In this document: positions 1 to 64,000 of the stretch, one piece after another | Position numbering within the stretch: the stretch's first letter is position 1 | How the letters are laid out: each line of letters begins with the position of its first letter | Source of the DNA: Rhizaria sp. SCN 62-66 | Taxonomy: Eukaryota | DNA length: 64,000 nucleotides | NCBI GenBank assembly: GCA_001724265.1 | Contig: MEDY01000087.1 | Location: forward strand, 1-64,000 | Direction: 5' to 3' | Program-made: the position numbers and the translations under genes | Notes under the pieces: generated by a model | Told to the model about the DNA's origin: nothing | Seen by the model: the letters and a program-made list of their open reading frames with translations, nothing else | The model's database searches: none

Positions 1-461
1 TTAAAATGTTGTGCACGAACTCAAACACAATTTTACGACATACCTATCAAGATTTCGTCAATAACAGCAAACGGCCCAATTCGCGACCCCCGTGTGACGC
101 AATGCAAAAACGGTGCGGTCCCAAACCTGATGCATGCGATTTCAACGTTTACCATGCCCAATATACCGTGAATACACCATCGTTGTGTTAAAATGTCGCG
201 ATGTATTCAATATAATGACATTCCTATACATTTCCCTCTACTGCTACTCTTTTGCAGTACATGTACAACGCGAAGCCCTTAATAGTACCCCTAGAACTTA
301 AATGGAGCAGCACACACTATTCTGTTTTTGTTACAAACATATACTTTAAAATACATTACTAAGACAAACTCGTACAATCAGCAACGGCAGCAATAAGACC
401 TCACATCTCGAAAGACACGCTGAGACGCGATTGCGAAGTTCGCGCCCGCTTACACGCCCGC

Positions 462-3400
462 TTAGTAGTCTGCGTAGGCCGTACCTGCGTTCGCCGACCG
501 CGGGTCGTCGTCGTTGGCGTCGTCGAGGTCGATGTCGAGCGGCGAGCTGTACTTGCCCTTCTTGCGGCCGCTGGCGTTGTCGTCATTGCCAGCGGTGAGG
601 TTGAACAGCGGCATGCCTCCGGGGTCGCGACCGCCGGGCGCCGCGAAGGACCCGCGGCGCGAGCCGGGCGCGCTGCCGGAGACTGGCACGCCGCTGCCGA
701 AGCCGCCGCGCGTGACGCCGGCGCCGCCGCGCGTGACGCCGACGCCGCCGCCGCCGAACCCGCTCTTCTGGTCGCCGATGCTGCTGCTGTTGTTGTTGTT
801 GTTGGCCATCGCGACGCCGCCGGAGGCAGTGATGCCGGGCAGCACGCTGCGCGCGGCGGCCTGCGCGGCGGCGAGCGCGGCGGCTTCCTGCTTCTTGGCC
901 TGCGCGCGCGCGCGGCGGGCGATGTACTCAGGGTGCTCGGACATGCAGCGCGCCTCGAAGGCCGAGGCGAAACGCACGGCGTACTTGGCGGGGTCGATAA
1001 ACTCGGACCCAGCCTCCTGGCGGCCCCACCACAGGTCCCATGCCATCTGCGAGTCGAACTCGCCGAAAATGTCAGAGATGGAGAGGTAGTAACAGATGGC
1101 GTCAGGGAACATCTCCTCCTCGATGTCGTCCCAACGCGACGACAGCACGCCGCCCGCCTCGAGCGTCCAGTTGGACGACAGCGCCGTCACGTCGGGCGGG
1201 TAGATGTCCAGAGGCGGCAGCTCGCCCAGAAGGTCGTCGTACCGGTCCTCCTCCTCCTCGGTCATGCGCGCCACATCCTCGTTAAGCACGGTGAACTCGC
1301 GCTCACGGGCACCCAGGCCATAGCGCGCGCCCAGCGAGCGCGGCGCCTCGAGCGTGCCGTCGAGCGTCTTCTTGTCCGTGACGTCCTGGTGCGAGACCGA
1401 GATGGAGACGCGGTAGCCGAAGGCCGACACGCGCGCGAGGAACTGCAGATCGCGTCGCAGCTGCGAGACCATAAGGCGCAGCTGCTGCGGGCGCAGCGCG
1501 AGCTCGAGTTTGTGCTCGTCGGCGTCGGCGTCGTAGTAGACGGGCACGGACTGCTTCGTCAGCGCATCGGGCGCCTTAGCGGGCGGCGTCGCGCCGTTGA
1601 TCTCGTAGCGCCAGTGGACGTAGCGGTCCGTGCTGACCGGGTTGCGGATCACGACCATGTACTTGCCGCTCGGAATGATGGGCGTGCGGATGTGGTACAT
1701 ACCGATGATGCGGATCAGGAACGAATCCGCGCGGTGCTCGGTAATGTGCTCGTAATACTGCCGCATCCACGACGCGAAGAAGCGCGCCTGCTTCTCCGAT
1801 AGCGTCTGCACCCAGAACTGGCCCGTCGACGTTTGCCACATCGTCTTGCGGTCCTTGCCGCGGCCCGAGCCGGCGCCGGTGATTGCACCACCGGGCGCGG
1901 GGAAGCCCGCGGGCCCGCACAGCTCGGCGTCGTCCTCGTCTGTGGTCTGGAGCACCCGCACGAACGTCTCGGCCGTGCCCATCTCGAGCACATACTCGGA
2001 CAGCGGGATGCCCAGGTGGCGCCGCAGCCGCGCGAAGACGGTGGGCGCCAGCTCCTGCAGCACCACCGTCGGCTCGCGGTCCGCGCGCGGACGCAGGTCT
2101 GCGGCGACGGGGGAGAACTTGTCGACGACCGATACAGCGGTAAACTCGTCGCGCGAGGGCTCGCTGTAGTCGCCCATCGAGTCGAGCGCGATCTCGGACG
2201 AGACGGACGACACGCGGACGCCGTACTTAAGGTTGTTGATGAGCTCGAACCAGAGGTGCGCGGGCGTGGTGGGCTCGGGCATGTCTGCGATCTGTTCCTC
2301 GTCCGACCTGCCCATCGTGGCCGTGCGCACGCGCTTCTGCTCGCTGCGGCGCGCCTCCTCGGCCTTGGCCTCCTTCTCTTCCAGGTGCTTGTCGCGGCGG
2401 CGCTGGTCCTGCTGGCGCTCCTTGACCAGCAGCGTCGACAACAGCGGCATCGCGTTGTTGTTCATGCGCTGCGTGATGTCCTGCAGCACCTCGCGCCGCG
2501 CCTCGGCCGCCTGCAGCGCCAGCTCGCCCTTAGCGTCGTCCTGCGCGAACCCGTGCGGGCCCTGGGGCACCATGGCCGCGGGCACGCCGCGCTCGTCGGG
2601 GAACTCGGGCTCGTCGCTCAGGTCGAAGCCGTCCTGGATCAGCTCCGCGGGCGCCGGCTGCAGCGTCCACTCCGCGCTGGGGTTGCTCTCGTTGTAGCTC
2701 TCGGTGGCGCCCGTGATGTAGGCCATGACGGACTTGAGCGCCGTCCACCACTGCTGGCGCTGCTCGTGCGAGTGAGCCTGCAGTGACAGCACCACGGCGC
2801 CGGACCCGCCCAGCCCCTTGGGGTGCGTCTTGATCGTGAAACACAGCTTATCCTCGGCGCCCACGGCGTAGGACTGCGTGCCGGGCTGCGAGCCCTGGAA
2901 CATCTCAGCGACCTGGAGCAGGTGGATGCGGTTCACGGGCGCCGACCGGTTCTCCGCCTGCGCGGCGTCGCACCACGCTAGCACGGGTCCGTTAGCCCAC
3001 ACGCGCACCGACGCCGTCTCCACCACCGCCTTGGGCTTGATCTTGGCCAGCGACGCGCGCGGTGGCCGCACTGTGTGGCGCACGAAGACCTGCCCCTTCG
3101 TGGTGAAGTCGGGCCACATGGCGCGGAGGTCGGCCGTGTCGATGGCGAGCGCGAGCGCGTAGTCGACGCCGTCGAAGTTCTCGGGCGTGGCCTCCTCTTC
3201 GGCGAGCTCGGCCGCCGTCTCGTCAAACAGGGCCTCGGGCGCGGCGTCGAAGGGATCGACCCAGGTCTTGGCGCTCTGTGCAGGGCCGATGTACGGCGGG
3301 TTGGTCTCGAGGTCCTTGAGGACATCGGGGAAGAGCACGTCAGAGATGATGCGCGACGGCAGCAGATGGATGTTCGGGTCACCGCCCGCGCCGAGGGTCG

Positions 3401-3583
3401 GCTCGGGACGCAGCCTAGACAGTGGTGAGCAAGAGCATTGCAATCGAGGAGTGAGCAAAGGTTTACGGGAGAGATATCGACAATGGCAGAGATCAGAGAC
3501 GACAGCCATCGAGGCTGAGCGACGGCAAGGTTGCTGAGGAGTACGTACACGTCAAATGTGTTAGTAAGGGCGCGATGAGACAT
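462..3583 (-). CDS. PH-domain + phosphatidylinositol-phosphate kinase (PIP5K/PIP4K)-like protein, probably catalytically degenerate; exons 3583-3549, 3414-462 (~995 aa)
   Basis: PH-like segment (RIHLLQVAEMFQG...CFTIKT...LSLQAHSHEQRQQWWTALK) followed by PIPK-fold landmarks (ELAPTVFARLRRHLGI, SFLIRIIGMYHI, QLRRDLQFL, YYLSISDIF, IDPAKYAVRF). GTACGT..TAG intron 3548-3415 joins ATG 3583 in frame; ends TAA. Confidence 0.8.
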
Positions 3584-4405
3584 GATGCGCTGTGTAGTCG
3601 CGACAGGCTATCAGAGCAACAACGGGCACAGTCGGTGTGGAGTACGACTGGTGAGACGTGAGCCAGAGCTGTCAGTTGACACTGAAGCTAGCGGGCGTTG
3701 CGAGACTGGTGCAAGACCAAGTCGGGTGCTTAGCAATAGTTTGAGCAAGGAATTAGCTTCGTTCAACTGATGTATCTCTATAGACCCTTGTGGGAGTGAT
3801 CGGGTGACCTGTAGAGCGGATGAAAGCAAGTCAACGAGAGCGAGTGCAAACGCGGGTTGAAAAGAAGGGAAGATTGCAAGATAAGGTGAGGTCCGCAAGT
3901 ATTACAAATAAAAATAAGAGTGAGTTACAGTGTGTACTATCTAACGGTCGAGAAACAAGATACATCGATGTTGAGCTGTATGCTTAGCGCATGACCGAAG
4001 AAGGAGCGAAGGAGGAGACGAAAATAGACGAACGTTGGTTCGTAAAAAGTCGCTCCAAAGGGGACCTTCTGGACGATAAATAGCCTGCTCATACGGCTTC
4101 TTTCGAGCGTCAACAATCCACTACTGCTAATGTATCAAATTATTTTGTTGATTTCTTATACCCTTTACAATTCTATCTTTGGCGGACATTTCCTTCCTAA
4201 CCAAACCCAGCTTTCTGTTTCACCTCCTGTCCTATCTCTTTCGTCCTGTTTCCAGGTTCTCTTTCCGCCCCACTCGCGTCCCGCACCTACCACCAGACCC
4301 CCTTACCTCCCACCACGCTGCGTGCCTGGGCGTCTTTTTCCAGCTCCGCGTTGCCGCCCTGCTCCAGACAGACCTCCCCGGCTGTGCAAGCTCCCGCTTC
4401 GAAGG

Positions 4406-5269
4406 ATGTCATCACCGTCTTCCGTTGTCTACCGCGGCACTAGCAACAGCAGTGCCCACGACGCGACCGCCGTGGCCCCCGCGAGCGTCACCGACCGCGC
4501 GGTGTCGTTTTCAGAGTCCAAGCCGTTTAATTGGCGCCGTAACCGCGTCCGCGGCGGCGCCCCTGCGACGGACACTGAGCGTATCATCATGTTCTGCCTT
4601 GTTATGATCTTTTGTGGTGCACTCGTCACTGGTATCATTGGAAGCACTCTGTACATCCTCAAGGTTAATGCCAACGTACGTAAACAACGCCAGTCAATTT
4701 TTTCAATTGTGTTGTTCCGCATTCTCCTCTATCGTTTGATCCTGTGCATGTTTGCGGTGTCTCTTGCTTTTTTTAAAATCATAGCGAATGTAGCTCTCTC
4801 ACTGTCTTCCTTCTATGCTCTTTGTTTTGCATGCTATCCACAGTCGAACCTGCGCGTCACGACGTGCGAAGTTATGTCTGTGCAGCTGGCTGACGACCTG
4901 GTTTGCCAGTTCGAAAAGTGCATCAACACCGAGTGTAAGCTGGAATCGCAGAAGTGCTTCGAGCCCCAGTGGGAGGTCCAGTATGGCGAGGTCGACTCAG
5001 AGGGCGAGGTGCTGCACCGCAAGGTGCGCGCGTGGATCACGGACTCGTCTTTCCGCGACAAGACGGTTGCACTCGGTCGTCTTAAGACGTACGTGCCGGC
5101 CAAGAAGTACAAGTGCAGCTACGACGCCAGCGACGTGGCCAACGTCACTTGGGGCCACGACGACCCGGAGCCGTGGATGATCACCATGATCGTCGCCTGG
5201 TGCGTCATTGGGCTCTTTCTCTGCGCGATGGGCTTTGGCTGGTTCTTCAGCAAGTCCCGCGATGTGTAA
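4406..5269 (+). CDS. Two-transmembrane protein with Cys-rich extracellular loop; exons 4406-4675, 4844-5269
   Basis: Hydrophobic helices IIMFCLVMIFCGALVTGIIGSTLYIL and WMITMIVAWCVIGLFLCAMGFGWFF flank a Cys-rich loop; AT-rich 168-nt GTACGT..CAG intron; ends TAA. Start chosen where GC-rich codon usage begins. Confidence 0.7.
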   Translation: MSSPSSVVYRGTSNSSAHDATAVAPASVTDRAVSFSESKPFNWRRNRVRGGAPATDTERIIMFCLVMIFCGALVTGIIGSTLYILKVNANVRKQRQSIFSIVLFRILLYRLILCMFAVSLAFFKIIANVALSLSSFYALCFACYPQSNLRVTTCEVMSVQLADDLVCQFEKCINTECKLESQKCFEPQWEVQYGEVDSEGEVLHRKVRAWITDSSFRDKTVALGRLKTYVPAKKYKCSYDASDVANVTWGHDDPEPWMITMIVAWCVIGLFLCAMGFGWFFSKSRDV

Positions 5270-5757
5270 ATTTCAAGCATGCCACGCGCCGCGACAGCTC
5301 ACACACGTCGATGTGGCAAAGATTTATAGATAGGTTTGGTTGGGTATATGTTGACTTGGTAAAATATAATTGTTGTCTCCGTGTAAATTAGTACTTGCAG
5401 TATCTTATATACAATTTTAAAATAAACAAGCGTTTATTTATATAACTTCGTATTCTCGTATGTATTTTGCCAGCGTCTGCTTGCCATGTTTCTGTGGTCT
5501 GAGACGAGGTCACTGGCTCGATCGGCCAACCGCAACTGACCGCGAAAGTTAGGCCGCCCGAAACGAGGTGCCTCTGGGAAGATCAAATTTGCACTAGCGC
5601 ATCAGTAGATTAAAATGCTTTTCAATGTGAAGAAGCAACACATTGTGATTTATCTTATATATTGTTCCCAGTTCGCCCCTCGAAGAATCTGTGTTGCTCA
5701 TGCCTTATCCTTGCTCGGTATCTCTCCCTGGCGTGTGCCGTTTGTGCTTCTTTCCAG

Positions 5758-8700
5758 ATGTCTTCGCCGCTCGAGGATCTTCGTGCGATCTTGAACAAGC
5801 TCGCCAAGATCGCGACGAAGCTCGACGTTGACTCCCAGGAGGCGTTCCTCCAACTACTGGAGTCTACCCTTCAGCAGTCCTGCGAGACCTTCGGTACGTT
5901 CTCGCGCCCAACCGCTCAAGACTGCTCTCTCGCCCATCTCGAATCTCGCTAGCAACTTGCAACGGCTCTTCTATAACAAATCGACGTGCTGTCAATGAGT
6001 TAGACATATTTTTCTTCTACCTCACCTGCTTTTCAAATCTAACTGTGTTCTGCTTCTGCTTGTATTCTTTTGCCTTTGTGCTCGTCCGTTTGTCCGTTGA
6101 CTCGTCCTCTCTGCCCCTTCGCGATCTCACTTCTATACCACGCACGCCCACCAACGTTTGCGCTTGCCTAACACTTCCCAGACATTGATCCCGAGTCCCT
6201 GATCCCTCCCCCTGCCCCCGAGGCTCTCTCCGTCTCCGATTCCAACGCGGAGGACAACGATGACGATGACGATGACTACGATTCCACCAAGCCTCTCATC
6301 GTGACTCAGAAGCTTCTCAACAACTTCAAGCAGATCGAGATCCTCATTGCCGAGAAGCTCTACCAGCAGGGCAAGGCCTCCTACGACCTCTTTGCGCGCT
6401 TTGACAAGACCAACTCTGGTTCTATCCTCCCCATCGAGTTCCTCGCTGCCGTCACCTCGATCGGCGTCAACGTCTACCCCAAGGAGCTCCGCCTGCTCGC
6501 GTACAAGTTCCCCGCTGAGTCCGACTCCGCCGCCGACGGCGCCATCGACTACGAGACCTTCCTGCAGTACGCCGAGGCCCTCCGCGCACAGCCCCGCTCC
6601 ACGGTCTCCCAGTCCTTCTCCCGCACGCTCGCCGACCGCGCTGCGACCCCCGGCGCCGTCAAGACCGTCGACGCCGCCGCCGCCGCGATGCGCAAGGTGA
6701 AGCTCTCGGTTGAGGCCAAGCTCCAGCTCGGGCTCAAGGCTATGCGTGCGCACATGTACTCGCGCACCGTTGCGCTGCCCACGCTGTTCAAGCAGATCCG
6801 CAGCGACGACCAGGTCGTGTCTGTCGACGTGCTCGCCAAGGAGGTCATCCGCCAGGGCTTTCCCAGCAACTTGCTGACTGACGCCGAGCTCAAGGAGGTT
6901 CTCAGCAAGTGCGCCAGCGCCAAGAACAACACCGCGCTTACTTACAGCGACTTCTTTGCCTTCTTCCAGGGCAAGCAGGAGGCTGACGGCGCCTCTGTGA
7001 GCGCTAAGAAGAAGGACATCATCACCGACCCCACCGTCGTGTCGGCCTTCATCAAGCTCAACTCGCTTCCTCTCCGCGCGCACTTTAAGAGCATTGACGA
7101 GGATCTTGATGGCTTCGTCTCCGTCCAGGAGGTGATCGACGACCTCTGCTCCATGGGCATGCGCGGCGCCCTCAAGCACACCCCCGAGCTCGAGGCGCTT
7201 GTTGCGTCCTACGCCGTCAAGACCCCCGGCAAGCTCCAGTACTCCGACTACGTCCAGTTTGCCAACGCGCGCGTCAACGCGCCCCTGCAGCCCGCGGCGC
7301 CGAAGGAGCTCTCCGTGGAGGTCCCCTCCAGCGCCAGCGCCATCGACCTCGTGCACATCCTGCACGAGCACGGCAACAAGGGTATTTCGTGGGAGTCCGT
7401 CTTCAGCGCCTTCGCTGACGTCAGCAGCTCCATGATCACCGAGGAGGACCTCTGGCATGCTCTCACGTCGACCGGCTTCCAGGTCGCGCGCGAGACCGTG
7501 GCCTCGCTCTTCGCGCTTTTCGACCCCGACGCGGACGCTAAGGCCGACTACAAGGAGATCGCCGTCACGATCCTGTACCCGAACCGCAACCCGCGCATGG
7601 GCGCGTCGCGCAACCGCAAGCAGCCCGGCGGCGAGGACACCGTGCCGCTCGGCACTGGCATTGAGCGCCTGCACGCCGAGTTCCGCCCCCAGACCGCGCC
7701 CAGCAAGGTCTCGGTCAAGAAGTACGCGCACTCGCACAAGTTCGACAACGAGGGCCAGACCGAGGAGGAGGAAGCCACTGCTGCTGCCAAGGTACGTCTT
7801 CAAATCAATATCGACGTCTGTACTTTTCTATTTCTGTTCATATCGGACGTATTACAAGTTCTTTCAATTTCTCACGCTTCTCTGCCATTTTTCTCGTAAT
7901 CCTTTACACAACGTAGGCTGCTCGCGGCGTTCGCCCCGTGAATCTGTCCACCCTCAAGCTGACCGACCCCGTCGCGGGCGACGTCGTGCCCCCGCAGTCC
8001 CTGGGCTCCACCCGCCGCAACACGGAGAAGGGCTCCCAGCAGACCAAGGGCAGCATCGACTTCGGCGGCGACCACGGTGGCGCCCCCGCCCGCGTCGAGC
8101 GCACGCGCATCGCACCCGGCCAGACCTTCCACATCAACGAGGAGCCCGACGAGGTGGTCGCCAACGAGGCCCCCGCGACGTACCGCGCCTCGGACGTGTT
8201 CAACCGCGCCCCTGAGTCCCCTAAGGCCCCGCGCCGCTCCATGCGCGCGCCCCCGACCCCTGGCATGGCCCACAAGTCGGTCGTCTCCTTCAACCAGGTA
8301 CGGCATTTTGCATCATTTGAACATAGTCCACGCTTTATATTGTCATGACATTCCACTTTTGAATTATATGCAGTTCTCACTCACTATTTCTGTTTGCGCC
8401 ATTTATTCAATCTTTTTAGGCTGACACCGAGGAGTACGTACCCCAGCGCGCGCGCGTCGCGCCCCCCGGCGGCCGCTCCTCCGTCCAGATCGGCCACTCA
8501 GACGAAGCTGAGGTGGAGATGCGCGTGACGGGCCACTCCCGCCGCTCCATCGGCTCGATGCCCCAGTCCTCGGTCAGTCTCCGCCATGACGCCTCGAACG
8601 AGGAGTCGGCCGCCATCCCGCTCTGCAACACCACCAAGGGTGCGCGCAAGCACTTTGACGCCAACTCCGCGCGCGGCTCCGTCGACCACCTCGGCGAGGG

Positions 8701-9340
8701 CGCGCAGGTCGCCGACACGCCCTACATCCTGAAGCGTCAGACGCGCGCCAAGGGTGCCAGCGCTCCCTCGTCGCACTCTGCCGAAGACTTCGGCGCTGAT
8801 AGCAACGATGCTCAGGTATGTTCGCATTATTTGTTTGTTACCACTCGTTCACATTTCCTGGTGTATTACATGTTACGATTCAAATCATATCCCTAACATA
8901 TATGTCGTTATAATCTTTTTGTCTTGTTTTGTCTCATTTTGCAGGAGCTCGTGAAGCGCATCGACGCCCTCGTGCTCTCGCCCCGCCCCGCTAAGTCTGC
9001 CGCCCCCGCCGCCGACTCTGAGGAGGACTCGGGCGTGCAGGCTATTTCACTCGACTTTGACGATGCCGAGACCCCCGCCGCGGGCGCCCTCGACTACGAC
9101 CTCATCGCTGAGCTCGCCAAGAACGTCTACGCCTCGGGCAAGGCCAAGAAGGTCTTCTCTGACTGGTCCAAGGGCTCCAACCTCGTCACCAAGGACCACT
9201 TCGCCGACGGCTCCATCTCTTCTGGCGTGCGCTTCTCCGACGACCAGATCGACGTCGTGTTCGAGCATTTCGACAAGGACGGCAAGGGCGCGCTGTCCTT
9301 CAGCGAGTTCATTCGCCTCCTCGCCGCCAAGCAGCAGTAA
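5758..9340 (+). CDS. Multi-EF-hand calcium-binding protein with PGG-type motifs; exons 5758-5893, 6182-7791, 7917-8297, 8420-8815, 8945-9340
   Basis: EF-hand loops FARFDKTNSGSILPIEF, FKSIDEDLDGFVSVQE, FALFDPDADAKADYKE, FEHFDKDGKGALSFSEF; four GTAYG..AG introns preserve the frame; strong C/G third-position bias; ends TAA. Confidence 0.85.
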
Positions 9341-10192
9341 GCTGTGCGCTGGCGACGTGGATGCACCTGAGACTACTGTCGTGCTGAGAGCTTTATCATT
9401 GCTGCGTTAACGCGATGATCAAGTTCAATGTTGAGTTCTGGTTTGTGGTTTAGTTGCTTTTGTGTTTATTGTTGCTGTTTCATTTTGATTTCACGATGCT
9501 CTGGTCTGCTTGGGGCACAAACAAGTCACATTTTCTTTCTGTTTTCTTGGGGTTCTGTTTTCATGACTCTGCTTTTTTGTTTTATTTTCTCATTGTTTCC
9601 GTGCGTACGTAAGGTTTGGCTATGTTTGTGACGAAGCTGACATGCCTCACACGGTCACACCGTATATCGTGTACATAGCTGTATTTTGTGTACTTATGGG
9701 TAGTTTGTTGCACTGTATCGGACGGTGCGCTCACCATATCACACGTACAACTCAATGCTACGAGCCAAACAAGCATGACTGCTTATATAGTCACTGCTTG
9801 CTTTGCTTTTGTTGTTGCTGGCTATGCCGCAGTATCGGACATTTTCTTCATAGGTTTAACTCTACTTCGTTTTAGTAATACAACTTTACAAACATAAATA
9901 CCACTACATATATGTGCGTACATATTTACATATTATATCAGATTAATTGTAAAATGAAGTATGCATGCTATGTATTCTTTCATATTAGAGATAGGCGATA
10001 AATAAATGCGTTGCTCATTAGGAAAGAGCAGGTGCGCGTGTCAACAATGTGCGGTTCGTTGTTTCATAACTTGACCACATCGATCGCACATGTCACCAAC
10101 AAATCCAATGCTAGCGAGTGTCAAACCTCGCAATATATACGGGCACGATTGTCAAGCTAACGAAACTGAACTGTGAATGTGATTAGTTGCAC

Positions 10193-10755
10193 TCACTGAG
10201 CGCCCGTGGCGGCGTTGCCCTTGACGCTGTCGATGCTGGCAGGCTTGGAGAGATTCTCCTCACTAAACGCAATCGGCATGTTGAGGCCCACGTAGCCGGC
10301 GACGTTCTTGACCTGGTTGAGTTGGGGCTGTGAAGGGCAAGAGACGGACAGAGCAAGGGATACATGGGATGGAGTGAGGCGTGAGCAAGATGATGGTGTC
10401 GAAAGAATGAGGCCGATGAGTTATACAAGTAAACAGACAGTAACCACATCATGCCATTGCTTATGTCACAATATGCGTTGCTTCGTACCTTGTTGAGGCA
10501 CCATCCGCCGTCGAACATGGCCTCGGCGTGCTTGGTGCTGCTGGTCATCATAGTGATGGCGTCGGCCGCCATGAGGTAGTTGCGCCAAGCGGTCTTACCG
10601 TCTGTCACGGGCTTCTGGTAAAGCTTGCGGAGCTGGTCGACAAAGACCGAGTCAAGGGTGGACTCGCGAGCGCGGATGCCAGTGAGCTTCGGGTTCGAGG
10701 CGCGCACCAGAGAGCGGTACGAAGCCAGCACAAGCTTCTTGGAAGGGCCGGACAT
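10193..10755 (-). CDS. FMC1: FMC1-like LYR-family mitochondrial ATP synthase assembly factor; exons 10755-10489, 10327-10193
   Basis: N-terminal LYR-like LASYRSLVRA; the spliced C-terminus QVKNVAGYVGLNMP resembles the FMC1 'V..A..VGL.LP' motif; intron GTACGA..CAG; ends TGA. Confidence 0.65.
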
Positions 10756-11484
10756 GCTCTATAAAAAACGTAGAAGCATGCGGAAAAAGCATATACACAA
10801 AGGATACATGGGTAATTTGGCTCGTGAGGTTAACTTTGTGGGGGGTTCGAGGTCACTCACGTGCGAAATGGGAGTCTTTGTGATTGTTTCGCGAATGCGA
10901 GAAGTATTTGCTGTTGAGTGGTGGATCTACTGAGGTCTTCACTGATTCACGATTGATTCAGATGCGCACACAGGTGGGATATGCTACGGAAAATACATTC
11001 AGCATTTTTTCACACAAGTGTACAATCCTTGACGTGCGCGTTTGTAGAGCGGTCGCACATGGCTTCTTGCCAGTCGGCGAGGCGATGACACTCTCAGTTT
11101 AGTGGGTTCCTTTGTCAAGATGCCACAGCAGCTAACAGAACATTCGGAAGTTCGTATAAACAATTATGATACAAACCCTCAAGGAAATTAGGAAAATCAC
11201 TGATACATTGTTACATGACGATTAAGTACCGGAGAATAAGAGAAAGCACAAACATCAATCGGAGGCATACCGTGTCGACAAGTTGGCCGGGTACCTAAGC
11301 AGTGCTCCTGACTAGAGAATTGCTAATTGTGTATTATTGTGCGCATTACGCAATAAATAATCGAATCTGAACTGATACATCAACAACTCACACCAATATT
11401 TTTCCACCGCAATCGAAAAAGCACTGAAGTACTTGCGTACGTACTGAGAAACGAATTTGGGTTTACAGCTAACACTAAGAGTAC

Positions 11485-12222
11485 TTAGATCTTGTTGAAG
11501 GCAGCAATCTCGACGGAGCCGACGCCGGGGAGCTCGGAGATGGTCTCCTCCATCCAGTCAGTGGAGACGAGGACGTTGCGGGCTCGCGGCCCCACTCGAG
11601 ACCCTCGCAGTTGACGCCGTAGATGGACTGGGCGAGCTCGTCGAGGTCGACGTCAGTGTCCTCGGGCTTGATGTCGAAGATGACAGTGGACTGCTCCTTA
11701 GCGACGTTAGCGGCGGTCTTGGCGTCGTACGCGGCCTTCTTGGCGCGCGCGGCCTCCTCCTCGGTGTCGAGGTCCGACGAGTCGGAGTCGCTCGAGTCGG
11801 AGCCGGAGGAAGAGGATGAAGAGGAGGAGGAAGAGCGGGCGGCGCGGCGGCGCTTGACGGGCTCCTCGTCCTGGGGGCCGAAGACCTTGGAGAAGTCGAC
11901 GGGGGCCTGGGACAGAGCGGAGCAACGCAGAGAAACACGGAGAGCATAGATATAGATGAGTATTGAAATTAAAGCAAACACAGAATACAAAAAACATCAA
12001 CGCTAGCGGAGTATCCGGTGTACGATGCCATATGAGTCAAACCTAATGCAGTATCTAGTGTTATTAGGAATGCCATCATACCTGGTAGAAGGAGGCGATG
12101 CCGTTCTTGGTGCCCTTGGCAGCCTCAATCTTGGCCTTGGCCATAGAGGCGATAAGGGTGACAGCGGAGCTGACCTCGTTGTCGAAGAAGGCGGCGACGG
12201 AGTCCTCGGTGGAGAGAGACAT
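11485..12222 (-). pseudogene. Translation elongation factor 1-beta/delta family gene with an internal deletion and frameshift at ~11580 (pseudogene or assembly error); exons 12222-12082, 11906-11485
   Basis: Acidic linker then GEF domain STVIFDIKPEDTDVDLDELAQSIYGVNCEGLEWG; the diagnostic C-terminus VSTDWMEETI..VGSVEIAAFNKI-TAA is in a different frame. Confidence 0.75.
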
Positions 12223-12862
12223 TAGAGCAAGTCTACATGAAGAAATAGCAAATGGATTGTGGAGGCATGAATGACGTGAGCTCGTTGTACTCAGGCAGGA
12301 TAGACTGATGCACATATCATGCAGGGAGGAAAAAGAGAGAACACTTGTACTTTGCAAAGAACAATTACAAACACTCATACGTGTAAAACACCACTTCATG
12401 CAGTTTGACGAGTGTAAGTTGAGATCTGCGTGAAACTACTGCGACGCCCAGTGACACGCGTTAGGTCTGACCTGAACAACCATAAAGTCTAATATCAGAG
12501 AGGTTAAGTCCAAAAACACAACGCATTAAGTTATATTGTATCATAAACTACCAAAATCATCAACAACACTACCGTTAACGGATTCCTCGTGCTTCTATAT
12601 CTTTTCGCGCATCCTGCCAGTCTGCTTCGGTTCGGCCCGAAACCTAGGTAGATTCAAACTCAAGCCGCCGCAATGACCCAGAGAACCGTAATATCTTCCT
12701 CTTTCGCTCGACAGTGAGCGATTACAACGAAAATAGTGTTAAATCTGTGTATGTCTAGATCAAAAAAAATATATTGCGTGCACAAAAAACATAAAACAGA
12801 AATCTATACCTATGAAACACGATTGTTTAGAGGAGGCAGTGGTTGTTACAGCAACGGCTCGC

Positions 12863-15800
12863 TTACGCGCGCAGCTTGCTGCCACCCACACCGCCCGCCG
12901 CGGCGCGCGCAATTCCGGCGACGGTGCCGACCCCTGCCCCGCCGGCCTGCTGCACAAGCGCGGCGCCCGAGGTGCGCGTGACGGTGGAGACCGATGCGAA
13001 GTTGGGCGGCGCGATCACGGGCCCGCGGAACAGCAGCGCTGGCTGCTGCGGGCCCTGCGGTAGCTGCCCCGCGTGCGCGCCCGCGGCGTTGGCGTCGGGG
13101 TTGGCCACGGCGGCGCGCGGGATCGCGAGCGGCTCGGGCGCGGACGGGTAGGTGCGCAGCGAGGGCCGGGCAACAGGGTACGACGCGATCAGCGCCAACT
13201 CCTGGCACACTGCGGCCTCACGGCTGCGCGCCTTGCTGCCGCTGTTGCTGTTGCTGTGGACGAGAGCGACGTGGGCGCGCAGGGCGGCCGCCGGGGTGGC
13301 CTTGTCGTCGAACATGCTGTCGGGCAGCGCGTCGATAAGTTTGGCCGCGTTGTGCGTGAAGTAGCGCTGCGCGACGAGGATGGGCAGCGCGGCCGCAGTG
13401 GCCGACTGCGCCGCCGGGAGCAGCGCCGAGGCCGGCGCGGGCAGCACGAGGCCCAGGAACGAAGACGAGGACGAGACGTTGAGCAGCGGGACATGGGTCA
13501 GGTGCGCGGAAGTCAGGCCGCCCCCGTCGGCGGTGCCGGCGCGGCTGTGCGAGCGGCGGCTCGAGCTGCGGCCGCCGCTGCGGCTGCTGGTGCGCAGGCC
13601 GCCGAACGCGCTGGGGACGGCCGCGGGATTCGCGGCAGCGCTCGCGCTCGCGGCGAAGTTGCCCGCGCCCGTGCCGGCGGCGTTCGCGCGCGCGCTGGCG
13701 GTGCTCGAGGGGGCGAAAGGGAAGCCCGGCGCGAGGGGCGCCAAGACGGGACCACCCTTGGCAGGCGCAGCCGCACTGCCCGCAGCCACAGCAGCGCCAG
13801 TGCTGTTGGCGGTGGGGTTATTGCCGCCCGTAGCGGTGGTTGGACGCACTGCCGAAGACAGCGGCCGGCGGTGGGTCACCGCACCGGCGGCGTTGCCTCC
13901 GTGGCCCGCGGCACCGCCGGCGCCCGCGAGCGCGGAGCTGCTGTTGGGGCTCAGGAACTGGCTGTGCGCGGCGGCGACGGCGGGGTGAGCGAACACTCCG
14001 GCGGGGACCACGGGGCCCCACTCAGCGCCCGCCCAGTCACCGACAGCCGCACTCACATTCGCCGCGCCCACGCCCACGCTCGCACCAACAGTGTTGCTGA
14101 CGGCTGCGGCTGGCGCGAGTGCAAACCAGCCCTGCGCGAGGCAGTGCAGGTAGCGCCGGTAGCCGACCTCGGTCGGGCACGACGGGGTCAGCACGGGCAT
14201 GAAGTGCGGCGGCGGCGCTGCGCCGTGGCCGCCCGCGTTGTTGAGTACCGCGATGGGCAGCAGCAGCCCCGCGGCGGCGCGCGGGGAGAGCGTCGACGGG
14301 GGCAGGAACGGCAGCGCGCCGTGGCCACCATTGCTCGACGACTGCAAGCTATTGTGAATAGCGGCCGTAGGGAGCGGGCGGAGCGCGGGGAGCAGCGCGG
14401 GCGGCAGGGGCTGTCCGTTGGCGGCGAGACTGACGCTGACAGCGCCGCCGACGGAGCCGGTAGCAGCGACGGGACTCGCGCACGCGGTGTCGTTGGCGGC
14501 AGACGGACTCACAGTAGGGGCAGCAGCAGCAGCAGCAGCAGCAGCACCGGCGGCCGCAGCAGTTGTGGTTACAGTCACCGTCGCGGTCGCGCTGGCGGGC
14601 ATCGCGCTAAGGATCTCTGCGCGCACGGCGGCCCGGATGGCCTTGTGGTCAAAGCGCACCTGTCCCAGCCCGCCGAGGCCGAAGACGGGGAACGCGCCGG
14701 CCAGCGCGGCCGCGGCCGTGGGCACCAGCGTGCCGTTGGCGGGCGCCGATGACAGCACGTCGTGGAGCGTGGCGAGCTTCTGCGAGCGCGAGAGGGAGAG
14801 CTCACGGCGCAGCAGTGCGAGGCACGAGAGGAACTGCAGCAGCTGCTCGGGCGTGAGCGGCGAGTCGAGCCAAGTCGCCACGCCGCTGCTGCCGGAGCAG
14901 TCGGTGAGGAAGCTCTGCTGGCTCACAGAGGCACTCTCAGCGGCGGCGTTGCTTGCGTTTGACTGGGAGAGCGAGTTGATGTAGAAGTCGAACAGAGCCA
15001 CCGTCGCCGCGTCGTCCTCGGAGAGCGGCAGCGCCACGGGCACGGGCACGCCACTCATGACGGGCGCAGGCGCAGCAGATGCGTCAGCACCAGCGCTAGC
15101 AGCAGCAGCAGAAGCGTCAGTCACCGCAGTGGCGACGGCGATGCCAGCGCTGAAGCTCGCAGCCGTGGGGCTGGGCGCCGTCGCCGCAGCGGCAGCGGCC
15201 TCGGCGGCGGCCGCAGCGCCGCGCTTCACCGCGGCCGCCGCGGCTTCGGTGACCGTGAGCAGTGCGTCGACCTGGCTGGGGTACGCGAGCAGCAGCTGCA
15301 GCAGCGCCTGGCCCACGAAAACAGCGGCGCGGTGGGCCGCGAGCAGGATTGAGAGCTCGGAGACCACGAACACGGGGGAACCGTTCTCATCCTCGGCGCC
15401 GCCGTAGTCGTTGGCGTTGTCGTCAGCGGCAGCGTCGGCCGCGCTGGCCTCGGCCGCCGCTGCAGCAGCGGCAGCAGCTGCAGCAGCGGTCGATGCGTGG
15501 GCAGCGGAGTTGCTGAGCGCGGAAGCGAGCGCGGCCTTCTCGCCCTTGCTCCGGTCGCGCCCGTCCGCGCTGCTGCTGCTGCCGCGCGCACTGCCGCTGC
15601 CGGCGGTGGAGCTGCCGCCGCGGCGCGCGGCCGCGCGGACCTGGTCGGCGGCGAGCGCCTCCTCAAGCTCCTTGCGGCGACGCTCCTCCTGCTGTTTGAG
15701 CACACGGCGGCGCTCTAGGTCCCACAGCAGGCGCAGCTTGGCCTGGCGCACGAAGCGCGTCACAGTGGCCTCGTAAGCGGCCGCCACGGCGGCGCTGGCG

Positions 15801-18800
15801 CGCGCGCGCGTCTCGGGCAGCAGCGAGAAGAGCTCTGCCGCGAGCAGCACGGCGCGCGCGGGCGAGATGGCGTGGTCGGAGAAGAGCTGCGCGTCCTGCA
15901 GGCGGCGCGCGGCGGCGGTGCGGCGCGCGCGCAGGGCCGATACGGCCGCGCGGGCGGCGTCGCGGTCGTGCGCCAACGCCTCCTCCTTGGCCTTAAGCTC
16001 AGCGCGCTCCTTCTCCGTCAGGCGGCGGCCGCCGGGCCCGAGCAGAACCGCACCGTTCGCGCCGCTGTTGCTGCTGTTAGAGCTCGAGGAAGTCAGGGAG
16101 AGCGAGAGTAGGGAACCACCGGCCGCAGCCGCCGCAGCGGCGCCGGCGGCCTCCGCGGCGGCGTTGTTGGCGATGGCGAGGTCGTCGTCCTCCTCGGCAC
16201 CCAGCAGCCCGCCCACGGGGGTGGGGTCAAGCGCCTCGGGGAGCCCTGCCAGCGAGGGGTCGCCCGCAGCCGCGAGGAACGAGTCGATGTACACGGCGCC
16301 GTTTGTCAGCGGCGCTGCGGGGACGGCGTCCAGCAGCAGCTGCGCGCGCAGCAGCGAGAGCACCGCGCGGAGCGGGACCGTGGTGTCGCTGGCGACCGGG
16401 AACGGCGACGGCTTGCGCGACTTGGCGCCGTGCTTGCCCTTGCCCGCGCTGTGGGCGGCGGAGGGCAGCGAGCGCGGGGGCAGGCGGTGGCCCCAGCGGG
16501 AGCCAGGCCAGGGGCCTGCGGCGTCGGTTGCAGCGGCCCAGTTGATCCCGTTGTTCTGCAGACTCACGAGCGCCGCGCCGGAGTCGGACTTTGCGCTGCG
16601 GAGGGTGAGCGCCTTCATGTTCCTGCTGCTGATGTGCGCGCTGGTGAGGTTGTTGTTGGTGTAGAGCAGGGCGGACGCAACCGAGGTGGGCACGTTGGCG
16701 GCGATGACGGCGACGGCGCGGCGTGGGTCGGCGAGACAGGCGTGCAGCGCGTACACGGATACGCGCGCCGCGGTGTACGAGGACGAGTGCGTGAGAGAGC
16801 GGCGGAGGTGCGTGGCCTCGACGGGCACTAGGCACAGCGCGGTCTTGCTCGTGTTCGCACCGGCGATGTGGGCGTTCGAGGGGGACGTCAGCGCAGTCGT
16901 CGTGCCGGCGCTACTCGAGCTGGCGCTGTTGTTGGCAGCCGCAGACGAGAGCGCAAGCGAGATGGTGGGGCACGCGGAGAGCGCGGAGAGGTAGCTCAGC
17001 GCGCGCGCACGGGGGAACAGAACGGTGGTGAGGAAGCGGCGGACGAGGGCACTGGGGGAGTCGCTGTCGGTCTCGTCATCGACACCGTCACAGTCGCCGT
17101 CGCCGCTGTGACTGCAGCCGCTAGCAGGAGAGTCGCATGCGTTGTCCTTGTGCTCAGCGCTGACATTAACGCGCATCTCCACCGGCGTGTTAGCGTAGTA
17201 GAAGAGCGCGATGCGAACGATGGCCTCGATCGCCTGGTACAGACGCAGCGTGATCGCCGGGTCGTGGATGCTCGCGAAGCGCGACAGCAAGGGTGAGTCG
17301 TTGTGGCCGCCGCTGATGGCGCTGACGCTCACGTTCGAGTAGTCGCCGTTGCCATCGTCGTTGCTGTTGCAGCCGTCACCGTCGCCGTCGGTGTCACTGG
17401 CAGCGTTCTCGTTGCAGTAGCTGGTGTTTACGCTGTTGGTGACTGCCGCAGTCGCAGTGGCGTCACGGTAGCCATCGAGCGCAAGACGCGACACGTCAGC
17501 ACGAGTGAGCCACGGCGACGCGGCGCCGATATCAAAGATAAGCCGCCACAGCGCCTCGACACCGATGCGCATCGCCTTGGGTGCGACAATCACGATCGCA
17601 CCGGTTACGCTTGGCGACGCCGCGGCGGACTGAGAGCGGTTTTGCATCGGCGCCGTGACGTGCGTGTAGTAGCGCAAAATGTCGAGCAACGCGCTGTGGT
17701 AGCGCTGCAGCACCGACGACACGCGCTTCGCCTCCGCAGTGGCCAGCGCGAGCGCCGCGGCAGGGCCGCCGTGCGCGCGCAGGGCGCGCAAACGCGCGAA
17801 GTTGGGCCTCGCAGCGGCGGCACCTGGAGCAAAGGCAACGGCGACGACCTTGTTCTTGCCGTAGCCGCGCTTGCCATTGTTCGCCTCCGCCTCAGCCTGA
17901 GCCTTGGCCTGAGCCTCGGCCTTGGCCTGAGCCTCGGCCTCGGCGGCCGCAGCGGCGCCGGCTGCTGCGGCCGCGGTCTCGGCGGCCTCCTCCTTCTCGC
18001 TCTCGCTGCTCTCGTCGTCGGCGCTGCTGGTGCCCAGCTCCTCGGGGTAGCCCTGCGTCATCGCGATCCCCGCGGCGGCCGCCTTGGCGCGCAGCGCGGC
18101 ACGGGCGGCGCGGCGCTCACCGCGCTCGCGCGTGCGGGCCTCGGCGCGCAACGCAGCGGCGGCAGCCACGGCGGCGCGCGCGCGGACGGCCTCGGCCTCC
18201 TCCTCGGCGAGCCTGTGCGCAGCCTCGGCGGCGGCGGCCTCGGCGACCGCGCGGTCGGCTGCGTCCTGCGCGTCGAGGGCCGCGAGAGCGCGCGCGCGGG
18301 CGGCGTCGGTGGCCCAGGGGAGCAGCATGTCGACGAACATAGGGCGGATGTGCGCCTTGGCCGCACTGCCGTTGCTATCGGTCGTCGCAGCAGCAGTGCT
18401 GTTCTGCTGAGCAGTGCTGGAGTTCGTAGCGGCCTTTGCCACGTTGCCAGAGGTAGCAACAACGTCTGTTGTCGACGTGGCGACCTTGCCAGTCTTCGCA
18501 GCAGTCTTGCCAGCACCGGCGCCCTTGACACCGGTCTTGCCACCGACGGCAGCGGTGGTGCTGCTGTTCTTAAGATTCGCCACACTCTTATCACTCTTGT
18601 TGGCGACAGCATTCGCGGCGTTGTTGTTCAGCGCCTGGCGCCACGCGTTGGCGTCCTCGAGTCCATCCTTGACGAACTTGCACTCGACGCGGCTGCCGTC
18701 GTCGAACGTGTACGCACCCTGGCCCTCCTTGGCGTTGCCGGCCCACATGCCGCGGTACACGGCGCCCGACGAGTAGTAAAACACGCCGCGGCCGCAGCGA

Positions 18801-21136
18801 AGGCCGCGGGAGAAGGTGCCAACGTAGCGGTTTAGCGCGCCGAGCGGGTCCGCGGCCACCGCGCCGCTGTGGCCGCCGGCGGCCGTGAGGGAGGAGAGCG
18901 AAAGCGGCAGCAGCGGGAGGAGGCCGCCGGAGGCGCGGACCGCGTTGTCGGTCGCGAGCACGGCGTTGGTGGCTAGGGCAACAGGATCCGCCGTCGCCAG
19001 CAGGCTTGAACATGTGATCGTGGGGACATTGTGTGCGTTGTTATTGTTGTTCCCGCTGTTGCTGCCTGTGTTGTTGTTCGCGAGGGCGTAACCAGTGGGC
19101 GTGAAGCCGGGCGCTGTGAGCAAGCCGGTGACGGGAATGCCCGCAGCCAGCGCGGTGACTGCATCAAGGCCACGAGAAGCAAGAGACTCGGCGTCGACGG
19201 TGCACTTCGAGAGGTCCAGGGTGGCGGGGTATTTGGCCTCGATGGTCTCGGTAAAGTCCGTCACGGACCAGGGCGATTTGAGACTGTGCGCAAGGGTGAA
19301 GCGCTCGCAGTGGCTGGCACCAGTCTTGCGCCTCCGCTGCTTCTGCTGCTGCTGCTCACTGTTCGCAGACTTGTACTCGTCGTCCGCGAAGGAGTCGCTG
19401 TTGCTCAGGCCGTCGGTCCCGTCGCCGTGGCCGTCGTCCTCGCTGTGGACGCTGCTCTTGCGCGCACACGCCGCGTGCGGGCCGTTGTCGCCCGCAATCG
19501 CCGCGGCCGTCTCGGGCTTCAAGGGAACGGGGATGGTCGCAGCCAGAGCCTCGGCGAGCTCCAGCGGCGACGAGTACGGCAGCATAGTCGCGCTGGCGCT
19601 CGCGCTAGAGCTCGTTGCGCTGGAGGTCGCAGTTTTTGAGAGCAGCTGGAGACCCCAGACGTACTCACCGTCGCCGTGCGGCAGACCGTCGGCCCACCAG
19701 CCGACGTACGAGTGCACGACGACGGGAGTGCTCAGGCCGACAGGGGCACTGGCACCGCCAGAGCCAGAGCTGACACTGAGCGCAAAAGCGTTCGCCGACG
19801 CCGCGTCGCCGCTCGCGCTCGCGGTGGCGATGGCGTTGCCGGTGCCTGCGTGGTAGTAGTCGGCGAGCGGGTCGCTGGGCAGGTCGAGAACGCTGGCGAG
19901 CGCGGGCCACACGGCCGCGCCCCAGCCCTCGCGCCGGTCGCCGCACCACTCGCCCTCGTACACGGTGCCGTTGGCGTACAGCATTACGCCGCGGCCATGG
20001 CGCTTGCCCACAACAAACTGCCCCACGTACAGCGACTTGACGCGCTGCGTCGCGGTGAGCGCGTAAACGAGCCGGCCGAGTCCGTGGCGCAGCCCGCGGC
20101 GCCAGTGGCCTGTGTAGCTGGCGCCGCTCGCGGCATGCGTGAAGGTACCGACGCCGTGGCGCAGCCCGTGGCGGACCTGGCCCGTGTAGCGCGAGCCGTC
20201 GGGGTAGGTGTAGGCGCCGCAGCCGGTGAGCGTGTTGGCGGTGAACTCGCCCTCGTAGTAGGCGCCGTCGGGCCAGGCCAGCACGCCGCGGCCGTGCATC
20301 AGGCCAGCCTTGAAGTCGCCGTCGTAAACGCAGTTGGACGCGAAGCGCGCGTAGCCGCGGCCCGTGTACAGCACGGCAGACTTGGGTGGGTGCGGGGCCG
20401 GGGTAAAGGTCGGTGGCGGCATCGGGTAGCGCGAGGCAGAGCTGTCACCCGAGCTCGAGTCAGCAGCAGCCGCATCAGCGCTCTGAGAGAAACTGCCGGA
20501 CTCGGTCTCAGGCGAGAAAGAAGCAGAGTCAGCGTTAATGTCGTCTTCAGGAGAGATGTTGCGGTTGAACTCCTTAAGTTCAGCGTTCTCATCTCCATCG
20601 TCACCGTTCTCAGCGTCATTGTTGAGCGCGGACGAGAAACCGTTGTTGTTGGGCGGCCTGAGCATCGAGAGCGAGACCTCAGCGCCGCAAGGTGGGATAG
20701 GCACACCGTGCGCGCGGCGGAAGCACACGACCGCAGTGTTCAGGATTGTGCGGTTGTAGCCGGCACTGTCAGTGAGTGGGTTGTCCCACTGAGCAGCCGG
20801 GATGTCAAGAGACAGGAAATCGGGCTGGCAGGCGACAGCATCGGCGTATGCCTTGGCGGCGGCCTCAGCCTCGCGCTGGAGATACTCCTGACGCTCGCGG
20901 TCGGCCTGGTCAATCTTGGCGGCCTGGTCCTTCTCGAGTAGGTCGGCGATGGCAGCCTTGACCACGGTCTCGGCCTCCAGATCACGCAGGACCGGAGCAG
21001 GATGAGGCTGTGCGGGTGCGGACACGGCGACAGTCTGTGAAACGTTTTTGCGATCGCCACCAAGGCCAGAGCGACCACTGGGGTTGGACCCACTAGCGCC
21101 GCTGGCGCGGGCATGGGATGCACCCTTCGGTGGCAT
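12863..21136 (-). CDS. MORN-repeat protein, radial spoke head 10B (RSPH10B)-like, with extensive Ala/Ser-rich insertions; single exon, 2757 aa
   Basis: Tandem MORN repeats (YDGDFKAGLMHGRG, YEGEFTANTLTGCG, YTGQVRHGLRHGVG, YRGMWAGNAKEGQG); downstream LLDILRYY..LWRLIFD..IHDPAITLRLYQAIEAIVRIA resembles the RSPH10B post-MORN region; ends TAA. Confidence 0.75.
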   Translation of the reverse strand: MPPKGASHARASGASGSNPSGRSGLGGDRKNVSQTVAVSAPAQPHPAPVLRDLEAETVVKAAIADLLEKDQAAKIDQADRERQEYLQREAEAAAKAYADAVACQPDFLSLDIPAAQWDNPLTDSAGYNRTILNTAVVCFRRAHGVPIPPCGAEVSLSMLRPPNNNGFSSALNNDAENGDDGDENAELKEFNRNISPEDDINADSASFSPETESGSFSQSADAAAADSSSGDSSASRYPMPPPTFTPAPHPPKSAVLYTGRGYARFASNCVYDGDFKAGLMHGRGVLAWPDGAYYEGEFTANTLTGCGAYTYPDGSRYTGQVRHGLRHGVGTFTHAASGASYTGHWRRGLRHGLGRLVYALTATQRVKSLYVGQFVVGKRHGRGVMLYANGTVYEGEWCGDRREGWGAAVWPALASVLDLPSDPLADYYHAGTGNAIATASASGDAASANAFALSVSSGSGGASAPVGLSTPVVVHSYVGWWADGLPHGDGEYVWGLQLLSKTATSSATSSSASASATMLPYSSPLELAEALAATIPVPLKPETAAAIAGDNGPHAACARKSSVHSEDDGHGDGTDGLSNSDSFADDEYKSANSEQQQQKQRRRKTGASHCERFTLAHSLKSPWSVTDFTETIEAKYPATLDLSKCTVDAESLASRGLDAVTALAAGIPVTGLLTAPGFTPTGYALANNNTGSNSGNNNNNAHNVPTITCSSLLATADPVALATNAVLATDNAVRASGGLLPLLPLSLSSLTAAGGHSGAVAADPLGALNRYVGTFSRGLRCGRGVFYYSSGAVYRGMWAGNAKEGQGAYTFDDGSRVECKFVKDGLEDANAWRQALNNNAANAVANKSDKSVANLKNSSTTAAVGGKTGVKGAGAGKTAAKTGKVATSTTDVVATSGNVAKAATNSSTAQQNSTAAATTDSNGSAAKAHIRPMFVDMLLPWATDAARARALAALDAQDAADRAVAEAAAAEAAHRLAEEEAEAVRARAAVAAAAALRAEARTRERGERRAARAALRAKAAAAGIAMTQGYPEELGTSSADDESSESEKEEAAETAAAAAGAAAAAEAEAQAKAEAQAKAQAEAEANNGKRGYGKNKVVAVAFAPGAAAARPNFARLRALRAHGGPAAALALATAEAKRVSSVLQRYHSALLDILRYYTHVTAPMQNRSQSAAASPSVTGAIVIVAPKAMRIGVEALWRLIFDIGAASPWLTRADVSRLALDGYRDATATAAVTNSVNTSYCNENAASDTDGDGDGCNSNDDGNGDYSNVSVSAISGGHNDSPLLSRFASIHDPAITLRLYQAIEAIVRIALFYYANTPVEMRVNVSAEHKDNACDSPASGCSHSGDGDCDGVDDETDSDSPSALVRRFLTTVLFPRARALSYLSALSACPTISLALSSAAANNSASSSSAGTTTALTSPSNAHIAGANTSKTALCLVPVEATHLRRSLTHSSSYTAARVSVYALHACLADPRRAVAVIAANVPTSVASALLYTNNNLTSAHISSRNMKALTLRSAKSDSGAALVSLQNNGINWAAATDAAGPWPGSRWGHRLPPRSLPSAAHSAGKGKHGAKSRKPSPFPVASDTTVPLRAVLSLLRAQLLLDAVPAAPLTNGAVYIDSFLAAAGDPSLAGLPEALDPTPVGGLLGAEEDDDLAIANNAAAEAAGAAAAAAAGGSLLSLSLTSSSSNSSNSGANGAVLLGPGGRRLTEKERAELKAKEEALAHDRDAARAAVSALRARRTAAARRLQDAQLFSDHAISPARAVLLAAELFSLLPETRARASAAVAAAYEATVTRFVRQAKLRLLWDLERRRVLKQQEERRRKELEEALAADQVRAAARRGGSSTAGSGSARGSSSSADGRDRSKGEKAALASALSNSAAHASTAAAAAAAAAAAAEASAADAAADDNANDYGGAEDENGSPVFVVSELSILLAAHRAAVFVGQALLQLLLAYPSQVDALLTVTEAAAAAVKRGAAAAAEAAAAAATAPSPTAASFSAGIAVATAVTDASAAAASAGADASAAPAPVMSGVPVPVALPLSEDDAATVALFDFYINSLSQSNASNAAAESASVSQQSFLTDCSGSSGVATWLDSPLTPEQLLQFLSCLALLRRELSLSRSQKLATLHDVLSSAPANGTLVPTAAAALAGAFPVFGLGGLGQVRFDHKAIRAAVRAEILSAMPASATATVTVTTTAAAAGAAAAAAAAAPTVSPSAANDTACASPVAATGSVGGAVSVSLAANGQPLPPALLPALRPLPTAAIHNSLQSSSNGGHGALPFLPPSTLSPRAAAGLLLPIAVLNNAGGHGAAPPPHFMPVLTPSCPTEVGYRRYLHCLAQGWFALAPAAAVSNTVGASVGVGAANVSAAVGDWAGAEWGPVVPAGVFAHPAVAAAHSQFLSPNSSSALAGAGGAAGHGGNAAGAVTHRRPLSSAVRPTTATGGNNPTANSTGAAVAAGSAAAPAKGGPVLAPLAPGFPFAPSSTASARANAAGTGAGNFAASASAAANPAAVPSAFGGLRTSSRSGGRSSSRRSHSRAGTADGGGLTSAHLTHVPLLNVSSSSSFLGLVLPAPASALLPAAQSATAAALPILVAQRYFTHNAAKLIDALPDSMFDDKATPAAALRAHVALVHSNSNSGSKARSREAAVCQELALIASYPVARPSLRTYPSAPEPLAIPRAAVANPDANAAGAHAGQLPQGPQQPALLFRGPVIAPPNFASVSTVTRTSGAALVQQAGGAGVGTVAGIARAAAGGVGGSKLRA

Positions 21137-21985
21137 GCGTGAGATTGTTAAGGTCGCGGAGAGCGAGCTGGGAGAAGTCTGGGTAGGAACAGGCGAAGTG
21201 GTTCAATCGAGGTATTGAAAAAAGTCTTTTCTTCTACGAAAGAGACATCCGAGAGAAAATAATTAAATGTGAGATTAATTTTACACGAATACCGTTTATA
21301 AAATGACGCAAAGCTTACACAAGCGATTGTAACATGTGTGTCTGGTCTCTGCGAATGTGACCGTTACGTGACTTTCATCCCTTCCAACCGACCGTGCGCC
21401 TTCGGTCAGCACTCACTGAAGATCAGTTACGCTAGTTAAAACAATAGCATACAGCATCAAAATAAGGTCAAGTTAAGATACCACAACATAAAACACATAT
21501 GAGCATTGCTGTTACAAATTGGTACATTATTTTAACCAGATTAAGCTGACGTATACTTTCCGTTTAATATAAAGTCATGTTATGTATCACGACCCGTGAA
21601 TGCAGCATGCATTTGGGGATTAATAGAACACCAGAATTTAACAAAACAATCAAATATCGCAGATCACGAGCATATCCGAGAAGCACATGAGACTAAAATA
21701 AACGTATACTTGCTTGTGGACTTGAATCACACTCAACAGGACGCAATACGAGTGACAAGATTAAGGAGGCAAGTTAATCTTTAGGACGAATCAAAACAAA
21801 TGAAGAAAGTTAAAATGAAGGTACTAAAAAGTGCGAATGTTGACTTGCTTCGCACCGATAACCAAGCTGACAATTTACTGTACAACAGCTGAGTACCAAG
21901 ACTAGCTTGTGACAGTAGTTACAACCATCACCGCTGACTGACTTGATAACACGCACTTTGCGAGCGCATGGCAAATGAGGCATGC

Positions 21986-24900
21986 TTAGTCCTTAGCCTT
22001 GTTGGCGTGCTTGAGCAGGTGGAAGTAGTTGTCAAGGCGGCGCGACGTGGCCGAGAGCGCCTTCTTGAGCTCAGCCTTGAACTGGTCGACCGCGGCCTTC
22101 TCGCTGACGTCGAGGCAGAGCTGCTGGCGCATGTAGTCGACGTCGCCCGCGGAGAGCAGCTCGGGCATGCCAGCGGGCACCATGAGCGTGAAGAGGTTCT
22201 CCAACTCGCTCGCGTGTTTGCGCAGACACAGGAACGCGTCGTAGCAGAGGTCCTTGAAGAGCTTGAACTGCTTCGAGGCCTCGTAGTTCTTGCCGCCCAT
22301 CACGAAAGCCATTTCGGGCGTGAACACGAAGGCAGAGCGCTCGCGCTTGAAACCGTACTTGCTCTTAAAGTTGCCGAGGAAGTGGCCGAAGTCGATGTGG
22401 AAGAGGTGGCCGTCCTGCGTGACCATGATGTTGCCGTTGTGGCGGTCTCCGATGCCCATGACGTAGGTCGCTACGCAGTAGCCCGCGCACGAGTACGTGA
22501 AGTTGTTCACAGCCTTGTCAAACTGCTCCTGCGTCGGGTTGTGCAGGCGCAGGTATTGGGCCAGCGGCTCGAGCTTGAACGCGCCGCCGGCGCCTCCGCC
22601 GAACTCCATCTGGATGCCGGCCGTGGTGACGGAGCGCAGCACGACCTCAATCAGACCGCAGCCGCGGCCCGACTGGCCGGGGTTCACGGCCCAGCCGCCC
22701 GCGCCGTGGCCGCCGTGGCCGCCGCCGTCCTCGCCCCCCGCGGCGGCGAGCGCGCCCGCGGGGACGGAGGGCTCGTTGTCGTCGCCAACGCTGTTGCTGT
22801 CCATGAGCATGTTGTTGTTGCTGTACTGGTTGTGATGGTGCGCAGAGATAGGCGCGGCCGAGCCCGCGGAGCCCGTGGCGATGACGCCGTAGGGCGACAG
22901 CCGCAAGTCCATCTTGTTCTGGAGCCAGATCTCGTCCATGACCTTGAGCACCTGCAGCGTGAGGATGTCCTGGCGCAGGTCGTCGCCTGACTTGAACATG
23001 ACGTAGATGGGCGCGGCCGACTCGTCGTTGGCGTTGCGGAACACCAGCCACAGCGGCGCCATCTTGCTGCTCATGATCTTGCACCGCTCGGGGATCAACG
23101 TCGCCGCCTCCACGCGCGGGTTCAACGGGAGCTGGAAGCGGCCACCGGGGAGGCGCGCGAAGAAGTCGCGGTTCAGCGCGTGAAGCTGCTGCTGGTAGAA
23201 GGCCGTGATCTGCTTGTCGCTCATCTTGCCCGCGCTGCGGCGCGTCTGGATCGTCTGGGCGAGCCGGCGCAGCTTGTCCACGGCGACCTGCTGGTAGCGC
23301 AACTGCTCGGCAGCCACGGGACAGAAGGACAGGAAGACCTCGAGGATGCACGCGAAGCGCTCGGCGTAGGGCGGGTCAACCGAGATCTCGTTTTTGAGCG
23401 ACCAGTAGAGGTAGTGACCGACCTGGAAGGGCGCCGCGAGCGCGCGCGTGAGCAAGAAGCGGCTCAGTGGCGAGTCGTGGTACGCCTCGGCCTTGAGGCA
23501 CTGCGTCAGCTGCGGCAAGTACAGCTGCACGTCCGGGTCGGAGAGCACTGCGTCGAGGCAGGCCACGGCGTAGGCGCGCACGTTGTAGTCGGCGAACCGC
23601 GGGCCAAGCAACTGTGAAGTAGGAGCGAATGGAGTTGAAGACGGGCGATCATGAGATTTAATGATACAGATAAGAACATGTTGAGAATAAGTTATGATCA
23701 GAGCAGTTGTTTTGTGACTGGTGAATCGATAGATCGACGTACGGCAAGCGCTTCGGCGGGGACACGGGACTTCTTCCAGACACGGAGTAGGCGGGCCGCG
23801 TCGGCCCTGTGCGGGGCCGAGAACCAGGGCACCGAGAGCATGACCTTGCCCACCATGTGCGGCTTGTCGGTCAGGCACCAGCGCACGGACCACAGCAGCT
23901 GCTTGTCCTTGGGCGTCAAAGAACCCTCCAGAAGAGCATCCTATGACAAATCATGCAGGAATTCAAAAGTAAAGGTTAGATGTGGAACATCAAAGCATGG
24001 GATAATCACATTGGACTAATTGGGACTGTGAGATAATGATATAATATCGTTGCGTAGCCGTACCTGGTGCTCGAGAATCATGAGCTGGGCGCGTTGGTCC
24101 TTATCAAGGTCCTCCAAACGCACACAGAACCCAGCCTGGTAGCTGGACTGTGGCGGCGCCACAAGTTGCGCACCATGACCACCGGCAACAGGCGCAGTGC
24201 CGCTTGTCGACGAACTGCTGCTGTTGCTGTTGCTGCTGCTGGAGCGGAAGGCAGAGAAGAACCCACTGAGGCCGCCGCCACTGGAGCTGCTCGTGGTCGC
24301 GGCGGGGGGCGCGGGGGCCGGGACGGCGGGCGCGGCGGTGGCCGAGTGCGGCGGCGGCGGGGGCGGCGGCAGCGGCATGTCGTCCACCAGCTCGGGCTGC
24401 GGGTGCCGCACGGGGGCCACGAACGAGTCAAAGCTCACCGTGAGGCGCGGCGCGTTGGGCGAACTGAGATTCGGCCGGTTCACGCAGAGCCAAGCGTAAG
24501 AGCAGCGCGAGAGCTCAAGGTTGCGCACGCACAGCGTGCCGGGGCTCACCGTGGCGGCGAACTTGGACGAGGACGAAGACGCCGACGACTGCGAGGACGG
24601 CGCCGGGACCGCGCCCTTGGACACAGACCACTCGAGCGGGACCTGGCCCGCGGCGAGCATGCGCTTGCGCTCCTTCTCGCGTTCCTTGTCCGTCATCGCG
24701 GTCGTGCCGGCGACCATCACGGCCGCCGCAGCCCCGGCGCCGCGCTCCGCCGCAAGAACAGTCTGCCCCGACGCGCCCAGTACCTGCCATACTGACCGGT
24801 CGACGAGCAGCCCGCGGCGGGCGGCGCCGCGCATCGCGCTGCCGACCGTGTTGCTGTTGCTGTTGTACACGGTGGCGCGGCCCGTGGGCACGCCCGAGCT

Positions 24901-27900
24901 GATCGAGACTGAGTCGCGCGAGGACGATGACGCCGTCGACACCACGCTGCCCGGGTAGCGCGTGCTCGACAGCTCGGCCGCGTGCGAGCTGCGCAGACCG
25001 GCGCTGCTGCCGCTCGCCAGCGCGGCACGGCTACCCGCCGTCGCGGCGGCGCCGGCGGCCGCGGCGGCGTTGGCGGCCGCGGCGGCCGAGTTAGCGGCGG
25101 CGATCGCGGCGGCATTGGCAGCTGCCGCGGCGGCGGCGGAGGCCATGGCAGACTGCTCGCTGTCAGGCGGCGTGCACCACAGCGGGAGGTTGTGGGTCGC
25201 GCTGACGAGACAGTCCTCCGAGTCGAAGAGCTGCATGCTGGTCCACGCGAGCACCGTGTCGGGGGCGCCCGCGGTCGCGGCAGACTCGTCCTGCTGCGCG
25301 ACGACGAGGAACACGAGGCGCGCGGCGCGGGGCAGCGACGCCAGGTACACGGGCGAGTAGAGCGTGAAGGCGCCGTTGGGGCCCAGCGCGCTACTGCTGC
25401 TGGTGCCCGACTCGGCGGCGGCGATGGCCGCGGCGGGGGAGAGGTGGCCTGCCCAGCGTGGCGACTGCGCGCAGTCGGTGACCTCGGTAGCCGCCACGGA
25501 CTCGGGCAGCACGTCGGTGCCGTGCGCGATCAGCGAGGCCACGTACAGGCGAGTCAGATTAGGGTTGGTGAGGCGCGGCACGGCGGCGTCGACGAGCCCG
25601 TCGATGCCGAGCACGCGCAGGCGGAAGGGCGTCGCGGCCAGGCGCGTCAGCGGCAGGAACGGCGGGATCGGGTCGATGCGGGTGCTCACCGCGCCCAGGG
25701 TTGCCACAGCGGCAGCAGCGGCGTCGGCGAGGCTCGTGGAGCTGCCGCCGATGAAACTGCCGCGCGCGCCGCCGAGGACGGGCGAGCCGCGGGTGGTGGA
25801 CGAGCCGGTGCCCGCCGCGGCGACGGTCGCAGCGGAGGTGGGCAGCGCGGGCGCCGGGGGGTCGGCGGGCAGCGGGGCCAGCCCGGGCGGCAGGCAGATC
25901 GAGTCCATGAGGAAGCTGATGGAACACAGGTTGCCCGTGGGCCAGCCGCCGAGGTTGACGCCGGCCGCCGCGGCGGCGCTGGCGGTGGCGCTCGAGGGCA
26001 CGAGCGCGGTCGCGGCGGCGCCGGCGAGGTTGAGGCTGCCGGCGCGCGGGCCCGGGCTGCCCAGCGCGGGCAACGCGCCGATGCCGGTGCCGCTGCCGGC
26101 GGTGCTGTTGGAGGCGGCGGCGAGAGTGGCGACCGTGAGCATGTGCACCGTGGTCTCGTCAGGGCGCAGTGGGCCAGAGGGGTAGCCGCTGGGGCTGGCC
26201 ACACTGCTGCTGCTGCTGCTGCTGCTCACGGTCAGTTGCTGAGACAGGAGCGACGCAACCGGCGCGGCGCCGCTGCCGCTGGAGGGGACGTCGTTGAGCG
26301 ACGCAGAGTGGGGGAGGTCCGGCTTTCTAGTCGAGCCAGCAGCGCTGTAGTCGCCGGCGGAGCTGTTGGTGTTGCTCGAGTCGCCGAGGGGCGCGAACAG
26401 CGAGCGCATGCTGCTGCCCGAGCTTGCGCTGCCGCTGCCGGCGCCAACGGTGCTGTAGCCGCCAAACGGGAGTCCGCCGCCGGCGCCGAGCCCGCCGAGC
26501 GCGGCGAGCCCGAGCAGCGGCCCGCTGCCGCGGCGGGTTAGCGTGCCCATGCCGCCCAGCGTCGGCGTGTAGAGCGCGGGCACCGAACACGACGAGACCG
26601 CCTGCGGGTGCAGCGCGCGCGCGCGGCCGGCGGCGACGAGCGCGGCGAGCACGGGCAGCGGCCCGCCGATGGGCACGCCCGCCGCGGTCGTCACCACGCT
26701 GTCGCCGCCCGGGGTCGCGCCGCCGGCCGCACCAGCAGCGGCGCCGCCCGGAGTGCCCGCGCCGGCCCCGCCTGCGAGCGAAGCGCCGGTGAGCAAGGGC
26801 GAGCCGTCGGCGGCGCTGGTGCCCGCGGCGGCGGCGGCGTCGATCTCGTGCAGGATCGAGTAGCGGAACATGCCGGAGCCGGCCGCAACGCGCGGCATCG
26901 ACAGCCGGCGCGAGCCGTCCTGGGGCGTATACCCCGCGGCAGACAGACTACTGGAGGTGCTCTGCGGGACGGGCGGCGACATTGGCGGCAGACCGGCGGC
27001 TGTGGACGCGCTGTCGGTGCCTGCAGCAGCCGCCGCCGCGGTCTGTGCTCTGGACGCCGCGATGAGCGCGGGGGCAACGGTAAGCACTTCGTTCTCGTCG
27101 TCGTCATCGTTCTCATCATCGGCGGCGTCCTTCTTAGCAGCAGAACCGGCAGCGGGGGCAGATGCGTCCTTGCTGTCCTTGGCGGGGGCCGCCGCGGGCA
27201 TCGCGCCCGACGCGGGCGCGAACGGGGACGCAGCCGCAGCCGCAACAGTGCCTGCGCTGGCCTTCTGTCTAGCCGCAGCGGCGGCGGCGGCGGCGGCGGC
27301 GGTGGGCGTGTCATCCGGCGACGCGTCATAACGCAGGAGCATCGCCGGAGATGCCAGTGGCGAGCCGCCCGCAACGTCGACGTTGACGTCGCTGACCCCG
27401 CCGGCAGCAGCGCCAGCACTCGCAGCAGCGTTGCCGTTGGCGCTTGCGTTCGCGGGGGGCGCGGAGAGCTGCGTGTGGTGCGTCGGCGGCGGCGGCGCGA
27501 GAGAGTCAGTACTGAGCACGCGGGAACCCATGGTCCGGTCGCCGTCGTCGCTGACGCTGCTGGTGCCGCCCGCGAGCCTGTTGTGGGGCGTCGAGGCCGT
27601 CGACGCTGGGTACGACCCCGTGACCGTGACAGCGCCGGCGACGCCTTCAGGGCCGACGACCGTGGGCGGCAGGTGCGCCATCGACACTCCACTGACGCCG
27701 ACGCCAGCGCTCGAGCCAGCAGAAGAGTTTCTGTTGCTCCCGTCCTCGCCTTCGTCGTCAGCCTCGGTGAGCGGGCACAGGCCCGTCGCACTGGCGTCTA
27801 CACCGTGTCCGTCGAGCGCGCCCGTGTGCGAGCGCGCGGTCGAGAGCGGCGTGGTCACGGCCGAGCTGTGTCCAGAGCCCGCAGCCGAGGCCAGCACGGT

Positions 27901-30900
27901 CGGCGACGGCAGCGAGAGCCCCGACTCGGAGGCCATGGGGCGCAGGCACGACGGCGTGATGACCGCACTCGTGCCCGCGCTGGCGCCCGCGCTCGCGGTG
28001 CTCTCCGTGTCGCTCGAGTCGCCAGCGCCCCCGCCGCCGCCGGCGAGCATGTGCGCCGTCGCGGCGGCCGCGGCGGCGGCCGAGGCGGCCTGGGTGACCG
28101 TAGCGCGGTGGCGCGGCTTGCCGCCGCTGCTGAAACTGCCACTGCTGCCACGGGCGGCGCCGCTGGCGGAGCCGACCGTGGGCGTAGGGGCCTGGCTCGG
28201 GAAGTGACCGTGAGCGCCGGACGCTGCCGACGGGCTGTTGGGGTCGAAAAAGACCCGCGAGCCCGTGCGCTGGTGCTGCTTACTCAAGGTGCTGGCACTG
28301 TCAGCAGCGGCGACGGCGTCGCCAGTGGCGGCGGCCACGGGACTGGGGCCGTTGCCGTGGACGCCAACCGTGTTGATGGGCAGCGTGATCGGCGTCGGCG
28401 GCGTCGCGAAGATGGCGTCAGCGGCGCCGATGGCGGCGACGACGGCGGCCTCGGAGGCGGCAGCGGCCGCGGCCACGGCGGCCGCAGTCGTGGGCGTCGT
28501 CGTCACAGTATTTGTCGCACCGTTGCCGTTGGCGGTGCCGGCGACGGCGGGGTTAGACGCGGAGGCGGCGCGAGAGGGCGTGCCCACGGTCAGTCCGCCC
28601 GTGGTGGGCGACCGGAGCGAGCCGAAGCCGTGCGCGCCGGGCCCTCCGGGGAGGCCGTGGGCGGCGCCGGGGCCCACCGAGGCGCGCGACGACGCCAGCG
28701 GGGAGCGCAGCATCGCCATCTTGGCCAGCGAGGGACTACGGTCCGCGCGGCTCGTCAGCGGGGGCGTCGCCGCCGCGGCCGCGGACCCCGCGCCCGTACT
28801 ATGGGCGAGACGGGGGGACGTCAGCTGACCCTGCGCGGCGCCGGCGGTGGTCGCGACGCGGACGCCGGGGGCCGTGGCGGCGACGCCGGCCGCGGGGCTC
28901 AGCAGCGCTGCAGGGTTGGCGGCGCTGAAGCCGGCGGCTGCGGGGTTGTTGACGTCGAGCTCGTAGCCAACCATGGGGCGCAGGGAGAATAGCTGCGCCG
29001 TCGCGGCGTCGGCGGCGCTCACGGTCCCATTCGCACTGGCACCGGCGCTGGCGCTGGCACTGGCGTCTGTGCTGCCGTCAGCGCTGGCGTTGGCCTTGGC
29101 AGCCGCGTTGCCGGTGTTGTTGTTCGTAGCGGAGAGCGGTGCGGAGGAGTTGCTGTCGGGCGACACGATGCTGAAGGTGTGTTCCTTGGTGTTAATGGTG
29201 AGCACGCGCGAAGCCGGCGCAAACAGCGAGCGCGGGGAAGCGGCCGCGGACGCGGCCGCGGACGCGGCGGCCGAGGCAGAGGTCGAGGACTCGCCAGTCG
29301 CCGCAGAGGCAGCAGTGCTGATGCCGGTGGCCGCGCCGGCCGGGATGGGGATGTTGCTCGACGGGACCGGAGTCGACTCAGTGGCGGCCGCGGAGGCAGG
29401 GGCGGCTACAGAGACGGGGAGAGTGGACGGAGCGGAGGAGGAAGGGGTTGCGTCGATCGGGGCCACCGCTGCGCCATGGGCGGGCTGCGGGGCGAAGCCA
29501 GGCGTGCTCGCGCTCGCGTTCGCACTCGCGTCCGCCGAGCTTGAGCTGGCGCTGGCGCTTGTGTTGGCGTTAGCGACGGCGGTGTGGACGTAGTCGGCGG
29601 GGGCGGGTTCGGTCATGACCACGAGCTCCTCAATGCCGACGCCGCCGCCGCAACGCATGAGGTAGTCGGCGCGGCACTCGGCGCCCAGCGCGTCGACGCG
29701 GGCCTTGTCGCGCGCGTCAAGCGGCGTGCGCGGCAACAGGATCACCGGCAGCGGCCGGCCGTGGCGCAGCGCGTCGCGCGCGCACTGGAACAGAAAGAAG
29801 CAGCAATGGCCGTAGAGGCACTCGGCGAGGCCCTGCGCGCGGAGGATGTATGTGTTCGGGTCCGTGCCGGGAGGCAGGTACCGCGACACGAGGCCGCGAA
29901 TCACGCCCTGTGGATGTCGTAGAAACAAAAAACGGAGTCAACATGCAGAGAACGATACATCAGGATAAGAATATGATTTTGAAATAAAGCATTTAAGTAA
30001 AAAGTTCGGCCAAGTTTTGCATTGATTGGTGGATGAATACGGCATTACAGATGACGTGTCAAGAAAAAGAATGCGTACCTCTGCGGTGTCGCCCTCACTT
30101 ACGGCGATCGTGGTCTGGGACTTTGCCGAGAAGGCGGCGGGGAGCGCGACGGTGAGCAGCAGCGACGTGGCTCCCGGCGGCAGCGGCGGCGCCGTGGTGA
30201 TATAGAGCGGGTACTGCGCGTGCTCAGCCGCGGCGACCTGTAGCGCCGTCGTGGGCTCCAGCTCGAGTGCGGCGCGGCGGAACTGGCGCACGGTCGCGTT
30301 GTCAAAGTTCCAGTAGACGGTGTTGAGGTTGAGCAGCGAGAGCACGGGGGAACGCTCGCCGAGCCCCATGGACTCAAAGTCGTCCTTGATGTTCTTGATC
30401 ACCGTGTCGATGTCGTCCAGGATCGAGTGCAGCCCGTCAGCGACGGCCGAGCTAAGCCGCGCCTCGCGAGCCACCATCTGGGAGATCTCGTCGTGGAAGG
30501 AGAAGAGCCGGCTCGCCACGCGGCGCATAAACTCGACCGTCTGATACGACTCGGCGTGCTCGGAGACGTCCAGCAGCTCGTCCTGGCCCTGAGGCTGCGG
30601 CTGCGGCTGCGAGTAGGCGCCCTGCTGCTGTTGCTGCTGCTGCTGTTGCTGCTGGAGGGCGGCTGCGGCGGCCGCCGCGGCGGGCGGCGGCGGCGGGCGC
30701 CCGTGGTTGCTCACCATCGCGCTGCCGCGGCGGCCCGAGTTGAGCGCGGCGGCGGCCGCGGCGGCGTTGGCGTTGGCGGCGGCGATCGACACGGCCGCGG
30801 CGGCCACGCCGGAGCGCGGGGGCGATGACCCCGCACCGTGACTCGCGCCGTGGCTGCCTCCGGCACCGTAGTGGGAGCCGGCGGCGGCGGCGTTGCCGGT

Positions 30901-31902
30901 CATGCGGGGCGGCGGCGGCGGCAGGATCGTGCCGCGGGGCGCGCTCGCGGTCGGCACCAGCAGACTCGCGGCACTGCCGCCAACGCCAGCGTGGCTGTGC
31001 CCGCTGTGTGTCGTGTGTGTGGAGAGCAGCGGCGGCGGCGGCGGCACAGCCCCAGGCTGGCTGGCGCTGCCGCGGCGGCTGAGCGCCTCGGGCGGCGGCG
31101 GCGGCGGCAGGGAGCCGCGGCGGCCGACCGCGCCAGCGACGGAGCTGGCGGTCACTGCGGCGGGGTTCGCGCTGGCACTGTGAGTGTTGTCGGGGACGAT
31201 GATGGACACAGAGCCCATGATGCCGACGCTGGCGTGCGGCTCCGCAGCGGCGCCGCCGGTCTTGGTGGCAACGGCCGATGGCAGCGGCGGCGGTGGCGGG
31301 TGCGTGTGGCCCTGCGCCGCCGCGCCGGAGCCAGCGGCAGAGCCAGCAGCGGCGGCGGCGGCGAGGGCGGCCTCGGCCACGGCGGGCGGCGGCGGCGGCG
31401 GGGGCTTGTAAGCGCCGCCGGCAACAGTGGCAAACTGCGGCGGCAGCGGCGGGGGTCCCGATGAGCCCACTCTGCGGACGGTGGACATATCGACGGCGCC
31501 AGCAGAGGCACTTCCACTGACACTGGAGTCAGCGGGTGTGGCGCCGCCCACAACGTAGCTGGTGCTCGGGACAATCGACACCGCGTCTGCGGGGTCGGCC
31601 TGCTCGTCGAGCTCCTTCCACGCCGAGAGCTGCGCCGCGGCGTTGGTGCGAATCGAGCTGATCACGGTGGCAGCGTCACTGGACTGCACGCTCGTGCGCC
31701 GGACGGAGGAGGCCGCGGCGGTGAGCGTCAGCGAGTCGTTCACGCCCGTACTGTCGTCCAACGACGCGCCAAGCAGCAGCGCAAGGTCGGCCTCGGTCGG
31801 GCCGGCGGGGGCGCCGGGGCTCGCAGAGCTGCCGCCTTCGTTAGCACCCTTGTTGTGGGGAGCTGACGAATCTGCGGACGTAGACTTAGAGGGAGACGAC
31901 AT
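21986..31902 (-). CDS. Phosphatidylinositol 3-kinase catalytic subunit, class I-type architecture (RBD-C2-helical-kinase), ~3163 aa; exons 31902-30079, 29907-24064, 23940-23743, 23611-21986
   Basis: Kinase motifs CKIMSSKMAPLWL, FKSGDDLRQDILTLQ, SCAGYCVATYVMGIGDRHNGNIM, LFHIDFGHFLGN, RERSAFVFT; helical domain LYLPQLTQCLKAE; C2 motif VYLASLPRAARLVF; RBD-like YILRAQGLAECLYG. Three phase-0 GTACG..AG introns; ends TAA. Confidence 0.93.
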
Positions 31903-33983
31903 CACGAGGATTCGCAGCAATTACAGTCACGTAACAACGTGGTGTGTGCAAGCAGTTGTGTGTTAGAGCGAGACAGACTGTTGGGAGCGGTGGAACGCTT
32001 GGCAAAGTGAATGGGGCGCAACGGCCGCGTGCGTGCCTTGGCTTGGTGCAAGAGAGGGTGCCTAGACGGCAGAAAAAGAGGTAACGGGACACACAACTGT
32101 TATGAATAGATATTAAGGTATAAATTAATGACGAATAACGCAAACATATATGTCCACAAAGAGGCTAACAAGTACAGCAACATGACTCCAAAGTCGGAGC
32201 GAGGCATGCGCCTCTCGTCACCGAGTCGACGTATGAGGTCAAATAGCATAGGATGCTGATAGATTTGAGAAGTGAAAGTTTATAAAGATAGTGCACAATG
32301 TGCGTTTCTACTACGAAAGTGCATTGAATTTCAATCTTGCGGACGTGTGGCGTGTTTCTACAGCGGAATAATTCAAACATCGGCTGCTCACAGTCACAAT
32401 CTGGTCACCAACGGCAGGCGGGTCTGTTCATGTCGTGTTAGTCTGCATTTCACCATACTGTACTAGTATGAGAGGTTACTACACTCCAATCGGGAAACAA
32501 TCGCGTTTACTTTATTGTAATCTCTGTGGATTTTTTTATTGAACGCTTAATGCTCGACCTTTTTACTCAAAATCTCTCAAAAACGATGACTGAACATGGA
32601 GTTACTCGTAGTGCACTCGTGCCCGCGCTTCCCGTAGCTCAAGCGATCTCATCCGATGTTGCCGCGACAGTGGCTCTCTGTGTCGCGTGACATTAAGCGC
32701 TGTGCACCAGGCGCATCGAGACATACAATCGCGTAATGACGCGGCAAAGGTGAAGCGACATCGAGCGAAGCATCGACGCGCTGCGCTGTAAGAGATGAAT
32801 AGTGTCTAATGATACGTAATACGTACGTACGTACGTCTATGTGATGAGGAGCAATAGCATTTTAATTGGTGTCATTTTGTCCTGATGTTTGCGCGCTCAT
32901 GTGAACAAAATGAAGCATCTTGCTCCCGTTCTTAATGTCCCTGATCATGCTATTCTGATCACTATTGCCATCCTGCAACAGAACGTCATGCATCAAATAA
33001 AGAAACAACGATGACCATAACCTCAACCCAAGAATTCAGCTTCAGCTTCTCTTTCAATACGCGCATGAGCTACTTTGTCTATCTTCCCAGTATGAGAGTG
33101 GTTCATCGCGATGCGAACCGCACCATCAGAATAGTAAACGACGTAGAAGTCAGGGTCTGGATGAGAATGGCTCCTTGGGTCAAACCGATGCAAAAAACGC
33201 GCGTGAACACCAAACTTGGAACGAAGTTTAAACAAAGTGTCAGCAACCAACTCATAAGGCGGGTCGTCAGGGCCAATAAGTGCGGTCTTTTGTCGGACAA
33301 TAAAATAGCGTAAGATAGCGCCCGCTGTAGTGTGATGCTTACTTAAAGCTCAACGTATGATATGATCCATATCTGCTCTCATACGTACTGTTATTAAAAA
33401 CAGTAGGAAGATAGATACTGATAGATGCTCCATGATCAGTGCTACTAATGCAATCAACGCACCTGCCGTGTTCGGCCTTGCTTGTTGCTGGCATTCGCCA
33501 ACATGACAGATATCTGTCTAAACGTGATAATATGAACATAACATGACAAATAACAATGGTCGTGTAATTATGAATGGAAAACAAAGGAGATTGGTGCGCG
33601 GTGCAGACTCGTCCCGCTCAAGCTTTGAAGCGTCAGCGAAAGGGAGGAAACACTGTACAGAGAGCGAAATAGAATGTCAATACATGCCATGCAGATTATA
33701 TTAGTGTAACAGCACGAGATATTCATCCAAAAGCACCAATGTCCTCAAATTCCCCGTGATTGTGCCCAGTCAAAAACGCCATGTGTCGCCTGCTAACTGG
33801 GCTAAGTGCCACAAGAAGCATGACCGAAAGAATACGCGTGCAGAGCTGTGTGCTGATCGTCAATAGGAGAGCTAGAACAACATCGTGTATCGTTAAAGCA
33901 AACTCAATCGTTCTCCAAATTATATATCTTACAGAGTCCACGTTCATGCGGGAATGCGGTTGTTGTGAGTGGTGCTTTGACTG

Positions 33984-35636
33984 ATGAGCGACTCTCTCGT
34001 ATTCAAGTACAGGTTCCCCCTGGCAGCGGTCCAACAAACGCAACAAGGTGTAGACACAAAACCTGGCATAGATGCCGTTTGTGAATTAGATGTCTCGTTA
34101 TCCCTGACGGCATTGGAGCACTCTGTCGCAACAGACGCCTCACTGGAGGCCCTGACTGCGTCAACCACCACCGATACCACCAGCGGTAGTGGCGGGCATC
34201 GAGACCGCGAGCGTACGAACGCAAATCTGGCCGCGTTCACATTTGGCGTACAAGAACACGAGTATTCTGCTATGGGACTACACCCTTGGCCTTGCGGGGT
34301 AGTTCTGGCAGAGTTCTTAGCCCGTAATCCTCGGGTCTTTTTGGGTGCGACAGTGATCGAGGTACGAATATCATCCCGTAAACGGTCATAAGTGCTCTTG
34401 AAACGAGGTGATTTAAATATATTGTGTAACCTGGTATGTCATGTTTATCGCTAAAACGACTGCTTCCACTTCTTGTTTCTGGTATCCTGACGCCCATAGA
34501 TCGGTTGTGGCACTGCTCTACCAAGCTTGCTTTGTGCAACCTCTGGCGCAGCACGCGTGATCTCCACTGATGTGCACGACCAGGTGTTGGCGAACCTGCG
34601 CTCAGTTTACACGAAACACGGTTTAACTGTGACAGCATTGCCCACAATCACCGGCGTGGGAATTCTCGGCGACCAACAATCGCACGCGACAAACGTAAAT
34701 CATACGTTACGCGAGACCCCCACAGCGTGTGACTTCAGCGCAATTGTTCGGAAGAATGCTGAGGTGCATGTTTCAAAGCTACCATACGCTTGCCCTTTCT
34801 CATTTCAGACTTTGGCACGCTCGGTCGCCGCCGTGGCTACTCAAAAACACCAATCATTTGGTGCACATGTGCCAGGCGGACGGATTACGCCGAGCCACTC
34901 ACCGAGGCATCACGCTGGGAAGCGCGGACTGCGTGTACATTGGACGCTTGCGGCTGACGTAGCGTATAGCCCGGACACTGCGGCTGAGGCGGTCGCTCTG
35001 ATTGCTAAAATCGGCGCTCCAGCTCTTGTTGTACGTTTATAGTTTCTTGGAGCGAATAGCATAGACTTAACGAACCTATTGCTGCATCATTTTCAGTGTC
35101 TCTTGTAATTTATATGAGATTCGTTAAGACAAAACTCTCATCTCACTTGTATTTGAACGATTTTGTATGTTTCCACGTCACAGACAGTGGAGGATCGTGG
35201 CGCTGCTGTTTTGTTGGCTTTTGCGCAGTCTGCTGCAGCGTGCTCGTTGCGCTGCTATCAGATGTGGCCACAGTGTGACGCAGTGCCCGAATGCGTTGTG
35301 AACGCGTTGAAAAGCTTTGATCAGGCCACGCGAAACTGCAGTCTTGAAGACAGCCAATAGGAAAGCACACACAATACCGAAGATGAAGAGTCTGGTCAGT
35401 GGAATCCGAGGAACTGGGACTGCAATGTGGGCAAGTGGCAGCAACGCCGTGTCACTTCAACAACTGAGGTGAACATGAGCCCCAACACTAACTCTGAATA
35501 TGTCCACTATGGTCACGAATCTGAAACGGGTGTGGAAAACACTGTCAGTGATGTACACGACGGCACTACTGACGAAACTGTTGTTATGTTATACCTGATG
35601 GTCCCCAATTGCTTTCTGTCGAATAGCAGTCGTTGA
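33984..35636 (+). CDS. METTL23-like SAM-dependent (seven-beta-strand, MTF16 family) protein methyltransferase; exons 33984-34361, 34500-35030, 35184-35636; in-frame TAG at 35358-35360
   Basis: GLHPWPCGVVLAEFL, motif I VIE|IGCGTALPSL, VISTD, motif II LAADVAY, LV|TVEDR; the likely last strand TVVMLYLMVP lies after the TAG; the frame closes at TGA 35634-35636. If TAG is a true stop, the CDS ends at 35360. Confidence 0.8.
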
Positions 35637-35966
35637 GAAATGTTGTTTATGATTAGGGGGTGGGGGAATTATTGTCAATACATGTGTATGGTGACTATCT
35701 AGTAATGAAAGAATAGTCGGTTTGAAAATCATACGCAGGTAGCTCCATGTTGAGCGTATCAACGACAACATTATGTGAATGATAAAATCAATGAAATGAT
35801 TTAGAAGTAGCAAGAAGTAATCAAGTTCATGCAAAAAAATAAAAACGCAGGTTAAAAAAAAATACAGAATCAAAAAAACGCAATCAAAATGATGAACATG
35901 ATTTTAAATCACAAATAAACATTGTTCTGTGTGCTGTAACGAGGCATTTAAAAACAAAAAAGTTGC

Positions 35967-38900
35967 TCAGTTATCACCTTGAGTGTTGGTGACCCGCGAG
36001 TGAGCAGTGTTCATATTCTCAGTCGTGTCAACAAGAGCAAGAGTAATGCCTGTGTCTGAGCCTGCAGCTGCGGCAGCAGCAGCAAGCGATGATGGCAGTG
36101 TCACGACATTCTTGCCTCCAGAGGCATTACCTCCAGAGGCGTCAGCGCCCGTGCCGGTGGCCGCAGCAGAAGACTCCGCAGAGTTGACAGTGGAAGTATA
36201 TGTCTGCAATGAATCAGCATGTGCTTGCAGCCGGTAAAACATCGATGAAGGAGCAGCTTTGCGCACGAACCTGCCACCCACGCGAGGCTGCATGGCGCGA
36301 CTACCTTTGCGTCTGCCCAGAACGCCGAGTGCGACAGCACGGCTGGCAGCATCGTTGTTTTCTAGTGATTGTTGACCTTCAAGTTCGTCACCATCATCAT
36401 CGCCAAAATCATCATCCTCATCCCCGCCGTTGTTCTCTTCATCTTGCTCATCACTTTCCAGTGCCCGCTTCCGCCCCCGATTTACGGTCATATCTGCATT
36501 CGCACTTAAAAACAGCGTCTTCCCAGGGCGGCGACCCTTAATCTGCTCCCTTGGCACCATCTTAAACAACATGCTCGGTAGCACACCTGCAGCCGCGGCA
36601 GTCGCGTTCGCAGTCACCATAGCGTGCGTCGATGCAACTTCGCCGCCGGAAAAAGCTGTAGTCGACATCATCAAAATGTCTGCCGCCGTAACAGCGGCGA
36701 AGGCGACGCCCTCTGCTGCAGCAGCAAGTGAAACGGGATCGCCTGTGCGCGCGGCTGTCGTGGCAGCCGCGGCGGCAAACGTTCGCGTCGTTGTAGGGCC
36801 GTTGGGAGACGGGAATGATGGCAGAATAAGAGAACTCAGCGAGAGTAAAAGTTGCAGGTATCGCTGGCTAGGCAAATGTTGAGAGTTGTTAGTCGGGATG
36901 TCACCACTGTCACTGTTCGTATGGCTCTCAGTGCAACTCTCGGACTGTTTAGGCCATGCGTGCACAATAATCCGCGCGACCGGTGTGCCGCCCATTCTGT
37001 CCGCAACGGGCACAGTCGTCACAGCGCACAAGGCACCGGCCGAAGCAAGCAAAAGCGCGAGCGATGCCGCGAGCGAGCCAGAGGGAACCCAAGAAACACC
37101 ATTCTTAGCCTTTGATGCGGTGTCACTGGCCTGGGATGCTTTGTTATCATCCTGCGCTACTCCTTCTTTGCTAGTGGTGTCTTTTGTAGAACTATCCTTA
37201 GACGGCTTTTGCGATGGCGGCTGCGACGTCGGCATGGCATACGATGCCGAGAACAACAGATTGCCCTCTTCTGCGAGGGTGGATGGGGCCGTCACGTTTG
37301 CCGCTGCAGATGCGCTACTGGTGTCAGCGTTGTCGACTGCATTGCTCTGGTTGCTCGTAAAGGGGGTGTCTGAGAAGGGCAAGTTCAGATATTCGTCGAA
37401 ATCATTGTCATCTTCGTCATCAGTTCCACACGCGGTTCCGGAGCCAGTACTACCATCACTGTCATCACCACTAGAGCTACCACCACCACTGTTCTTGCGA
37501 CTGAGCGAAGAGCTGACTGTCTGGGCATCAGTCTTTGACACCGTACTGTGACCGTTGCTGGCATTATCGGCCTTCTTCGCATCAAAAGTTGAAAGTGCTG
37601 GCACACGAGACGGAGTTATGTAAATTTTAACCTCAACGACAGCACAAACCTTGACCATGAGCTCACGCACACCGTCATCGTCGTCATTTTCTCCAGTAGG
37701 ATCGTCGTTGTCTAGAGCTGATGAGGTGGTGCTCGTTGGAGATCGGTCGGCACTAGTTTTACTGTCACTGCCATAATCATCACGTGTAGCTGCATTTTTC
37801 TCGAGCATATCCTTGAGCCTGTTTTTGCGAGACGATGCAGGCACCAGTAGCGGAATATACTGCGCGTCCGGCTCCACTGGCAACGGCGCCTGCGCGCATA
37901 CATCATAGACTGAAGTGCCCAGCGTGACATATCTGTTCTCAACGTCGCTTGTCACGCCTGTCTGCATCATCAAAGTGATGCGCAGAAACCGCGGGCCACA
38001 CCTGCGTGGGCTTGGCAGCGGTGGCGCAGGCAGCGACGACAGAAAACCGCGTTTGCGAGCACCATGGGAAAGCCAGGGGTTGGTGATATAAGGCAGGTAT
38101 GCCGCGGGCACGGTGGTGAAGATGGTGTCAGAGTTCGGTAAGATGAACGGGATAGTCAAGCACGATGAAAGCGCGCGTTGCGTAAGCGGAGCATACGTCT
38201 CGGATGAATCAGACAGATTCTCTGCAGATACATCGTCTGCGGTAGCATCTTCTGTTTTGCTCACTTGCGGAACCGTCGCAGGAACCAGAAGACTATCGTC
38301 GACCTGTGGGTGGTAAGACAGCATCGCAGCGCGCAACAGAACTCTACCAAGTCCTTCCCGTGCCGACAGCGCACCCTCCGCAATATTACCAGCATCAGCA
38401 TCACCCGTCGCCGCGTCATTCATACCCGCGTTGCCACTTGCGGCAGCGGCAGCAGCAGTGGCAGCGGCTGCAGGTTTAGATAAAGCTGCTCCAGGCCAGG
38501 GCCAGGGCTTCGGCAGTTCAATCAGCCCTCGCGGCAGCCCCGCCTTACCAACAGCAAGCGCAAGGGCCGCCTCGGAGCCCACCACAATGGGCGCGGCGGC
38601 CGTGATCGGGCGCGGTCTCAGCCGCGGCCTGCCGCGGCGCGGCGCCTGCAGCACGCGGTTCATGCGGCGAATCACGCGCGCGCGCAGGGAAAGCGACGCG
38701 GCAATGGCGGCGGCGCGGAGCGCTTGGGAGGGAGCAGGTCGCGCGGGCAGGACAAAAGTGGAAGGAAGCGGAACAAATGGGAGCTGAGCGGCAGCCGTTG
38801 CAGCAACGCTAAGCATGGAAGCACCAGCGGCAACAACAGCGGGTGCGTTTTTAGAGCTTGCGTTTTCGACATTTGCCTCACGCGTATCAGAGTTAGAGGG

Positions 38901-41900
38901 AGCCTTGTCGTCAAGCGAAAAGTGCCAAACCGAGTCATCCCCATTAGCATTGTCACTTTGGGCATCAACATCAGCGACATCAGCTGTTGCGTAATTGCTC
39001 GCAATCTGAATATTCGAGCCATCGCCAAACTCATCGTACAACGCATTGCTATCATGGTCACGCATGGCACTCGCACTAGCACTCGTGCTAGAGCTGTTGC
39101 TGCTTGTGGTGGGCAGTGGAACAACAAAAATGCAATGATACAGCAGCGATGTGAACTCCTTGAGCACGCGCGCACGCCTCTGTTCGTAGCTCTCGTCATC
39201 GGGGACGGTGCGGGGCACCTCACTCTCGTCAGAGTCAGAGTCAGAGTCGGAGTCGCTGGTATCAGAGGTGTCCGAGTCACTAAACGCAGCATTCGCACCT
39301 AGGGTGGTGTTCGCCTTGTTGACAATGGCAATCGTGGCAAACTGTTCGCGCCACTCTAGAGCGCGCGAAGGCAGAGCTAGCGCAGCGCGCAGAGCGGCAG
39401 CGCCGCCAGGAAAGCGAATCTCGGCTCTCAAGTGTGTGTTCACAACACCCGGCGCAAGATGATGCGACCGTGAGTGCGACTTACTCCCGGTGATGGAGCT
39501 GTTATTGGAGTGGCGAATATAGTACACCTCGACTAAAGGCACGCGCCTGAGTCCAGAAGTGGTTGTGCTGCAATTGCCGTCATTATTGGCGTCGTTACTC
39601 GTGGATAAAGACGAGGGTACCACTGGAAGAACGTACCTCACGAGACGTCCACCGCCGGAAACTGCGGCGATCGTCGGCGATAGCGCGACGAGTGCAGGGT
39701 TAAACGTACTCCGACATAACGGCACGCGCACGCCTGTAACGCCGAGAACAGCTCCAGTTCCACTGCCGCCGGGACCAAGAGTCTTAGGATCAGTTGCAGC
39801 AAGTGCAGCTGCAGTGGGCGGAGGGGGCACGCGACAAACAGCCTTGTTGATTTGACCGAAACCGATGTTGCTGCTACTACTTGAGCTATTAGTGGCAAGC
39901 AAATGACGGTTGATACGCTTTTGATTCCTGCGATAACGTTCGCTAGCAGCCACCAGCGCCTGCAACACTACAATTGCATCGTCATCGCATGCACCAGCGT
40001 AATCCTTGGGAGTGTCAGCAAACTGCGTCGCAGTGGGCACCACACCGCGCCACACCAGTCCGGTCGAGTCCTCCCATGGAGCGCCACCAGGAACGGTCAA
40101 CGCGCGCAGCAGCGCCGCATGCGCACGAGCTTGACGCGGCTGCAGTGGCTTCTGAGAGCTCAGTGACCCCACGATCGGCCTCGGCACCGACATTGACTGG
40201 GAGTGTAATGGGAGCTGTGAGAACGGGAATTGCCCACGAGCCAGTGCAGCAAGTGCAGAGCGTGGCACTGCTGCAGGACCCAAAGGCTGGGAGAGCACAA
40301 ACGAGCTATCGTTCGTTGTGGCGTCGGCACGGCCGTTGCGTCCCCCGTGCTCCGCCAACGCTGTCTCGGCACTGGGTGGCGACGACTGCGCGCGCACGCG
40401 CGCAAGCCTGATCGCGACGCTGGCAGCGATGACATGGATTCCTCGTGTTGCCAGACTAGATGGCAACAACACGGATGTGGGCTGACGCGGGCGGACCAGC
40501 GTTGCCTGAGAATAATCCACGTTATCGTTGCTGTTCTGAGGCTTGCGTCGGTCCTTCTCTGCAACTTCTGCATCATAGTCAGCGTAACTGTCTTTACGGG
40601 GGCGGCCTGGGCGGCGCTTAATCTCCACGACACTATTGTCTTCACCATTGTCGGCAGCTGGCAAACTTGGACTTAGACGTTCACTCTGGCTCGCGTCGTC
40701 GTCTCCTCCAAGCGGCAACTGCAACAGGCCATCATCCTCGGGCCGCACACGCCGCACGCGAATCGCGCGAGGCGCCAAGAACAGAGAGTGGTGCGCTGCC
40801 GATATCATCTCTTGACTTTTGCGGCGCACCGCAGCAGCTGCCGCAATCGAAGCGACAGGACCAGACATGCTTGGGGCAAACTGCGTGTCGGTTCCCGGAG
40901 ATGGAGAGCGGGAAGCGCGCATGCTCGGGATGCCGAGACTGGCAGCGGACCTGACGGAAGCACGAGTACCAGCAGGGCCTGATGAGTGAATATCATCGCC
41001 GGTGTTGCTATTGCTGTTAGAAGCCTGATCGTCAATTGTCGCGGGAATTAACTGTTTGGGCGCAATACGTTGCCCCTTGACACTGGTATTGGGTGAAACC
41101 CCACTTCCAGTGTTCACACCGAGTTGCATGCTCGTTGCAGTGCCATTCTGGGACTGCTTAGCAAGCAGATGTGCAAGCGCCAAATTTTGATGCTGTTGTT
41201 GTTGTTGTTGGTGCAGTTGTTGTTGTTGAAGTTGCACATGGTGTTGTTGCTTCATGACAATCCCCACCACATACATCCCACCAAGCGGAGTCAGCTGTGT
41301 CACCAAATCTGCTGTACTTGTGCCTGCGTCCGAGCACCGCAGTGCCAGCCACGTTGCGCCGGCAACAGCTGTCGTGACCGCGGGACTGTCATTACTACCG
41401 TGTTTGGTGTTCGCAGCAATCACTGCTGCGGCAGCGTCAACCTGGTGCTTCAACAGGAGCTCCCAAATGGCGACGGGAGACATTCCTGCAGAGACGCTAA
41501 GTGCCGAGTACAACGCCGCAAAGGCCTGGCGTTGCGAGTCAATAAATTCCGGTGAAACGTCATTAAGCGTGAGACCTGGCATTGCAGAAGCAACATCCTG
41601 GGAGGCGACAGACTCAGCCATTGTGTTCGTGTTGATGCTGCTTTTGTTACGTGCGAGTGACCCCGTGCCACCAGCAGCGCTGCCTCTAGCAGTGCCAGCC
41701 CCAGCCCCGCTGTTGGACAAAGGCCCCACCGGGGGACTGAGCGATTTCAACTGTGACAACGATGGCGACTGCAAGTGCAACTGTGACATGGGTTGTAATT
41801 GTGCAGACAGTGACTCGGAACTAGGCGTACTATGAGAGGCATCGGCCGCCCTAGCAGCGCCTCTGGATGAGCTTTGTTGTGCAAGTTGAGTGTGTGTCGT

Positions 41901-44900
41901 CTGCAATTGTTGCATGAGCTGTAACTGCTGTTTCTGCATCATCGTCTGGTGTAGCTGCTGAACGCTCTGAAGTTTCAAGCGTAATGCAGTTTCTTTTTCA
42001 GACAGTTCCTGCATTTGCGACAAAGCAGCGTTTGCGGCAGGTGCGTCACTTGACAGCAGAGATGACGCAGAGGTCATTATGGTGCGGCGCTGAGACAGCA
42101 CCGCTTGAAGCTGCGCTTGCAGCAAAGCCTCCTCCTGCTAAGTCGCAGCCAAGGTCGCAGCGGTTACATTACCAAGAGCACTCGCTGCGCCTCCCTCGCC
42201 TGCGTTAGCGTTAGCATTGAAAGCACGAGTGTTGTCAAAATGAGGGGGCTTGGTAACGTGCATAGCAAAACCACCTTGGCTGAGAGTTGCCTGCGCTTGT
42301 GACTGGGACTGAGAGTGCGGCTGTGGGGGGCGACGTTGCTGCATGTAGTTGTCATCACCGTCGCCCGGTGCGACCGTGGTATCATACATGTCGTTTCCAT
42401 CGCGACCGTCGTCTGTTGTCGGTGCAGCAGTTTGTTGCCGATATTGCAGCTGCGACTGCGCCTCAGCGTCCGCTAGTGCCAGTGACCGCGCTTGCGCCTG
42501 CGCATGACGCGCTTGCAGTCGTAATTGCGCCTGTGACGGAGCAGGGACGTTCGACTGTTTAGGCTTCGGTAGTAGCGGCCTCATCTGTTGCATCTGCCTT
42601 TCTTGTGACAGAAGGTTTTGCTGCTCTTGGAGAAGAATATTCTGCTGCGCCTGTAACAACTGTTGGTGCTCGTAAAATGAGTTTCCATTCGACTCAATCT
42701 TGCTAATATCGGCGTTGTCCTGGCTCTCGCGCTCGCGCTTCACACGCATCAACGCGGTCGAGCCATTTCCAACTCCAGCACCAAATCCGACGTTAGTGTT
42801 AGAGACCGTGCTCGCAAATGAACTTGCGTTAGCGAGGGCGCTACCAGTGGCATATAAGCCCTGTGGCGCGGGCGCCTTGAGGTGCAATCGCACTGCCAAC
42901 AGCGCTGCGTGTGCGCGGGCAGCGCCCACCGCGCGGCGCAACACGCGGAGCGCGAGGCTGCACATGGTGGGAACGGGGAGTCGCCGATGCTGCGTCTGTT
43001 GCGACTGAGACTGAGACTGAGAGATGGAGTGCATCAGCAGCAGAGGCGATCCCGCGCGGGAGGCAGAGCGTGACTGCTGCAACTGCGCTGTCGCATAACT
43101 CCCTCTGCTGTTGCTACCACGCATCTCCACGAGCAGTTGCGCGACGCTCGTCATGCGGCACGCAAACACAAGCGCCGCCTCACCGCCATTCTCGGACAGC
43201 TCGGCCATCGCGATGTCGGCGGGGCTGGCAGTCGGCGTCGGCCGCTCGAGCGCGGATTCGTTGCTGATCCATTTGGCGTGCCCGTCATGGGTTGCACCGA
43301 GAGGCGAGTTGCCGGTGTCTCTGGCCGCAGCTGTCGCAGACGCAGCAGCAGCTGCAGTATATGCAGCAGCATTGGTACCATATTCACCTCCAACCTTCGC
43401 GTTGTTGTTGCTTATAGAAATGCTCTCATCGCCATCGTCGTCGCCACTGTTGTCGCTATAAAACGTGCCGTAGCATGTGTCCGCGTATTCGGCGTCGCGT
43501 TGTATCGCCTCGGTGAGCGGACCAAGCGTCATACTCACCGGCATGCCGAGGATAATTGATCGCAGCAAGTGTGCGAGGCCCGTCACGCCGTGGGGACCCA
43601 GTGTGGCAAAGTGCAGGTACTTCTGCAGCCGGTGCACATGCAGCCCTGCTTCGGACAGCGCGCGGAGGCTGCTGTCTGAGCTGCCAGGGGTCGTCGCCGA
43701 GGTGTGGGTCCGACCGTCATCGGCGTCGTCATCGATGCCGATCTGGTGGCCAGCAGCTGCCGTAACATTGCCATTGCGACTGCTGCTGCGGCTCGCGATG
43801 TTGTCAGCAGCACTGGTATTCGCACTCGTATTGGTGGTGCTGTTTTGCGCGTGTGTCGTCATTGCCACGTGAAAAGTGTGTGGCGTGATAAGATGGTCCT
43901 TGTTGACAACCCTCGCAATCATTGCGTACGCCATCGATGTCAACCGCTCGCGTTCCTTCACTTCCGTCGGGTTCGCCTGCGCCGGCGCGGGTGGCGGCCG
44001 GGTGCGCATGTTCATCGCGCAGTCCACAACCTGCTGCATCAGCGCGCTGTCCAGCCCGTCGTCGTCGCCGACCCCGCTCGCCGCGGCCTGCACCAGCAGC
44101 AGCTCCAGTAGCGTCGGCAGCGGCAGGTGCAGCAGTGACTCGCCGACCCGCGCCACCACGGCCTGCGCGGCCGCAAGCGGGTCCGCCGACGCCGCGACCG
44201 TCGAGGCGGCCTGCGCAGCCGCCTTCGCCGCGGCAATCGCGGTCTCGCGCGCGGCGCCCGTGATCGAGGCGGGGAGCTCGGCGGGGGTGCCGCAGAGTGT
44301 CATGGCGGCAGCCAGCGCAGCCTGCGCTGCCGCGGCCGCCGCGGCCGCAGCGGCCGCAGCGGCCGCAGTGGCAATTGGGCCGGTGCCCGCGGAGCCCGAT
44401 ATCGTGGTCGCGACGGCTGCGGTGACGCCCGCGAACAAGTCCGGCTGACGCACGCGCAGCAGCTCGGACAAAGCCAGCTTGAGCGCGCGTTCGCGGCTCT
44501 CGCGGACACGCCGGGACATCTGCAGCCGCTGAGTCTTGGCCACCGGAAGCGCGGCGGCGAGCCCGACCCACTCGGCGTTGAGGATGTACTTCTGCGCGTG
44601 TGACCGCACTTGCAGCGCGTCCTTAGTCCACACCAGACGCGCGATGCGCTTCCAATTGCGGCCATAGACAGTCAGGCCGGCGACGAAGACGCGGTGCTCG
44701 CGGCGCGTCCACACAATGCGCGGCCGCCGCTGTCGCGATCCCGCAACGGGGTGCAGCGGCACTTGGCCGGCCGCCGTTGCGGCCGCGGCGGCTGCAGCGA
44801 CGGCGCGCGAGCGGAGCATCTCCTCACGGCGGTGAACCGCGTCGGTTACAAGCGCGTCGAGCGTCTCGTCGCCGGAGTCTTCGACGCCGAGCAGCAGCTT

Positions 44901-47900
44901 CGTCTGCGCCACAATCGCGTGTGCCGCGGCGGGCGTCAGCGAAGCAATGACGCGCTGCACCGTGCGGCGGCGGCGGAAAGAAGCGCTGTACATCGCAAGT
45001 GACGTCGCCGAAAGGCTGGCGAGTGCGCCCTTGGTGTCATCGTCGTCATCTCCGTCGCCGCCGTTGCCGTTGCCGTTGCCATTGTTGTCATGAACACCGG
45101 TGCTGGCACTATGGCCGCCGCGTCCGCCACGACCACCGCCGCGCCCGCCGCGGACGCCGCGAGTGAAGGCAGTTTTGGTCACGACCTCGCCCAGCGCGTT
45201 CTTGTTCCAGCCCGATGCCGTCGCCGCGCGGGTCGGCCGCGAGCGCACCCGTTGCAAGTCGCCATCATCGTCGTCGGAGTCACCGTCGTCACGGGCAGCC
45301 GCGGCGCCAGCGGCAGCTGCGCCAGCGCGGGCACGCGCACCGGCAGCGTTGAGAGAAGTGTTGGCGCCCTGAGCAGTAAATGAAGAGGCTGCAGTAGCAT
45401 CGTTGCGTTGCGGTTGCTGCGACACCACCATCGACGGCAGCGGGAACGCGGGAATGATCATGACGTCGCCGTCGCCGTCGCCGTCGTCGTCGCCAGCGCC
45501 GGCACCAGCCGCAGCAGCAGCGTCGGCATTGTTGCCGTAGTCGGTGGACTGCGACGACAGAGGGGGCGAGAGCCCGCCACTCGCAGCAACCGCCGCTGCG
45601 GCCGCAGCCACCGCGGCCGCGCGCCCAGCTGACGGGGCGGTGGGAGCACTGCCAGGCTGCTGAGAGCCGTTCATGCTCTGGTTGAAGTTGTAGCCAACCT
45701 CACGGACAACAGAGGACTCGTGGAGATCCTCAGGCTCGCCGATGCCGAGAAACGCCGTCACCAGCGCCAGTGTCGACAGCGGCTCGGCAGCGGCAGCCGC
45801 CGTCGCCGCGGCCGCAGCAGCGGCGCCCGCGGATATCGAGGATGCGGCCGGAGCGTTGCCCGAGCTAAGAGGAGGCGGCAACAATGTCGCAGCAGCAGAC
45901 GCGGCGCCGGGCGCGAGGGTGGGACTGTTAGCAGCGGACAACGGCGAAGGCAGAGCAAGAACGTCGGTCATGGAATGAGTATGTTTGTCATCCGCAGTTG
46001 CAGAGCGAGCTGTGACAACCGCAGCGGCCGTAGTGGCAGCGCTGGTGGCGTTAGCAGCGGCCGACGCAGCCGCAGAGGCGAAGGCGGGCGTGAGCTGCTC
46101 TGGGGTCAGCGTGACGCAAGGGACGGGCCCAAGACGTGTGAGAACCCACTGCGACGTGTACAGCGTACTGACACGAGACCGTGCCCCCTTGAAGTCGACG
46201 GCGTTTGTTCCGGTTGTGTCGTCGTCATCGTCGCCCATTGCCTCAATACGCGTCTTGGTAATACCCGCATGAGCAATTGCACTGTGCGTTAACGCGGCGC
46301 CACTAGCGGCCGTATCACCGCGACTGTGAGAAACCAAGGCGTGACTCCTCGTAGTGTACCGCAGCACGTACCGCTGCCCCACCTCAAGCCCGACCGCGGC
46401 ACCCGCGATGACGGCCGCGTCGGCCGCCTCTGAGAGCCAGAGTCCGAGGCTGGAGGGCAGCGGCGGCCCCCCGCAGCAGTGATGCGCCACTGCGACCGCG
46501 CCCTGCGTCAGGTAGTATAGCAGCGCGGGGACCGAGGTCACGCCCACGGTACACGGCTCAGAGTCGTTGTCATTGTTTGCGCTTGCACCGTCACCGTCAA
46601 CGGCGGTGACATAGGCGTTGGAGGGAGCACGGGATAACTCCGCTCCGCCTACATTGCTGGAAGCCGAGCCCGCCGAGGTGGCAGTGGCGGCTGCGGCGGC
46701 GGCGGCGGCGGCGGCGGCTGTGAACACGGCGACCGTCTTGGGCCGAGCGGCGCGCGCGCCCTCGAGCAGCATCGCGTCAGTGAGTGCATCGACGTCGATT
46801 ATGGCCACGCCAGAGCGCGAGTGTGACATGTACGGCCGCGCGACAGGCGCGCCCGTGGCGATGGCGACCGCCGCAGTGGCACCTGGAGCAGGAAACGCTG
46901 AGGGCAGGGAGCTTGCTGTCGAAGTCGAAGATGTTTGCAGCGGTGGTGACTGTAACGATGACTTCGATTGTGAAGCGGGGAGTAAAGATGACATGAAACA
47001 ACGCACGACAGCCCGCACATTTGCTGGTGTATCGCGCACTGCAGCAAGCACTGGCTGCCTAGCTTCAGGCAATGGTTTCAAATCAGGAGAACTGGTGTCA
47101 CCGGAATTGCTCGTGGAAGTGGTGCTATTTTTGGGCCTACTCCCCTGGTGAGAACCGGTGATGTTTGTTAGGTTGAGACTGTTTAACGGGGGCGGCATTG
47201 CTGATGTGTTAATGCGAGATCCATTGCTAACATTATTATGACCAAAGAGTTGTTGATGTTGTTGCATCTGGATCAACATTTGTTGTTGCTGCAGCTGGTC
47301 ACCGGCATAATTACTGCTGGGAAACGCTTGACCCGAGATCAAGCCGGTCGTGCCAAGCATCGCGCTGCTGTTGCTGTTACTGCTGTTGTTTGACGTCAAC
47401 GGCGGGGATGGTGACTGCACGAACGAGAGAACTGGACGAATCAACGGTTGACCGCCGCTGCGCCGACCTGGCTGGCCATGCCCCATCTGCGGCTGCTGCT
47501 GGAGTTGCTGCTGTTGCTGTTGCTGTTGCAACGCGAGCGATTGCGCATACGTAATCGAGCCCGGCGACGCTTGCGCATACCCCAACTGCGCGTGGGACAC
47601 CGCAAGAGAGCTTGTACCGCTAGACTGTGGTGGTGACTGGACTGGGCCCTGGCCGTGCGTGTGCGAGAGTGAGTGTGATAGAGGCGGAGAACGCAACAGC
47701 GGTTGCTGTTGCTGCATTTGTTGGTCTGGCTGTGGCGGCTGCTGTAAATGTTGCTGGTATTGCTGGTACATCTGTTGTTGTTGCTGTTGAAACAGCTGTT
47801 GCTGCTGCTGTTGTTGCTGTTCTAACAGCTTTGACACCTGTAGCTGTTGCTGCTGCTGCAGCTGCAGCTGCAGCACGCCTTGCTGCTGCGGAGGCAAGTG

Positions 47901-50102
47901 CTCTTGCATCGAGTGTTGTTGCTGGAGTTGCTGTCGGTGTTGCTGCTGCTGCTGCAGTTGCGCAGCGTGATGCTGCGATTGGAGCATTTGCTGCTGCAGC
48001 GTAAACTGCGCATTCAGACTCTGCAGCCACGGGGTCGGGTCATTCAGGATCGAGCTCGCACCCGCAACAGAACCCGCCATCGTGCTGCCAGCAATGTTCG
48101 CACTACTCGCGTTGCCACGGCCCCCGTGTTGCTGCTGTTGCTGCTGCTGCGCGTGCATCGGCGGCGGGGACGGTGACGAAGTCGGCGTAATGCCCAGACT
48201 GGCGACATACGCAAGCATGTTGGCCGCGGCGGCGCTGTTGGCGCCCCCGAGGGCCGGCACACTCACGACGCTGCGCGGCGCGGCGCTCATGACAGTGGCG
48301 GCCGCGCTGTTAAGCGTGTTCGGGCCCGCGGGTGCGTCGGCCGCGCTCGCGCGCGGGTTGGCGTTGGCCATGGACGCAAGAGTAAACGCGCCAGAGTTCG
48401 AGCCACTGCTGCTGCTGCTGCTGCTCGCACCTGCAGAGTTGAAGCTGTGGCCGCCGTGGCCGCCGTGGCCGCCGTGGCCGCCGTGGCCGCCGTGGCCGCC
48501 GTGGCCGCCGTGGCCGCCGTGGCCGCGACTGCCCGCGGCGCCCGCGCTGCTGCTGCTGCTGTTGCTGCTGTTGCTGTTGTTGTTATTGTTGTTGCTGCTG
48601 TTGCCGTTCGCAAGCGCGTGCGAGTGCGTGTGGCCGCCGCGCGCCGCGGCCGGAACCAGCGACGCCGAGGGGCTCATACGCGGCGTCGTGGCGCCGCCCG
48701 CGGCGAGCACGGGGGGCGCGGGCGACGCGGCTGCGAGGAAGCGGCTGCTGACGGTGTTGTGCGTCAGGTTGTTCATGTTCGAGAGGCCGCTGTTTGACAA
48801 GCCGTTGCTCAGTGTGTTGCTGGCGGTGGCCCCGTGCGAGAAGGACGCGAAGGAGAACCCGCCCGCTGAGCCCGAGGTGGACAGCGGGGAAGACGCCGGG
48901 TAGCCGCTGTGGTGACCGTGCCCGTGAGCGTTGCCTGCAGTCGCCGATCCTGCGTGGAAGGACAGCGACGACGTGGGCGGCGGCGACGGCGATGGCGTCG
49001 GCAACGGGATGAAGGTGGTGAAGATGCCACTGACTGAGCTCGCGCTGTTCATCAGACTGGCTGAGCCGGGGTGAGCCAAGGGGTGTGACAAGTGACCAGC
49101 GTTGTTGCTGCTCGCGTGGTGGTTCGAGGAAGATGACGGCGGCGACGCTGCCGCCGTCAGTGCAGCAGCGGCGTTGGCAGCAGCGATCGTGCTCGAAGAC
49201 GCAGGGACACTGCCAGAGGTGCTATTGCTACCGCTCTGGCTTGAGCTCTGGCTTGAGCTGGCATTGAAGCTGCTGGCATTGAGGGGGTTGTTGTGACTGC
49301 TCGTCGCAGTTGCGCCAACACCGTGCTGCTTTGCTCGCGCCAGAGCAATCGTCGTCGCAGACAGACTCGCACTCGCGTTCGCAGTGATATTACCACTGCT
49401 ACTGCTGTTGCTGTTGTTGTGGTTGCTCGTGGTGGAGTTGTTGGCATTGCCGCTGCTGCTGACTGGGCTCGCGGCGGGCATGAAGCGGGAGAGGGACGCC
49501 GCTGCAGAGCCAATGCCGGGGCCGGAGCCAAAGCTAGAGCCAGTGCTCGAGCTCGCGCCCGCGCCCGCGCCCGTGCTGGAGCTGAGCATCGATGCGGAGG
49601 TCGACGCAGAGACGGGGTGGTTGGGGCCGCGTGTGAGACCTAGCGCTGCGCCGGCGCTGTTATGACCAGCGGCGGCGACATTGCTGGCTGGGGATGAGAG
49701 CGCAATCGTGGGCAGGTAGTGTGCATTTGCGTGCGGGTGAGGGATCGAGTAGTTAGTGACTGAAATGCTCGATGAAGCGCTGCCTCCACCGCTGCCGAGG
49801 CTGCTGCCACTGCTGCTGCTGCTGCCGCCGCCGCTGCCGCTGCCCCCGTTGCTGCGGAGGCTGCCAAAGCTCCCGGCGCCGGGCGAGGCCATAATGGCGC
49901 TCAGCGAAAGTGACTGTGGGAATGACATGGCACTGGGGCCGGGCAACGCAGCGGTTGAGGCAGGAGGTGCAATCGAGCCAGGGGCGGCGGCGGGCGGGGC
50001 GGGGGGAGAGAGCGAACGCCGGTCGATGGGGACAGAGGCGTGAGTGCTAGCCACGGAAAAAGGCACCGCAGGAGGAGAACCCGCAGGGGCAGTGCTGCTC
50101 AT
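35967..50102 (-). CDS. Giant low-complexity SHAQKY-class Myb/SANT transcription-factor-like protein with AT-hooks; ~4711 aa if the in-frame TAG at 42140-42138 is decoded
   Basis: Myb domain WTRREHRVFVAGLTVYGRNWKRIARLVWTKDALQVRSHAQKY (~44725-44585); AT-hook-like KRRPGRPRK (~40620-40592) and PRRGRPR (~38645-38625); poly-Q/S/N/A tracts. ORFs 50285-42138 and 42125-35967 are in the same frame, separated only by one TAG. Start may be ATG 50102 or 50285; ends TGA. Confidence 0.75.
48447..48527 (-). repeat. Coding 9-nt tandem repeat (GTGGCCGCC)x8 plus one near-copy, encoding (GGH)n in the Myb protein
   Basis: Directly visible perfect tandem array; translates as RGHGGHGGH...GGHSF. Confidence 0.95.
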
Positions 50103-51200
50103 AGAGCGGTAGATGCAGGAGCGTGCGCCTGAGGACGGGAGTGAGATTGGCGGCCCGGCGCAGATCTCTGGCGCGAAGGGGCGAGAGGAGGAAACAAGAC
50201 CTGGATTTTCAAGAGCAGGAAGCTCGTTGGTTCCAATGTGTTCGGGTAAATAGGTCTGATCAAGTATGAAGGAAATGATTGTCATGTTGTGAGTGCTTAC
50301 GGGGTAGATTCTGTGGCGCTAGATAGTAAAATAAGCGAGTTGGACTTCGCCAAGGTGGAGTCTGGACGATCGAAAGTAGATCCGCCGATTGAATTTGGAG
50401 CCCCAGAAACCGTCACTGAGTCATGAAAGAAAAGCAACATTCGTGCATATATAATATGTAGGTATTTTAAAAAGCATATCCTGCACTGGGCACTATAGAA
50501 GGCTATCAGTCGAGTTCACACTAAAATCGCTGACCGCGCCGAACTTGCCCCCGAGATCGTAGAACTACCAGTTCGCTCTGCAAACCCATATGTATGCGAT
50601 GCATACAAATGTATATAATTGCTTCGTAATGTACAATATGTGAACTCTTGATCGCCGTGTTTGTGTAGAAATAACCACGTTGCCTTATTGCGTAAATCTC
50701 TTCTATGTGAAGCGTCGGTCTTGCGGTGAGTGGAGGTGCGTAACTGTTTGTGCCACAGAAATAACAAAATTGGATATGTACACGCCCTCCTTAAGAGCAA
50801 TCTAATTAAATCAGAGTTATATTACGTAAAATGCATCGAATAAACATGATGTATGACTGAAAAGAACTATTGTATCCGTAATCACGCAATATATCCCTCC
50901 CCCGTTCGGTTGGACTCGCTGAAATGGTCGAGGCGACCTCGAACTCAGGGGGTATTTCTTTGTTTTTTTGTGTTGTTCATGTTATTTGTTGATATAAGTC
51001 TCGTATTTGCCTGATTAATTGCATCAAATGCGTATGCGTTGCTCCAAACCTCTCATATAAAGATCCACAGAGTCAACGGTGTGTTTTCTCTTTTTTCTTC
51101 GCCTTCGCTCACAAGCCACGCAAAACGTCTCACAAACGCACAAGGTAGCGGTATTGTGGCGATCTGCTTCTCGAACTTGCTTCCACACGCGCCGAGTCGC

Positions 51201-51991
51201 TTACTTGGAGCTGTGCTTGCGGTGCATAAGGTGCTTGCCGACCTTGAAGCTACCCTTGGAGCTGTTGGCGGCGGCCTCGACCGCCTTGCGGCGCGCGATG
51301 GCGTTCTTGACGGCCTCGTCACGGCGGTCACGCTCGCGCTCGGCAAGCTTGGCCTTGCGCGCCTCAAGCGCGGCCGTAGAGCCGAAGACGTTGTCGTCCA
51401 TGGTGCGGCACGCCTCGCGCTCCTCCTCGGGCGTCAGTGACGTGATGCTATTGCGGCCGACGAAGACGGGCAGCGCGGCCAGGTCCGGGATCACGGGGCC
51501 CGTCACGTTGAGTTTGCTCTGCGGGGGCAGGAAGAAGTGGTGGCCACGGGCAGTCTTCTCGATCATCTGGTCGTCGGCGAGGTCGAGCTGCAGAGGAGAT
51601 AGGAAGCGAAGAAGGGGCGACAAAGACGAAGAGCGAGGAGTGAGCGCGAGTCGAGAAAGAAGTTTAAATCGGGTGCAGAAAGAGCAAAATGCAACAAATA
51701 CGCGTGAAACTGCAGCGTGGTGTAGGATAGATAGTATTGAAAGGGAATATTCATGATGCAAAAGAAATTAAGGGTGGGAAGGCGTACCAGGTCGGCCTGC
51801 GCGGAGGCGGCGGCAAGGTCATCGGAGATGTGCTTGCCCTCGGCGGCCAGGCGACGGGCCTCGCTGCGCGCGACGTAGGCAGTCATGCGCACGCCGCGGG
51901 ACTCCTGGCGCGCGTCGCGGGTAGGTGCAAACTCACTGCGGCGGGCCGCACGGTGAGTGCGCTTGATCTTGGAACGGATAGACTTGGCCAT
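51201..51991 (-). CDS. LLPH: LLP homolog (LAPS18/LLPH family) basic nuclear protein; exons 51991-51788, 51587-51201
   Basis: N-terminus MAKSIRSKIKRTHRAARR matches the family signature MAKS(L/I)RSK.KR..RA.KR; basic C-terminus; 200-nt GTACGC..CAG intron; ends TAA. Confidence 0.7.
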
Positions 51992-52633
51992 TCCGGTCGG
52001 TCTGTGAGGAGTCAAAGAGAGAGCAAAGGGGTCCGGAAACAGGAGAAATATGAGGGTTATTCCGCCTGGAAATGCGCTGTAAAGAAACAATTACTAAGAA
52101 AACTAGAAAAATAATATCAAATTTCTTTGCCGTGGGCCCAACAACGGTTTCTCTAGACAGAATTGACATGTCCGTACGGCGCACTCGCTCGACCCCTCAC
52201 TGCAGTGCCAGACCGCATGGCACTGGCTGGCAGCTCAGAGCAGCCAAGCTTCATCACTGGCGGCCAACTTGAAAACAGCTCACTAAAAAGTTCACTTCGA
52301 GGCATAGATGATGAGCAATAAGAGAATGACTACTAAATGAATAAACTTTATATCTGTTTTCAAGTGTACAGCGAAATAATAAAAACACTTGAGTTTAAAA
52401 CTATAGCTCAAAAGCAACAATAAGTTTTGTTGCTCACCATCATGAGAGCGCGTCAAGTGAAGCAGTAAGAGTCTTATTTAGGCCATTTTGCGTTGTGTTC
52501 TTTTTTTTTTCTCTACCAACTCAACCCAACTCGTCTCTAACATACATATTAATCCCCTCCTCACCGCTTGCATCAGCGCTCTTAGCTCAAAGCAACCCCT
52601 TGGCATTAGCACATTAGCATTGCTGCCGCGCAT

Positions 52634-54285
52634 TTACCAGTCCATGGCGAGGCCGATGCTGAACCCGGGCTTGCCGAGGGCAACGCCGCCCTTGGCGACA
52701 ACGGGCGACGCCAGGTTGAGCTCGAGCCGGCCGAATGGGGTGGGCAGCGCGAGTCCGGCGCCCACGCTCGCGTGCATGGCCTTGGACAGCGCGCCCGCGC
52801 CCAACCAGCCGGGGAGCGAGCCGAAGCCGGCGGACGAGAGGCCCGGGTGAGCAGAGGCGACGGCACCCACGTTGGCAAACACCTGCGGGCGCACGGCCAG
52901 GGACGCGTAGCCCGGGAACGGGGCGGAGAGCGCGAGGCCCGCTGAGACGAAGGTGTCGCCGCCGAGCGCGTTGGACTTGGCATCCTGAAAAAAGGAATGG
53001 ATATAGATATAAGAAGGAAAAAATAGTGTGGTTAGTGAAGCGTGCATCATGAAAAAATACTCAAGCAGCGACTTAGAAACATCACAGATATTACAAAAGT
53101 AAACTTTCGCCTCATAAGTGTCAGACATAGCAAAGATATACTCTGTGAAACGCAACATACCTGGGGCGAGATCTCGCGGGGCGTGAAGCCGCGCACGAAG
53201 AGGTTGTTCTGGAAGAACCGGTCCGCGATCGGCACGGGGGGCGCGCGCACCACGGGCGCGTTGACCGATCCCGACATGACGGCCGTGCCTCTCGCGCCGG
53301 CGCCCGCGTCGCCACTGCCGGCGCTGCCGGTGAGCGCGGCGGGGAGGCGGGCGAGCGCGTCCCAGGAGCGGACGACGCCGCCGCGCACGGTCAGCGCGGC
53401 CGTCACGGCCGAGCCGGCGACCGGACGCAGCCACTGCGCAAGGCACTCGACCTTGGTGAAGGCGACGTCGCCGCCCAGCCCGGCCAGCTCGGCGCGCACC
53501 AGCTTGAGCGCGCCCTCGGTCGGGAAATGGGCGCCGGTAAACTCGCCGTCGGCGCGCGTGTCGACGCGGTAGGCGTACTTGAGCGCGTTCTTGGTCGTGG
53601 GCGCGAACGTCTCGGAGAGCACCTCGGGGGTCGCGCGGGCCGAGTGCTCGGCGGCGAGCGAGTAGTGGCGGAACGCAGACTCGATCTCGACGTTGTGGAC
53701 GCCCGACGCTGAGGTCATGCCGGCCGAGACGCCAGTTGAGGTGCCCGTGAGCGAGCTGTAGTACGCGCGGTTGTGCGTCTCCTTGAAGACAGTGATGGAG
53801 TTGGTCGAGGTCGAGTCCTTGAAGAGCGGGAGCGAGTGCAGCGACGCGCGGACCGAGCTGAGGTTGACACCCGACAGGCCCTCGTTCTCGACGTTGCACG
53901 ACAGAGTGAGCCCCTCGCCGTGGCCGACAATGTTGCGCATCTCGCCCGTCACGGAGCCCGTCGTGGAACTGCCGTCCGTGGCCTGGAAGATGCCAAAGGT
54001 AACCGTGAAGCGCGTCTTCTCCTTGAGGTCGATGATGACGTCGACGTCGCCGACCTCGCCCGACTCGGCAGAGTCGACATAAGCAGCGATGTTTTTGAAC
54101 AGATTGGTGTGAGAGAGCTCGCGCATGGACGATGAGATGTTCTGCGTAAGAGTACCGACGTCTTTGGACTCTGGGATGGACTTGAGCTTGTTGAAGATGA
54201 ACGAGTCGGCCGTGTGGTCATTGCCTTCGATGATCACGCGCTGCACACGCACGGGGTCGTAGGACACGTTGACCGATTGCGACAT
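52634..54285 (-). CDS. SAM50: Mitochondrial outer-membrane beta-barrel assembly protein Sam50/Tob55 (Omp85 family); exons 54285-53161, 52984-52634
   Basis: POTRA domain (VRVQRVIIEGNDHT...LFKNI...VDVIIDLKEK), RNIVGHGE, IADRFF..VRGF, ALGGD, SVGAGLALPTPFGRLELNL and a C-terminal beta-signal-like FSIGLAMDW; ends TAA. Confidence 0.88.
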
Positions 54286-55107
54286 CTATACAAGCCACAG
54301 ACGCAAGTGTAGCAGGGCAAGCAGGTGGTACAGAGGTTATTGTAGCGATAAAGTAGGGATACAAAAAGATTCGAGTGAGATATATGGCGTTGTAGATCGT
54401 GATCGGAGAAGCAGAAACACGAAGCAGCTTGAGTCTGCAGTGTGGCTTTCGTGATAGCAAATCCGAGGACAAGATGGTCAATATGAGACTGCGTATTAAA
54501 GAATGGCGTGATTCCAGTCGTAGACAATTGCGTGAACAGTGCTAGAGCATCGCGTTGTGGCCTCACTATGTAGATTTGGATCGTGTCAATTGTCGTCTCA
54601 ATTCGGGCTGCTCGCTGGCTTGGCCGCATTTTTGCGAACCTACCCGGCCGCCACTCCCCGCGTCATCGCCATTTTGGAACATCAAAACAACCAAGCTTGC
54701 CGTGCTATGATCGTCAATACCTCTTCTATCCTTGTTATATGGATGTGCGTGTGGTTTTCTTTAGAGGCGCTAAATTAATTCTCATCAACATACGTTCTTC
54801 CCTTTCATCGCGCAGTTGTTTGCAGGCCGGTCTTTCCCTCTGCTTGCTTCTCGCTACCACCTCCGACACCAGGGTCCAAGCCTCTCCGAGACGACGGAGC
54901 GTTGCCGTCTGAGCTCACGGTGTACACCATCAGCGATACAGGCGTGCTAACCTCTGCGTCAGTCTCATCGTTGCCTTGACACTGCTTCTGTAGACACAAA
55001 AGCACCATCATCGCACTATTGCACCAGTGGCAACGGCAACACTCGCAAGCCCCACATCGACTGCTCACTAACGCACACCTGCGTGGCAGTAACACCACGT
55101 GACGGCA

Positions 55108-58100
55108 ATGTTGCCTTGTGCGCATTCGCTCCGCGCCATTGTGCGCGCTTTTGTGGTAATTGTCGCGCTGTGCTGCTGCTGTCTCCAGCTCGCCCGCGGC
55201 CTCGACTTTGACCCCTACAAAGTACGTATTCTCGCATATATCACGCCGATGACGACGCATCATCATAACCCTTATATATGAGCATATAAATTACATTGCA
55301 TAATGTATATTCAAATTCTGATACGAAAATGCACTATTTCCGAAGAAACCCCCTTCGTACATTTTCTCATGCATGCATCTTGTCTCTTATTATTACCTGA
55401 CCACCACATCGCACTCCGCCGCACGTCACAGACGCTGGGCATCCGCCGCACCGCGACGGCGGAGCAGATCAAGCGCGCGTACAAGCGTCTGGCGCTGCAG
55501 CTGCATCCGGACAAGAACCCGCATGAGTCGGCCGCCGAGCAGTTCATCCGCGTGCAGCGCAGCCACGAGGTGCTGTCGGACCCTGCGCTCCGACGGCGCT
55601 ACGACACCACGGGCTCCGTCGACGATAACGCCGCCCAGCAGCAGCAGCAGCAGCAGCAGTGGCAACGCTACGGCCAGGGCCGCGGTGGCGCGGGGGGGTT
55701 CTACTACCACCCGCAGTCGCCGCACAGCCTGTTCCGCGCGCGGCTCGAGAAGTATTATGCCTCCCCGTCGCGCTTCCCGCCCGCCGTTGTGCGCCTCCGT
55801 GGGGAGAGCTTCCCTGCGCTCGTCGCGCGCGCGCCGCACCCGACCGACACCACGTTCTGGCTCTTCTTCCTCTTCTCGGACAACTGCCCCGCTTGCGCCA
55901 GCGTCGAAACAGCCTTCCTGACGGCCGTGGCCGCGCTGCCCGCCGTCGCGCGCTTCGCCGCGATCCACGGCGACTTCGAGGCGCCCTTCTGCACGCAGGT
56001 GCTTAAGGTGAGCCGCGTGCCCGCGCTGCTGGGGGTGACGGTGAGCCCCGAGGGCGAGGTGGCCGTGGTGGCGCCCGCGCTCTCGATCCCGCTGGGCATG
56101 GCGCCCGCGGCCAGCGCGCTGGGCGTCGAAATTGTGCGCGAGATGATGGCCGCGGCGACGGCCAGCGACGGCCGTGGCGGCATCATCGAGCTGCTGCACA
56201 CGGCCAACGTGCGCGCTCACGGTCACTCGGGCGGCTCGGCCCACGGCCAGTACGCCGGCTACGGCACGGGCGGCTTCACCAGCCAGGTGCCGATGTCGCA
56301 CGCTGCGCTCGCGGCGAATATCCGCACCGTGTTCGACTTCGCACCGGTGCCTGCGGCGGCCTACGCGGCGCACCCGTCCACCTTCACCAAAACCAACATC
56401 AACAACCACAATAACAAGCACGACCGGAACAAGCGCGGCGCCGCGGCCGAGAGCGAGCTCAACGACGCCGTCGGCGGCACGGCGCCGCCGCTGCTGAGCC
56501 TCGGTGCGGTCGGCCAGTCGCTCGGCGCCAGGCTCAACACGCACGTGTGGAACACGCTCGCCAAGTACGCACATCAAAACACCTAATGCAACAATTATCA
56601 GCAGACATCGCACCTAATTAAGACCAGAATTCAATATGATATCAATTTCACGAAGTACCATTTGTGTTATCTCAAATTCATGATGTTAATCTTTTTTGTT
56701 TGTGTCGACTGTTCTTCTACTGTTCTCCTCCAGGACCTGGGCGTCCCCGCCGCTGCTGACGCAGCCGCGCATCATCACGCCTTGGCCCCCGTCCTCGTCC
56801 TACCTCTCATCCTTCTTCTCCTCGGTCTACAGCGTGCTTGCCTACCCGTTCTCGCCCTCGGCCTCGGCTGCCGCGGCCGCGCCGCTGCCCGCCTATCTGC
56901 TCCGCGCCAGCCCCCAGTCCTCGGGCGCGTACTTCCTGCTCGTCACCCGCGCGCCCAAGCCCTCGGCGACGCTGCGCCACGTCGCGCGCGCCCTCGCCCA
57001 CTACAACGCCCGCTTTGCGCACGTCTGTCTGTCTTGCGTGGCGCGGCCGGCCGCGGCGGCAACGCTGCTGGGGTTGTCGAAGGAGCTCGACACGACTGAG
57101 CCCGCGGTCGCGGTCAAACGCGCGATGCACACGCCCCTCGCCGTCATCGCAGGCAAGCGGATCCCCGCCGATCTCACTCAGCAGCAGCAGCAGGGGGGCT
57201 CGGGGGCCGGTGACGCCGGTAGTGGCGCGACGACCGGCGGTGTGAGCGTGCTTAACAGCGTGAATCTGTTGTCAAGCAACCGCCACCAATCGCTGTCGCA
57301 CGTGCCCACCGTGCCCCGCGGCGCGCGCGCGCTGCTCAACGTGTTGTGGCCGCACCGGTGGCCACTGCTGCCCGAGGTGACTGGCGAGAGCTACCACGAA
57401 CTCTTCCTCACGGGCCAGCTGGCGTACCCCAAGTACGTCGCCCCGCTCGAGATCGACAGCAACGGCGACACCCTGCTGCGCGCTGCGGCCCACGGCCACC
57501 GTGGCGACAGCTCCTACGGCAACAGCCACACCGCTAACAGCGGCGAGGAGGAGGACGACGACGAGGACGACGGCGAGGACAGCGAGCGCAACGACGACAG
57601 CGCCGAGGCCGCCGCGCTGCTCGCCGCGGTCCGCGGCTCCGGCTTCACGAGCCTGCCGCTTGCCGTGCGGCCCGGCGCGCGCCGCGTCACGGAGCTGCTG
57701 CGGCGCCGCAAGCCTGTGCTGGGCGTGTGGCTCATCCCGCTGCGCCCGGACCTCCCGCCGCCCGCCGCCGCCGCCTCCTCCGGGGCCGCCGCAGCGGGGG
57801 CGGCAGGCAAGACGACGATGCAGGGCCAGAAGCCCGTGATCATGACCGCGGCGGCGGCAAGCTCCGGCAAGAGCGCCGTCGCGGCCGCGGCTTCGGCGGC
57901 CGTGCCCGCCGGGTCCGCCGCGGAGCTTAACGCTGGATACAAGCTGATCCAGGATAGCCACGCCTCGGCGCTGCAGCCGCCGGCCGCCGCCGCAACCTCC
58001 GGGGATGTGACCGTGGGCGGCGCCGACGCGCGCCCTGTGCCGGTGGCAGGCACACAGGAGGTTGTTGCGCTGCACTGGAGCAGGCACAGCGAGCTGCTGG

Positions 58101-58843
58101 CGAAAAAAGGCAAGTTTGCGTACGTACAGCTGGGCTGGCTGCACCGGCACGAGCAGAGCGCGTTCGTGGCGTCGCTGCTGCAGTCGCGCATGAAGACCGC
58201 CCTCGGCAACAATGGCAACGCGAATGCGCACGGCAGCGGCAATAACAAGCAGCAGCAGTCGGGCCGTGGCGGCCGTCGCTCCGACTCGAGCTCGAACGGC
58301 AACAGCGGCTCCAGCGGCTACAAGGGCGGCATCGACCTCACGCTCGACTCGATGGTCTCCCAGTGGTACCGCGGCCATCACCACAACAATAACAACAACC
58401 CCAACAGTCCGCAGTCGTCCGCGGCCGCAACCGCCGGCGCCGAGGCCGTGGTCGCCGTCGCGGTGGACGCGGCGGCGCGGCGCTTCTCGCTCGAGGTGCT
58501 CGAGGCGGGCGCGCTGCCCGCGTGGGTGCGCAGCGTCTACTACGGGGACGAGCCGCTGCGCCACCGCCTTGAGACACCCGCGCCCGACGACAAGGCCACC
58601 GCGATCCGCCGCAGGACGGCCGCGGGGAGGATCACGCTCGCCTTCGCCGCGGTTGGCGAGGGCGTGTGGGACGCGCTGCAGTCCGTCTTCGGCTCCGGCT
58701 CCGGCTCGAGCGGCAACAGTGGCGCCAGCGGGTCGCTGAGACCGGGTTGGTTTGGCTGGCTGGACGGCACGACTGTGCTGATGATGTTTGTGACGATGCT
58801 CGTGCTTGCGATCACGACGCTCAGCGTCGCCGTGCTCAAGTAA
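55108..58843 (+). CDS. DNAJC16-like ER J-domain protein (signal peptide, J domain, thioredoxin-like domain, C-terminal TM); exons 55108-55221, 55432-56564, 56734-58843
   Basis: Hydrophobic leader then DFDPYK|TLGI...IKRAYKRLALQLHPDKN...RRRYDTTG; CxxC in FSDNCPAC; terminal TM VLMMFVTMLVLAITTLSVAVL; two GTACG..CAG introns; ends TAA. Confidence 0.82.
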
Positions 58844-59795
58844 GCGGCGTACAACACAGTGTACGACTGACGGTTCGTGCTGCTGGCGCATGCTTTACGA
58901 TGTGCCTCCGGCCGATATCTTTGGCTATTAAGAGTGAGAATGATTTTTTTATCGATACCTAGTTTTGCTTGATACGTAAGTTATTTTATTCTGGTTTGTT
59001 AAGTTTCGTAATTATTGAACTGTGCAGTCGTGTCGATCACCCGTGTGTTGCGTGATAGATGACCTGCGTTGAATGTGATGCTATGACATTTGATCTTCAG
59101 GTGTCGCTATTTGATGTGCGAATACACGTGCATTTGTCTTTTTTATGCATCTAAAGCTCACAGCAGTATCATTATAGCACATGACGTTATTCGCAGCGAC
59201 TGTTTGCTCTTGTCACTCAGCTATAAATATAGGAAATATAATCGTTCATTGGACGCCTCTCACAGAGTCTGCATAATATAACAGATAACTCTGCTGCAGA
59301 TTGATATTGGGTAGAAATTGTTTCAGTCGAGCTTAGTACTGGTAAGATACAGATGATATGCGTGTTTCGCCACTTGTGCGAAATTTGTCGTTGCTGCTGA
59401 TGGTGATGGGGCTTAACGCGCCGTGATTATTCGAAGACGACGCGCCAGAATCGCATCGTCAATAAGATAGCGGTTGCGATGATCTGTTTTAGTGAAATGG
59501 TTAATGTATGATCACTAAATTATTTTGATGTCTGATGTATCTGTAGTGCTGTACAGATGTTGCCAATCATGAACTCCACATCGGCAGACTTTTGGTTCGG
59601 TGATGAGTATTTCCGCGCTCATCCTACAACACAAAAGACTTCACTGTGTTACATCACTCGATATTCGCATACCGTATTACAACCACTCGCTATTCGTATC
59701 CTTCATATTTCTTACAAACCTATCATTTCTCGCCAACCCCCGATCTCCTCAAACGATCTTCAACACATGTGCTGGGGTCACTCCCTTTAAACAGC

Positions 59796-60423
59796 ATGGA
59801 CGTACGTAACAACAGCGCGCATAAGGCAATCGCATCGCAAGAGAGTGGTTATCGTGTATACTTGTATATAATTTTTGAACATAATTATTCGCAATAGCTT
59901 GCCCTGTTCTTGTCTGCTTCAAATTCATCTCAGATTGCACCTTGCTCTTGTCGCTCTTTCCGTTGCTGCACTGTGTAGGCCCCTGCGCTTGTGAACCCGA
60001 AGCCGTTCCTGGCGAGTCTGGTCGGCAAGGCTACTGTTGTTAAGCTTAAGTGGGGCATGGAGTACCGCGGTATGTCATTTTGCAGCAAGCACCTCGCGCT
60101 GCATTGCGCAATCAATCAAACATGTCTGTCCAGTGCCACACTGATGTTACCGCCATGTGATTCTGCATATAATGAACATCTAACTAACCATGTGGTGCTT
60201 TCTACATAGACTTGTGCTTGCAGATGTTTTATCTCACTTGTTTATCAACAACTTGTTTTTTTCCCACTTCCTTTCAGGCTTCCTGGTCTCTATCGACCCC
60301 TACATGAACCTGTACCTCAACGCCACTGAGGAGTGGAGCAACGGCAAGATGCAGGCCGAGCTGGGTCAGACCCTTATCCGCTGCAACAATGTGCTCTACG
60401 TCACCGCTGCCGAGGGTCAGTGA
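59796..60423 (+). CDS. SNRPF: Small nuclear ribonucleoprotein F (SmF); exons 59796-59801, 59979-60069, 60278-60423
   Basis: [38 protein letters not shown]...[11 protein letters not shown] is the SmF signature; ends TGA. The 6-nt first exon is inferred from an ATGGAC|GTACGT donor. Confidence 0.93.
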
Positions 60424-60767
60424 CCGGTCTTGCTTTGATCCTGTCTGTGAACATGACTGTTTAAAACAGACTGTTTAAAACAATCAATCACTTACTAAAG
60501 CACCACATAACCGGCGTGATATGCAACGTCAGGCCGGTTTTCCTCATAACGAATGTTACTCTAGCAATAAACAAGTACGAAATATGATTACACGTTGAGG
60601 TTGCATCCGCAACTGCCATTTTGAGCTGTTAAAACTGTTATGAAAGGGTTTGTGGTGAAACGTGGTAGCTGTGGAAGTATCCGGATGAGGCCAAAGTGAG
60701 CACAAAACGGATCGCGATAGATATCTGCGAAACAATCGTCAGACGACGTTTAGTGTGAAAATCCGAC

Positions 60768-62039
60768 ATGTCCGACTTGGCAACTCTTTTAAAACATATT
60801 GGTGTTATCAGCAACCTCAACACTGAGGACGCAGTGCTTGATTTCATCCTCAATGGCGTTGACTCCAACAACACCGTCTACGCCGACCGCGACATCGCCG
60901 CCAGCAACGCCGCGCAGCGCCCCGGCCCCTTCAGCCGCTCGCTTGTTGATGCCATGGGGCTTGGCAGCTTTAAGCCCGGCATGTTGTCCGAGGCCGAGAT
61001 CGAAGCCGCGCTCGCGGAGGAGGCCGTGGAGCTGGGGCTCGAGCTTGAGGTGATCCGCAGCATCAAGACGCGTGAGGTCAAGGCGCTCACGCTCGGTACG
61101 TTCATTTTTGAATCAAATCAAAATAATCGGCTTTGTCTTATCTTACATTGTTTCATAGGTTGGCGTCTTGCTTTTATTTGTATGCCTCGCTATGGTATTG
61201 TGATATCTTACTTGTTTTCTTCTTATGAGCGGCGTGCTTTTCCAACACCTTCGATCTCATTTCTCTTGGACCTGCGTCTCTGCCTCTTTATAGCCAACGC
61301 TGAGACCGCCCGCCAGGAGGCCCTCGAGTCTGCCATCGCGGTGTTCACCGCGCTGATCACCGAGTGCCCCGACTACGCCTCCGCGCTGAACAACCGCGCG
61401 CAGGCGCGCCAGCTGCTCGCCATGCACCTCGTCAAGCAGCAGCAGAGCGTCGAGGAGGCCGCCGCCAATGCCGCCGCGGGCCCCGCCACCGCCGCCGCCG
61501 CTGGCGATGAGTCTGCTGAGCCTGCCGCGCCCGCTGTCGCAGTGTTCCCGTCGACGCCCGAGGGTAAGGCGGTGGTGCAGAAGGCGCAGATGCTGCAAGT
61601 GACGGCGCTAAGCGACCTGAACCAGGCCATCATGATCTGCCACAAGCTCTACAACAAGCTCCTCGCGCGCCGCCGCCAGGAGAAGGCCTCCGCCAAGAAC
61701 GCTGACGCGAGCGCTGCCACCTCAAACGGCACTGCAACTGCTACTGCTAACGGTGATGATGTGGACGACAGCGGGTACCGGCCGCCGCGCGCGCTGCTGC
61801 AGGCGCTGTGCCAGCGCGCGGCGCTGCACCGGCTGCGCGGCAACGACGAGCAGGCACTGCTGGACATGCACAAGGCGGCCGAGCTGGGGTCGGCCTGGGC
61901 GCAGCGCGAGCGCGCGGCGATGCACCCCGTCGCGCAGCTCAACAGCGAGATGATGGGCGAGATGCTGCAGATGGCCAACGCGGAGATCGCCAAGGAGAAG
62001 GAGGGCAGGGCCAAGGACGCTCAGGGCAAGGGCGAGTGA
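60768..62039 (+). CDS. TTC36: Tetratricopeptide repeat protein 36-like; exons 60768-61095, 61294-62039
   Basis: YASALNNRAQA, ALSDLNQAI, QALCQRAALHRLRGNDEQALLDMHKAAELGSAWAQ and HPVAQLNSEMMGEML (cf. TTC36 NPYAALCN.ML); 198-nt GTACGT..TAG intron; ends TGA. Confidence 0.78.
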   Translation: MSDLATLLKHIGVISNLNTEDAVLDFILNGVDSNNTVYADRDIAASNAAQRPGPFSRSLVDAMGLGSFKPGMLSEAEIEAALAEEAVELGLELEVIRSIKTREVKALTLGTFIFESNQNNRLCLILHCFIGWRLAFICMPRYGIVISYLFSSYERRAFPTPSISFLLDLRLCLFIANAETARQEALESAIAVFTALITECPDYASALNNRAQARQLLAMHLVKQQQSVEEAAANAAAGPATAAAAGDESAEPAAPAVAVFPSTPEGKAVVQKAQMLQVTALSDLNQAIMICHKLYNKLLARRRQEKASAKNADASAATSNGTATATANGDDVDDSGYRPPRALLQALCQRAALHRLRGNDEQALLDMHKAAELGSAWAQRERAAMHPVAQLNSEMMGEMLQMANAEIAKEKEGRAKDAQGKGE

Positions 62040-62436
62040 GAGCGGTGATAGTCCGTGTTGCGCGTGTGCTGCTAAAACTTGGTGTACTTCTTTATGTATG
62101 AGTGAAAAAAGATGGTCACAAGTCAATAAATTCTCCTCTTTTGTTTTAGTGATTTTATAATGTAAAATAAACTTTGTGGGATGTAAGCTAAGTATTTAGT
62201 AGCATGTCTCGTATTATTCAGATTTTATAACTCAGGACAAGGGAATGTGTAACATGCGAACAATTAATTTAAATCAACAGAGTATATCATCGAAAAAGAA
62301 ATCTTTCACAATCAAAATACGAAATTAGATATATAAAAATATTTTCTATTTCACATATCAGTATCACTAGCAGAACACAAAATTACATCACTGATTTAGG
62401 CACATTTTTCTTTTTAACTCTTTAAAAAGGCGTCAC

Positions 62437-63687
62437 TCACTGCCACGTCGGCCGCTCGACCGCCTTGGCCGCCGCCGCCGTTGTGCCCCCCGCAAGGCCG
62501 CCGGTCTTGGAGCCGTTCATAGCGCCCCACGTAGCCCTGGCCTGCGGACTGGGGTCGATAAGCACTTCGAGCGCGACCTTGAGCTGCGCGTCCGAGAGCG
62601 AGCCTGACGCGCCCGGTGGGTCACACCAACCGCGCGCGCCGCCGCGCGGGGCCGCGCACTGCGAGGGCAGGTACACACCGCGCAGGGGCGCCAGGTCGAC
62701 GGCAACGCGCGACTTCATGTCCTGGAGCGACTCAACGCGTTTGGTCGTGGCGAACGGCACTGGGTGGCGCGCGGGGGCGTCGTGCAGCCACACGCGCCCT
62801 CCGTCGCAGCCGGCCGACGCCGCGCCGCTGCCGATGTGACCGTAACTGTAGCCGTGGGGCGGTTGCGTGTGGCTCGCGCCGGGGAACGTGTTGTAGCTCT
62901 CGCTGCCGCGCGGCGCGTCCTGCGCTGCCGCACCGTTGACGCCGTTGCTGCTGCGGCGGTGGAAGGCTTGTGAGTAGATGTCGGCGAACACCGAGGACGG
63001 CAGCTCGCGCAGCGCGGCCGCCATAGACCCGCCAGTCACGGCGCCAGCCGCGGCGGCGCGGCCGTGGGGCGCTCGGCCGGACTGGCCGCCCTGCTGCTGC
63101 TGTTGCTGCTGTTGCTGTTGAGTAGCCTTCTCGGCAGCGTGCGCGTGCAACACGGCGGCAAGCTGCCGCGTCACCAGCGCGCGCGCCGTCGCCGCCGCAG
63201 GATCGCTGCCGTTGGCGCCGGCGCTAGCGCTACCTCTGGGGTTCGCAGCAGCCAGCCCTGAGTCTGCGAGGCTCGCGCCGGTGGCCTCAGCGCGCCCCGC
63301 GGCCGCGGTCGCAAACACTGTACTGGCGCCGGGGCCAGTGCCCGGCAGCCGCTGCCGCGCCGCGGCGCGACTCGCGGCCGCTGCGTTGGCCTCCGCGCGC
63401 GCCGCCGCCGGAGCCGCAAGCGACGCGACCGAGGTGACGAGCGCGCCGTCCCCGTCGGCAGCCGCGCGCCGCCGGGCCGCCGTGAGCGCCGCCGTCTGCG
63501 TGCGCGCCGTGGCCTCGAGCGCGCGGACCAGCTGCGCGCGCGCGGCCGAGTGCGCCTCGCGGAGAGACATCTCGCGCAGCGCGGCGGCAAAGCGCGTCTT
63601 GTCCGCAAACGTGGACTCGGAGATGATGTCGTCCACGGCCACGGGCGCCGCGGGGTTCACGAAGCCGGGCGGCGGGGCCGACAGGGA

Positions 63688-63719
<32 letters not shown>

Positions 63720-64000
63720 GCGAGACGGCGCCGCCCGACGGAAGCATCGCCGTCGCCGTGGGCGTCCCGCTGAGCGCGGAAGACGCCGCGTTGGAAGGGC
63801 TGGCCGTCGCGGTCGACGTGAGCGACGACGACTCTCTGATTGCGTGCTTGGTCGGCAGCAGCCTGCGTGCGCGCGCGGCGGCGACGGTGAGCGGGAGGTC
63901 GGCCTCAGCGACCGCGGCAGCCGCGGCGGAGGCGCTGGCGGAGCCCCCCGCGAGTGCGGCCCACATGGCGGCCTCGCGGGCGGGTGTGAGCACGCCTGTC
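62437..64000 (-). CDS. 3' part of an Ala/Gly-rich protein of unknown function, truncated by the window edge
   Basis: Open GC-rich frame running from the window end to TGA at 62439-62437, followed by an AT-rich spacer; no recognised domain. Confidence 0.7.

Follow-up and report, generated by a model that had tools for sequence, protein, structure and literature searches.

The stretch of DNA analysed here (64 kb in total, referred to as the window) belongs to an uncultured rhizarian protist of bioreactor/wastewater metagenomes. A quick single-gene tree of its PI3K yielded a clade (SH-aLRT 99) with all five named rhizarians and no named non-rhizarian, and the best named database matches agreed with placement in Rhizaria. 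The GC content of the window is 47-74% per 4 kb.

Thirteen gene models that are independent of any assumption about UAG were used for analysis of terminators, with stops re-derived for each model and identities taken from Pfam where matched. Nine of them end in TAA: PIPK (462-464, minus strand), 2-TM (5267-5269, plus), EF-hand (9338-9340, plus), EF-1beta (11485-11487, minus), MORN (12863-12865, minus), PI3K (21986-21988, minus), LLPH (51201-51203, minus), Sam50 (52634-52636, minus) and DnaJ (58841-58843, plus). The other four, FMC1 (10193-10195, minus), SmF (60421-60423, plus), TTC36 (62037-62039, plus) and the last gene (62437-62439, minus), end in TGA, and none ends in TAG, which confirms the tally of an earlier note on this DNA. 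With the large gene described below, which stops at a TGA, TAG terminators amount to 0 of 14 (9 TAA, 5 TGA). The significance that the earlier note attached to 0 of 13 held under its assumption that TAG makes up 25% of stops (P = 0.024) but not if the share is 10% (P = 0.25), and 0 of 14 would have a probability of 0.23-0.49 if TAG were a naturally rare stop (5-10%); thus, this argument is weak on its own. Two apparent in-frame stops in raw ORF maps, TGA at 29938 and TAG at 24016, were discarded because they lie inside introns of the PI3K gene that are clearly recognizable, AT-rich and of the GT..AG type. The EF-1beta-like gene has a frame break, and therefore damaged genes or assembly lesions do exist on the contig.

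In-frame TAG codons were found in two adjacent genes, at the positions reported earlier and within continuing frames. The first gene (33984..35636, plus strand) encodes a seven-beta-strand methyltransferase (Methyltransf_16/EEF2KMT-like) in three exons: exon 1 (33984-34361), intron 1 (34362-34499, splice sites GTACGA..CCATAG), exon 2 (34500-35030), intron 2 (35031-35183, GTACGT..TCACAG) and exon 3 (35184-35636), which contains TAG no. 1 (35358-35360, context CAA TAG GAA AGC) and, if this TAG is read through, ends at TGA 35634-35636. Joining of exons restores motif I of the methyltransferase (..ATVIE|IGCGTALPS). A single orthologue was found: P0123 (487 aa), which is collinear with exons 1-3; it matched EEF2KMT (E = 4.8e-5) and METTL21D (E = 0.002) in PDB, and its Pfam Methyltransf_16 score (18 bits) was under the cut-off (21). 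The second gene (35967..50285, minus strand; 4,772 codons, TGA 35967-35969) is a large low-complexity gene in which no intron was detected. It has one Myb-like DNA-binding domain (Pfam Myb_DNA-binding, residues 1859-1900, E = 6.2e-6) upstream of TAG no. 2 (42138-42140, minus strand; codon 2716, context ACT TAG CAG GAG), which is the sole stop over the 4,773-step frame. Both genes lie in a lower-GC block of the window, where selection could be relaxed, and have the lowest GC3 of the window (0.51-0.71 versus approximately 0.85 elsewhere), in agreement with the weak codon bias noticed before.

Splicing and the frames beyond the TAG codons

To the extent that sequence can tell, removal of the TAGs by splicing was rejected. 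Ten introns listed for the window are 101-198 nt long, with a GC content of 0.34-0.41 and a GTACGN 5' site, and no intron of this type enclosing TAG no. 1 or TAG no. 2 was found. Around TAG no. 2, for example, none of the 114 frame-keeping GT..AG pairs had a GTACG 5' site or a GC content below 0.52. The earlier note had named splicing as a way in which its proposal could fail, and there is no credible intron at either site.

The frames past both TAGs keep the properties of coding sequence, and these open continuations are not a chance effect. TAG no. 1 is followed by 91 open, coding-like codons (35361..35633, plus strand; ending in ..DETVVMLYLMVPNCFLSNSSR), which would stay open with a probability of 0.0055 under their own composition; the two other frames of this stretch contain 3 and 8 stops, and past 15 other stops the frame remains open over 2-58 codons only. 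The GC content of the stretch is 0.48 versus 0.35 and 0.28 beyond the TGA, so that the fall to non-coding level occurs at TGA 35634-35636 and not at TAG no. 1. Its codon log-odds score (against non-coding sequence) is -2.4, compared with +2.8 and +2.0 for exons 1 and 3a of the methyltransferase gene, and falls outside the range of all 33 non-coding windows (-59.7 to -11.6) and all 10 post-stop control stretches (-50.0 to -18.5). Past TAG no. 2, the large gene has 2,056 open codons.

Comparison with P0123 points in the same direction at the extreme C-terminus. This protein runs 216 residues beyond the last aligned block and ends in ..SSLVQLLLLVPA, and the methyltransferase frame has the end ..ETVVMLYLMVPN.. 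only when TAG no. 1 is read; both share a similar hydrophobic ...VP motif. The best local alignment of the post-TAG frame with the P0123 tail placed C-terminus on C-terminus, with p = 0.12 when unrestricted; a post hoc restriction to the final 30 residues of each gave p = 0.004. BLASTP of the post-TAG peptide against P0123 gave no significant similarity (best E = 1.2). No homologue alignable across the position of TAG no. 1 or TAG no. 2 was found, and neither TAG lies at a conserved, alignable residue. RNA-library contigs included none over TAG no. 1 or TAG no. 2; the single one within the methyltransferase gene includes intron sequence.

The TAG sites in other assemblies

TAG no. 1 is kept in the JGI contig L002, which is identical to window positions 33013-38787 (5775/5775 bases), in X3 record 3 (35179-38787, no differences), and in X4 record 9 (32398-36670), where none of the 12 differences, all listed, falls on it. 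For TAG no. 2, X4 record 13 (39588-42179) shows no difference among the six listed of seven; as the seventh is unlisted, the presence of TAG no. 2 in X4 is probable but not certain. X4 comes from another study and year than the window, although some of the four assemblies may share samples. Thus, instead of the CAG or TTG that the earlier note had considered in other data, these assemblies show TAG (for TAG no. 2, as far as listed), and neither TAG looks like an assembly error.

X4 also contains a further in-frame TAG. A C>T change at 37090 (plus strand), seen in one contig of X4 (record 10, depth 5.55), converts codon 4399 of the large gene (37089..37091, minus strand; context ..NGVSWVPSG..) from TGG to TAG, within the constrained stretch downstream of TAG no. 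2; around this site, X4 is fragmented into short contigs.

Differences between X4 and the window past TAG no. 2 suggested constraint, although the signals come from a small sample (10 listed SNPs; 22 further differences across four runs lie beyond those listed): 6 of the 10 were synonymous, and 7 fell on third codon positions (p = 0.02). SNP density there (0.21%) was lower than in non-coding sequence (0.42%, p = 0.07) and than upstream in the large gene (0.59%, p = 0.009). No frameshifting indel was present in the 5.2 kb compared past TAG no. 2, versus indels of 24, 1, 2 and 2 bases in the non-coding stretch 32398-35966. The indels and gap counts listed within the large gene were multiples of three, except for a -1 and a +1 that compensate each other at 48468-48471, in a repeat of high depth.

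Possible decoding of UAG and alternatives

Based on these observations, we tentatively favor the reading that UAG is decoded as an amino acid in this rhizarian, with a probability of roughly 45%. UAG would then end no genes, with UAA (the main stop) and UGA as terminators; ribosomes would read through both TAGs, and a cognate tRNA (anticodon CUA) or some comparable suppressor would be present. No tRNA gene of any kind was found within the window, which counts against UAG decoding. Candidate residues one base from TAG would be Gln, Leu, Trp, Tyr, Glu, Lys and Ser, and the earlier preference for Gln, drawn from neighboring codons, found no support. The evidence comes from a single 64-kb window, with two sites, or three if the strain variant is included. 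In a rough tally, UAG accounts for 2 of approximately 16,000 codons; to date, it is seen just where conservation is poor and complexity low, within the two genes whose codon bias is weakest, as would be expected at an early stage of codon capture. Since splicing, the other assemblies and the downstream coding behavior all failed to speak against it, the earlier proposal is partly supported: coding-like downstream sequence and a precedent in Rhizaria stand on its side, and the absence of a tRNA in the window and of homologues alignable at the TAGs on the other.

It is also quite conceivable, if somewhat doubtful, that the code is standard and both TAGs are premature stops that arose by C>T or G>A mutation and became fixed in a mostly clonal bioreactor population, such that the methyltransferase gene would be a young pseudogene, the large gene would yield a truncated protein of 2,715 residues, and the frames would be open for lack of time. 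Strain divergence is only about 0.2-0.6%, and therefore a recent nonsense mutation would leave a downstream frame that has not yet decayed, even without selection. In these Gln-rich genes, random nonsense mutation would most often produce TAG (probability 0.38-0.41 for the methyltransferase gene and 0.52-0.56 for the large one); the chance that all three cases, with the strain variant, would be TAG is approximately 0.12, and thus the occurrence of only TAG discriminates little. The proximity and low GC3 of the two genes, the damaged EF-1beta-like gene on the same contig and the TGG>TAG change in X4, which would fit a dead stretch, agree with this reading, and the position of the Myb domain means that a truncated protein could still work. 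However, two fixed nonsense alleles in approximately 16 genes are many for a free-living organism, and the methyltransferase gene is otherwise free of lesions and keeps consensus sites at both introns. The absence of TAG among the 14 other terminators also argues against premature stops, as do the third-position excess, the sparser differences and the lack of frameshifts downstream, the TAG being common to both strains as far as listed.

Site-specific recoding under a standard code, either programmed or leaky UAG read-through or A-to-I editing of UAG to UGG (Trp), would produce full-length proteins and has the coding-like continuation and constraint on its side as well, but we consider it unlikely. 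A C after the stop is a termination-weakening context in eukaryotes; the base after TAG no. 2 is C, and that after TAG no. 1 is G. The polymorphism between X4 and the window involves exactly TGG and TAG, the pair that UAG>UGG editing would make equivalent. However, A-to-I stop editing is to our knowledge confined to ascomycete fungi, outside Rhizaria, and recoding leaves the lack of TAG-ended genes unexplained.

Very little probability remains for TAG as an ordinary terminator of shorter genes, with the methyltransferase ending at 35360, its 91 open codons due to chance, and the 14-kb frame divided into one gene ending at 42138 and another starting at ATG 42077, 20 codons past TAG no. 2. The resulting mix of stops (9 TAA, 5 TGA, 2 TAG) would be unremarkable, and in minimal family members (METTL21D-type) some 35-40 residues after strand 5 are enough. 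The low probability and coding-like score of the continuation past TAG no. 1 and the long tail of P0123 with its matching C-terminal motif oppose such models; in addition, the 60-base spacer has coding composition, unlike the measured AT-rich non-coding stretches of the window, and the two long frames share a phase without a stop between them. Finally, a sequencing or assembly error, or an assembler-picked allele of a heterozygous site, is hardly credible given the recurrence of both TAGs described above, even though all data are contigs, which drop minor variants, and those of X4 are short around 37090.

Comparison with known systems

Young pseudogenes and premature-termination alleles resemble the present case in a single in-frame stop within an intact frame and in that TAG is likeliest in Gln-rich genes, but here there are signs of downstream constraint, no frameshifts, two cases in 16 genes and no TAG terminator elsewhere. 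In the portions used here of the reports on filamentous ascomycetes (PMC11156358, PMC10776026), A-to-I editing prefers U at position -1, often edits UAG and UAA stops, and restores premature stops in 71 Fusarium pseudogenes; such genes stay under selection despite an interrupting TAG, and the TGG/TAG interchange matches that between the window and X4, although the ascomycete system is fungal and stage-specific.

With regard to code changes, the sources, as far as covered here, describe UAG as Gln with UAA and UGA as stops in the fornicate Iotanema spirale (PMC5304391), reassignments of UAG alone in phyllopharyngean ciliates (PMC11687900), and one ciliate in which UAA and UAG code for different residues (PMC10553269). 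As proposed for the window, UAG is uncoupled in these cases from UAA, which is kept as a stop; they differ in that the organisms belong to other supergroups, the reassigned codon is common, and the residue was derived from conserved positions plus tRNA or eRF1 data.

The closest parallel is the rhizarian 'exLh' (Sainouroidea), detected in Lygus hesperus transcriptomes, for which the part of the report drawn on here (Panek et al., 2017, PMC5304391) gives the one known nuclear code with UAG as Leu, with UAA (56) and UGA (15) as terminators; thus, UAG-only reassignment is documented in Rhizaria. exLh differs in that 384 UAGs occur in frame across 71 transcripts, many of them where Leu is conserved, versus 2 in approximately 16,000 codons and none alignable in the window, and the only sainouroid genome found, that of Rosculus vilicus, has a GC content of 37.7% versus 47-74% here. 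On the other hand, according to the same part of that report, exLh shares with the window organism the supergroup, in-frame UAG and the order of terminators, with UAA first and UGA second (56/15 and 9/5, respectively), and its UAG is rarest in highly expressed genes, just as UAG in the window is confined to the two genes of weakest codon bias.

Terminators, introns and lineage

The two in-frame TAGs of the window lie at 35358-35360 on the plus strand (TAG no. 1) and 42138-42140 on the minus strand (TAG no. 2), exactly where the earlier note had placed them. Its proposal that UAG is a rare sense codon while UAA and UGA terminate was supported in part: the frames past both TAGs resemble coding sequence and none of 14 terminators is TAG, and we tentatively give the decoding of UAG as an amino acid a probability of about 0.45. 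First, re-derivation of the stops confirmed all 13 terminators on which that proposal had been based, with TAA ending nine genes (PIPK, the 2-TM gene, the EF-hand gene, EF-1beta, MORN, PI3K, LLPH, Sam50 and DnaJ) and TGA ending four (FMC1, SmF, TTC36 and the last gene); Pfam supported the identities PIP5K, EF-hand, MORN, PI3K, DnaJ, LSM and part of EF1_GNE. Since the large Myb-like gene also ends in TGA, the TAG share becomes 0/14. The count of 0/13 was thus correct, but as proof it is weak alone (P 0.024 if TAG made up 25% of stops, 0.25 at 10%), and for 0/14 the probability ranges from 0.02 to 0.49 depending on the TAG share assumed. The stop context in the window was biased: GC came directly after 7 of 13 stops (TAAgc or TGAgc). 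The next two bases after the three in-frame TAGs (two in the window and one in a second strain) were GA, CA and GT.

Second, composition and gene structure were those of eukaryote nuclear DNA, with GC-rich exons (GC3 of about 0.85 in most genes), AT-rich non-coding sequence and a GC content of 0.47 to 0.74 per 4 kb. Introns were unusually uniform: ten had a length of 101-198 nt, a GC content of 0.34-0.41, a YAG acceptor and a GTACGN 5' site (for example, 23612-23742 and 29908-30078 on the minus strand, and 35031-35183 and 56565-56733 on the plus strand), and an eleventh, in Sam50, began with GTATGT, so that GTACGN was present in 10 of the 11 introns seen. Two further in-frame stops suggested by raw ORF maps, TGA 29938 and TAG 24016, both fell inside textbook PI3K introns and were discarded. 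Positions 32000-44000 formed a block of lower GC (0.47-0.59 per 4 kb; GC3 0.51-0.55 vs about 0.85 in most other genes), which contains the methyltransferase gene and the distal half of the large gene.

Finally, one gene, the PI3K C-terminus, placed the organism among Rhizaria. Its best named matches were Plasmodiophora (44%), Leptophrys (44%) and Paulinella (41%), with 59% identity to Cercozoa sp. M6MM over part of the length only, and a quick single-gene tree put the window sequence in a clade (SH-aLRT 99) with all five named rhizarians and no named non-rhizarian. The Rosculus vilicus genome, at 37.7% GC, differs from the window in composition. The DNA was seen repeatedly in bioreactor, wastewater and activated-sludge metagenomes, with 0.76-1.00 of the sampled words present in four runs from three studies (one possibly the window's own source), and the longest contig recorded for the organism measures 162 kb; six runs with small word shares (X5-X10) were left out of these habitat claims. 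The window held no tRNA genes (ARAGORN), no Rfam matches and, within its 64 kb, no eRF1 gene. Scanning of viral contigs for further DNA of the organism returned nothing, and scanning of genome contigs returned only two distant eukaryote fragments that do not belong to it, L003 (1-2051) and L004 (1-2255). Both are filed under bacterial MAGs (Saprospiraceae and Alphaproteobacteria) and encode eukaryote-type PI3K fragments with 35% and 66% identity to the window protein, and these bins contain eukaryote contamination.

The methyltransferase gene and TAG no. 1

The gene that carries TAG no. 1, left unnamed in the earlier note, can safely be predicted from its sequence to be a three-exon class I (seven-beta-strand) methyltransferase. 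Exons 1 (33984-34361) and 2 (34500-35030) and an exon 3 starting at 35184, all on the plus strand, are joined by splice sites GTACGA..CCATAG and GTACGT..TCACAG, which keep one frame into the TAG, and splicing rebuilds the SAM-binding motif I VIEIGCGTALPS (..ATVIE joined to IGCGTALPS). Exon 2 matched Pfam Methyltransf_25 with E=0.0043, short of the cut-off, whereas Pfam found no family in exon 3, read through or in halves. When exon 2 was searched against 1.84 billion representative proteins, the two matches were the organism's own ORF and a 487-aa orthologue from a relative, P0123. The latter reached 18 bits against Methyltransf_16 (cut-off 21) and matched EEF2KMT (E=4.8e-5), PRMT3 (equally good, E=3.3e-5) and METTL21D in the PDB; assignment to a Methyltransf_16/EEF2KMT/METTL21-like subfamily is accordingly not settled.

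A word-based search with P0123 returned only P0123 itself, and a metagenome contig scan only the relative's contig L001, which carries the P0123 gene, and L002, which matches the window. Pairwise alignment showed P0123 to be collinear with exons 1 and 2 and the start of exon 3, residues 1-30 of which correspond to its residues 242-271 (E=2e-5). In L001 the reading frame of P0123 is uninterrupted up to a terminal TGA. A genomic version of the methyltransferase gene from the relative, on an 18,087-base contig, encodes P0124 (136 aa) and diverges from the intron-free P0123/L001 immediately after ..GWPALM; window intron 2 lies at this very point, an indication that the intron position is conserved. 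Structure prediction was uninformative: AlphaFold2 gave P0123, modelled without an alignment, an unusable mean pLDDT of 39.7, and a complex prediction without controls, pairing four methyltransferase pieces with the post-TAG peptide, scored 0.02 and gave no answer, which is neutral evidence.

Several results say that the sequence beyond TAG no. 1 is probably coding. No stop interrupts the frame for 91 codons, until the TGA at 35634-35636, while the other two frames hold 3 and 8 stops; shuffles of the stretch's own bases left the frame open in 0.55% of trials, and the open runs after 15 other stops were only 2-58 codons long. GC content, 0.55 upstream of the TAG, was 0.48 downstream of it as far as the TGA and dropped to 0.35 and 0.28 only past that codon. 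With a codon model trained on the window's weakly biased genes and scored against a non-coding model, the 91 codons obtained -2.4, compared with +2.8 for exon 1 and +2.0 for exon 3a of the same gene, whereas none of the 33 non-coding control windows exceeded -11.6 and none of the 10 post-stop controls exceeded -18.5. P0123 runs 216 residues past the last aligned block and ends in ..GGGPYGSSLVQLLLLVPA, and the window frame, if TAG no. 1 is read through, ends in ..DGTTDETVVMLYLMVPN... When the post-TAG peptide was locally aligned with the P0123 tail, this tail-to-tail pairing scored best, with p=0.12 against shuffles when unrestricted and p=0.004 for the last 30 vs the last 30 residues, a restriction chosen post hoc. 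BLASTP of the peptide against P0123 gave nothing significant (best E=1.2), and P0123 offers no alignable residue at the TAG itself.

TAG no. 1 recurred unchanged in other assemblies, some of which may share samples: in L002 (a 5,775-base contig inside the window, 5775/5775 bases identical), in record 3 of run X3 (no differences) and in record 9 of run X4, whose complete list of 12 differences does not include the site.

The large Myb-like gene, TAG no. 2 and strain variation

TAG no. 2 is codon 2716 and the sole stop of a 4,773-step frame (35967-50285, minus strand). The 4,772-codon gene has no detected intron and is nearly all low-complexity (Ala, Ser, Gln and Asn runs and an HGG repeat), with one Myb-like domain (residues 1859-1900) that precedes the TAG. 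Its CAG/GCN repeats draw contigs of many other organisms, with depth rising to 4,550 in the bin 40672-41338. No homologue of the TAG no. 2 region passed among 8,000 scored candidates, none of 56 pattern stretches matched in a metagenome contig scan with the surrounding 567 residues was confirmed, and exact look-up of four possible ORF products of the gene in a protein collection returned 0/4. Neither TAG aligns to a homologue, and the preference for Gln that was drawn from neighbouring Gln codons carries no weight.

Splicing is unlikely to remove either codon because intron features are so uniform. None of the 450 GT..AG pairs enclosing TAG no. 1 has a GTA[CAT]G 5' site, and GTACG was absent from all 114 frame-keeping pairs around TAG no. 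2. Two of the latter have GTATGA, but with GC of 0.56-0.58, and the lowest GC among the 114 is 0.52, vs 0.34-0.41 in real introns. A 30-base GTAACC..CTTAG segment whose excision would take out TAG no. 2 without shifting the frame was rejected as far shorter than 101-198 nt, with a GC content of 0.60 and without GTACG. As to transcripts, none of the contigs listed for the polyA library X9 covers either TAG, and its contig 34399-34670 includes intron sequence and hence may be DNA or unspliced RNA, silent on expression and splicing.

Run X4, from another study (2025), contains a strain 0.2-0.6% divergent from the window; the four runs were compared as assembled contigs, with 22 further differences beyond those listed. 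An X4 contig (39588-42179) spans TAG no. 2 with 39 bases to spare. Six of its seven differences are listed, none at the TAG; the remaining one is probably in the high-depth CAG/CAA repeat, where the 10% share filter would have hidden it. TAG no. 2 therefore probably predates the split of the two strains, and if so, the differences downstream of it arose in TAG-bearing lineages. Among the ten listed there, seven affect the third base of a codon (p=0.02) and six leave the amino acid unchanged (p=0.05-0.09). The density of differences in this stretch (11 in 5,203 bases, 0.21%) is below that of non-coding DNA (13 in 3,122, 0.42%; p=0.07) and of the upstream part of the same gene (14 in 2,355, 0.59%; p=0.009). 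The compared X4 sequence has no frameshift downstream of TAG no. 2, and every indel row and gap count given within the gene is divisible by three, except for a compensating -1/+1 pair at 48468-48471 in a high-depth repeat. Though the numbers are small, this pattern suggests that the distal 2,056 codons may still be under protein-level constraint. One of four non-synonymous changes is TGG>TAG at 37090 (codon 4399), a third in-frame TAG, which rests on a short X4 contig with a depth of 5.55. In non-coding DNA around the methyltransferase gene (32398-35966), X4 has insertions of 24, 1, 2 and 2 bases at 33102, 33564, 35068 and 35071.

These data bear directly on the strongest alternative, a standard code in which both TAGs are young premature-stop alleles, which we regard as a real but lesser possibility. 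The third-position excess, the low density relative to non-coding DNA and the intact frame argue against it, albeit in a small sample, and the two strains are too close for decay to be visible. The two TAG-bearing genes adjoin in the block of lowest GC3, X4 has acquired a further stop downstream, and both genes are Gln-rich: a random nonsense mutation would be TAG with a probability of 0.52-0.56 in the large gene and 0.38-0.41 in the methyltransferase gene, so that three TAGs of three would arise with P of about 0.12. Another gene on the contig is also broken. The EF-1beta-like gene (11485-11996, minus strand) matched Pfam EF1_GNE at profile positions 2-34 of 88 only, about 18 residues of its exchange domain are missing, and its C-terminus ..VEIAAFNKI* lies in another frame, 13 codons past GLEWG; this may reflect pseudogenization, divergence of a paralogue or an assembly lesion, and the frame break indicates that lesions do occur here. 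If there has been no code change, the window would be a worked example of two such alleles imitating one.

Readings of UAG and known codes

Several points favor the decoding of UAG: two TAG-bearing genes among about 16, with a third TAG in a strain; the lack of TAG among the 14 terminators; signs of constraint past TAG no. 2; a conserved-looking C-terminus after TAG no. 1; and, by analogy, a documented rhizarian precedent (exLh). Site-specific recoding under a standard code, by leaky read-through or by A-to-I editing of UAG to UGG as known from ascomycetes (PMC11156358, PMC10776026), would also keep both frames productive. The TGG/TAG polymorphism would suit editing well, but is the only sign of it, and we consider recoding improbable. 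Shorter gene models, with TAG a plain terminator, would fit the standard code as well, but a two-gene reading of the large gene needs a 60-base spacer of coding composition, which is unlikely, and we rate this explanation as very improbable. A sequencing or assembly artefact is hardly credible, since independent assemblies agree, TAG no. 1 being kept in L002, X3 and X4, and TAG no. 2 in X4 as far as listed.

If UAG is indeed decoded, its history can be outlined only with some reserve. A plausible account is that a free-living, GC-rich, cercozoan-like wastewater rhizarian is in early UAG codon capture, which would represent a second, possibly independent, UAG-only reassignment in Rhizaria. UAG would already have been lost as a terminator and would now be returning, as a sense codon used very sparingly, where constraint is weak within genes of weak codon bias, and the new codons would still segregate between strains, as at 37090 (TGG/TAG). 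The organism would then show the sparse early state of a new codon together with its strain-level polymorphism, that is, a code change in progress, and, in metagenomes, gene callers set to the standard code would cut short the proteins annotated for this lineage. The organism has turned up over several years in samples from bioreactors and wastewater, so that re-sampling should be possible. Our literature searches turned up no cercozoan, wastewater-dwelling or GC-rich, for which a code change has been described, and a 2025 preprint on Rhizaria transcriptomics mentions none of 'genetic code', 'UAG' and 'stop codon'.

Only a few nuclear codes treat UAG differently from UAA, among them those of one rhizarian and one fornicate (PMC5304391) and of some ciliates, with UAG-only reassignment described in phyllopharyngeans (PMC11687900). 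If real, the code proposed here would be a further member of those with UAG as sense and UAA and UGA as stops, beside exLh, Iotanema and some phyllopharyngean ciliates. According to PMC5304391, UAG encodes Leu in the rhizarian exLh, whose genes end only in UAA (56) and UGA (15), and UAA ends almost all known genes of its relative Guttulinopsis; in the eRF1 of exLh, the residue corresponding to human Leu69 is Ala. One of five features of the exLh/Iotanema type was observed here, namely in-frame UAG in coding-like sequence outside any credible intron (two sites and the strain variant). The codon is far rarer than in exLh, for which 384 in-frame UAGs in 71 transcripts are reported, compared with 2 in about 16,000 codons in the window. 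As the new codon is already common in exLh, the start of reassignment has been argued from theory (codon capture vs an ambiguous intermediate). Unlike the described cases, the window organism would also have new UAGs that segregate between strains.

What the first reader, a model, noticed from the sequence alone, without database searches (positions are those of the whole stretch)
35184..35636. METTL23-like methyltransferase appears to need passage through TAG to complete its fold
Seen: GAC AGC CAA TAG GAA AGC... continues for 91 more open codons ending ...DETVVMLYLMVPNCFLSNSSR-TGA. Established: seven-beta-strand methyltransferases end with strand 7, which in METTL23 reads approximately TVEMLVISF. 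Inference: TVVMLYLMV is that strand, so stopping at TAG would leave the fold incomplete. The base after TAG is G, normally a strong termination context, which favours reassignment over leaky readthrough.
Basis: partly seen in the sequence, partly recalled or inferred. Interest (0 to 1): 0.75.

Follow-up and report, generated by a model that had tools for sequence, protein, structure and literature searches.

The report
Protist reads TAG as amino acid
In this uncultured wastewater protist the usual stop signal TAG is read as an amino acid, most likely glutamate, while TAA and TGA still stop translation; the methyltransferase gene is one of many genes, including the release factor itself, that depend on this variant genetic code.

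Summary
The three-exon methyltransferase gene (ATG 33984) has TAG at 35358-60, then 91 open codons. An orthologue ends in a similar strand after a long insertion. A model places TVVMLYLMV as the last core strand; the short product lacks it. A second strain has the same TAG.

Across 896 kb, coding continues after 12 of 21 TAGs, against 1 of 58 TAAs and 1 of 42 TGAs. Five of 139 kinase matches and the only eRF1 found carry in-exon TAGs. eRF1 has a GTS-to-GSS change. One tRNA gene with a CUA anticodon and a tRNA-Glu-type acceptor stem is present.

So TAG is a rare sense codon (about 1-2 per 10,000 codons), and TAA and TGA remain stops. Glu is favoured by the tRNA, the eRF1 column and a context model. 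Four sites align with Gln in the nearest homologues, so Gln or mixed decoding is a real rival. My searches found no published nuclear code with UAG=Glu and both UAA and UGA kept as stops. The organism is probably rhizarian (weak evidence). No RNA or protein evidence was obtained.

The parts
33984..34361 (+). Exon 1 of the seven-beta-strand methyltransferase (ATG at 33984; includes LHPWPCG motif and start of motif I)
   Evidence: aligns to orthologue P0125
34362..34499 (+). Intron 1, GTACGA..TAG, 138 nt
   Evidence: exact gap against P0125; donor score 7.6
34500..35030 (+). Exon 2 (IGCGT motif I through strand 4 and start of strand 5)
35031..35183 (+). Intron 2, GTACGT..CAG, 153 nt
   Evidence: donor score 5.8
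35184..35636 (+). Exon 3, 150 codons including one sense TAG, ending at TGA 35634-35636
35358..35360 (+). In-frame TAG read as an amino acid (most likely Glu), codon 362 of 453
   Evidence: same in strain X4; no upstream donor; genome-wide code evidence
35361..35576 (+). Low-conservation linker after the TAG
   Evidence: pLDDT below 50 for most of it; no local match to P0125
35577..35603 (+). TVVMLYLMV, last core strand of the fold
   Evidence: strand 532-540, block pLDDT 88; aligned to the C-terminal ends of EEF2KMT and METTL21 chains; 5 of 9 residues of VVMLYLMVP identical to the end of P0125
42135..42137 (-). Second sense TAG in the window, joining 2726- and 2056-codon frames of a Myb-domain gene (35967-50318)
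   Evidence: unchanged in strain X4 (record 15)

Best explanation
This organism's nuclear code uses TAG as a rare sense codon for glutamate; TAA and TGA are the stops. A single tRNA gene with anticodon CUA (G000:C84:76009-76081), derived from tRNA-Glu by a change at position 36, decodes UAG. eRF1 has lost much of its grip on UAG, plausibly through Thr32Ser in the GTS motif and further changes in the N domain. Ribosomes therefore pass codon 362 of the methyltransferase and make the 453-aa protein, whose last strand completes the fold. Shown from sequence: TAG inside intact exons genome-wide, TAA/TGA at gene ends, the tRNA gene, the eRF1 changes. Inferred: that the tRNA is expressed and charged with Glu, that the eRF1 changes cause the loss of UAG recognition, and how complete the decoding is. 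That TAG is a sense codon at all: about 0.93. That the residue is mainly Glu: the confidence given here.
For: (1) Ab initio on 896 kb: after coding sequence 56 of 58 TAA and 40 of 42 TGA end coding, while 12 of 21 TAG continue and 3 more stay open for 110-1184 codons. Strongly coding on both sides: TAG 20 of 2397, TGA 2 of 5909, TAA 4 of 2075. A further 50 kb of the window's contig gave 5 TAG and no TAA or TGA. (2) Of 139 kinase matches, 14 held stops and all 14 were fetched: 5 have an in-exon TAG, and every TAA/TGA lay in an intron. (3) The only eRF1 found has an in-exon TAG at codon 111 of 441; the column is E 106, D 10, V 1 of 117 homologues. (4) tRNA-CUA: ARAGORN, Rfam 58 bits against a cut-off of 29, single copy, followed by a T-run, contig composition r=0.96-0.97 with the window's and eRF1's contigs. 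Best alignment score among 40 other tRNA sequences is to tRNA-Glu(CTC), 68 against 52 next; Gln tRNAs score 32 and 24. The first five acceptor pairs TCCCA/TGGGA match both Glu tRNAs. (5) Pfam scores for all 20 residues at 6 sites: E 450.0 best; L 439.2, Y 440.9, W 435.8 poor. (6) A context model on 42 sites favours E over Q in 9 of 9 parameter settings, ratio 1.3-21. (7) eRF1 T32S is absent from 116 of 116 other homologues and from the nearest relative P0005; Thr32 is described as bonding the G of UAG (PMC5304391, section 9 read). (8) An engineered human tRNA-Glu(CUA) inserted about 95% Glu (PMC12204705, passages). (9) 9 of 9 conserved genes whose ends I read stop with TAA or TGA.
Against: For the residue: the nearest orthologue (81% identical) of kinase L179 has Q at the TAG, and its top 50 homologues have Q 17, K 14, E 3. 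The one solved homologue of L180 at the cut-off used (NEK1) has Q. Two TAGs in element L237 align with CAG in paralogous copies. Q is 3-fold enriched and E 0.76-fold beside TAG sites. The nearest relative has V, not E, at the eRF1 site, and 1 of 11 further eRF1s has Q. E leads N by 0.3 and Q and K by 1.4 bits only. The tRNA is only 47 of 73 identical to tRNA-Glu(CTC), and a gapped Thr alignment gives 48. The context model rests on my assumed mutation and acceptance values. For completeness of reassignment: 4 of the 21 TAGs may be true gene ends, and TAG is far rarer than a settled synonym would be. No spliced RNA spans the TAG, and there is no protein evidence.
Confidence: 0.66

Rival explanations
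1. TAG is a sense codon but means Gln, or a Glu/Gln mixture: the Glu-derived CUA tRNA has shifted identity, or a Gln-derived CUA tRNA is missing from the assembly.
For: Q in nearest homologues at 4 sites; Q-rich contexts; UAG-only-to-Gln has arisen several times (PMC11687900, passages); the assembly may be incomplete; amber suppressors of several bacterial tRNA bodies take Gln (PMC9976931, passages).
Against: The only CUA tRNA found has a Glu acceptor stem and G73, unlike this genome's Gln tRNAs (G1-C72, U73). Pure Gln predicts a context score of -15 to -45; observed -0.5. CAG-to-TAG is the favoured transition (18 transitions against 5 transversions between strains), so Q neighbours are expected under Glu too. 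0 of 117 eRF1 homologues have Q at the site.
Confidence: 0.22
2. TAG means another polar residue (Lys, Asn, Asp, His).
For: N 449.7 and K 448.6 bits are close to E 450.0; K is common at the L179 column; H and Y top the unweighted context sum.
Against: The CUA tRNA does not resemble the Lys, Asn or Asp tRNAs as well as Glu; Asn, Asp and His anticodons are not one step from CUA.
Confidence: 0.04
3. Standard code; the TAG is a premature stop (pseudogene or truncated protein) or gene-specific leaky readthrough.
For: TAG is very rare in coding sequence; the 91-codon tail is mostly unconserved; up to 4 TAGs may be gene ends.
Against: Nonsense mutations would include TAA and TGA, yet in-exon stops were TAG only. 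The only eRF1 found carries one. Sense TAGs show no leaky +4 context. A CUA tRNA exists.
Confidence: 0.04
4. TAG is corrected in the mRNA by editing (U-to-C giving CAG, or A-to-I giving Trp).
For: Q at several homologous sites fits U-to-C. No RNA covering a TAG was seen, so it is untested.
Against: Trp scores worst of 20 residues. A dedicated CUA tRNA and an altered eRF1 make editing unnecessary.
Confidence: 0.03
5. Assembly error, or the TAG is an intron acceptor.
For: AATAG resembles the end of intron 1 (CATAG).
Against: Same TAG in a second strain; no donor upstream in exon 3, whose 5' part is 55% GC against 35-41% for the introns.
Confidence: 0.01

Closest known systems
Rhizarian exLh (UAG=Leu) and Iotanema spirale (UAG=Gln), PMC5304391 (passages and section 9 read)
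   Same: Nuclear code with UAG alone reassigned, UAA kept as stop; Iotanema has a change at eRF1 Thr32 (T32G; here T32S).
   Different: Leu scores 11 bits below Glu here and the tRNA has a short variable loop. That paper could only predict the CUA tRNA; here the gene is in hand and is Glu-derived.
Phyllopharyngean ciliates (UAG=Leu or Gln, UAA stop), PMC11687900 (passages read)
   Same: UAG-only reassignment, partly found in metagenome-assembled genomes.
   Different: Different residue; this genome is GC-rich with 140-300 nt introns and shows no sign of being a ciliate.
Oligohymenophorea sp. PL0344 (UAG=Glu, UAA=Lys), PMC10553269 (passages read)
   Same: UAG read as Glu by CUA tRNAs most similar to tRNA-Glu.
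   Different: There UAA is also reassigned and there are ten CUA tRNA genes; here TAA is the main stop, one CUA tRNA was found, and TAG is rare.
Peritrich ciliates and Blastocrithidia (UAR=Glu), PMC11687900 (passage) and PMC12153298 (search listing)
   Same: UAG=Glu.
   Different: UAA is reassigned with it; here it is not.
EEF2KMT/FAM86A and METTL21A-D lysine methyltransferases (Methyltransf_16 group)
   Same: Fold match Z 18.0 (rmsd 2.7, 210 aligned) to FAM86A and 15.6-16.7 to METTL21 chains, through to the C-terminal strand.
   Different: Long insertions, including about 120 residues between strand 6 and strand 7; subfamily and substrate not determined.

Membership tests
Nuclear UAG-only stop-to-sense reassignment | In-frame UAG inside intact conserved coding exons of many genes | tested here: met
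   eRF1, 5 of 139 kinase matches, a MORN protein, this methyltransferase; 12 of 21 ab initio TAGs
Nuclear UAG-only stop-to-sense reassignment | UAA and UGA remain stops and are not found in exons | tested here: met
   56 of 58 TAA and 40 of 42 TGA end coding; all TAA/TGA in the 5 kinase matches that held them are intronic; 2 kinesin matches with TAA/TGA were not fetched
Nuclear UAG-only stop-to-sense reassignment | UAG no longer used as a terminal stop | tested here: inconclusive
   0 of 9 conserved gene ends use TAG, but 4 of 21 ab initio TAGs could be ends
Nuclear UAG-only stop-to-sense reassignment | Cognate tRNA with CUA anticodon | tested here: met
   expression and charging not tested
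Nuclear UAG-only stop-to-sense reassignment | Altered eRF1 stop-recognition motifs | tested here: met
   GTS to GSS; changes at G57, T58, L124, L126, K130 equivalents; NIKS and YxCxxxF cores kept (human numbering recalled, anchored on T32 of PMC5304391). Effect not tested.
UAG=Glu code | Glu at TAG in conserved columns | tested here: inconclusive
   E best by 0.3-1.4 bits over N, K, Q; E at eRF1, Q at four other sites; context model favours E
UAG=Glu code | Glu shown in the protein | not testable with these tools
   needs mass spectrometry
Pyrrolysine decoding | tRNA-Pyl with its atypical structure and pylS | tested here: inconclusive
   ARAGORN's label 'Pyl' goes with the anticodon; the tRNA is a canonical cloverleaf matched to RF00005, with GG in the D loop and TTC in the T loop, unlike tRNA-Pyl as I recall it. 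pylS was not searched.
METTL23 subfamily | Orthology to METTL23 | not tested
   no named METTL23 among the hits seen; no tree built
Seven-beta-strand lysine methyltransferases (Methyltransf_16 group) | Complete fold ending in strand 7 | tested here: met
   long product only; the short product lacks it
Seven-beta-strand lysine methyltransferases (Methyltransf_16 group) | Pfam PF10294 above cut-off | tested here: not met
   P0125 18 bits against a cut-off of 21; the window's intron-containing read-through and its separate exons did not hit

The most novel reading that the evidence does not exclude
A code change caught midway: UAG is decoded as Glu by one tRNA gene but still competes with eRF1, which keeps the codon rare in both roles. 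The UAG inside eRF1's own N domain would then act as a negative-feedback switch on release-factor level, a eukaryotic counterpart of the internal stop in bacterial prfB (recalled). A TAG would fall in a 441-codon gene by chance about 6-9% of the time at the observed rate, so this is suggestive only.
Probability: 0.25. Interest if true: 0.92.

Novelty: new variant of a known kind. Interest (0 to 1): 0.8.

Why it matters
Nuclear codes in which UAG and UAA differ are rare, and most are from ciliates. Six paper searches found none with UAG=Glu and both UAA and UGA as stops; subscription papers are mostly outside the library. Here the genome holds the codon, the candidate tRNA and an altered eRF1 together, which the first UAG-only paper could only predict. 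TAG is scarce both as sense and as stop, so the organism may show an early stage of reassignment and allow a test of codon capture against the ambiguous-intermediate model. Annotation with the standard code would truncate on the order of 1,000 sites (37 in about 946 kb, extrapolated; some may be false), including eRF1. The organism recurs in wastewater and bioreactor samples (4 runs from 3 studies hold at least half the words, 3 of them possible sources), so it may be obtainable.

Tried and rejected
RNA: the two RNA-labelled runs laid gave only short low-depth contigs. Two X7 pieces run into introns, one ends at 35357, and none spans the TAG, so splicing, expression and editing are untested. 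Pfam on separate exons and on the read-through gave no Methyltransf_16 hit. BLASTP of exon 3 against P0125 finds only the part before the TAG. Of 58 TAG candidates scanned in Pfam, only eRF1 and a MORN protein had the TAG inside a solid domain. TAGs in 1 of 43 DEAD matches and 1 of 52 kinesin matches were intronic. The unweighted context sum did not name one residue. A deficit of +4 G after sense TAG was not significant (p 0.06 and 0.34). Kinase paralogues were uninformative at the L184 and L185 sites (T, I; and D, D, A). No polyubiquitin junction was found. The quick eRF1 tree put this organism and P0005 among unnamed environmental sequences. No second CUA tRNA was found among the 39 pattern matches; one with a long intron would be missed. 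dN/dS of the tail could not be done: X4 shows no difference in 35361-35633 and P0125 is too distant. Both AlphaFold inputs contained the two translated introns, so strands 1, 5 and 6 are disturbed and mean pLDDT is low (57.5 and 58.7); the short model was not sent to a fold search. Three look-ups of earlier findings returned nothing. Supplements were not read; the eRF1 alignment in PMC5304391 bears on whether T32S occurs in standard-code species.

Full report
The window is contig C87 of G000, a 34.9 Mb eukaryotic assembly in 714 contigs. Its DNA occurs in bioreactor and wastewater metagenomes: 4 of 22 listed runs hold at least half the words, and 3 of these may be the source.

The gene. The frame starts at ATG 33984 and has two introns, 34362-34499 and 35031-35183. 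Spliced, it reads 361 codons to TAG 35358-35360 and 453 to TGA 35634-35636. One protein of 7,999 scored candidates matched, P0125 (487 aa). It is 41% identical over 242 residues of the spliced product, has gaps exactly at both introns, and after a low-complexity insertion of about 200 residues ends in a strand that shares 5 of 9 residues with VVMLYLMVP. This terminal match comes from global alignment; local BLASTP does not find it, and the rest of the tail is unconserved.

The fold. An AlphaFold model of the read-through gene, with both introns translated (mean pLDDT 57.5), makes residues 532-540 (TVVMLYLMV) a strand at block pLDDT 88. It superposes on FAM86A/EEF2KMT (Z 18.0, rmsd 2.7, 210 aligned) and METTL21 chains (Z 15.6-16.7), the aligned range ending at model residues 540-550 and at the C-terminal ends of those chains. 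The model cut at the TAG has no strand after 408-412, ends in a helix and loses order in residues 1-94. The subfamily name METTL23 is not established.

Artefacts. Run X4, from another study, has one contig across 33700-36670 with 6 other letters, none at the TAG, and also keeps the TAG at 42135-42137. No GT before the TAG in exon 3 scores as a donor. RNA-labelled runs gave no contig across the TAG, so nothing is shown at RNA level.

The genome. A search for eRF1 found eRF1 and pelota. eRF1 has four exons, ends in TAA and has a TAG in mid-exon at codon 111 of 441, where 117 homologues have E 106, D 10, V 1. A JGI contig carries the same TAG but is 100% identical and not independent. A coding model trained on 713 kb and applied to 896 kb shows that after coding sequence 56 of 58 TAA and 40 of 42 TGA end coding. 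Of 21 TAG, 12 continue, 2 are intermediate with 110 and 1184 open codons, and 7 score as ending. Of those 7, one stays open for 192 codons, one is intronic, one seems to continue to an intron, and four are unresolved. A further 50 kb gave 5 TAG and no TAA or TGA between coding flanks. Of 139 kinase matches, 14 held stops and all were fetched: 5 have an in-exon TAG, 6 have a TAG in an intron or at its end, and all TAA and TGA are intronic. DEAD (43 matches) and kinesin (52 matches) gave no sense TAG. All 9 conserved gene ends that I read use TAA or TGA. Sense TAG runs at about 1-2 per 10,000 codons and sits in genes of lower GC3 (0.66 against 0.78; 0.54 for this gene).

The machinery. A pattern for CUA anticodon loops gave 39 matches. 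One is a tRNA, single-copy, 58 bits in Rfam, followed by a T-run, on a contig whose composition matches the window's. Its best alignment score among 40 other tRNA sequences is to tRNA-Glu(CTC). It shares the first five acceptor pairs with both Glu tRNAs and the T stem with Glu(CTC), and differs from the Gln tRNAs at pair 1-72 and base 73. eRF1 has Ser for the Thr of GTS, invariant in the other 116 homologues and kept in the nearest relative P0005, plus changes near TASNIKS and YxCxxxF. PMC5304391 (section 9 read) describes Thr32 as bonding the G of UAG and reports T32G in Iotanema.

Which residue. For Glu: the tRNA; the eRF1 column; the top Pfam sum over 6 sites, which excludes Leu, Tyr and Trp but leads Asn by 0.3 and Gln and Lys by 1.4 bits only; a mixture model of sequence context at 42 sites, favouring E over Q in 9 of 9 settings by 1.3 to 21 under my assumed parameters; and about 95% Glu insertion by an engineered human tRNA-Glu(CUA) (PMC12204705, passages). 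For Gln: Q in the 81%-identical orthologue of kinase L179, with Q 17, K 14, E 3 in its top 50 homologues; Q in NEK1 at the L180 site; CAG opposite two TAGs in element L237; Q-rich neighbours. CAG-to-TAG is a transition, and transitions dominate between strains (18 of 23 differences), so many TAGs should come from CAG under either meaning. I put Glu at 0.66 and Gln or a mixture at 0.22.

The organism. It is probably rhizarian, on weak evidence (about 0.6). The best named homologue of kinase L179 is from Plasmodiophora brassicae (58%, rank 5 of 100). Ubiquitins begin MSMQIF, recalling the serine insertion at some rhizarian polyubiquitin junctions (PMC13746701 and PMC12930898, passages); that link is my inference. 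The eRF1 tree did not place it.

Comparison. UAG-only reassignment is reported to Leu and Gln (PMC5304391; PMC11687900, passages, which also cites a Ser case in Scotinosphaera; PMC9161772, passages). UAG=Glu is reported only with UAA also reassigned (PMC10553269, passages; peritrichs; Blastocrithidia, listing). Searches found no report of UAG=Glu with UAA and UGA as stops. eRF1 autoregulation by readthrough is known in plants (PMC5397192, listing only); I did not read how it compares with an internal UAG.

Verdict. A real genome-wide variant nuclear code, a new variant of a known kind. The methyltransferase is one ordinary client of it. The residue and the completeness of reassignment remain to be fixed.

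Noticed in passing
window 42135-42137 (-): Second sense TAG, joining two frames into a 4,783-codon Myb-domain gene; kept in strain X4.
   Followed up: partly
L062 (G000:C63:103370-103699, -): eRF1 carries an in-exon TAG in its N domain and a GTS-to-GSS change; possible feedback control.
   Followed up: partly
L041 1489-1561 (-) (G000:C84): Single tRNA gene with CUA anticodon and Glu-type acceptor stem.
   Followed up: yes
L235, L236, L245-L247: Ubiquitin genes are divergent monomers beginning MSMQIF and, where the end was seen, ending RGG plus three residues; no polyubiquitin found.
   Followed up: partly
L237 (G000:C681:1512-4727): Lower-GC stretch of different composition with an internal repeat, a ubiquitin-like domain and a tail resembling a phage-type chaperone domain (recalled, not tested); two in-frame TAGs. 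May be a mobile element.
   Followed up: partly
L067 (G000:C42:20001-30000): Cluster of at least five sense-TAG candidates in 10 kb, including one before a ubiquitin hydrolase domain.
   Followed up: no
L003-L031: tRNA genes are strongly diverged (for example tRNA-Ala starting GTGG or GTGC) and often occur in small clusters.
   Followed up: no
window 462-3551 (-), 12863-21202 (-), 21986-31920 (-), 52634-54285 (-), 55282-58843 (+): Neighbouring genes read by eye as PIP5K-like, MORN-repeat, PI3K, SAM50-like and DnaJ-domain proteins with long Ala/Ser-rich insertions; labels recalled, not searched.
   Followed up: no
L213 84-797: An unrelated metagenome eRF1-like sequence with two in-frame stops under the standard code; likely another variant-code organism.
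   Followed up: no

Follow-up and report, generated by a model that had tools for sequence, protein, structure and literature searches.

The window, the 64,000-nt stretch of DNA that was analyzed, carries on its minus strand two long stop-to-stop frames (42138-50318 and 35967-42137) that lie in the same reading frame and are separated by one TAG (Table 1). An earlier note on this DNA had described the pair as ORFs of ~2700 and ~2050 codons, and the arrangement is real, since the frames abut and the TAG is present in a second strain as well. The codons at the junction read ACC TTG GCT GCG ACT TAG CAG GAG GAG GCT. As the note had also held, the AT-rich spacer of a gene boundary is missing: GC content is 0.55 in the 150 nt on each side of the TAG and falls to no less than 0.44 in any 100 nt near the junction (windows starting at 41800-42400), as compared with minima of 0.24-0.29 for four intergenic stretches (783-9311 nt). 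Composition at the junction is a mixture of Ala, Gln and Glu rather than strongly Q-rich. The Myb domain proposed upstream was recovered by Pfam and is one that we take to be of the SHAQKY type, while the AT-hooks proposed downstream amount to two GRP motifs in a region where Pfam finds nothing.

Table 1. Features of the giant gene and of the splicing control (window positions)
Feature	Position	Strand	Remarks
In-frame TAG, taken to be sense (probably Glu)	42138..42140	-	Frame codon 2727; same letters in run X4 contig
Upstream frame part, low-complexity, Myb-bearing	42141..50318	-	2726 codons; Met at aa 12 (first) and aa 73 (second)
Myb-like DNA-binding domain, aa 1870-1911	44586..44711	-	Pfam PF00249, E 4.2e-6, passes cut-off
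Downstream frame part, no Pfam family	35967..42137	-	2056 codons; TGA end, then AT-rich DNA
AT-hook-like basic motif RRPGRPRK, aa 3235	40593..40616	-	Pattern match only; not found by Pfam
Second AT-hook-like motif RRGRPR, aa 3894	38622..38639	-	Pattern match only
Sole donor-like site upstream of the TAG in the set of in-frame intron candidates	42381..42387	-	GTATGAT, score 7.9
PI3K intron, control outside the feature	29908..30078	-	171 nt, GT-AG; in-frame TGA at 29940-29938

Four sequencing runs were compared over positions 38500-46500; run X3 has a hole at 41649-42405, and none of the pieces listed for the RNA-labelled runs X8 and X5 covers the TAG. The contig of run X4, which comes from a different study, spans 39588-42179 and thus reaches 39 letters beyond the TAG. 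Because its seven letter differences are all listed elsewhere, the second strain has the TAG, with no sense codon in its place, and an assembly error is ruled out. Three gap letters of the X4 contig are unplaced; the X5 and X8 pieces at 41200-41295 likewise have three, and those of X4 probably sit in a repeat at these positions. In a public protein library the downstream part appears as a protein of its own, 1982 aa long (P0362; window 35967-41900, minus strand), so standard gene calling splits the giant gene. Orthologues, whose alignment had been suggested as a check, were sought, and none spans the junction, either among 263 candidate stretches of a metagenome scan or in a search of representative proteins, which matched only Myb domains and the downstream frame.

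Abutting frames alone prove nothing, since the only other such pair in the window proved to be interrupted by a TGA within a PI3K intron (Table 1). The possibility that the giant-gene TAG is spliced away, as an acceptor or as the interior of an in-frame intron, was weighed against 58 high-confidence introns with canonical ends, retained from 288 noisy automatic candidates by a canonical-donor filter that omits atypical introns. These are 114-278 nt long, with GC of 0.25-0.55 and donor scores of 2.7-15.1, and the type seen in this genome has a GTAYG-type donor, a pyrimidine-rich acceptor and low GC. TAG acceptors are frequent here: in family matches, 7 of 13 lone TAGs are splice acceptors (kinase 4/9, helicase 2/3, dynein 1/1), and raw counts of lone TAGs in such matches therefore overstate the case. 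As an acceptor, the TAG at 42140 scores 3.2, at the bottom of the range of real acceptors, but each of the four in-frame donors that could serve it scores -4.3 or less, against at least 2.7 in real introns. The GTATGAT site at 42387 cannot be paired in frame with the TAG acceptor, its in-frame partner acceptors score 0.8 or less, and its use would require an overlong, GC-rich intron (at least 339 nt, GC 0.54-0.58). The search for splicing that removes the TAG thus uncovered no intron of this genome's type that fits by donor and acceptor scores, length and GC, and an intron over 42140 is unlikely. As an account of the locus, splicing would also leave unexplained the eRF1 TAG and the tRNA(CUA) described below, and we regard it as very improbable.

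Gene-specific programmed readthrough, in which near-cognate tRNAs would decode a UAG in a leaky UAG-C context, was one of two mechanisms proposed earlier, and the giant-gene UAG is indeed followed by CAG. The CAR-YYA sequence is a leaky readthrough motif, and UAG CAG GAG does not match it. Across 28 in-frame TAGs the next base is C 11 times, G 7, A 5 and T 5, which is no enrichment of C (P = 0.12), and the 120 nt downstream of the giant-gene TAG fold no better than shuffled sequences (z = -0.95). With a cognate tRNA(CUA) present as well, this mechanism finds no footing here and ranks below even splicing in probability.

Stop codons were surveyed in ~0.93 Mb of the 34.9-Mb genome, made up of the window and fetched stretches that partly overlap, ten of which had been picked for stops in kinase matches. 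Following at least 100 coding codons, TAA was found 51 times, never with coding sequence beyond, and TGA 36 times, once with coding sequence beyond. TAG was found 16 times, with coding sequence beyond in nine cases and an intermediate signal in two, the giant-gene TAG among these; of the five with non-coding DNA beyond, four are in introns behind a donor and one is ambiguous. By comparison, 78 TAA and TGA codons have non-coding DNA beyond, and the 58 that lack a donor-like motif were counted as gene ends (TAA 35, TGA 23). The share of TAG is 11-22% among neutral stop triplets and at most one in 59 among gene ends, with P = 0.015, 8e-4 or 3e-5 for a neutral share of 0.10, 0.15 or 0.20. The ambiguous TAG end (L087, minus strand, ~7400-7345) has as its alternative a TGA 16 codons further on, and a shifted frame there is also coding-like.

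Internal stops, flanked before and after by coding sequence, comprise 18 TAGs, one TAA and no TGA; two of the 18 had been selected for having a TAG, and the unselected 354 kb alone gives eight TAGs and none of the others, which is not significant by itself. Since random nonsense mutation would already yield ~70% TAG with this codon usage, 18 TAGs among 19 internal stops correspond to a P of only ~0.011-0.015. A relaxed filter, which admits gene ends and starts, returned 34 TAGs, 13 TAAs and 10 TGAs, and the context tests used 28 of these TAGs. Eight conserved domains contain a gap-free in-frame TAG, namely those of eRF1, UBE2J1, SUV3, four kinases and a ubiquitin-like protein domain; two further TAG rows were dropped as internal sites because they fall at match edges. 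In dynein paralogues, no TAG was seen inside the long conserved frames except at edge positions, other TAGs there having failed the coding filters, and dynein consequently gave no information on the residue. Three loci (L085, L086 and L087) hold paralogous kinase and SEL1-like genes with several in-frame TAGs, and L085 has one in-frame TAA; we regard these genes as weakly used or decaying duplicates.

A tRNA gene with a CUA anticodon was found in the genome (L035, minus strand, 1562-1490; G000:C84), scoring 58 bits against Rfam and followed by a T run. It is the one CUA among 13 matches of a pattern search, and a DNA search revealed no second copy. When compared with 27 other anticodon types, it is closest to the organism's own tRNA-Glu(CUC), with 47 of 73 positions identical, versus 33 and 27 for the Gln tRNAs; its first five acceptor pairs are those of both Glu tRNAs and its T stem is that of Glu(CUC). 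It has U11-A24, U13-G22-A46 and no base 47, which are Glu elements in E. coli (PMC9976931), and tRNA-Asp has these too. The anticodon loop carries A36-A37-A38 where the native Glu tRNAs have C38. The label 'Pyl' assigned by ARAGORN follows the anticodon; the molecule is a standard cloverleaf nearest to tRNA-Glu. Among the 28 anticodon types seen (63 of 506 candidates scored by Rfam) there is no tRNA(UUA).

The eRF1 gene (L032, G000:C63) has a spliced frame of 441 codons that ends in TAA and contains one TAG at codon 111 (minus strand, 1596-1598), aligned without gaps to human E107. In 117 homologues this column holds E in 106, D in 10 and V in 1. The same TAG recurs in L164, a second assembly that may not be independent of the source sample. 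The gene is the single eRF1 found, the other match to the eRF1_1 family being pelota-like. The protein carries three substitutions that are rare or absent among the homologues, T32S (0/117), G57S (0/117) and T58K (1/117), and retains L69. Thr32 contacts a stop codon's third base (PMC4605324) and bonds to the G of UAG (PMC5304391), and in yeast eRF1 T32A is lethal and E107A viable (PMC4381064). Judged from the sequence, the three substitutions, lying in the stop-reading pocket, probably weaken recognition of UAG. The one homologue that shares T58K is an 84%-identical relative that keeps T32 and has V at position 107. For this relative (P0005/P0242), eRF1 is 84% and dynein 92% identical, and the two proteins may stem from different organisms.

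Gap-free internal UAGs, genes that end in UAA or UGA, a cognate tRNA(CUA) and a changed eRF1 N domain, which are among the signs by which a UAG-only reassignment is recognized, are found in this genome. Under the standard code, the TAGs would be nonsense alleles in decaying genes or, in the giant gene, would separate two genes, with the tRNA idle or a weak suppressor. Such an account can point to TAG being the commonest one-step nonsense codon here (70%), to the clustering of TAGs, with an in-frame TAA, in the paralogue-rich loci L085-L087, and to a Met 21 codons past the giant-gene TAG in the downstream frame. Against these stand an essential and otherwise intact eRF1, TAGs common to strains (giant gene) and to assemblies (eRF1), the shortage of TAG at gene ends, the absence of an intergenic spacer at the junction, and strain differences in the giant gene that are synonymous in 10 of 19 cases, and in 4 of 8 downstream of the TAG. 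The tRNA(CUA) has diverged at 26 of 73 positions but preserved every stem. Retention of the standard code is accordingly about as implausible as splicing.

The amino acid inserted at UAG was approached through the conserved domains. Summed over the eight Pfam sites, none of which is invariant, the scores are E 760.9, Q 759.1, K 758.8, D 756.6, S 754.1, Y 747.7, L 745.5 and W 743.0 bits. Leu, Tyr and Trp, at 13-18 bits under Glu, are excluded; Glu leads Gln by 1.8 bits, and this lead over Gln and Lys of only ~2 bits counts against too firm an assignment. Because the profile lead is so small and several sites are Gln-like, the assignment to Glu rests mainly on the tRNA, whose Glu-like body makes Gln, the residue implied by the earlier note, the less likely choice. 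At the L056 site CaMK1D has Y, which is uninformative. Given that UAG is decoded, these comparisons indicate that it quite likely means Glu.

The same reassignment with UAG read as Gln, or as a mixture of Glu and Gln, would require the Glu-bodied amber tRNA to be wholly or partly charged by GlnRS, and amber suppressor tRNAs are described as accepting glutamine in E. coli (PMC9976931). The residue facing the TAG is Gln in this organism's ubiquitin, in a SEL1-like paralogue and in the human kinases NEK1 and MST. Three of the 28 TAG sites, in polyQ contexts, have strongly Q-like flanks, as do 2.2% of GAG and 23% of CAG codons; the summed flank score favors Gln by 10.6 bits, driven by these three sites, and the distribution for TAG lies between those for GAG and CAG. 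Set against this are the body of the tRNA, which is not Gln-like, and columns of E or D: eRF1 position 107, the UBE2J1 column (D 37, N 32, H 17, S 13, T 11, E 8, G 2, Q 0; n = 120), and D opposite the TAG in human SUV3 and in close paralogues at two sites. Moreover, transitions from CAG to TAG would place even a Glu codon in Q contexts. Decoding as Gln or a mixture is thus improbable, though it stands first among the alternatives.

We therefore favor, at a probability of about 0.6, a variant nuclear code in which UAG, most likely with the meaning Glu, is a sense codon of rare use, UAA and UGA are stops, a tRNA(CUA) derived from tRNA-Glu(CUC) reads UAG, and the giant gene is one frame. A single-copy tRNA that arose from tRNA-Glu(CUC) and now carries the anticodon CUA would decode UAG, presumably charged with Glu, while the changed eRF1 pocket would recognize UAG poorly enough for termination there to be lost. 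The tRNA would then prevail at UAG and the ribosome would pass 42140. Since UAG would be sense throughout the genome, the giant gene would be a single frame of ~4,710-4,770 codons, its predicted product a mostly disordered protein of the nucleus that combines a single Myb domain with basic motifs further downstream. The earlier proposal of one ~4700 aa protein made by UAG decoding is in this respect supported, by the tRNA(CUA), the TAGs in eRF1 and other conserved genes and the lack of TAG at gene ends; what does not carry over is its restriction to one gene, the decoding being genome-wide. Two further points weigh against the favored code: the V at position 107 in the nearest eRF1 relative, and a UAG far rarer than in published reassignments (PMC11687900).

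UAG occurs ~0.15 times per 1000 codons (11 in ~75,000, numerator and denominator coming from different filters), about three times below the rarest ordinary sense codon (0.45 per 1000). With a codon this rare, some termination at UAG could persist, as could feedback by way of the UAG in eRF1. UAG might thus have a dual meaning, with the product of one tRNA gene competing against an eRF1 that still reads UAG, truncated and full products being made side by side and the eRF1 UAG acting as a feedback switch. The TAG-free interior of the long dynein frames, the conservative nature of T32S, the one tRNA copy found and the possible TAG gene end in L087 would all suit such competition, as would the AAA that follows the eRF1 TAG, the sole AAA among 32 Lys codons, a feature noticed post hoc. 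Rarity is, however, also expected from GC-biased codon usage, and reassigned codons are described as rare in highly expressed genes elsewhere too (PMC5304391, PMC12153298); chance could plausibly account for one TAG where a gene has 30 Glu codons, and no special context is seen near the TAGs. We consider a dual UAG doubtful, slightly more so than decoding as Gln. Equally speculative is the idea that this GC-rich cercozoan has an undescribed code (UAG as Glu, UAA and UGA terminating) that is still ambiguous, where UAG would persist as the rarest codon and a Glu-derived amber tRNA would face a half-blind eRF1 under feedback from the UAG in its own message. If true, eRF1 synthesis would depend on the failure of its own termination, a eukaryotic counterpart of the bacterial RF2 feedback, and giant genes such as the Myb gene would yield short and long forms.

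The genome (G000) comprises 714 contigs and has spliceosomal introns. Among named matches, its dynein heavy chain is closest to a Cercozoa-labelled transcriptome (59%), followed by Plasmodiophora (57%), chlorarachniophytes (52-53%) and stramenopiles (at most 49%), and in a quick dynein tree of 34 rows it falls among cercozoan rows with no named sister. With this one gene as the basis, we call the organism rhizarian, probably cercozoan. Polyubiquitin junctions are a rhizarian marker, and none was seen in the 8 of 23 loci that were read. The ubiquitin genes at L122, L123, L125, L126 and L129 are monomers with an MS-MQIFVK start and a short tail past GG, some copies being internally deleted. The 18S rRNA gene (L048, 2583-5506) has four matches to group I introns.

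Separate meanings of UAG and UAA are known from few lineages, and the organism described here would be the second rhizarian among them, with another residue. In the portions of the literature consulted, changes of UAG alone lead to Leu, Gln or Ser, and UAG means Glu only where UAA is also reassigned (PMC5304391, PMC10553269, PMC11687900, PMC12153298). A search of open-licence PubMed Central and bioRxiv returned no report in which UAG is Glu while UAA and UGA still terminate, and no rhizarian UAG reassignment besides exLh; if Glu holds, the codon table is one we have not found in print. Because UAG is used so seldom, genes in this genome are split or cut short unnoticed by standard annotation, and low-use reassignments may go unnoticed in other metagenome-assembled eukaryotes. 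As the tRNA and eRF1 sequences are in hand, T32S and T58K can be tested in yeast for loss of UAG with retention of UAA and UGA.

The nearest parallels are the rhizarian exLh (Sainouroidea, UAG as Leu) and Iotanema spirale (UAG as Gln), in which UAG is likewise sense and UAA and UGA end genes (PMC5304391). exLh is a rhizarian as well, and in I. spirale Thr32 of eRF1 is also changed (T32G there, T32S here). The organism described here differs from exLh in that Leu lies 15 bits below Glu and in its low use of UAG, exLh having 384 UAGs in 71 genes; it differs from both in that eRF1 keeps L69 and that a tRNA gene was found, the cognate tRNA being only predicted in those organisms (PMC5304391). The ciliate Oligohymenophorea sp. 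PL0344 (UAG as Glu, UAA as Lys) resembles it in having tRNA(CUA) most similar to tRNA-Glu, but has UAA as sense too and 10 tRNA(CUA) genes that are 69-93% identical to tRNA-Glu, as opposed to the one found here, at 64% (PMC10553269). In Blastocrithidia (UAR as Glu), a tRNA-Glu(CUA) reads UAG and the codon is depleted in highly expressed genes (PMC12153298), whereas there and in peritrich ciliates (UAR as Glu; cited in PMC11687900) UAA was reassigned alongside UAG. Phyllopharyngean ciliates (UAG as Leu or Gln, UAA kept) share the reassignment of UAG alone, one or two tRNA(CUA) genes and a description that draws partly on metagenome-assembled genomes, but UAG occurs in 78-91% of their genes, as against a small minority here, and stands for another residue, if Glu holds here (PMC11687900). 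Finally, the autoregulation of plant eRF1-1 by readthrough and NMD (PMC5397192) illustrates how the level of eRF1 could be sensed by a stop codon of its own message; in the plant, this involves the terminal stop and the 3' UTR, whereas the UAG considered here lies within the N domain, where the feedback is hypothetical.
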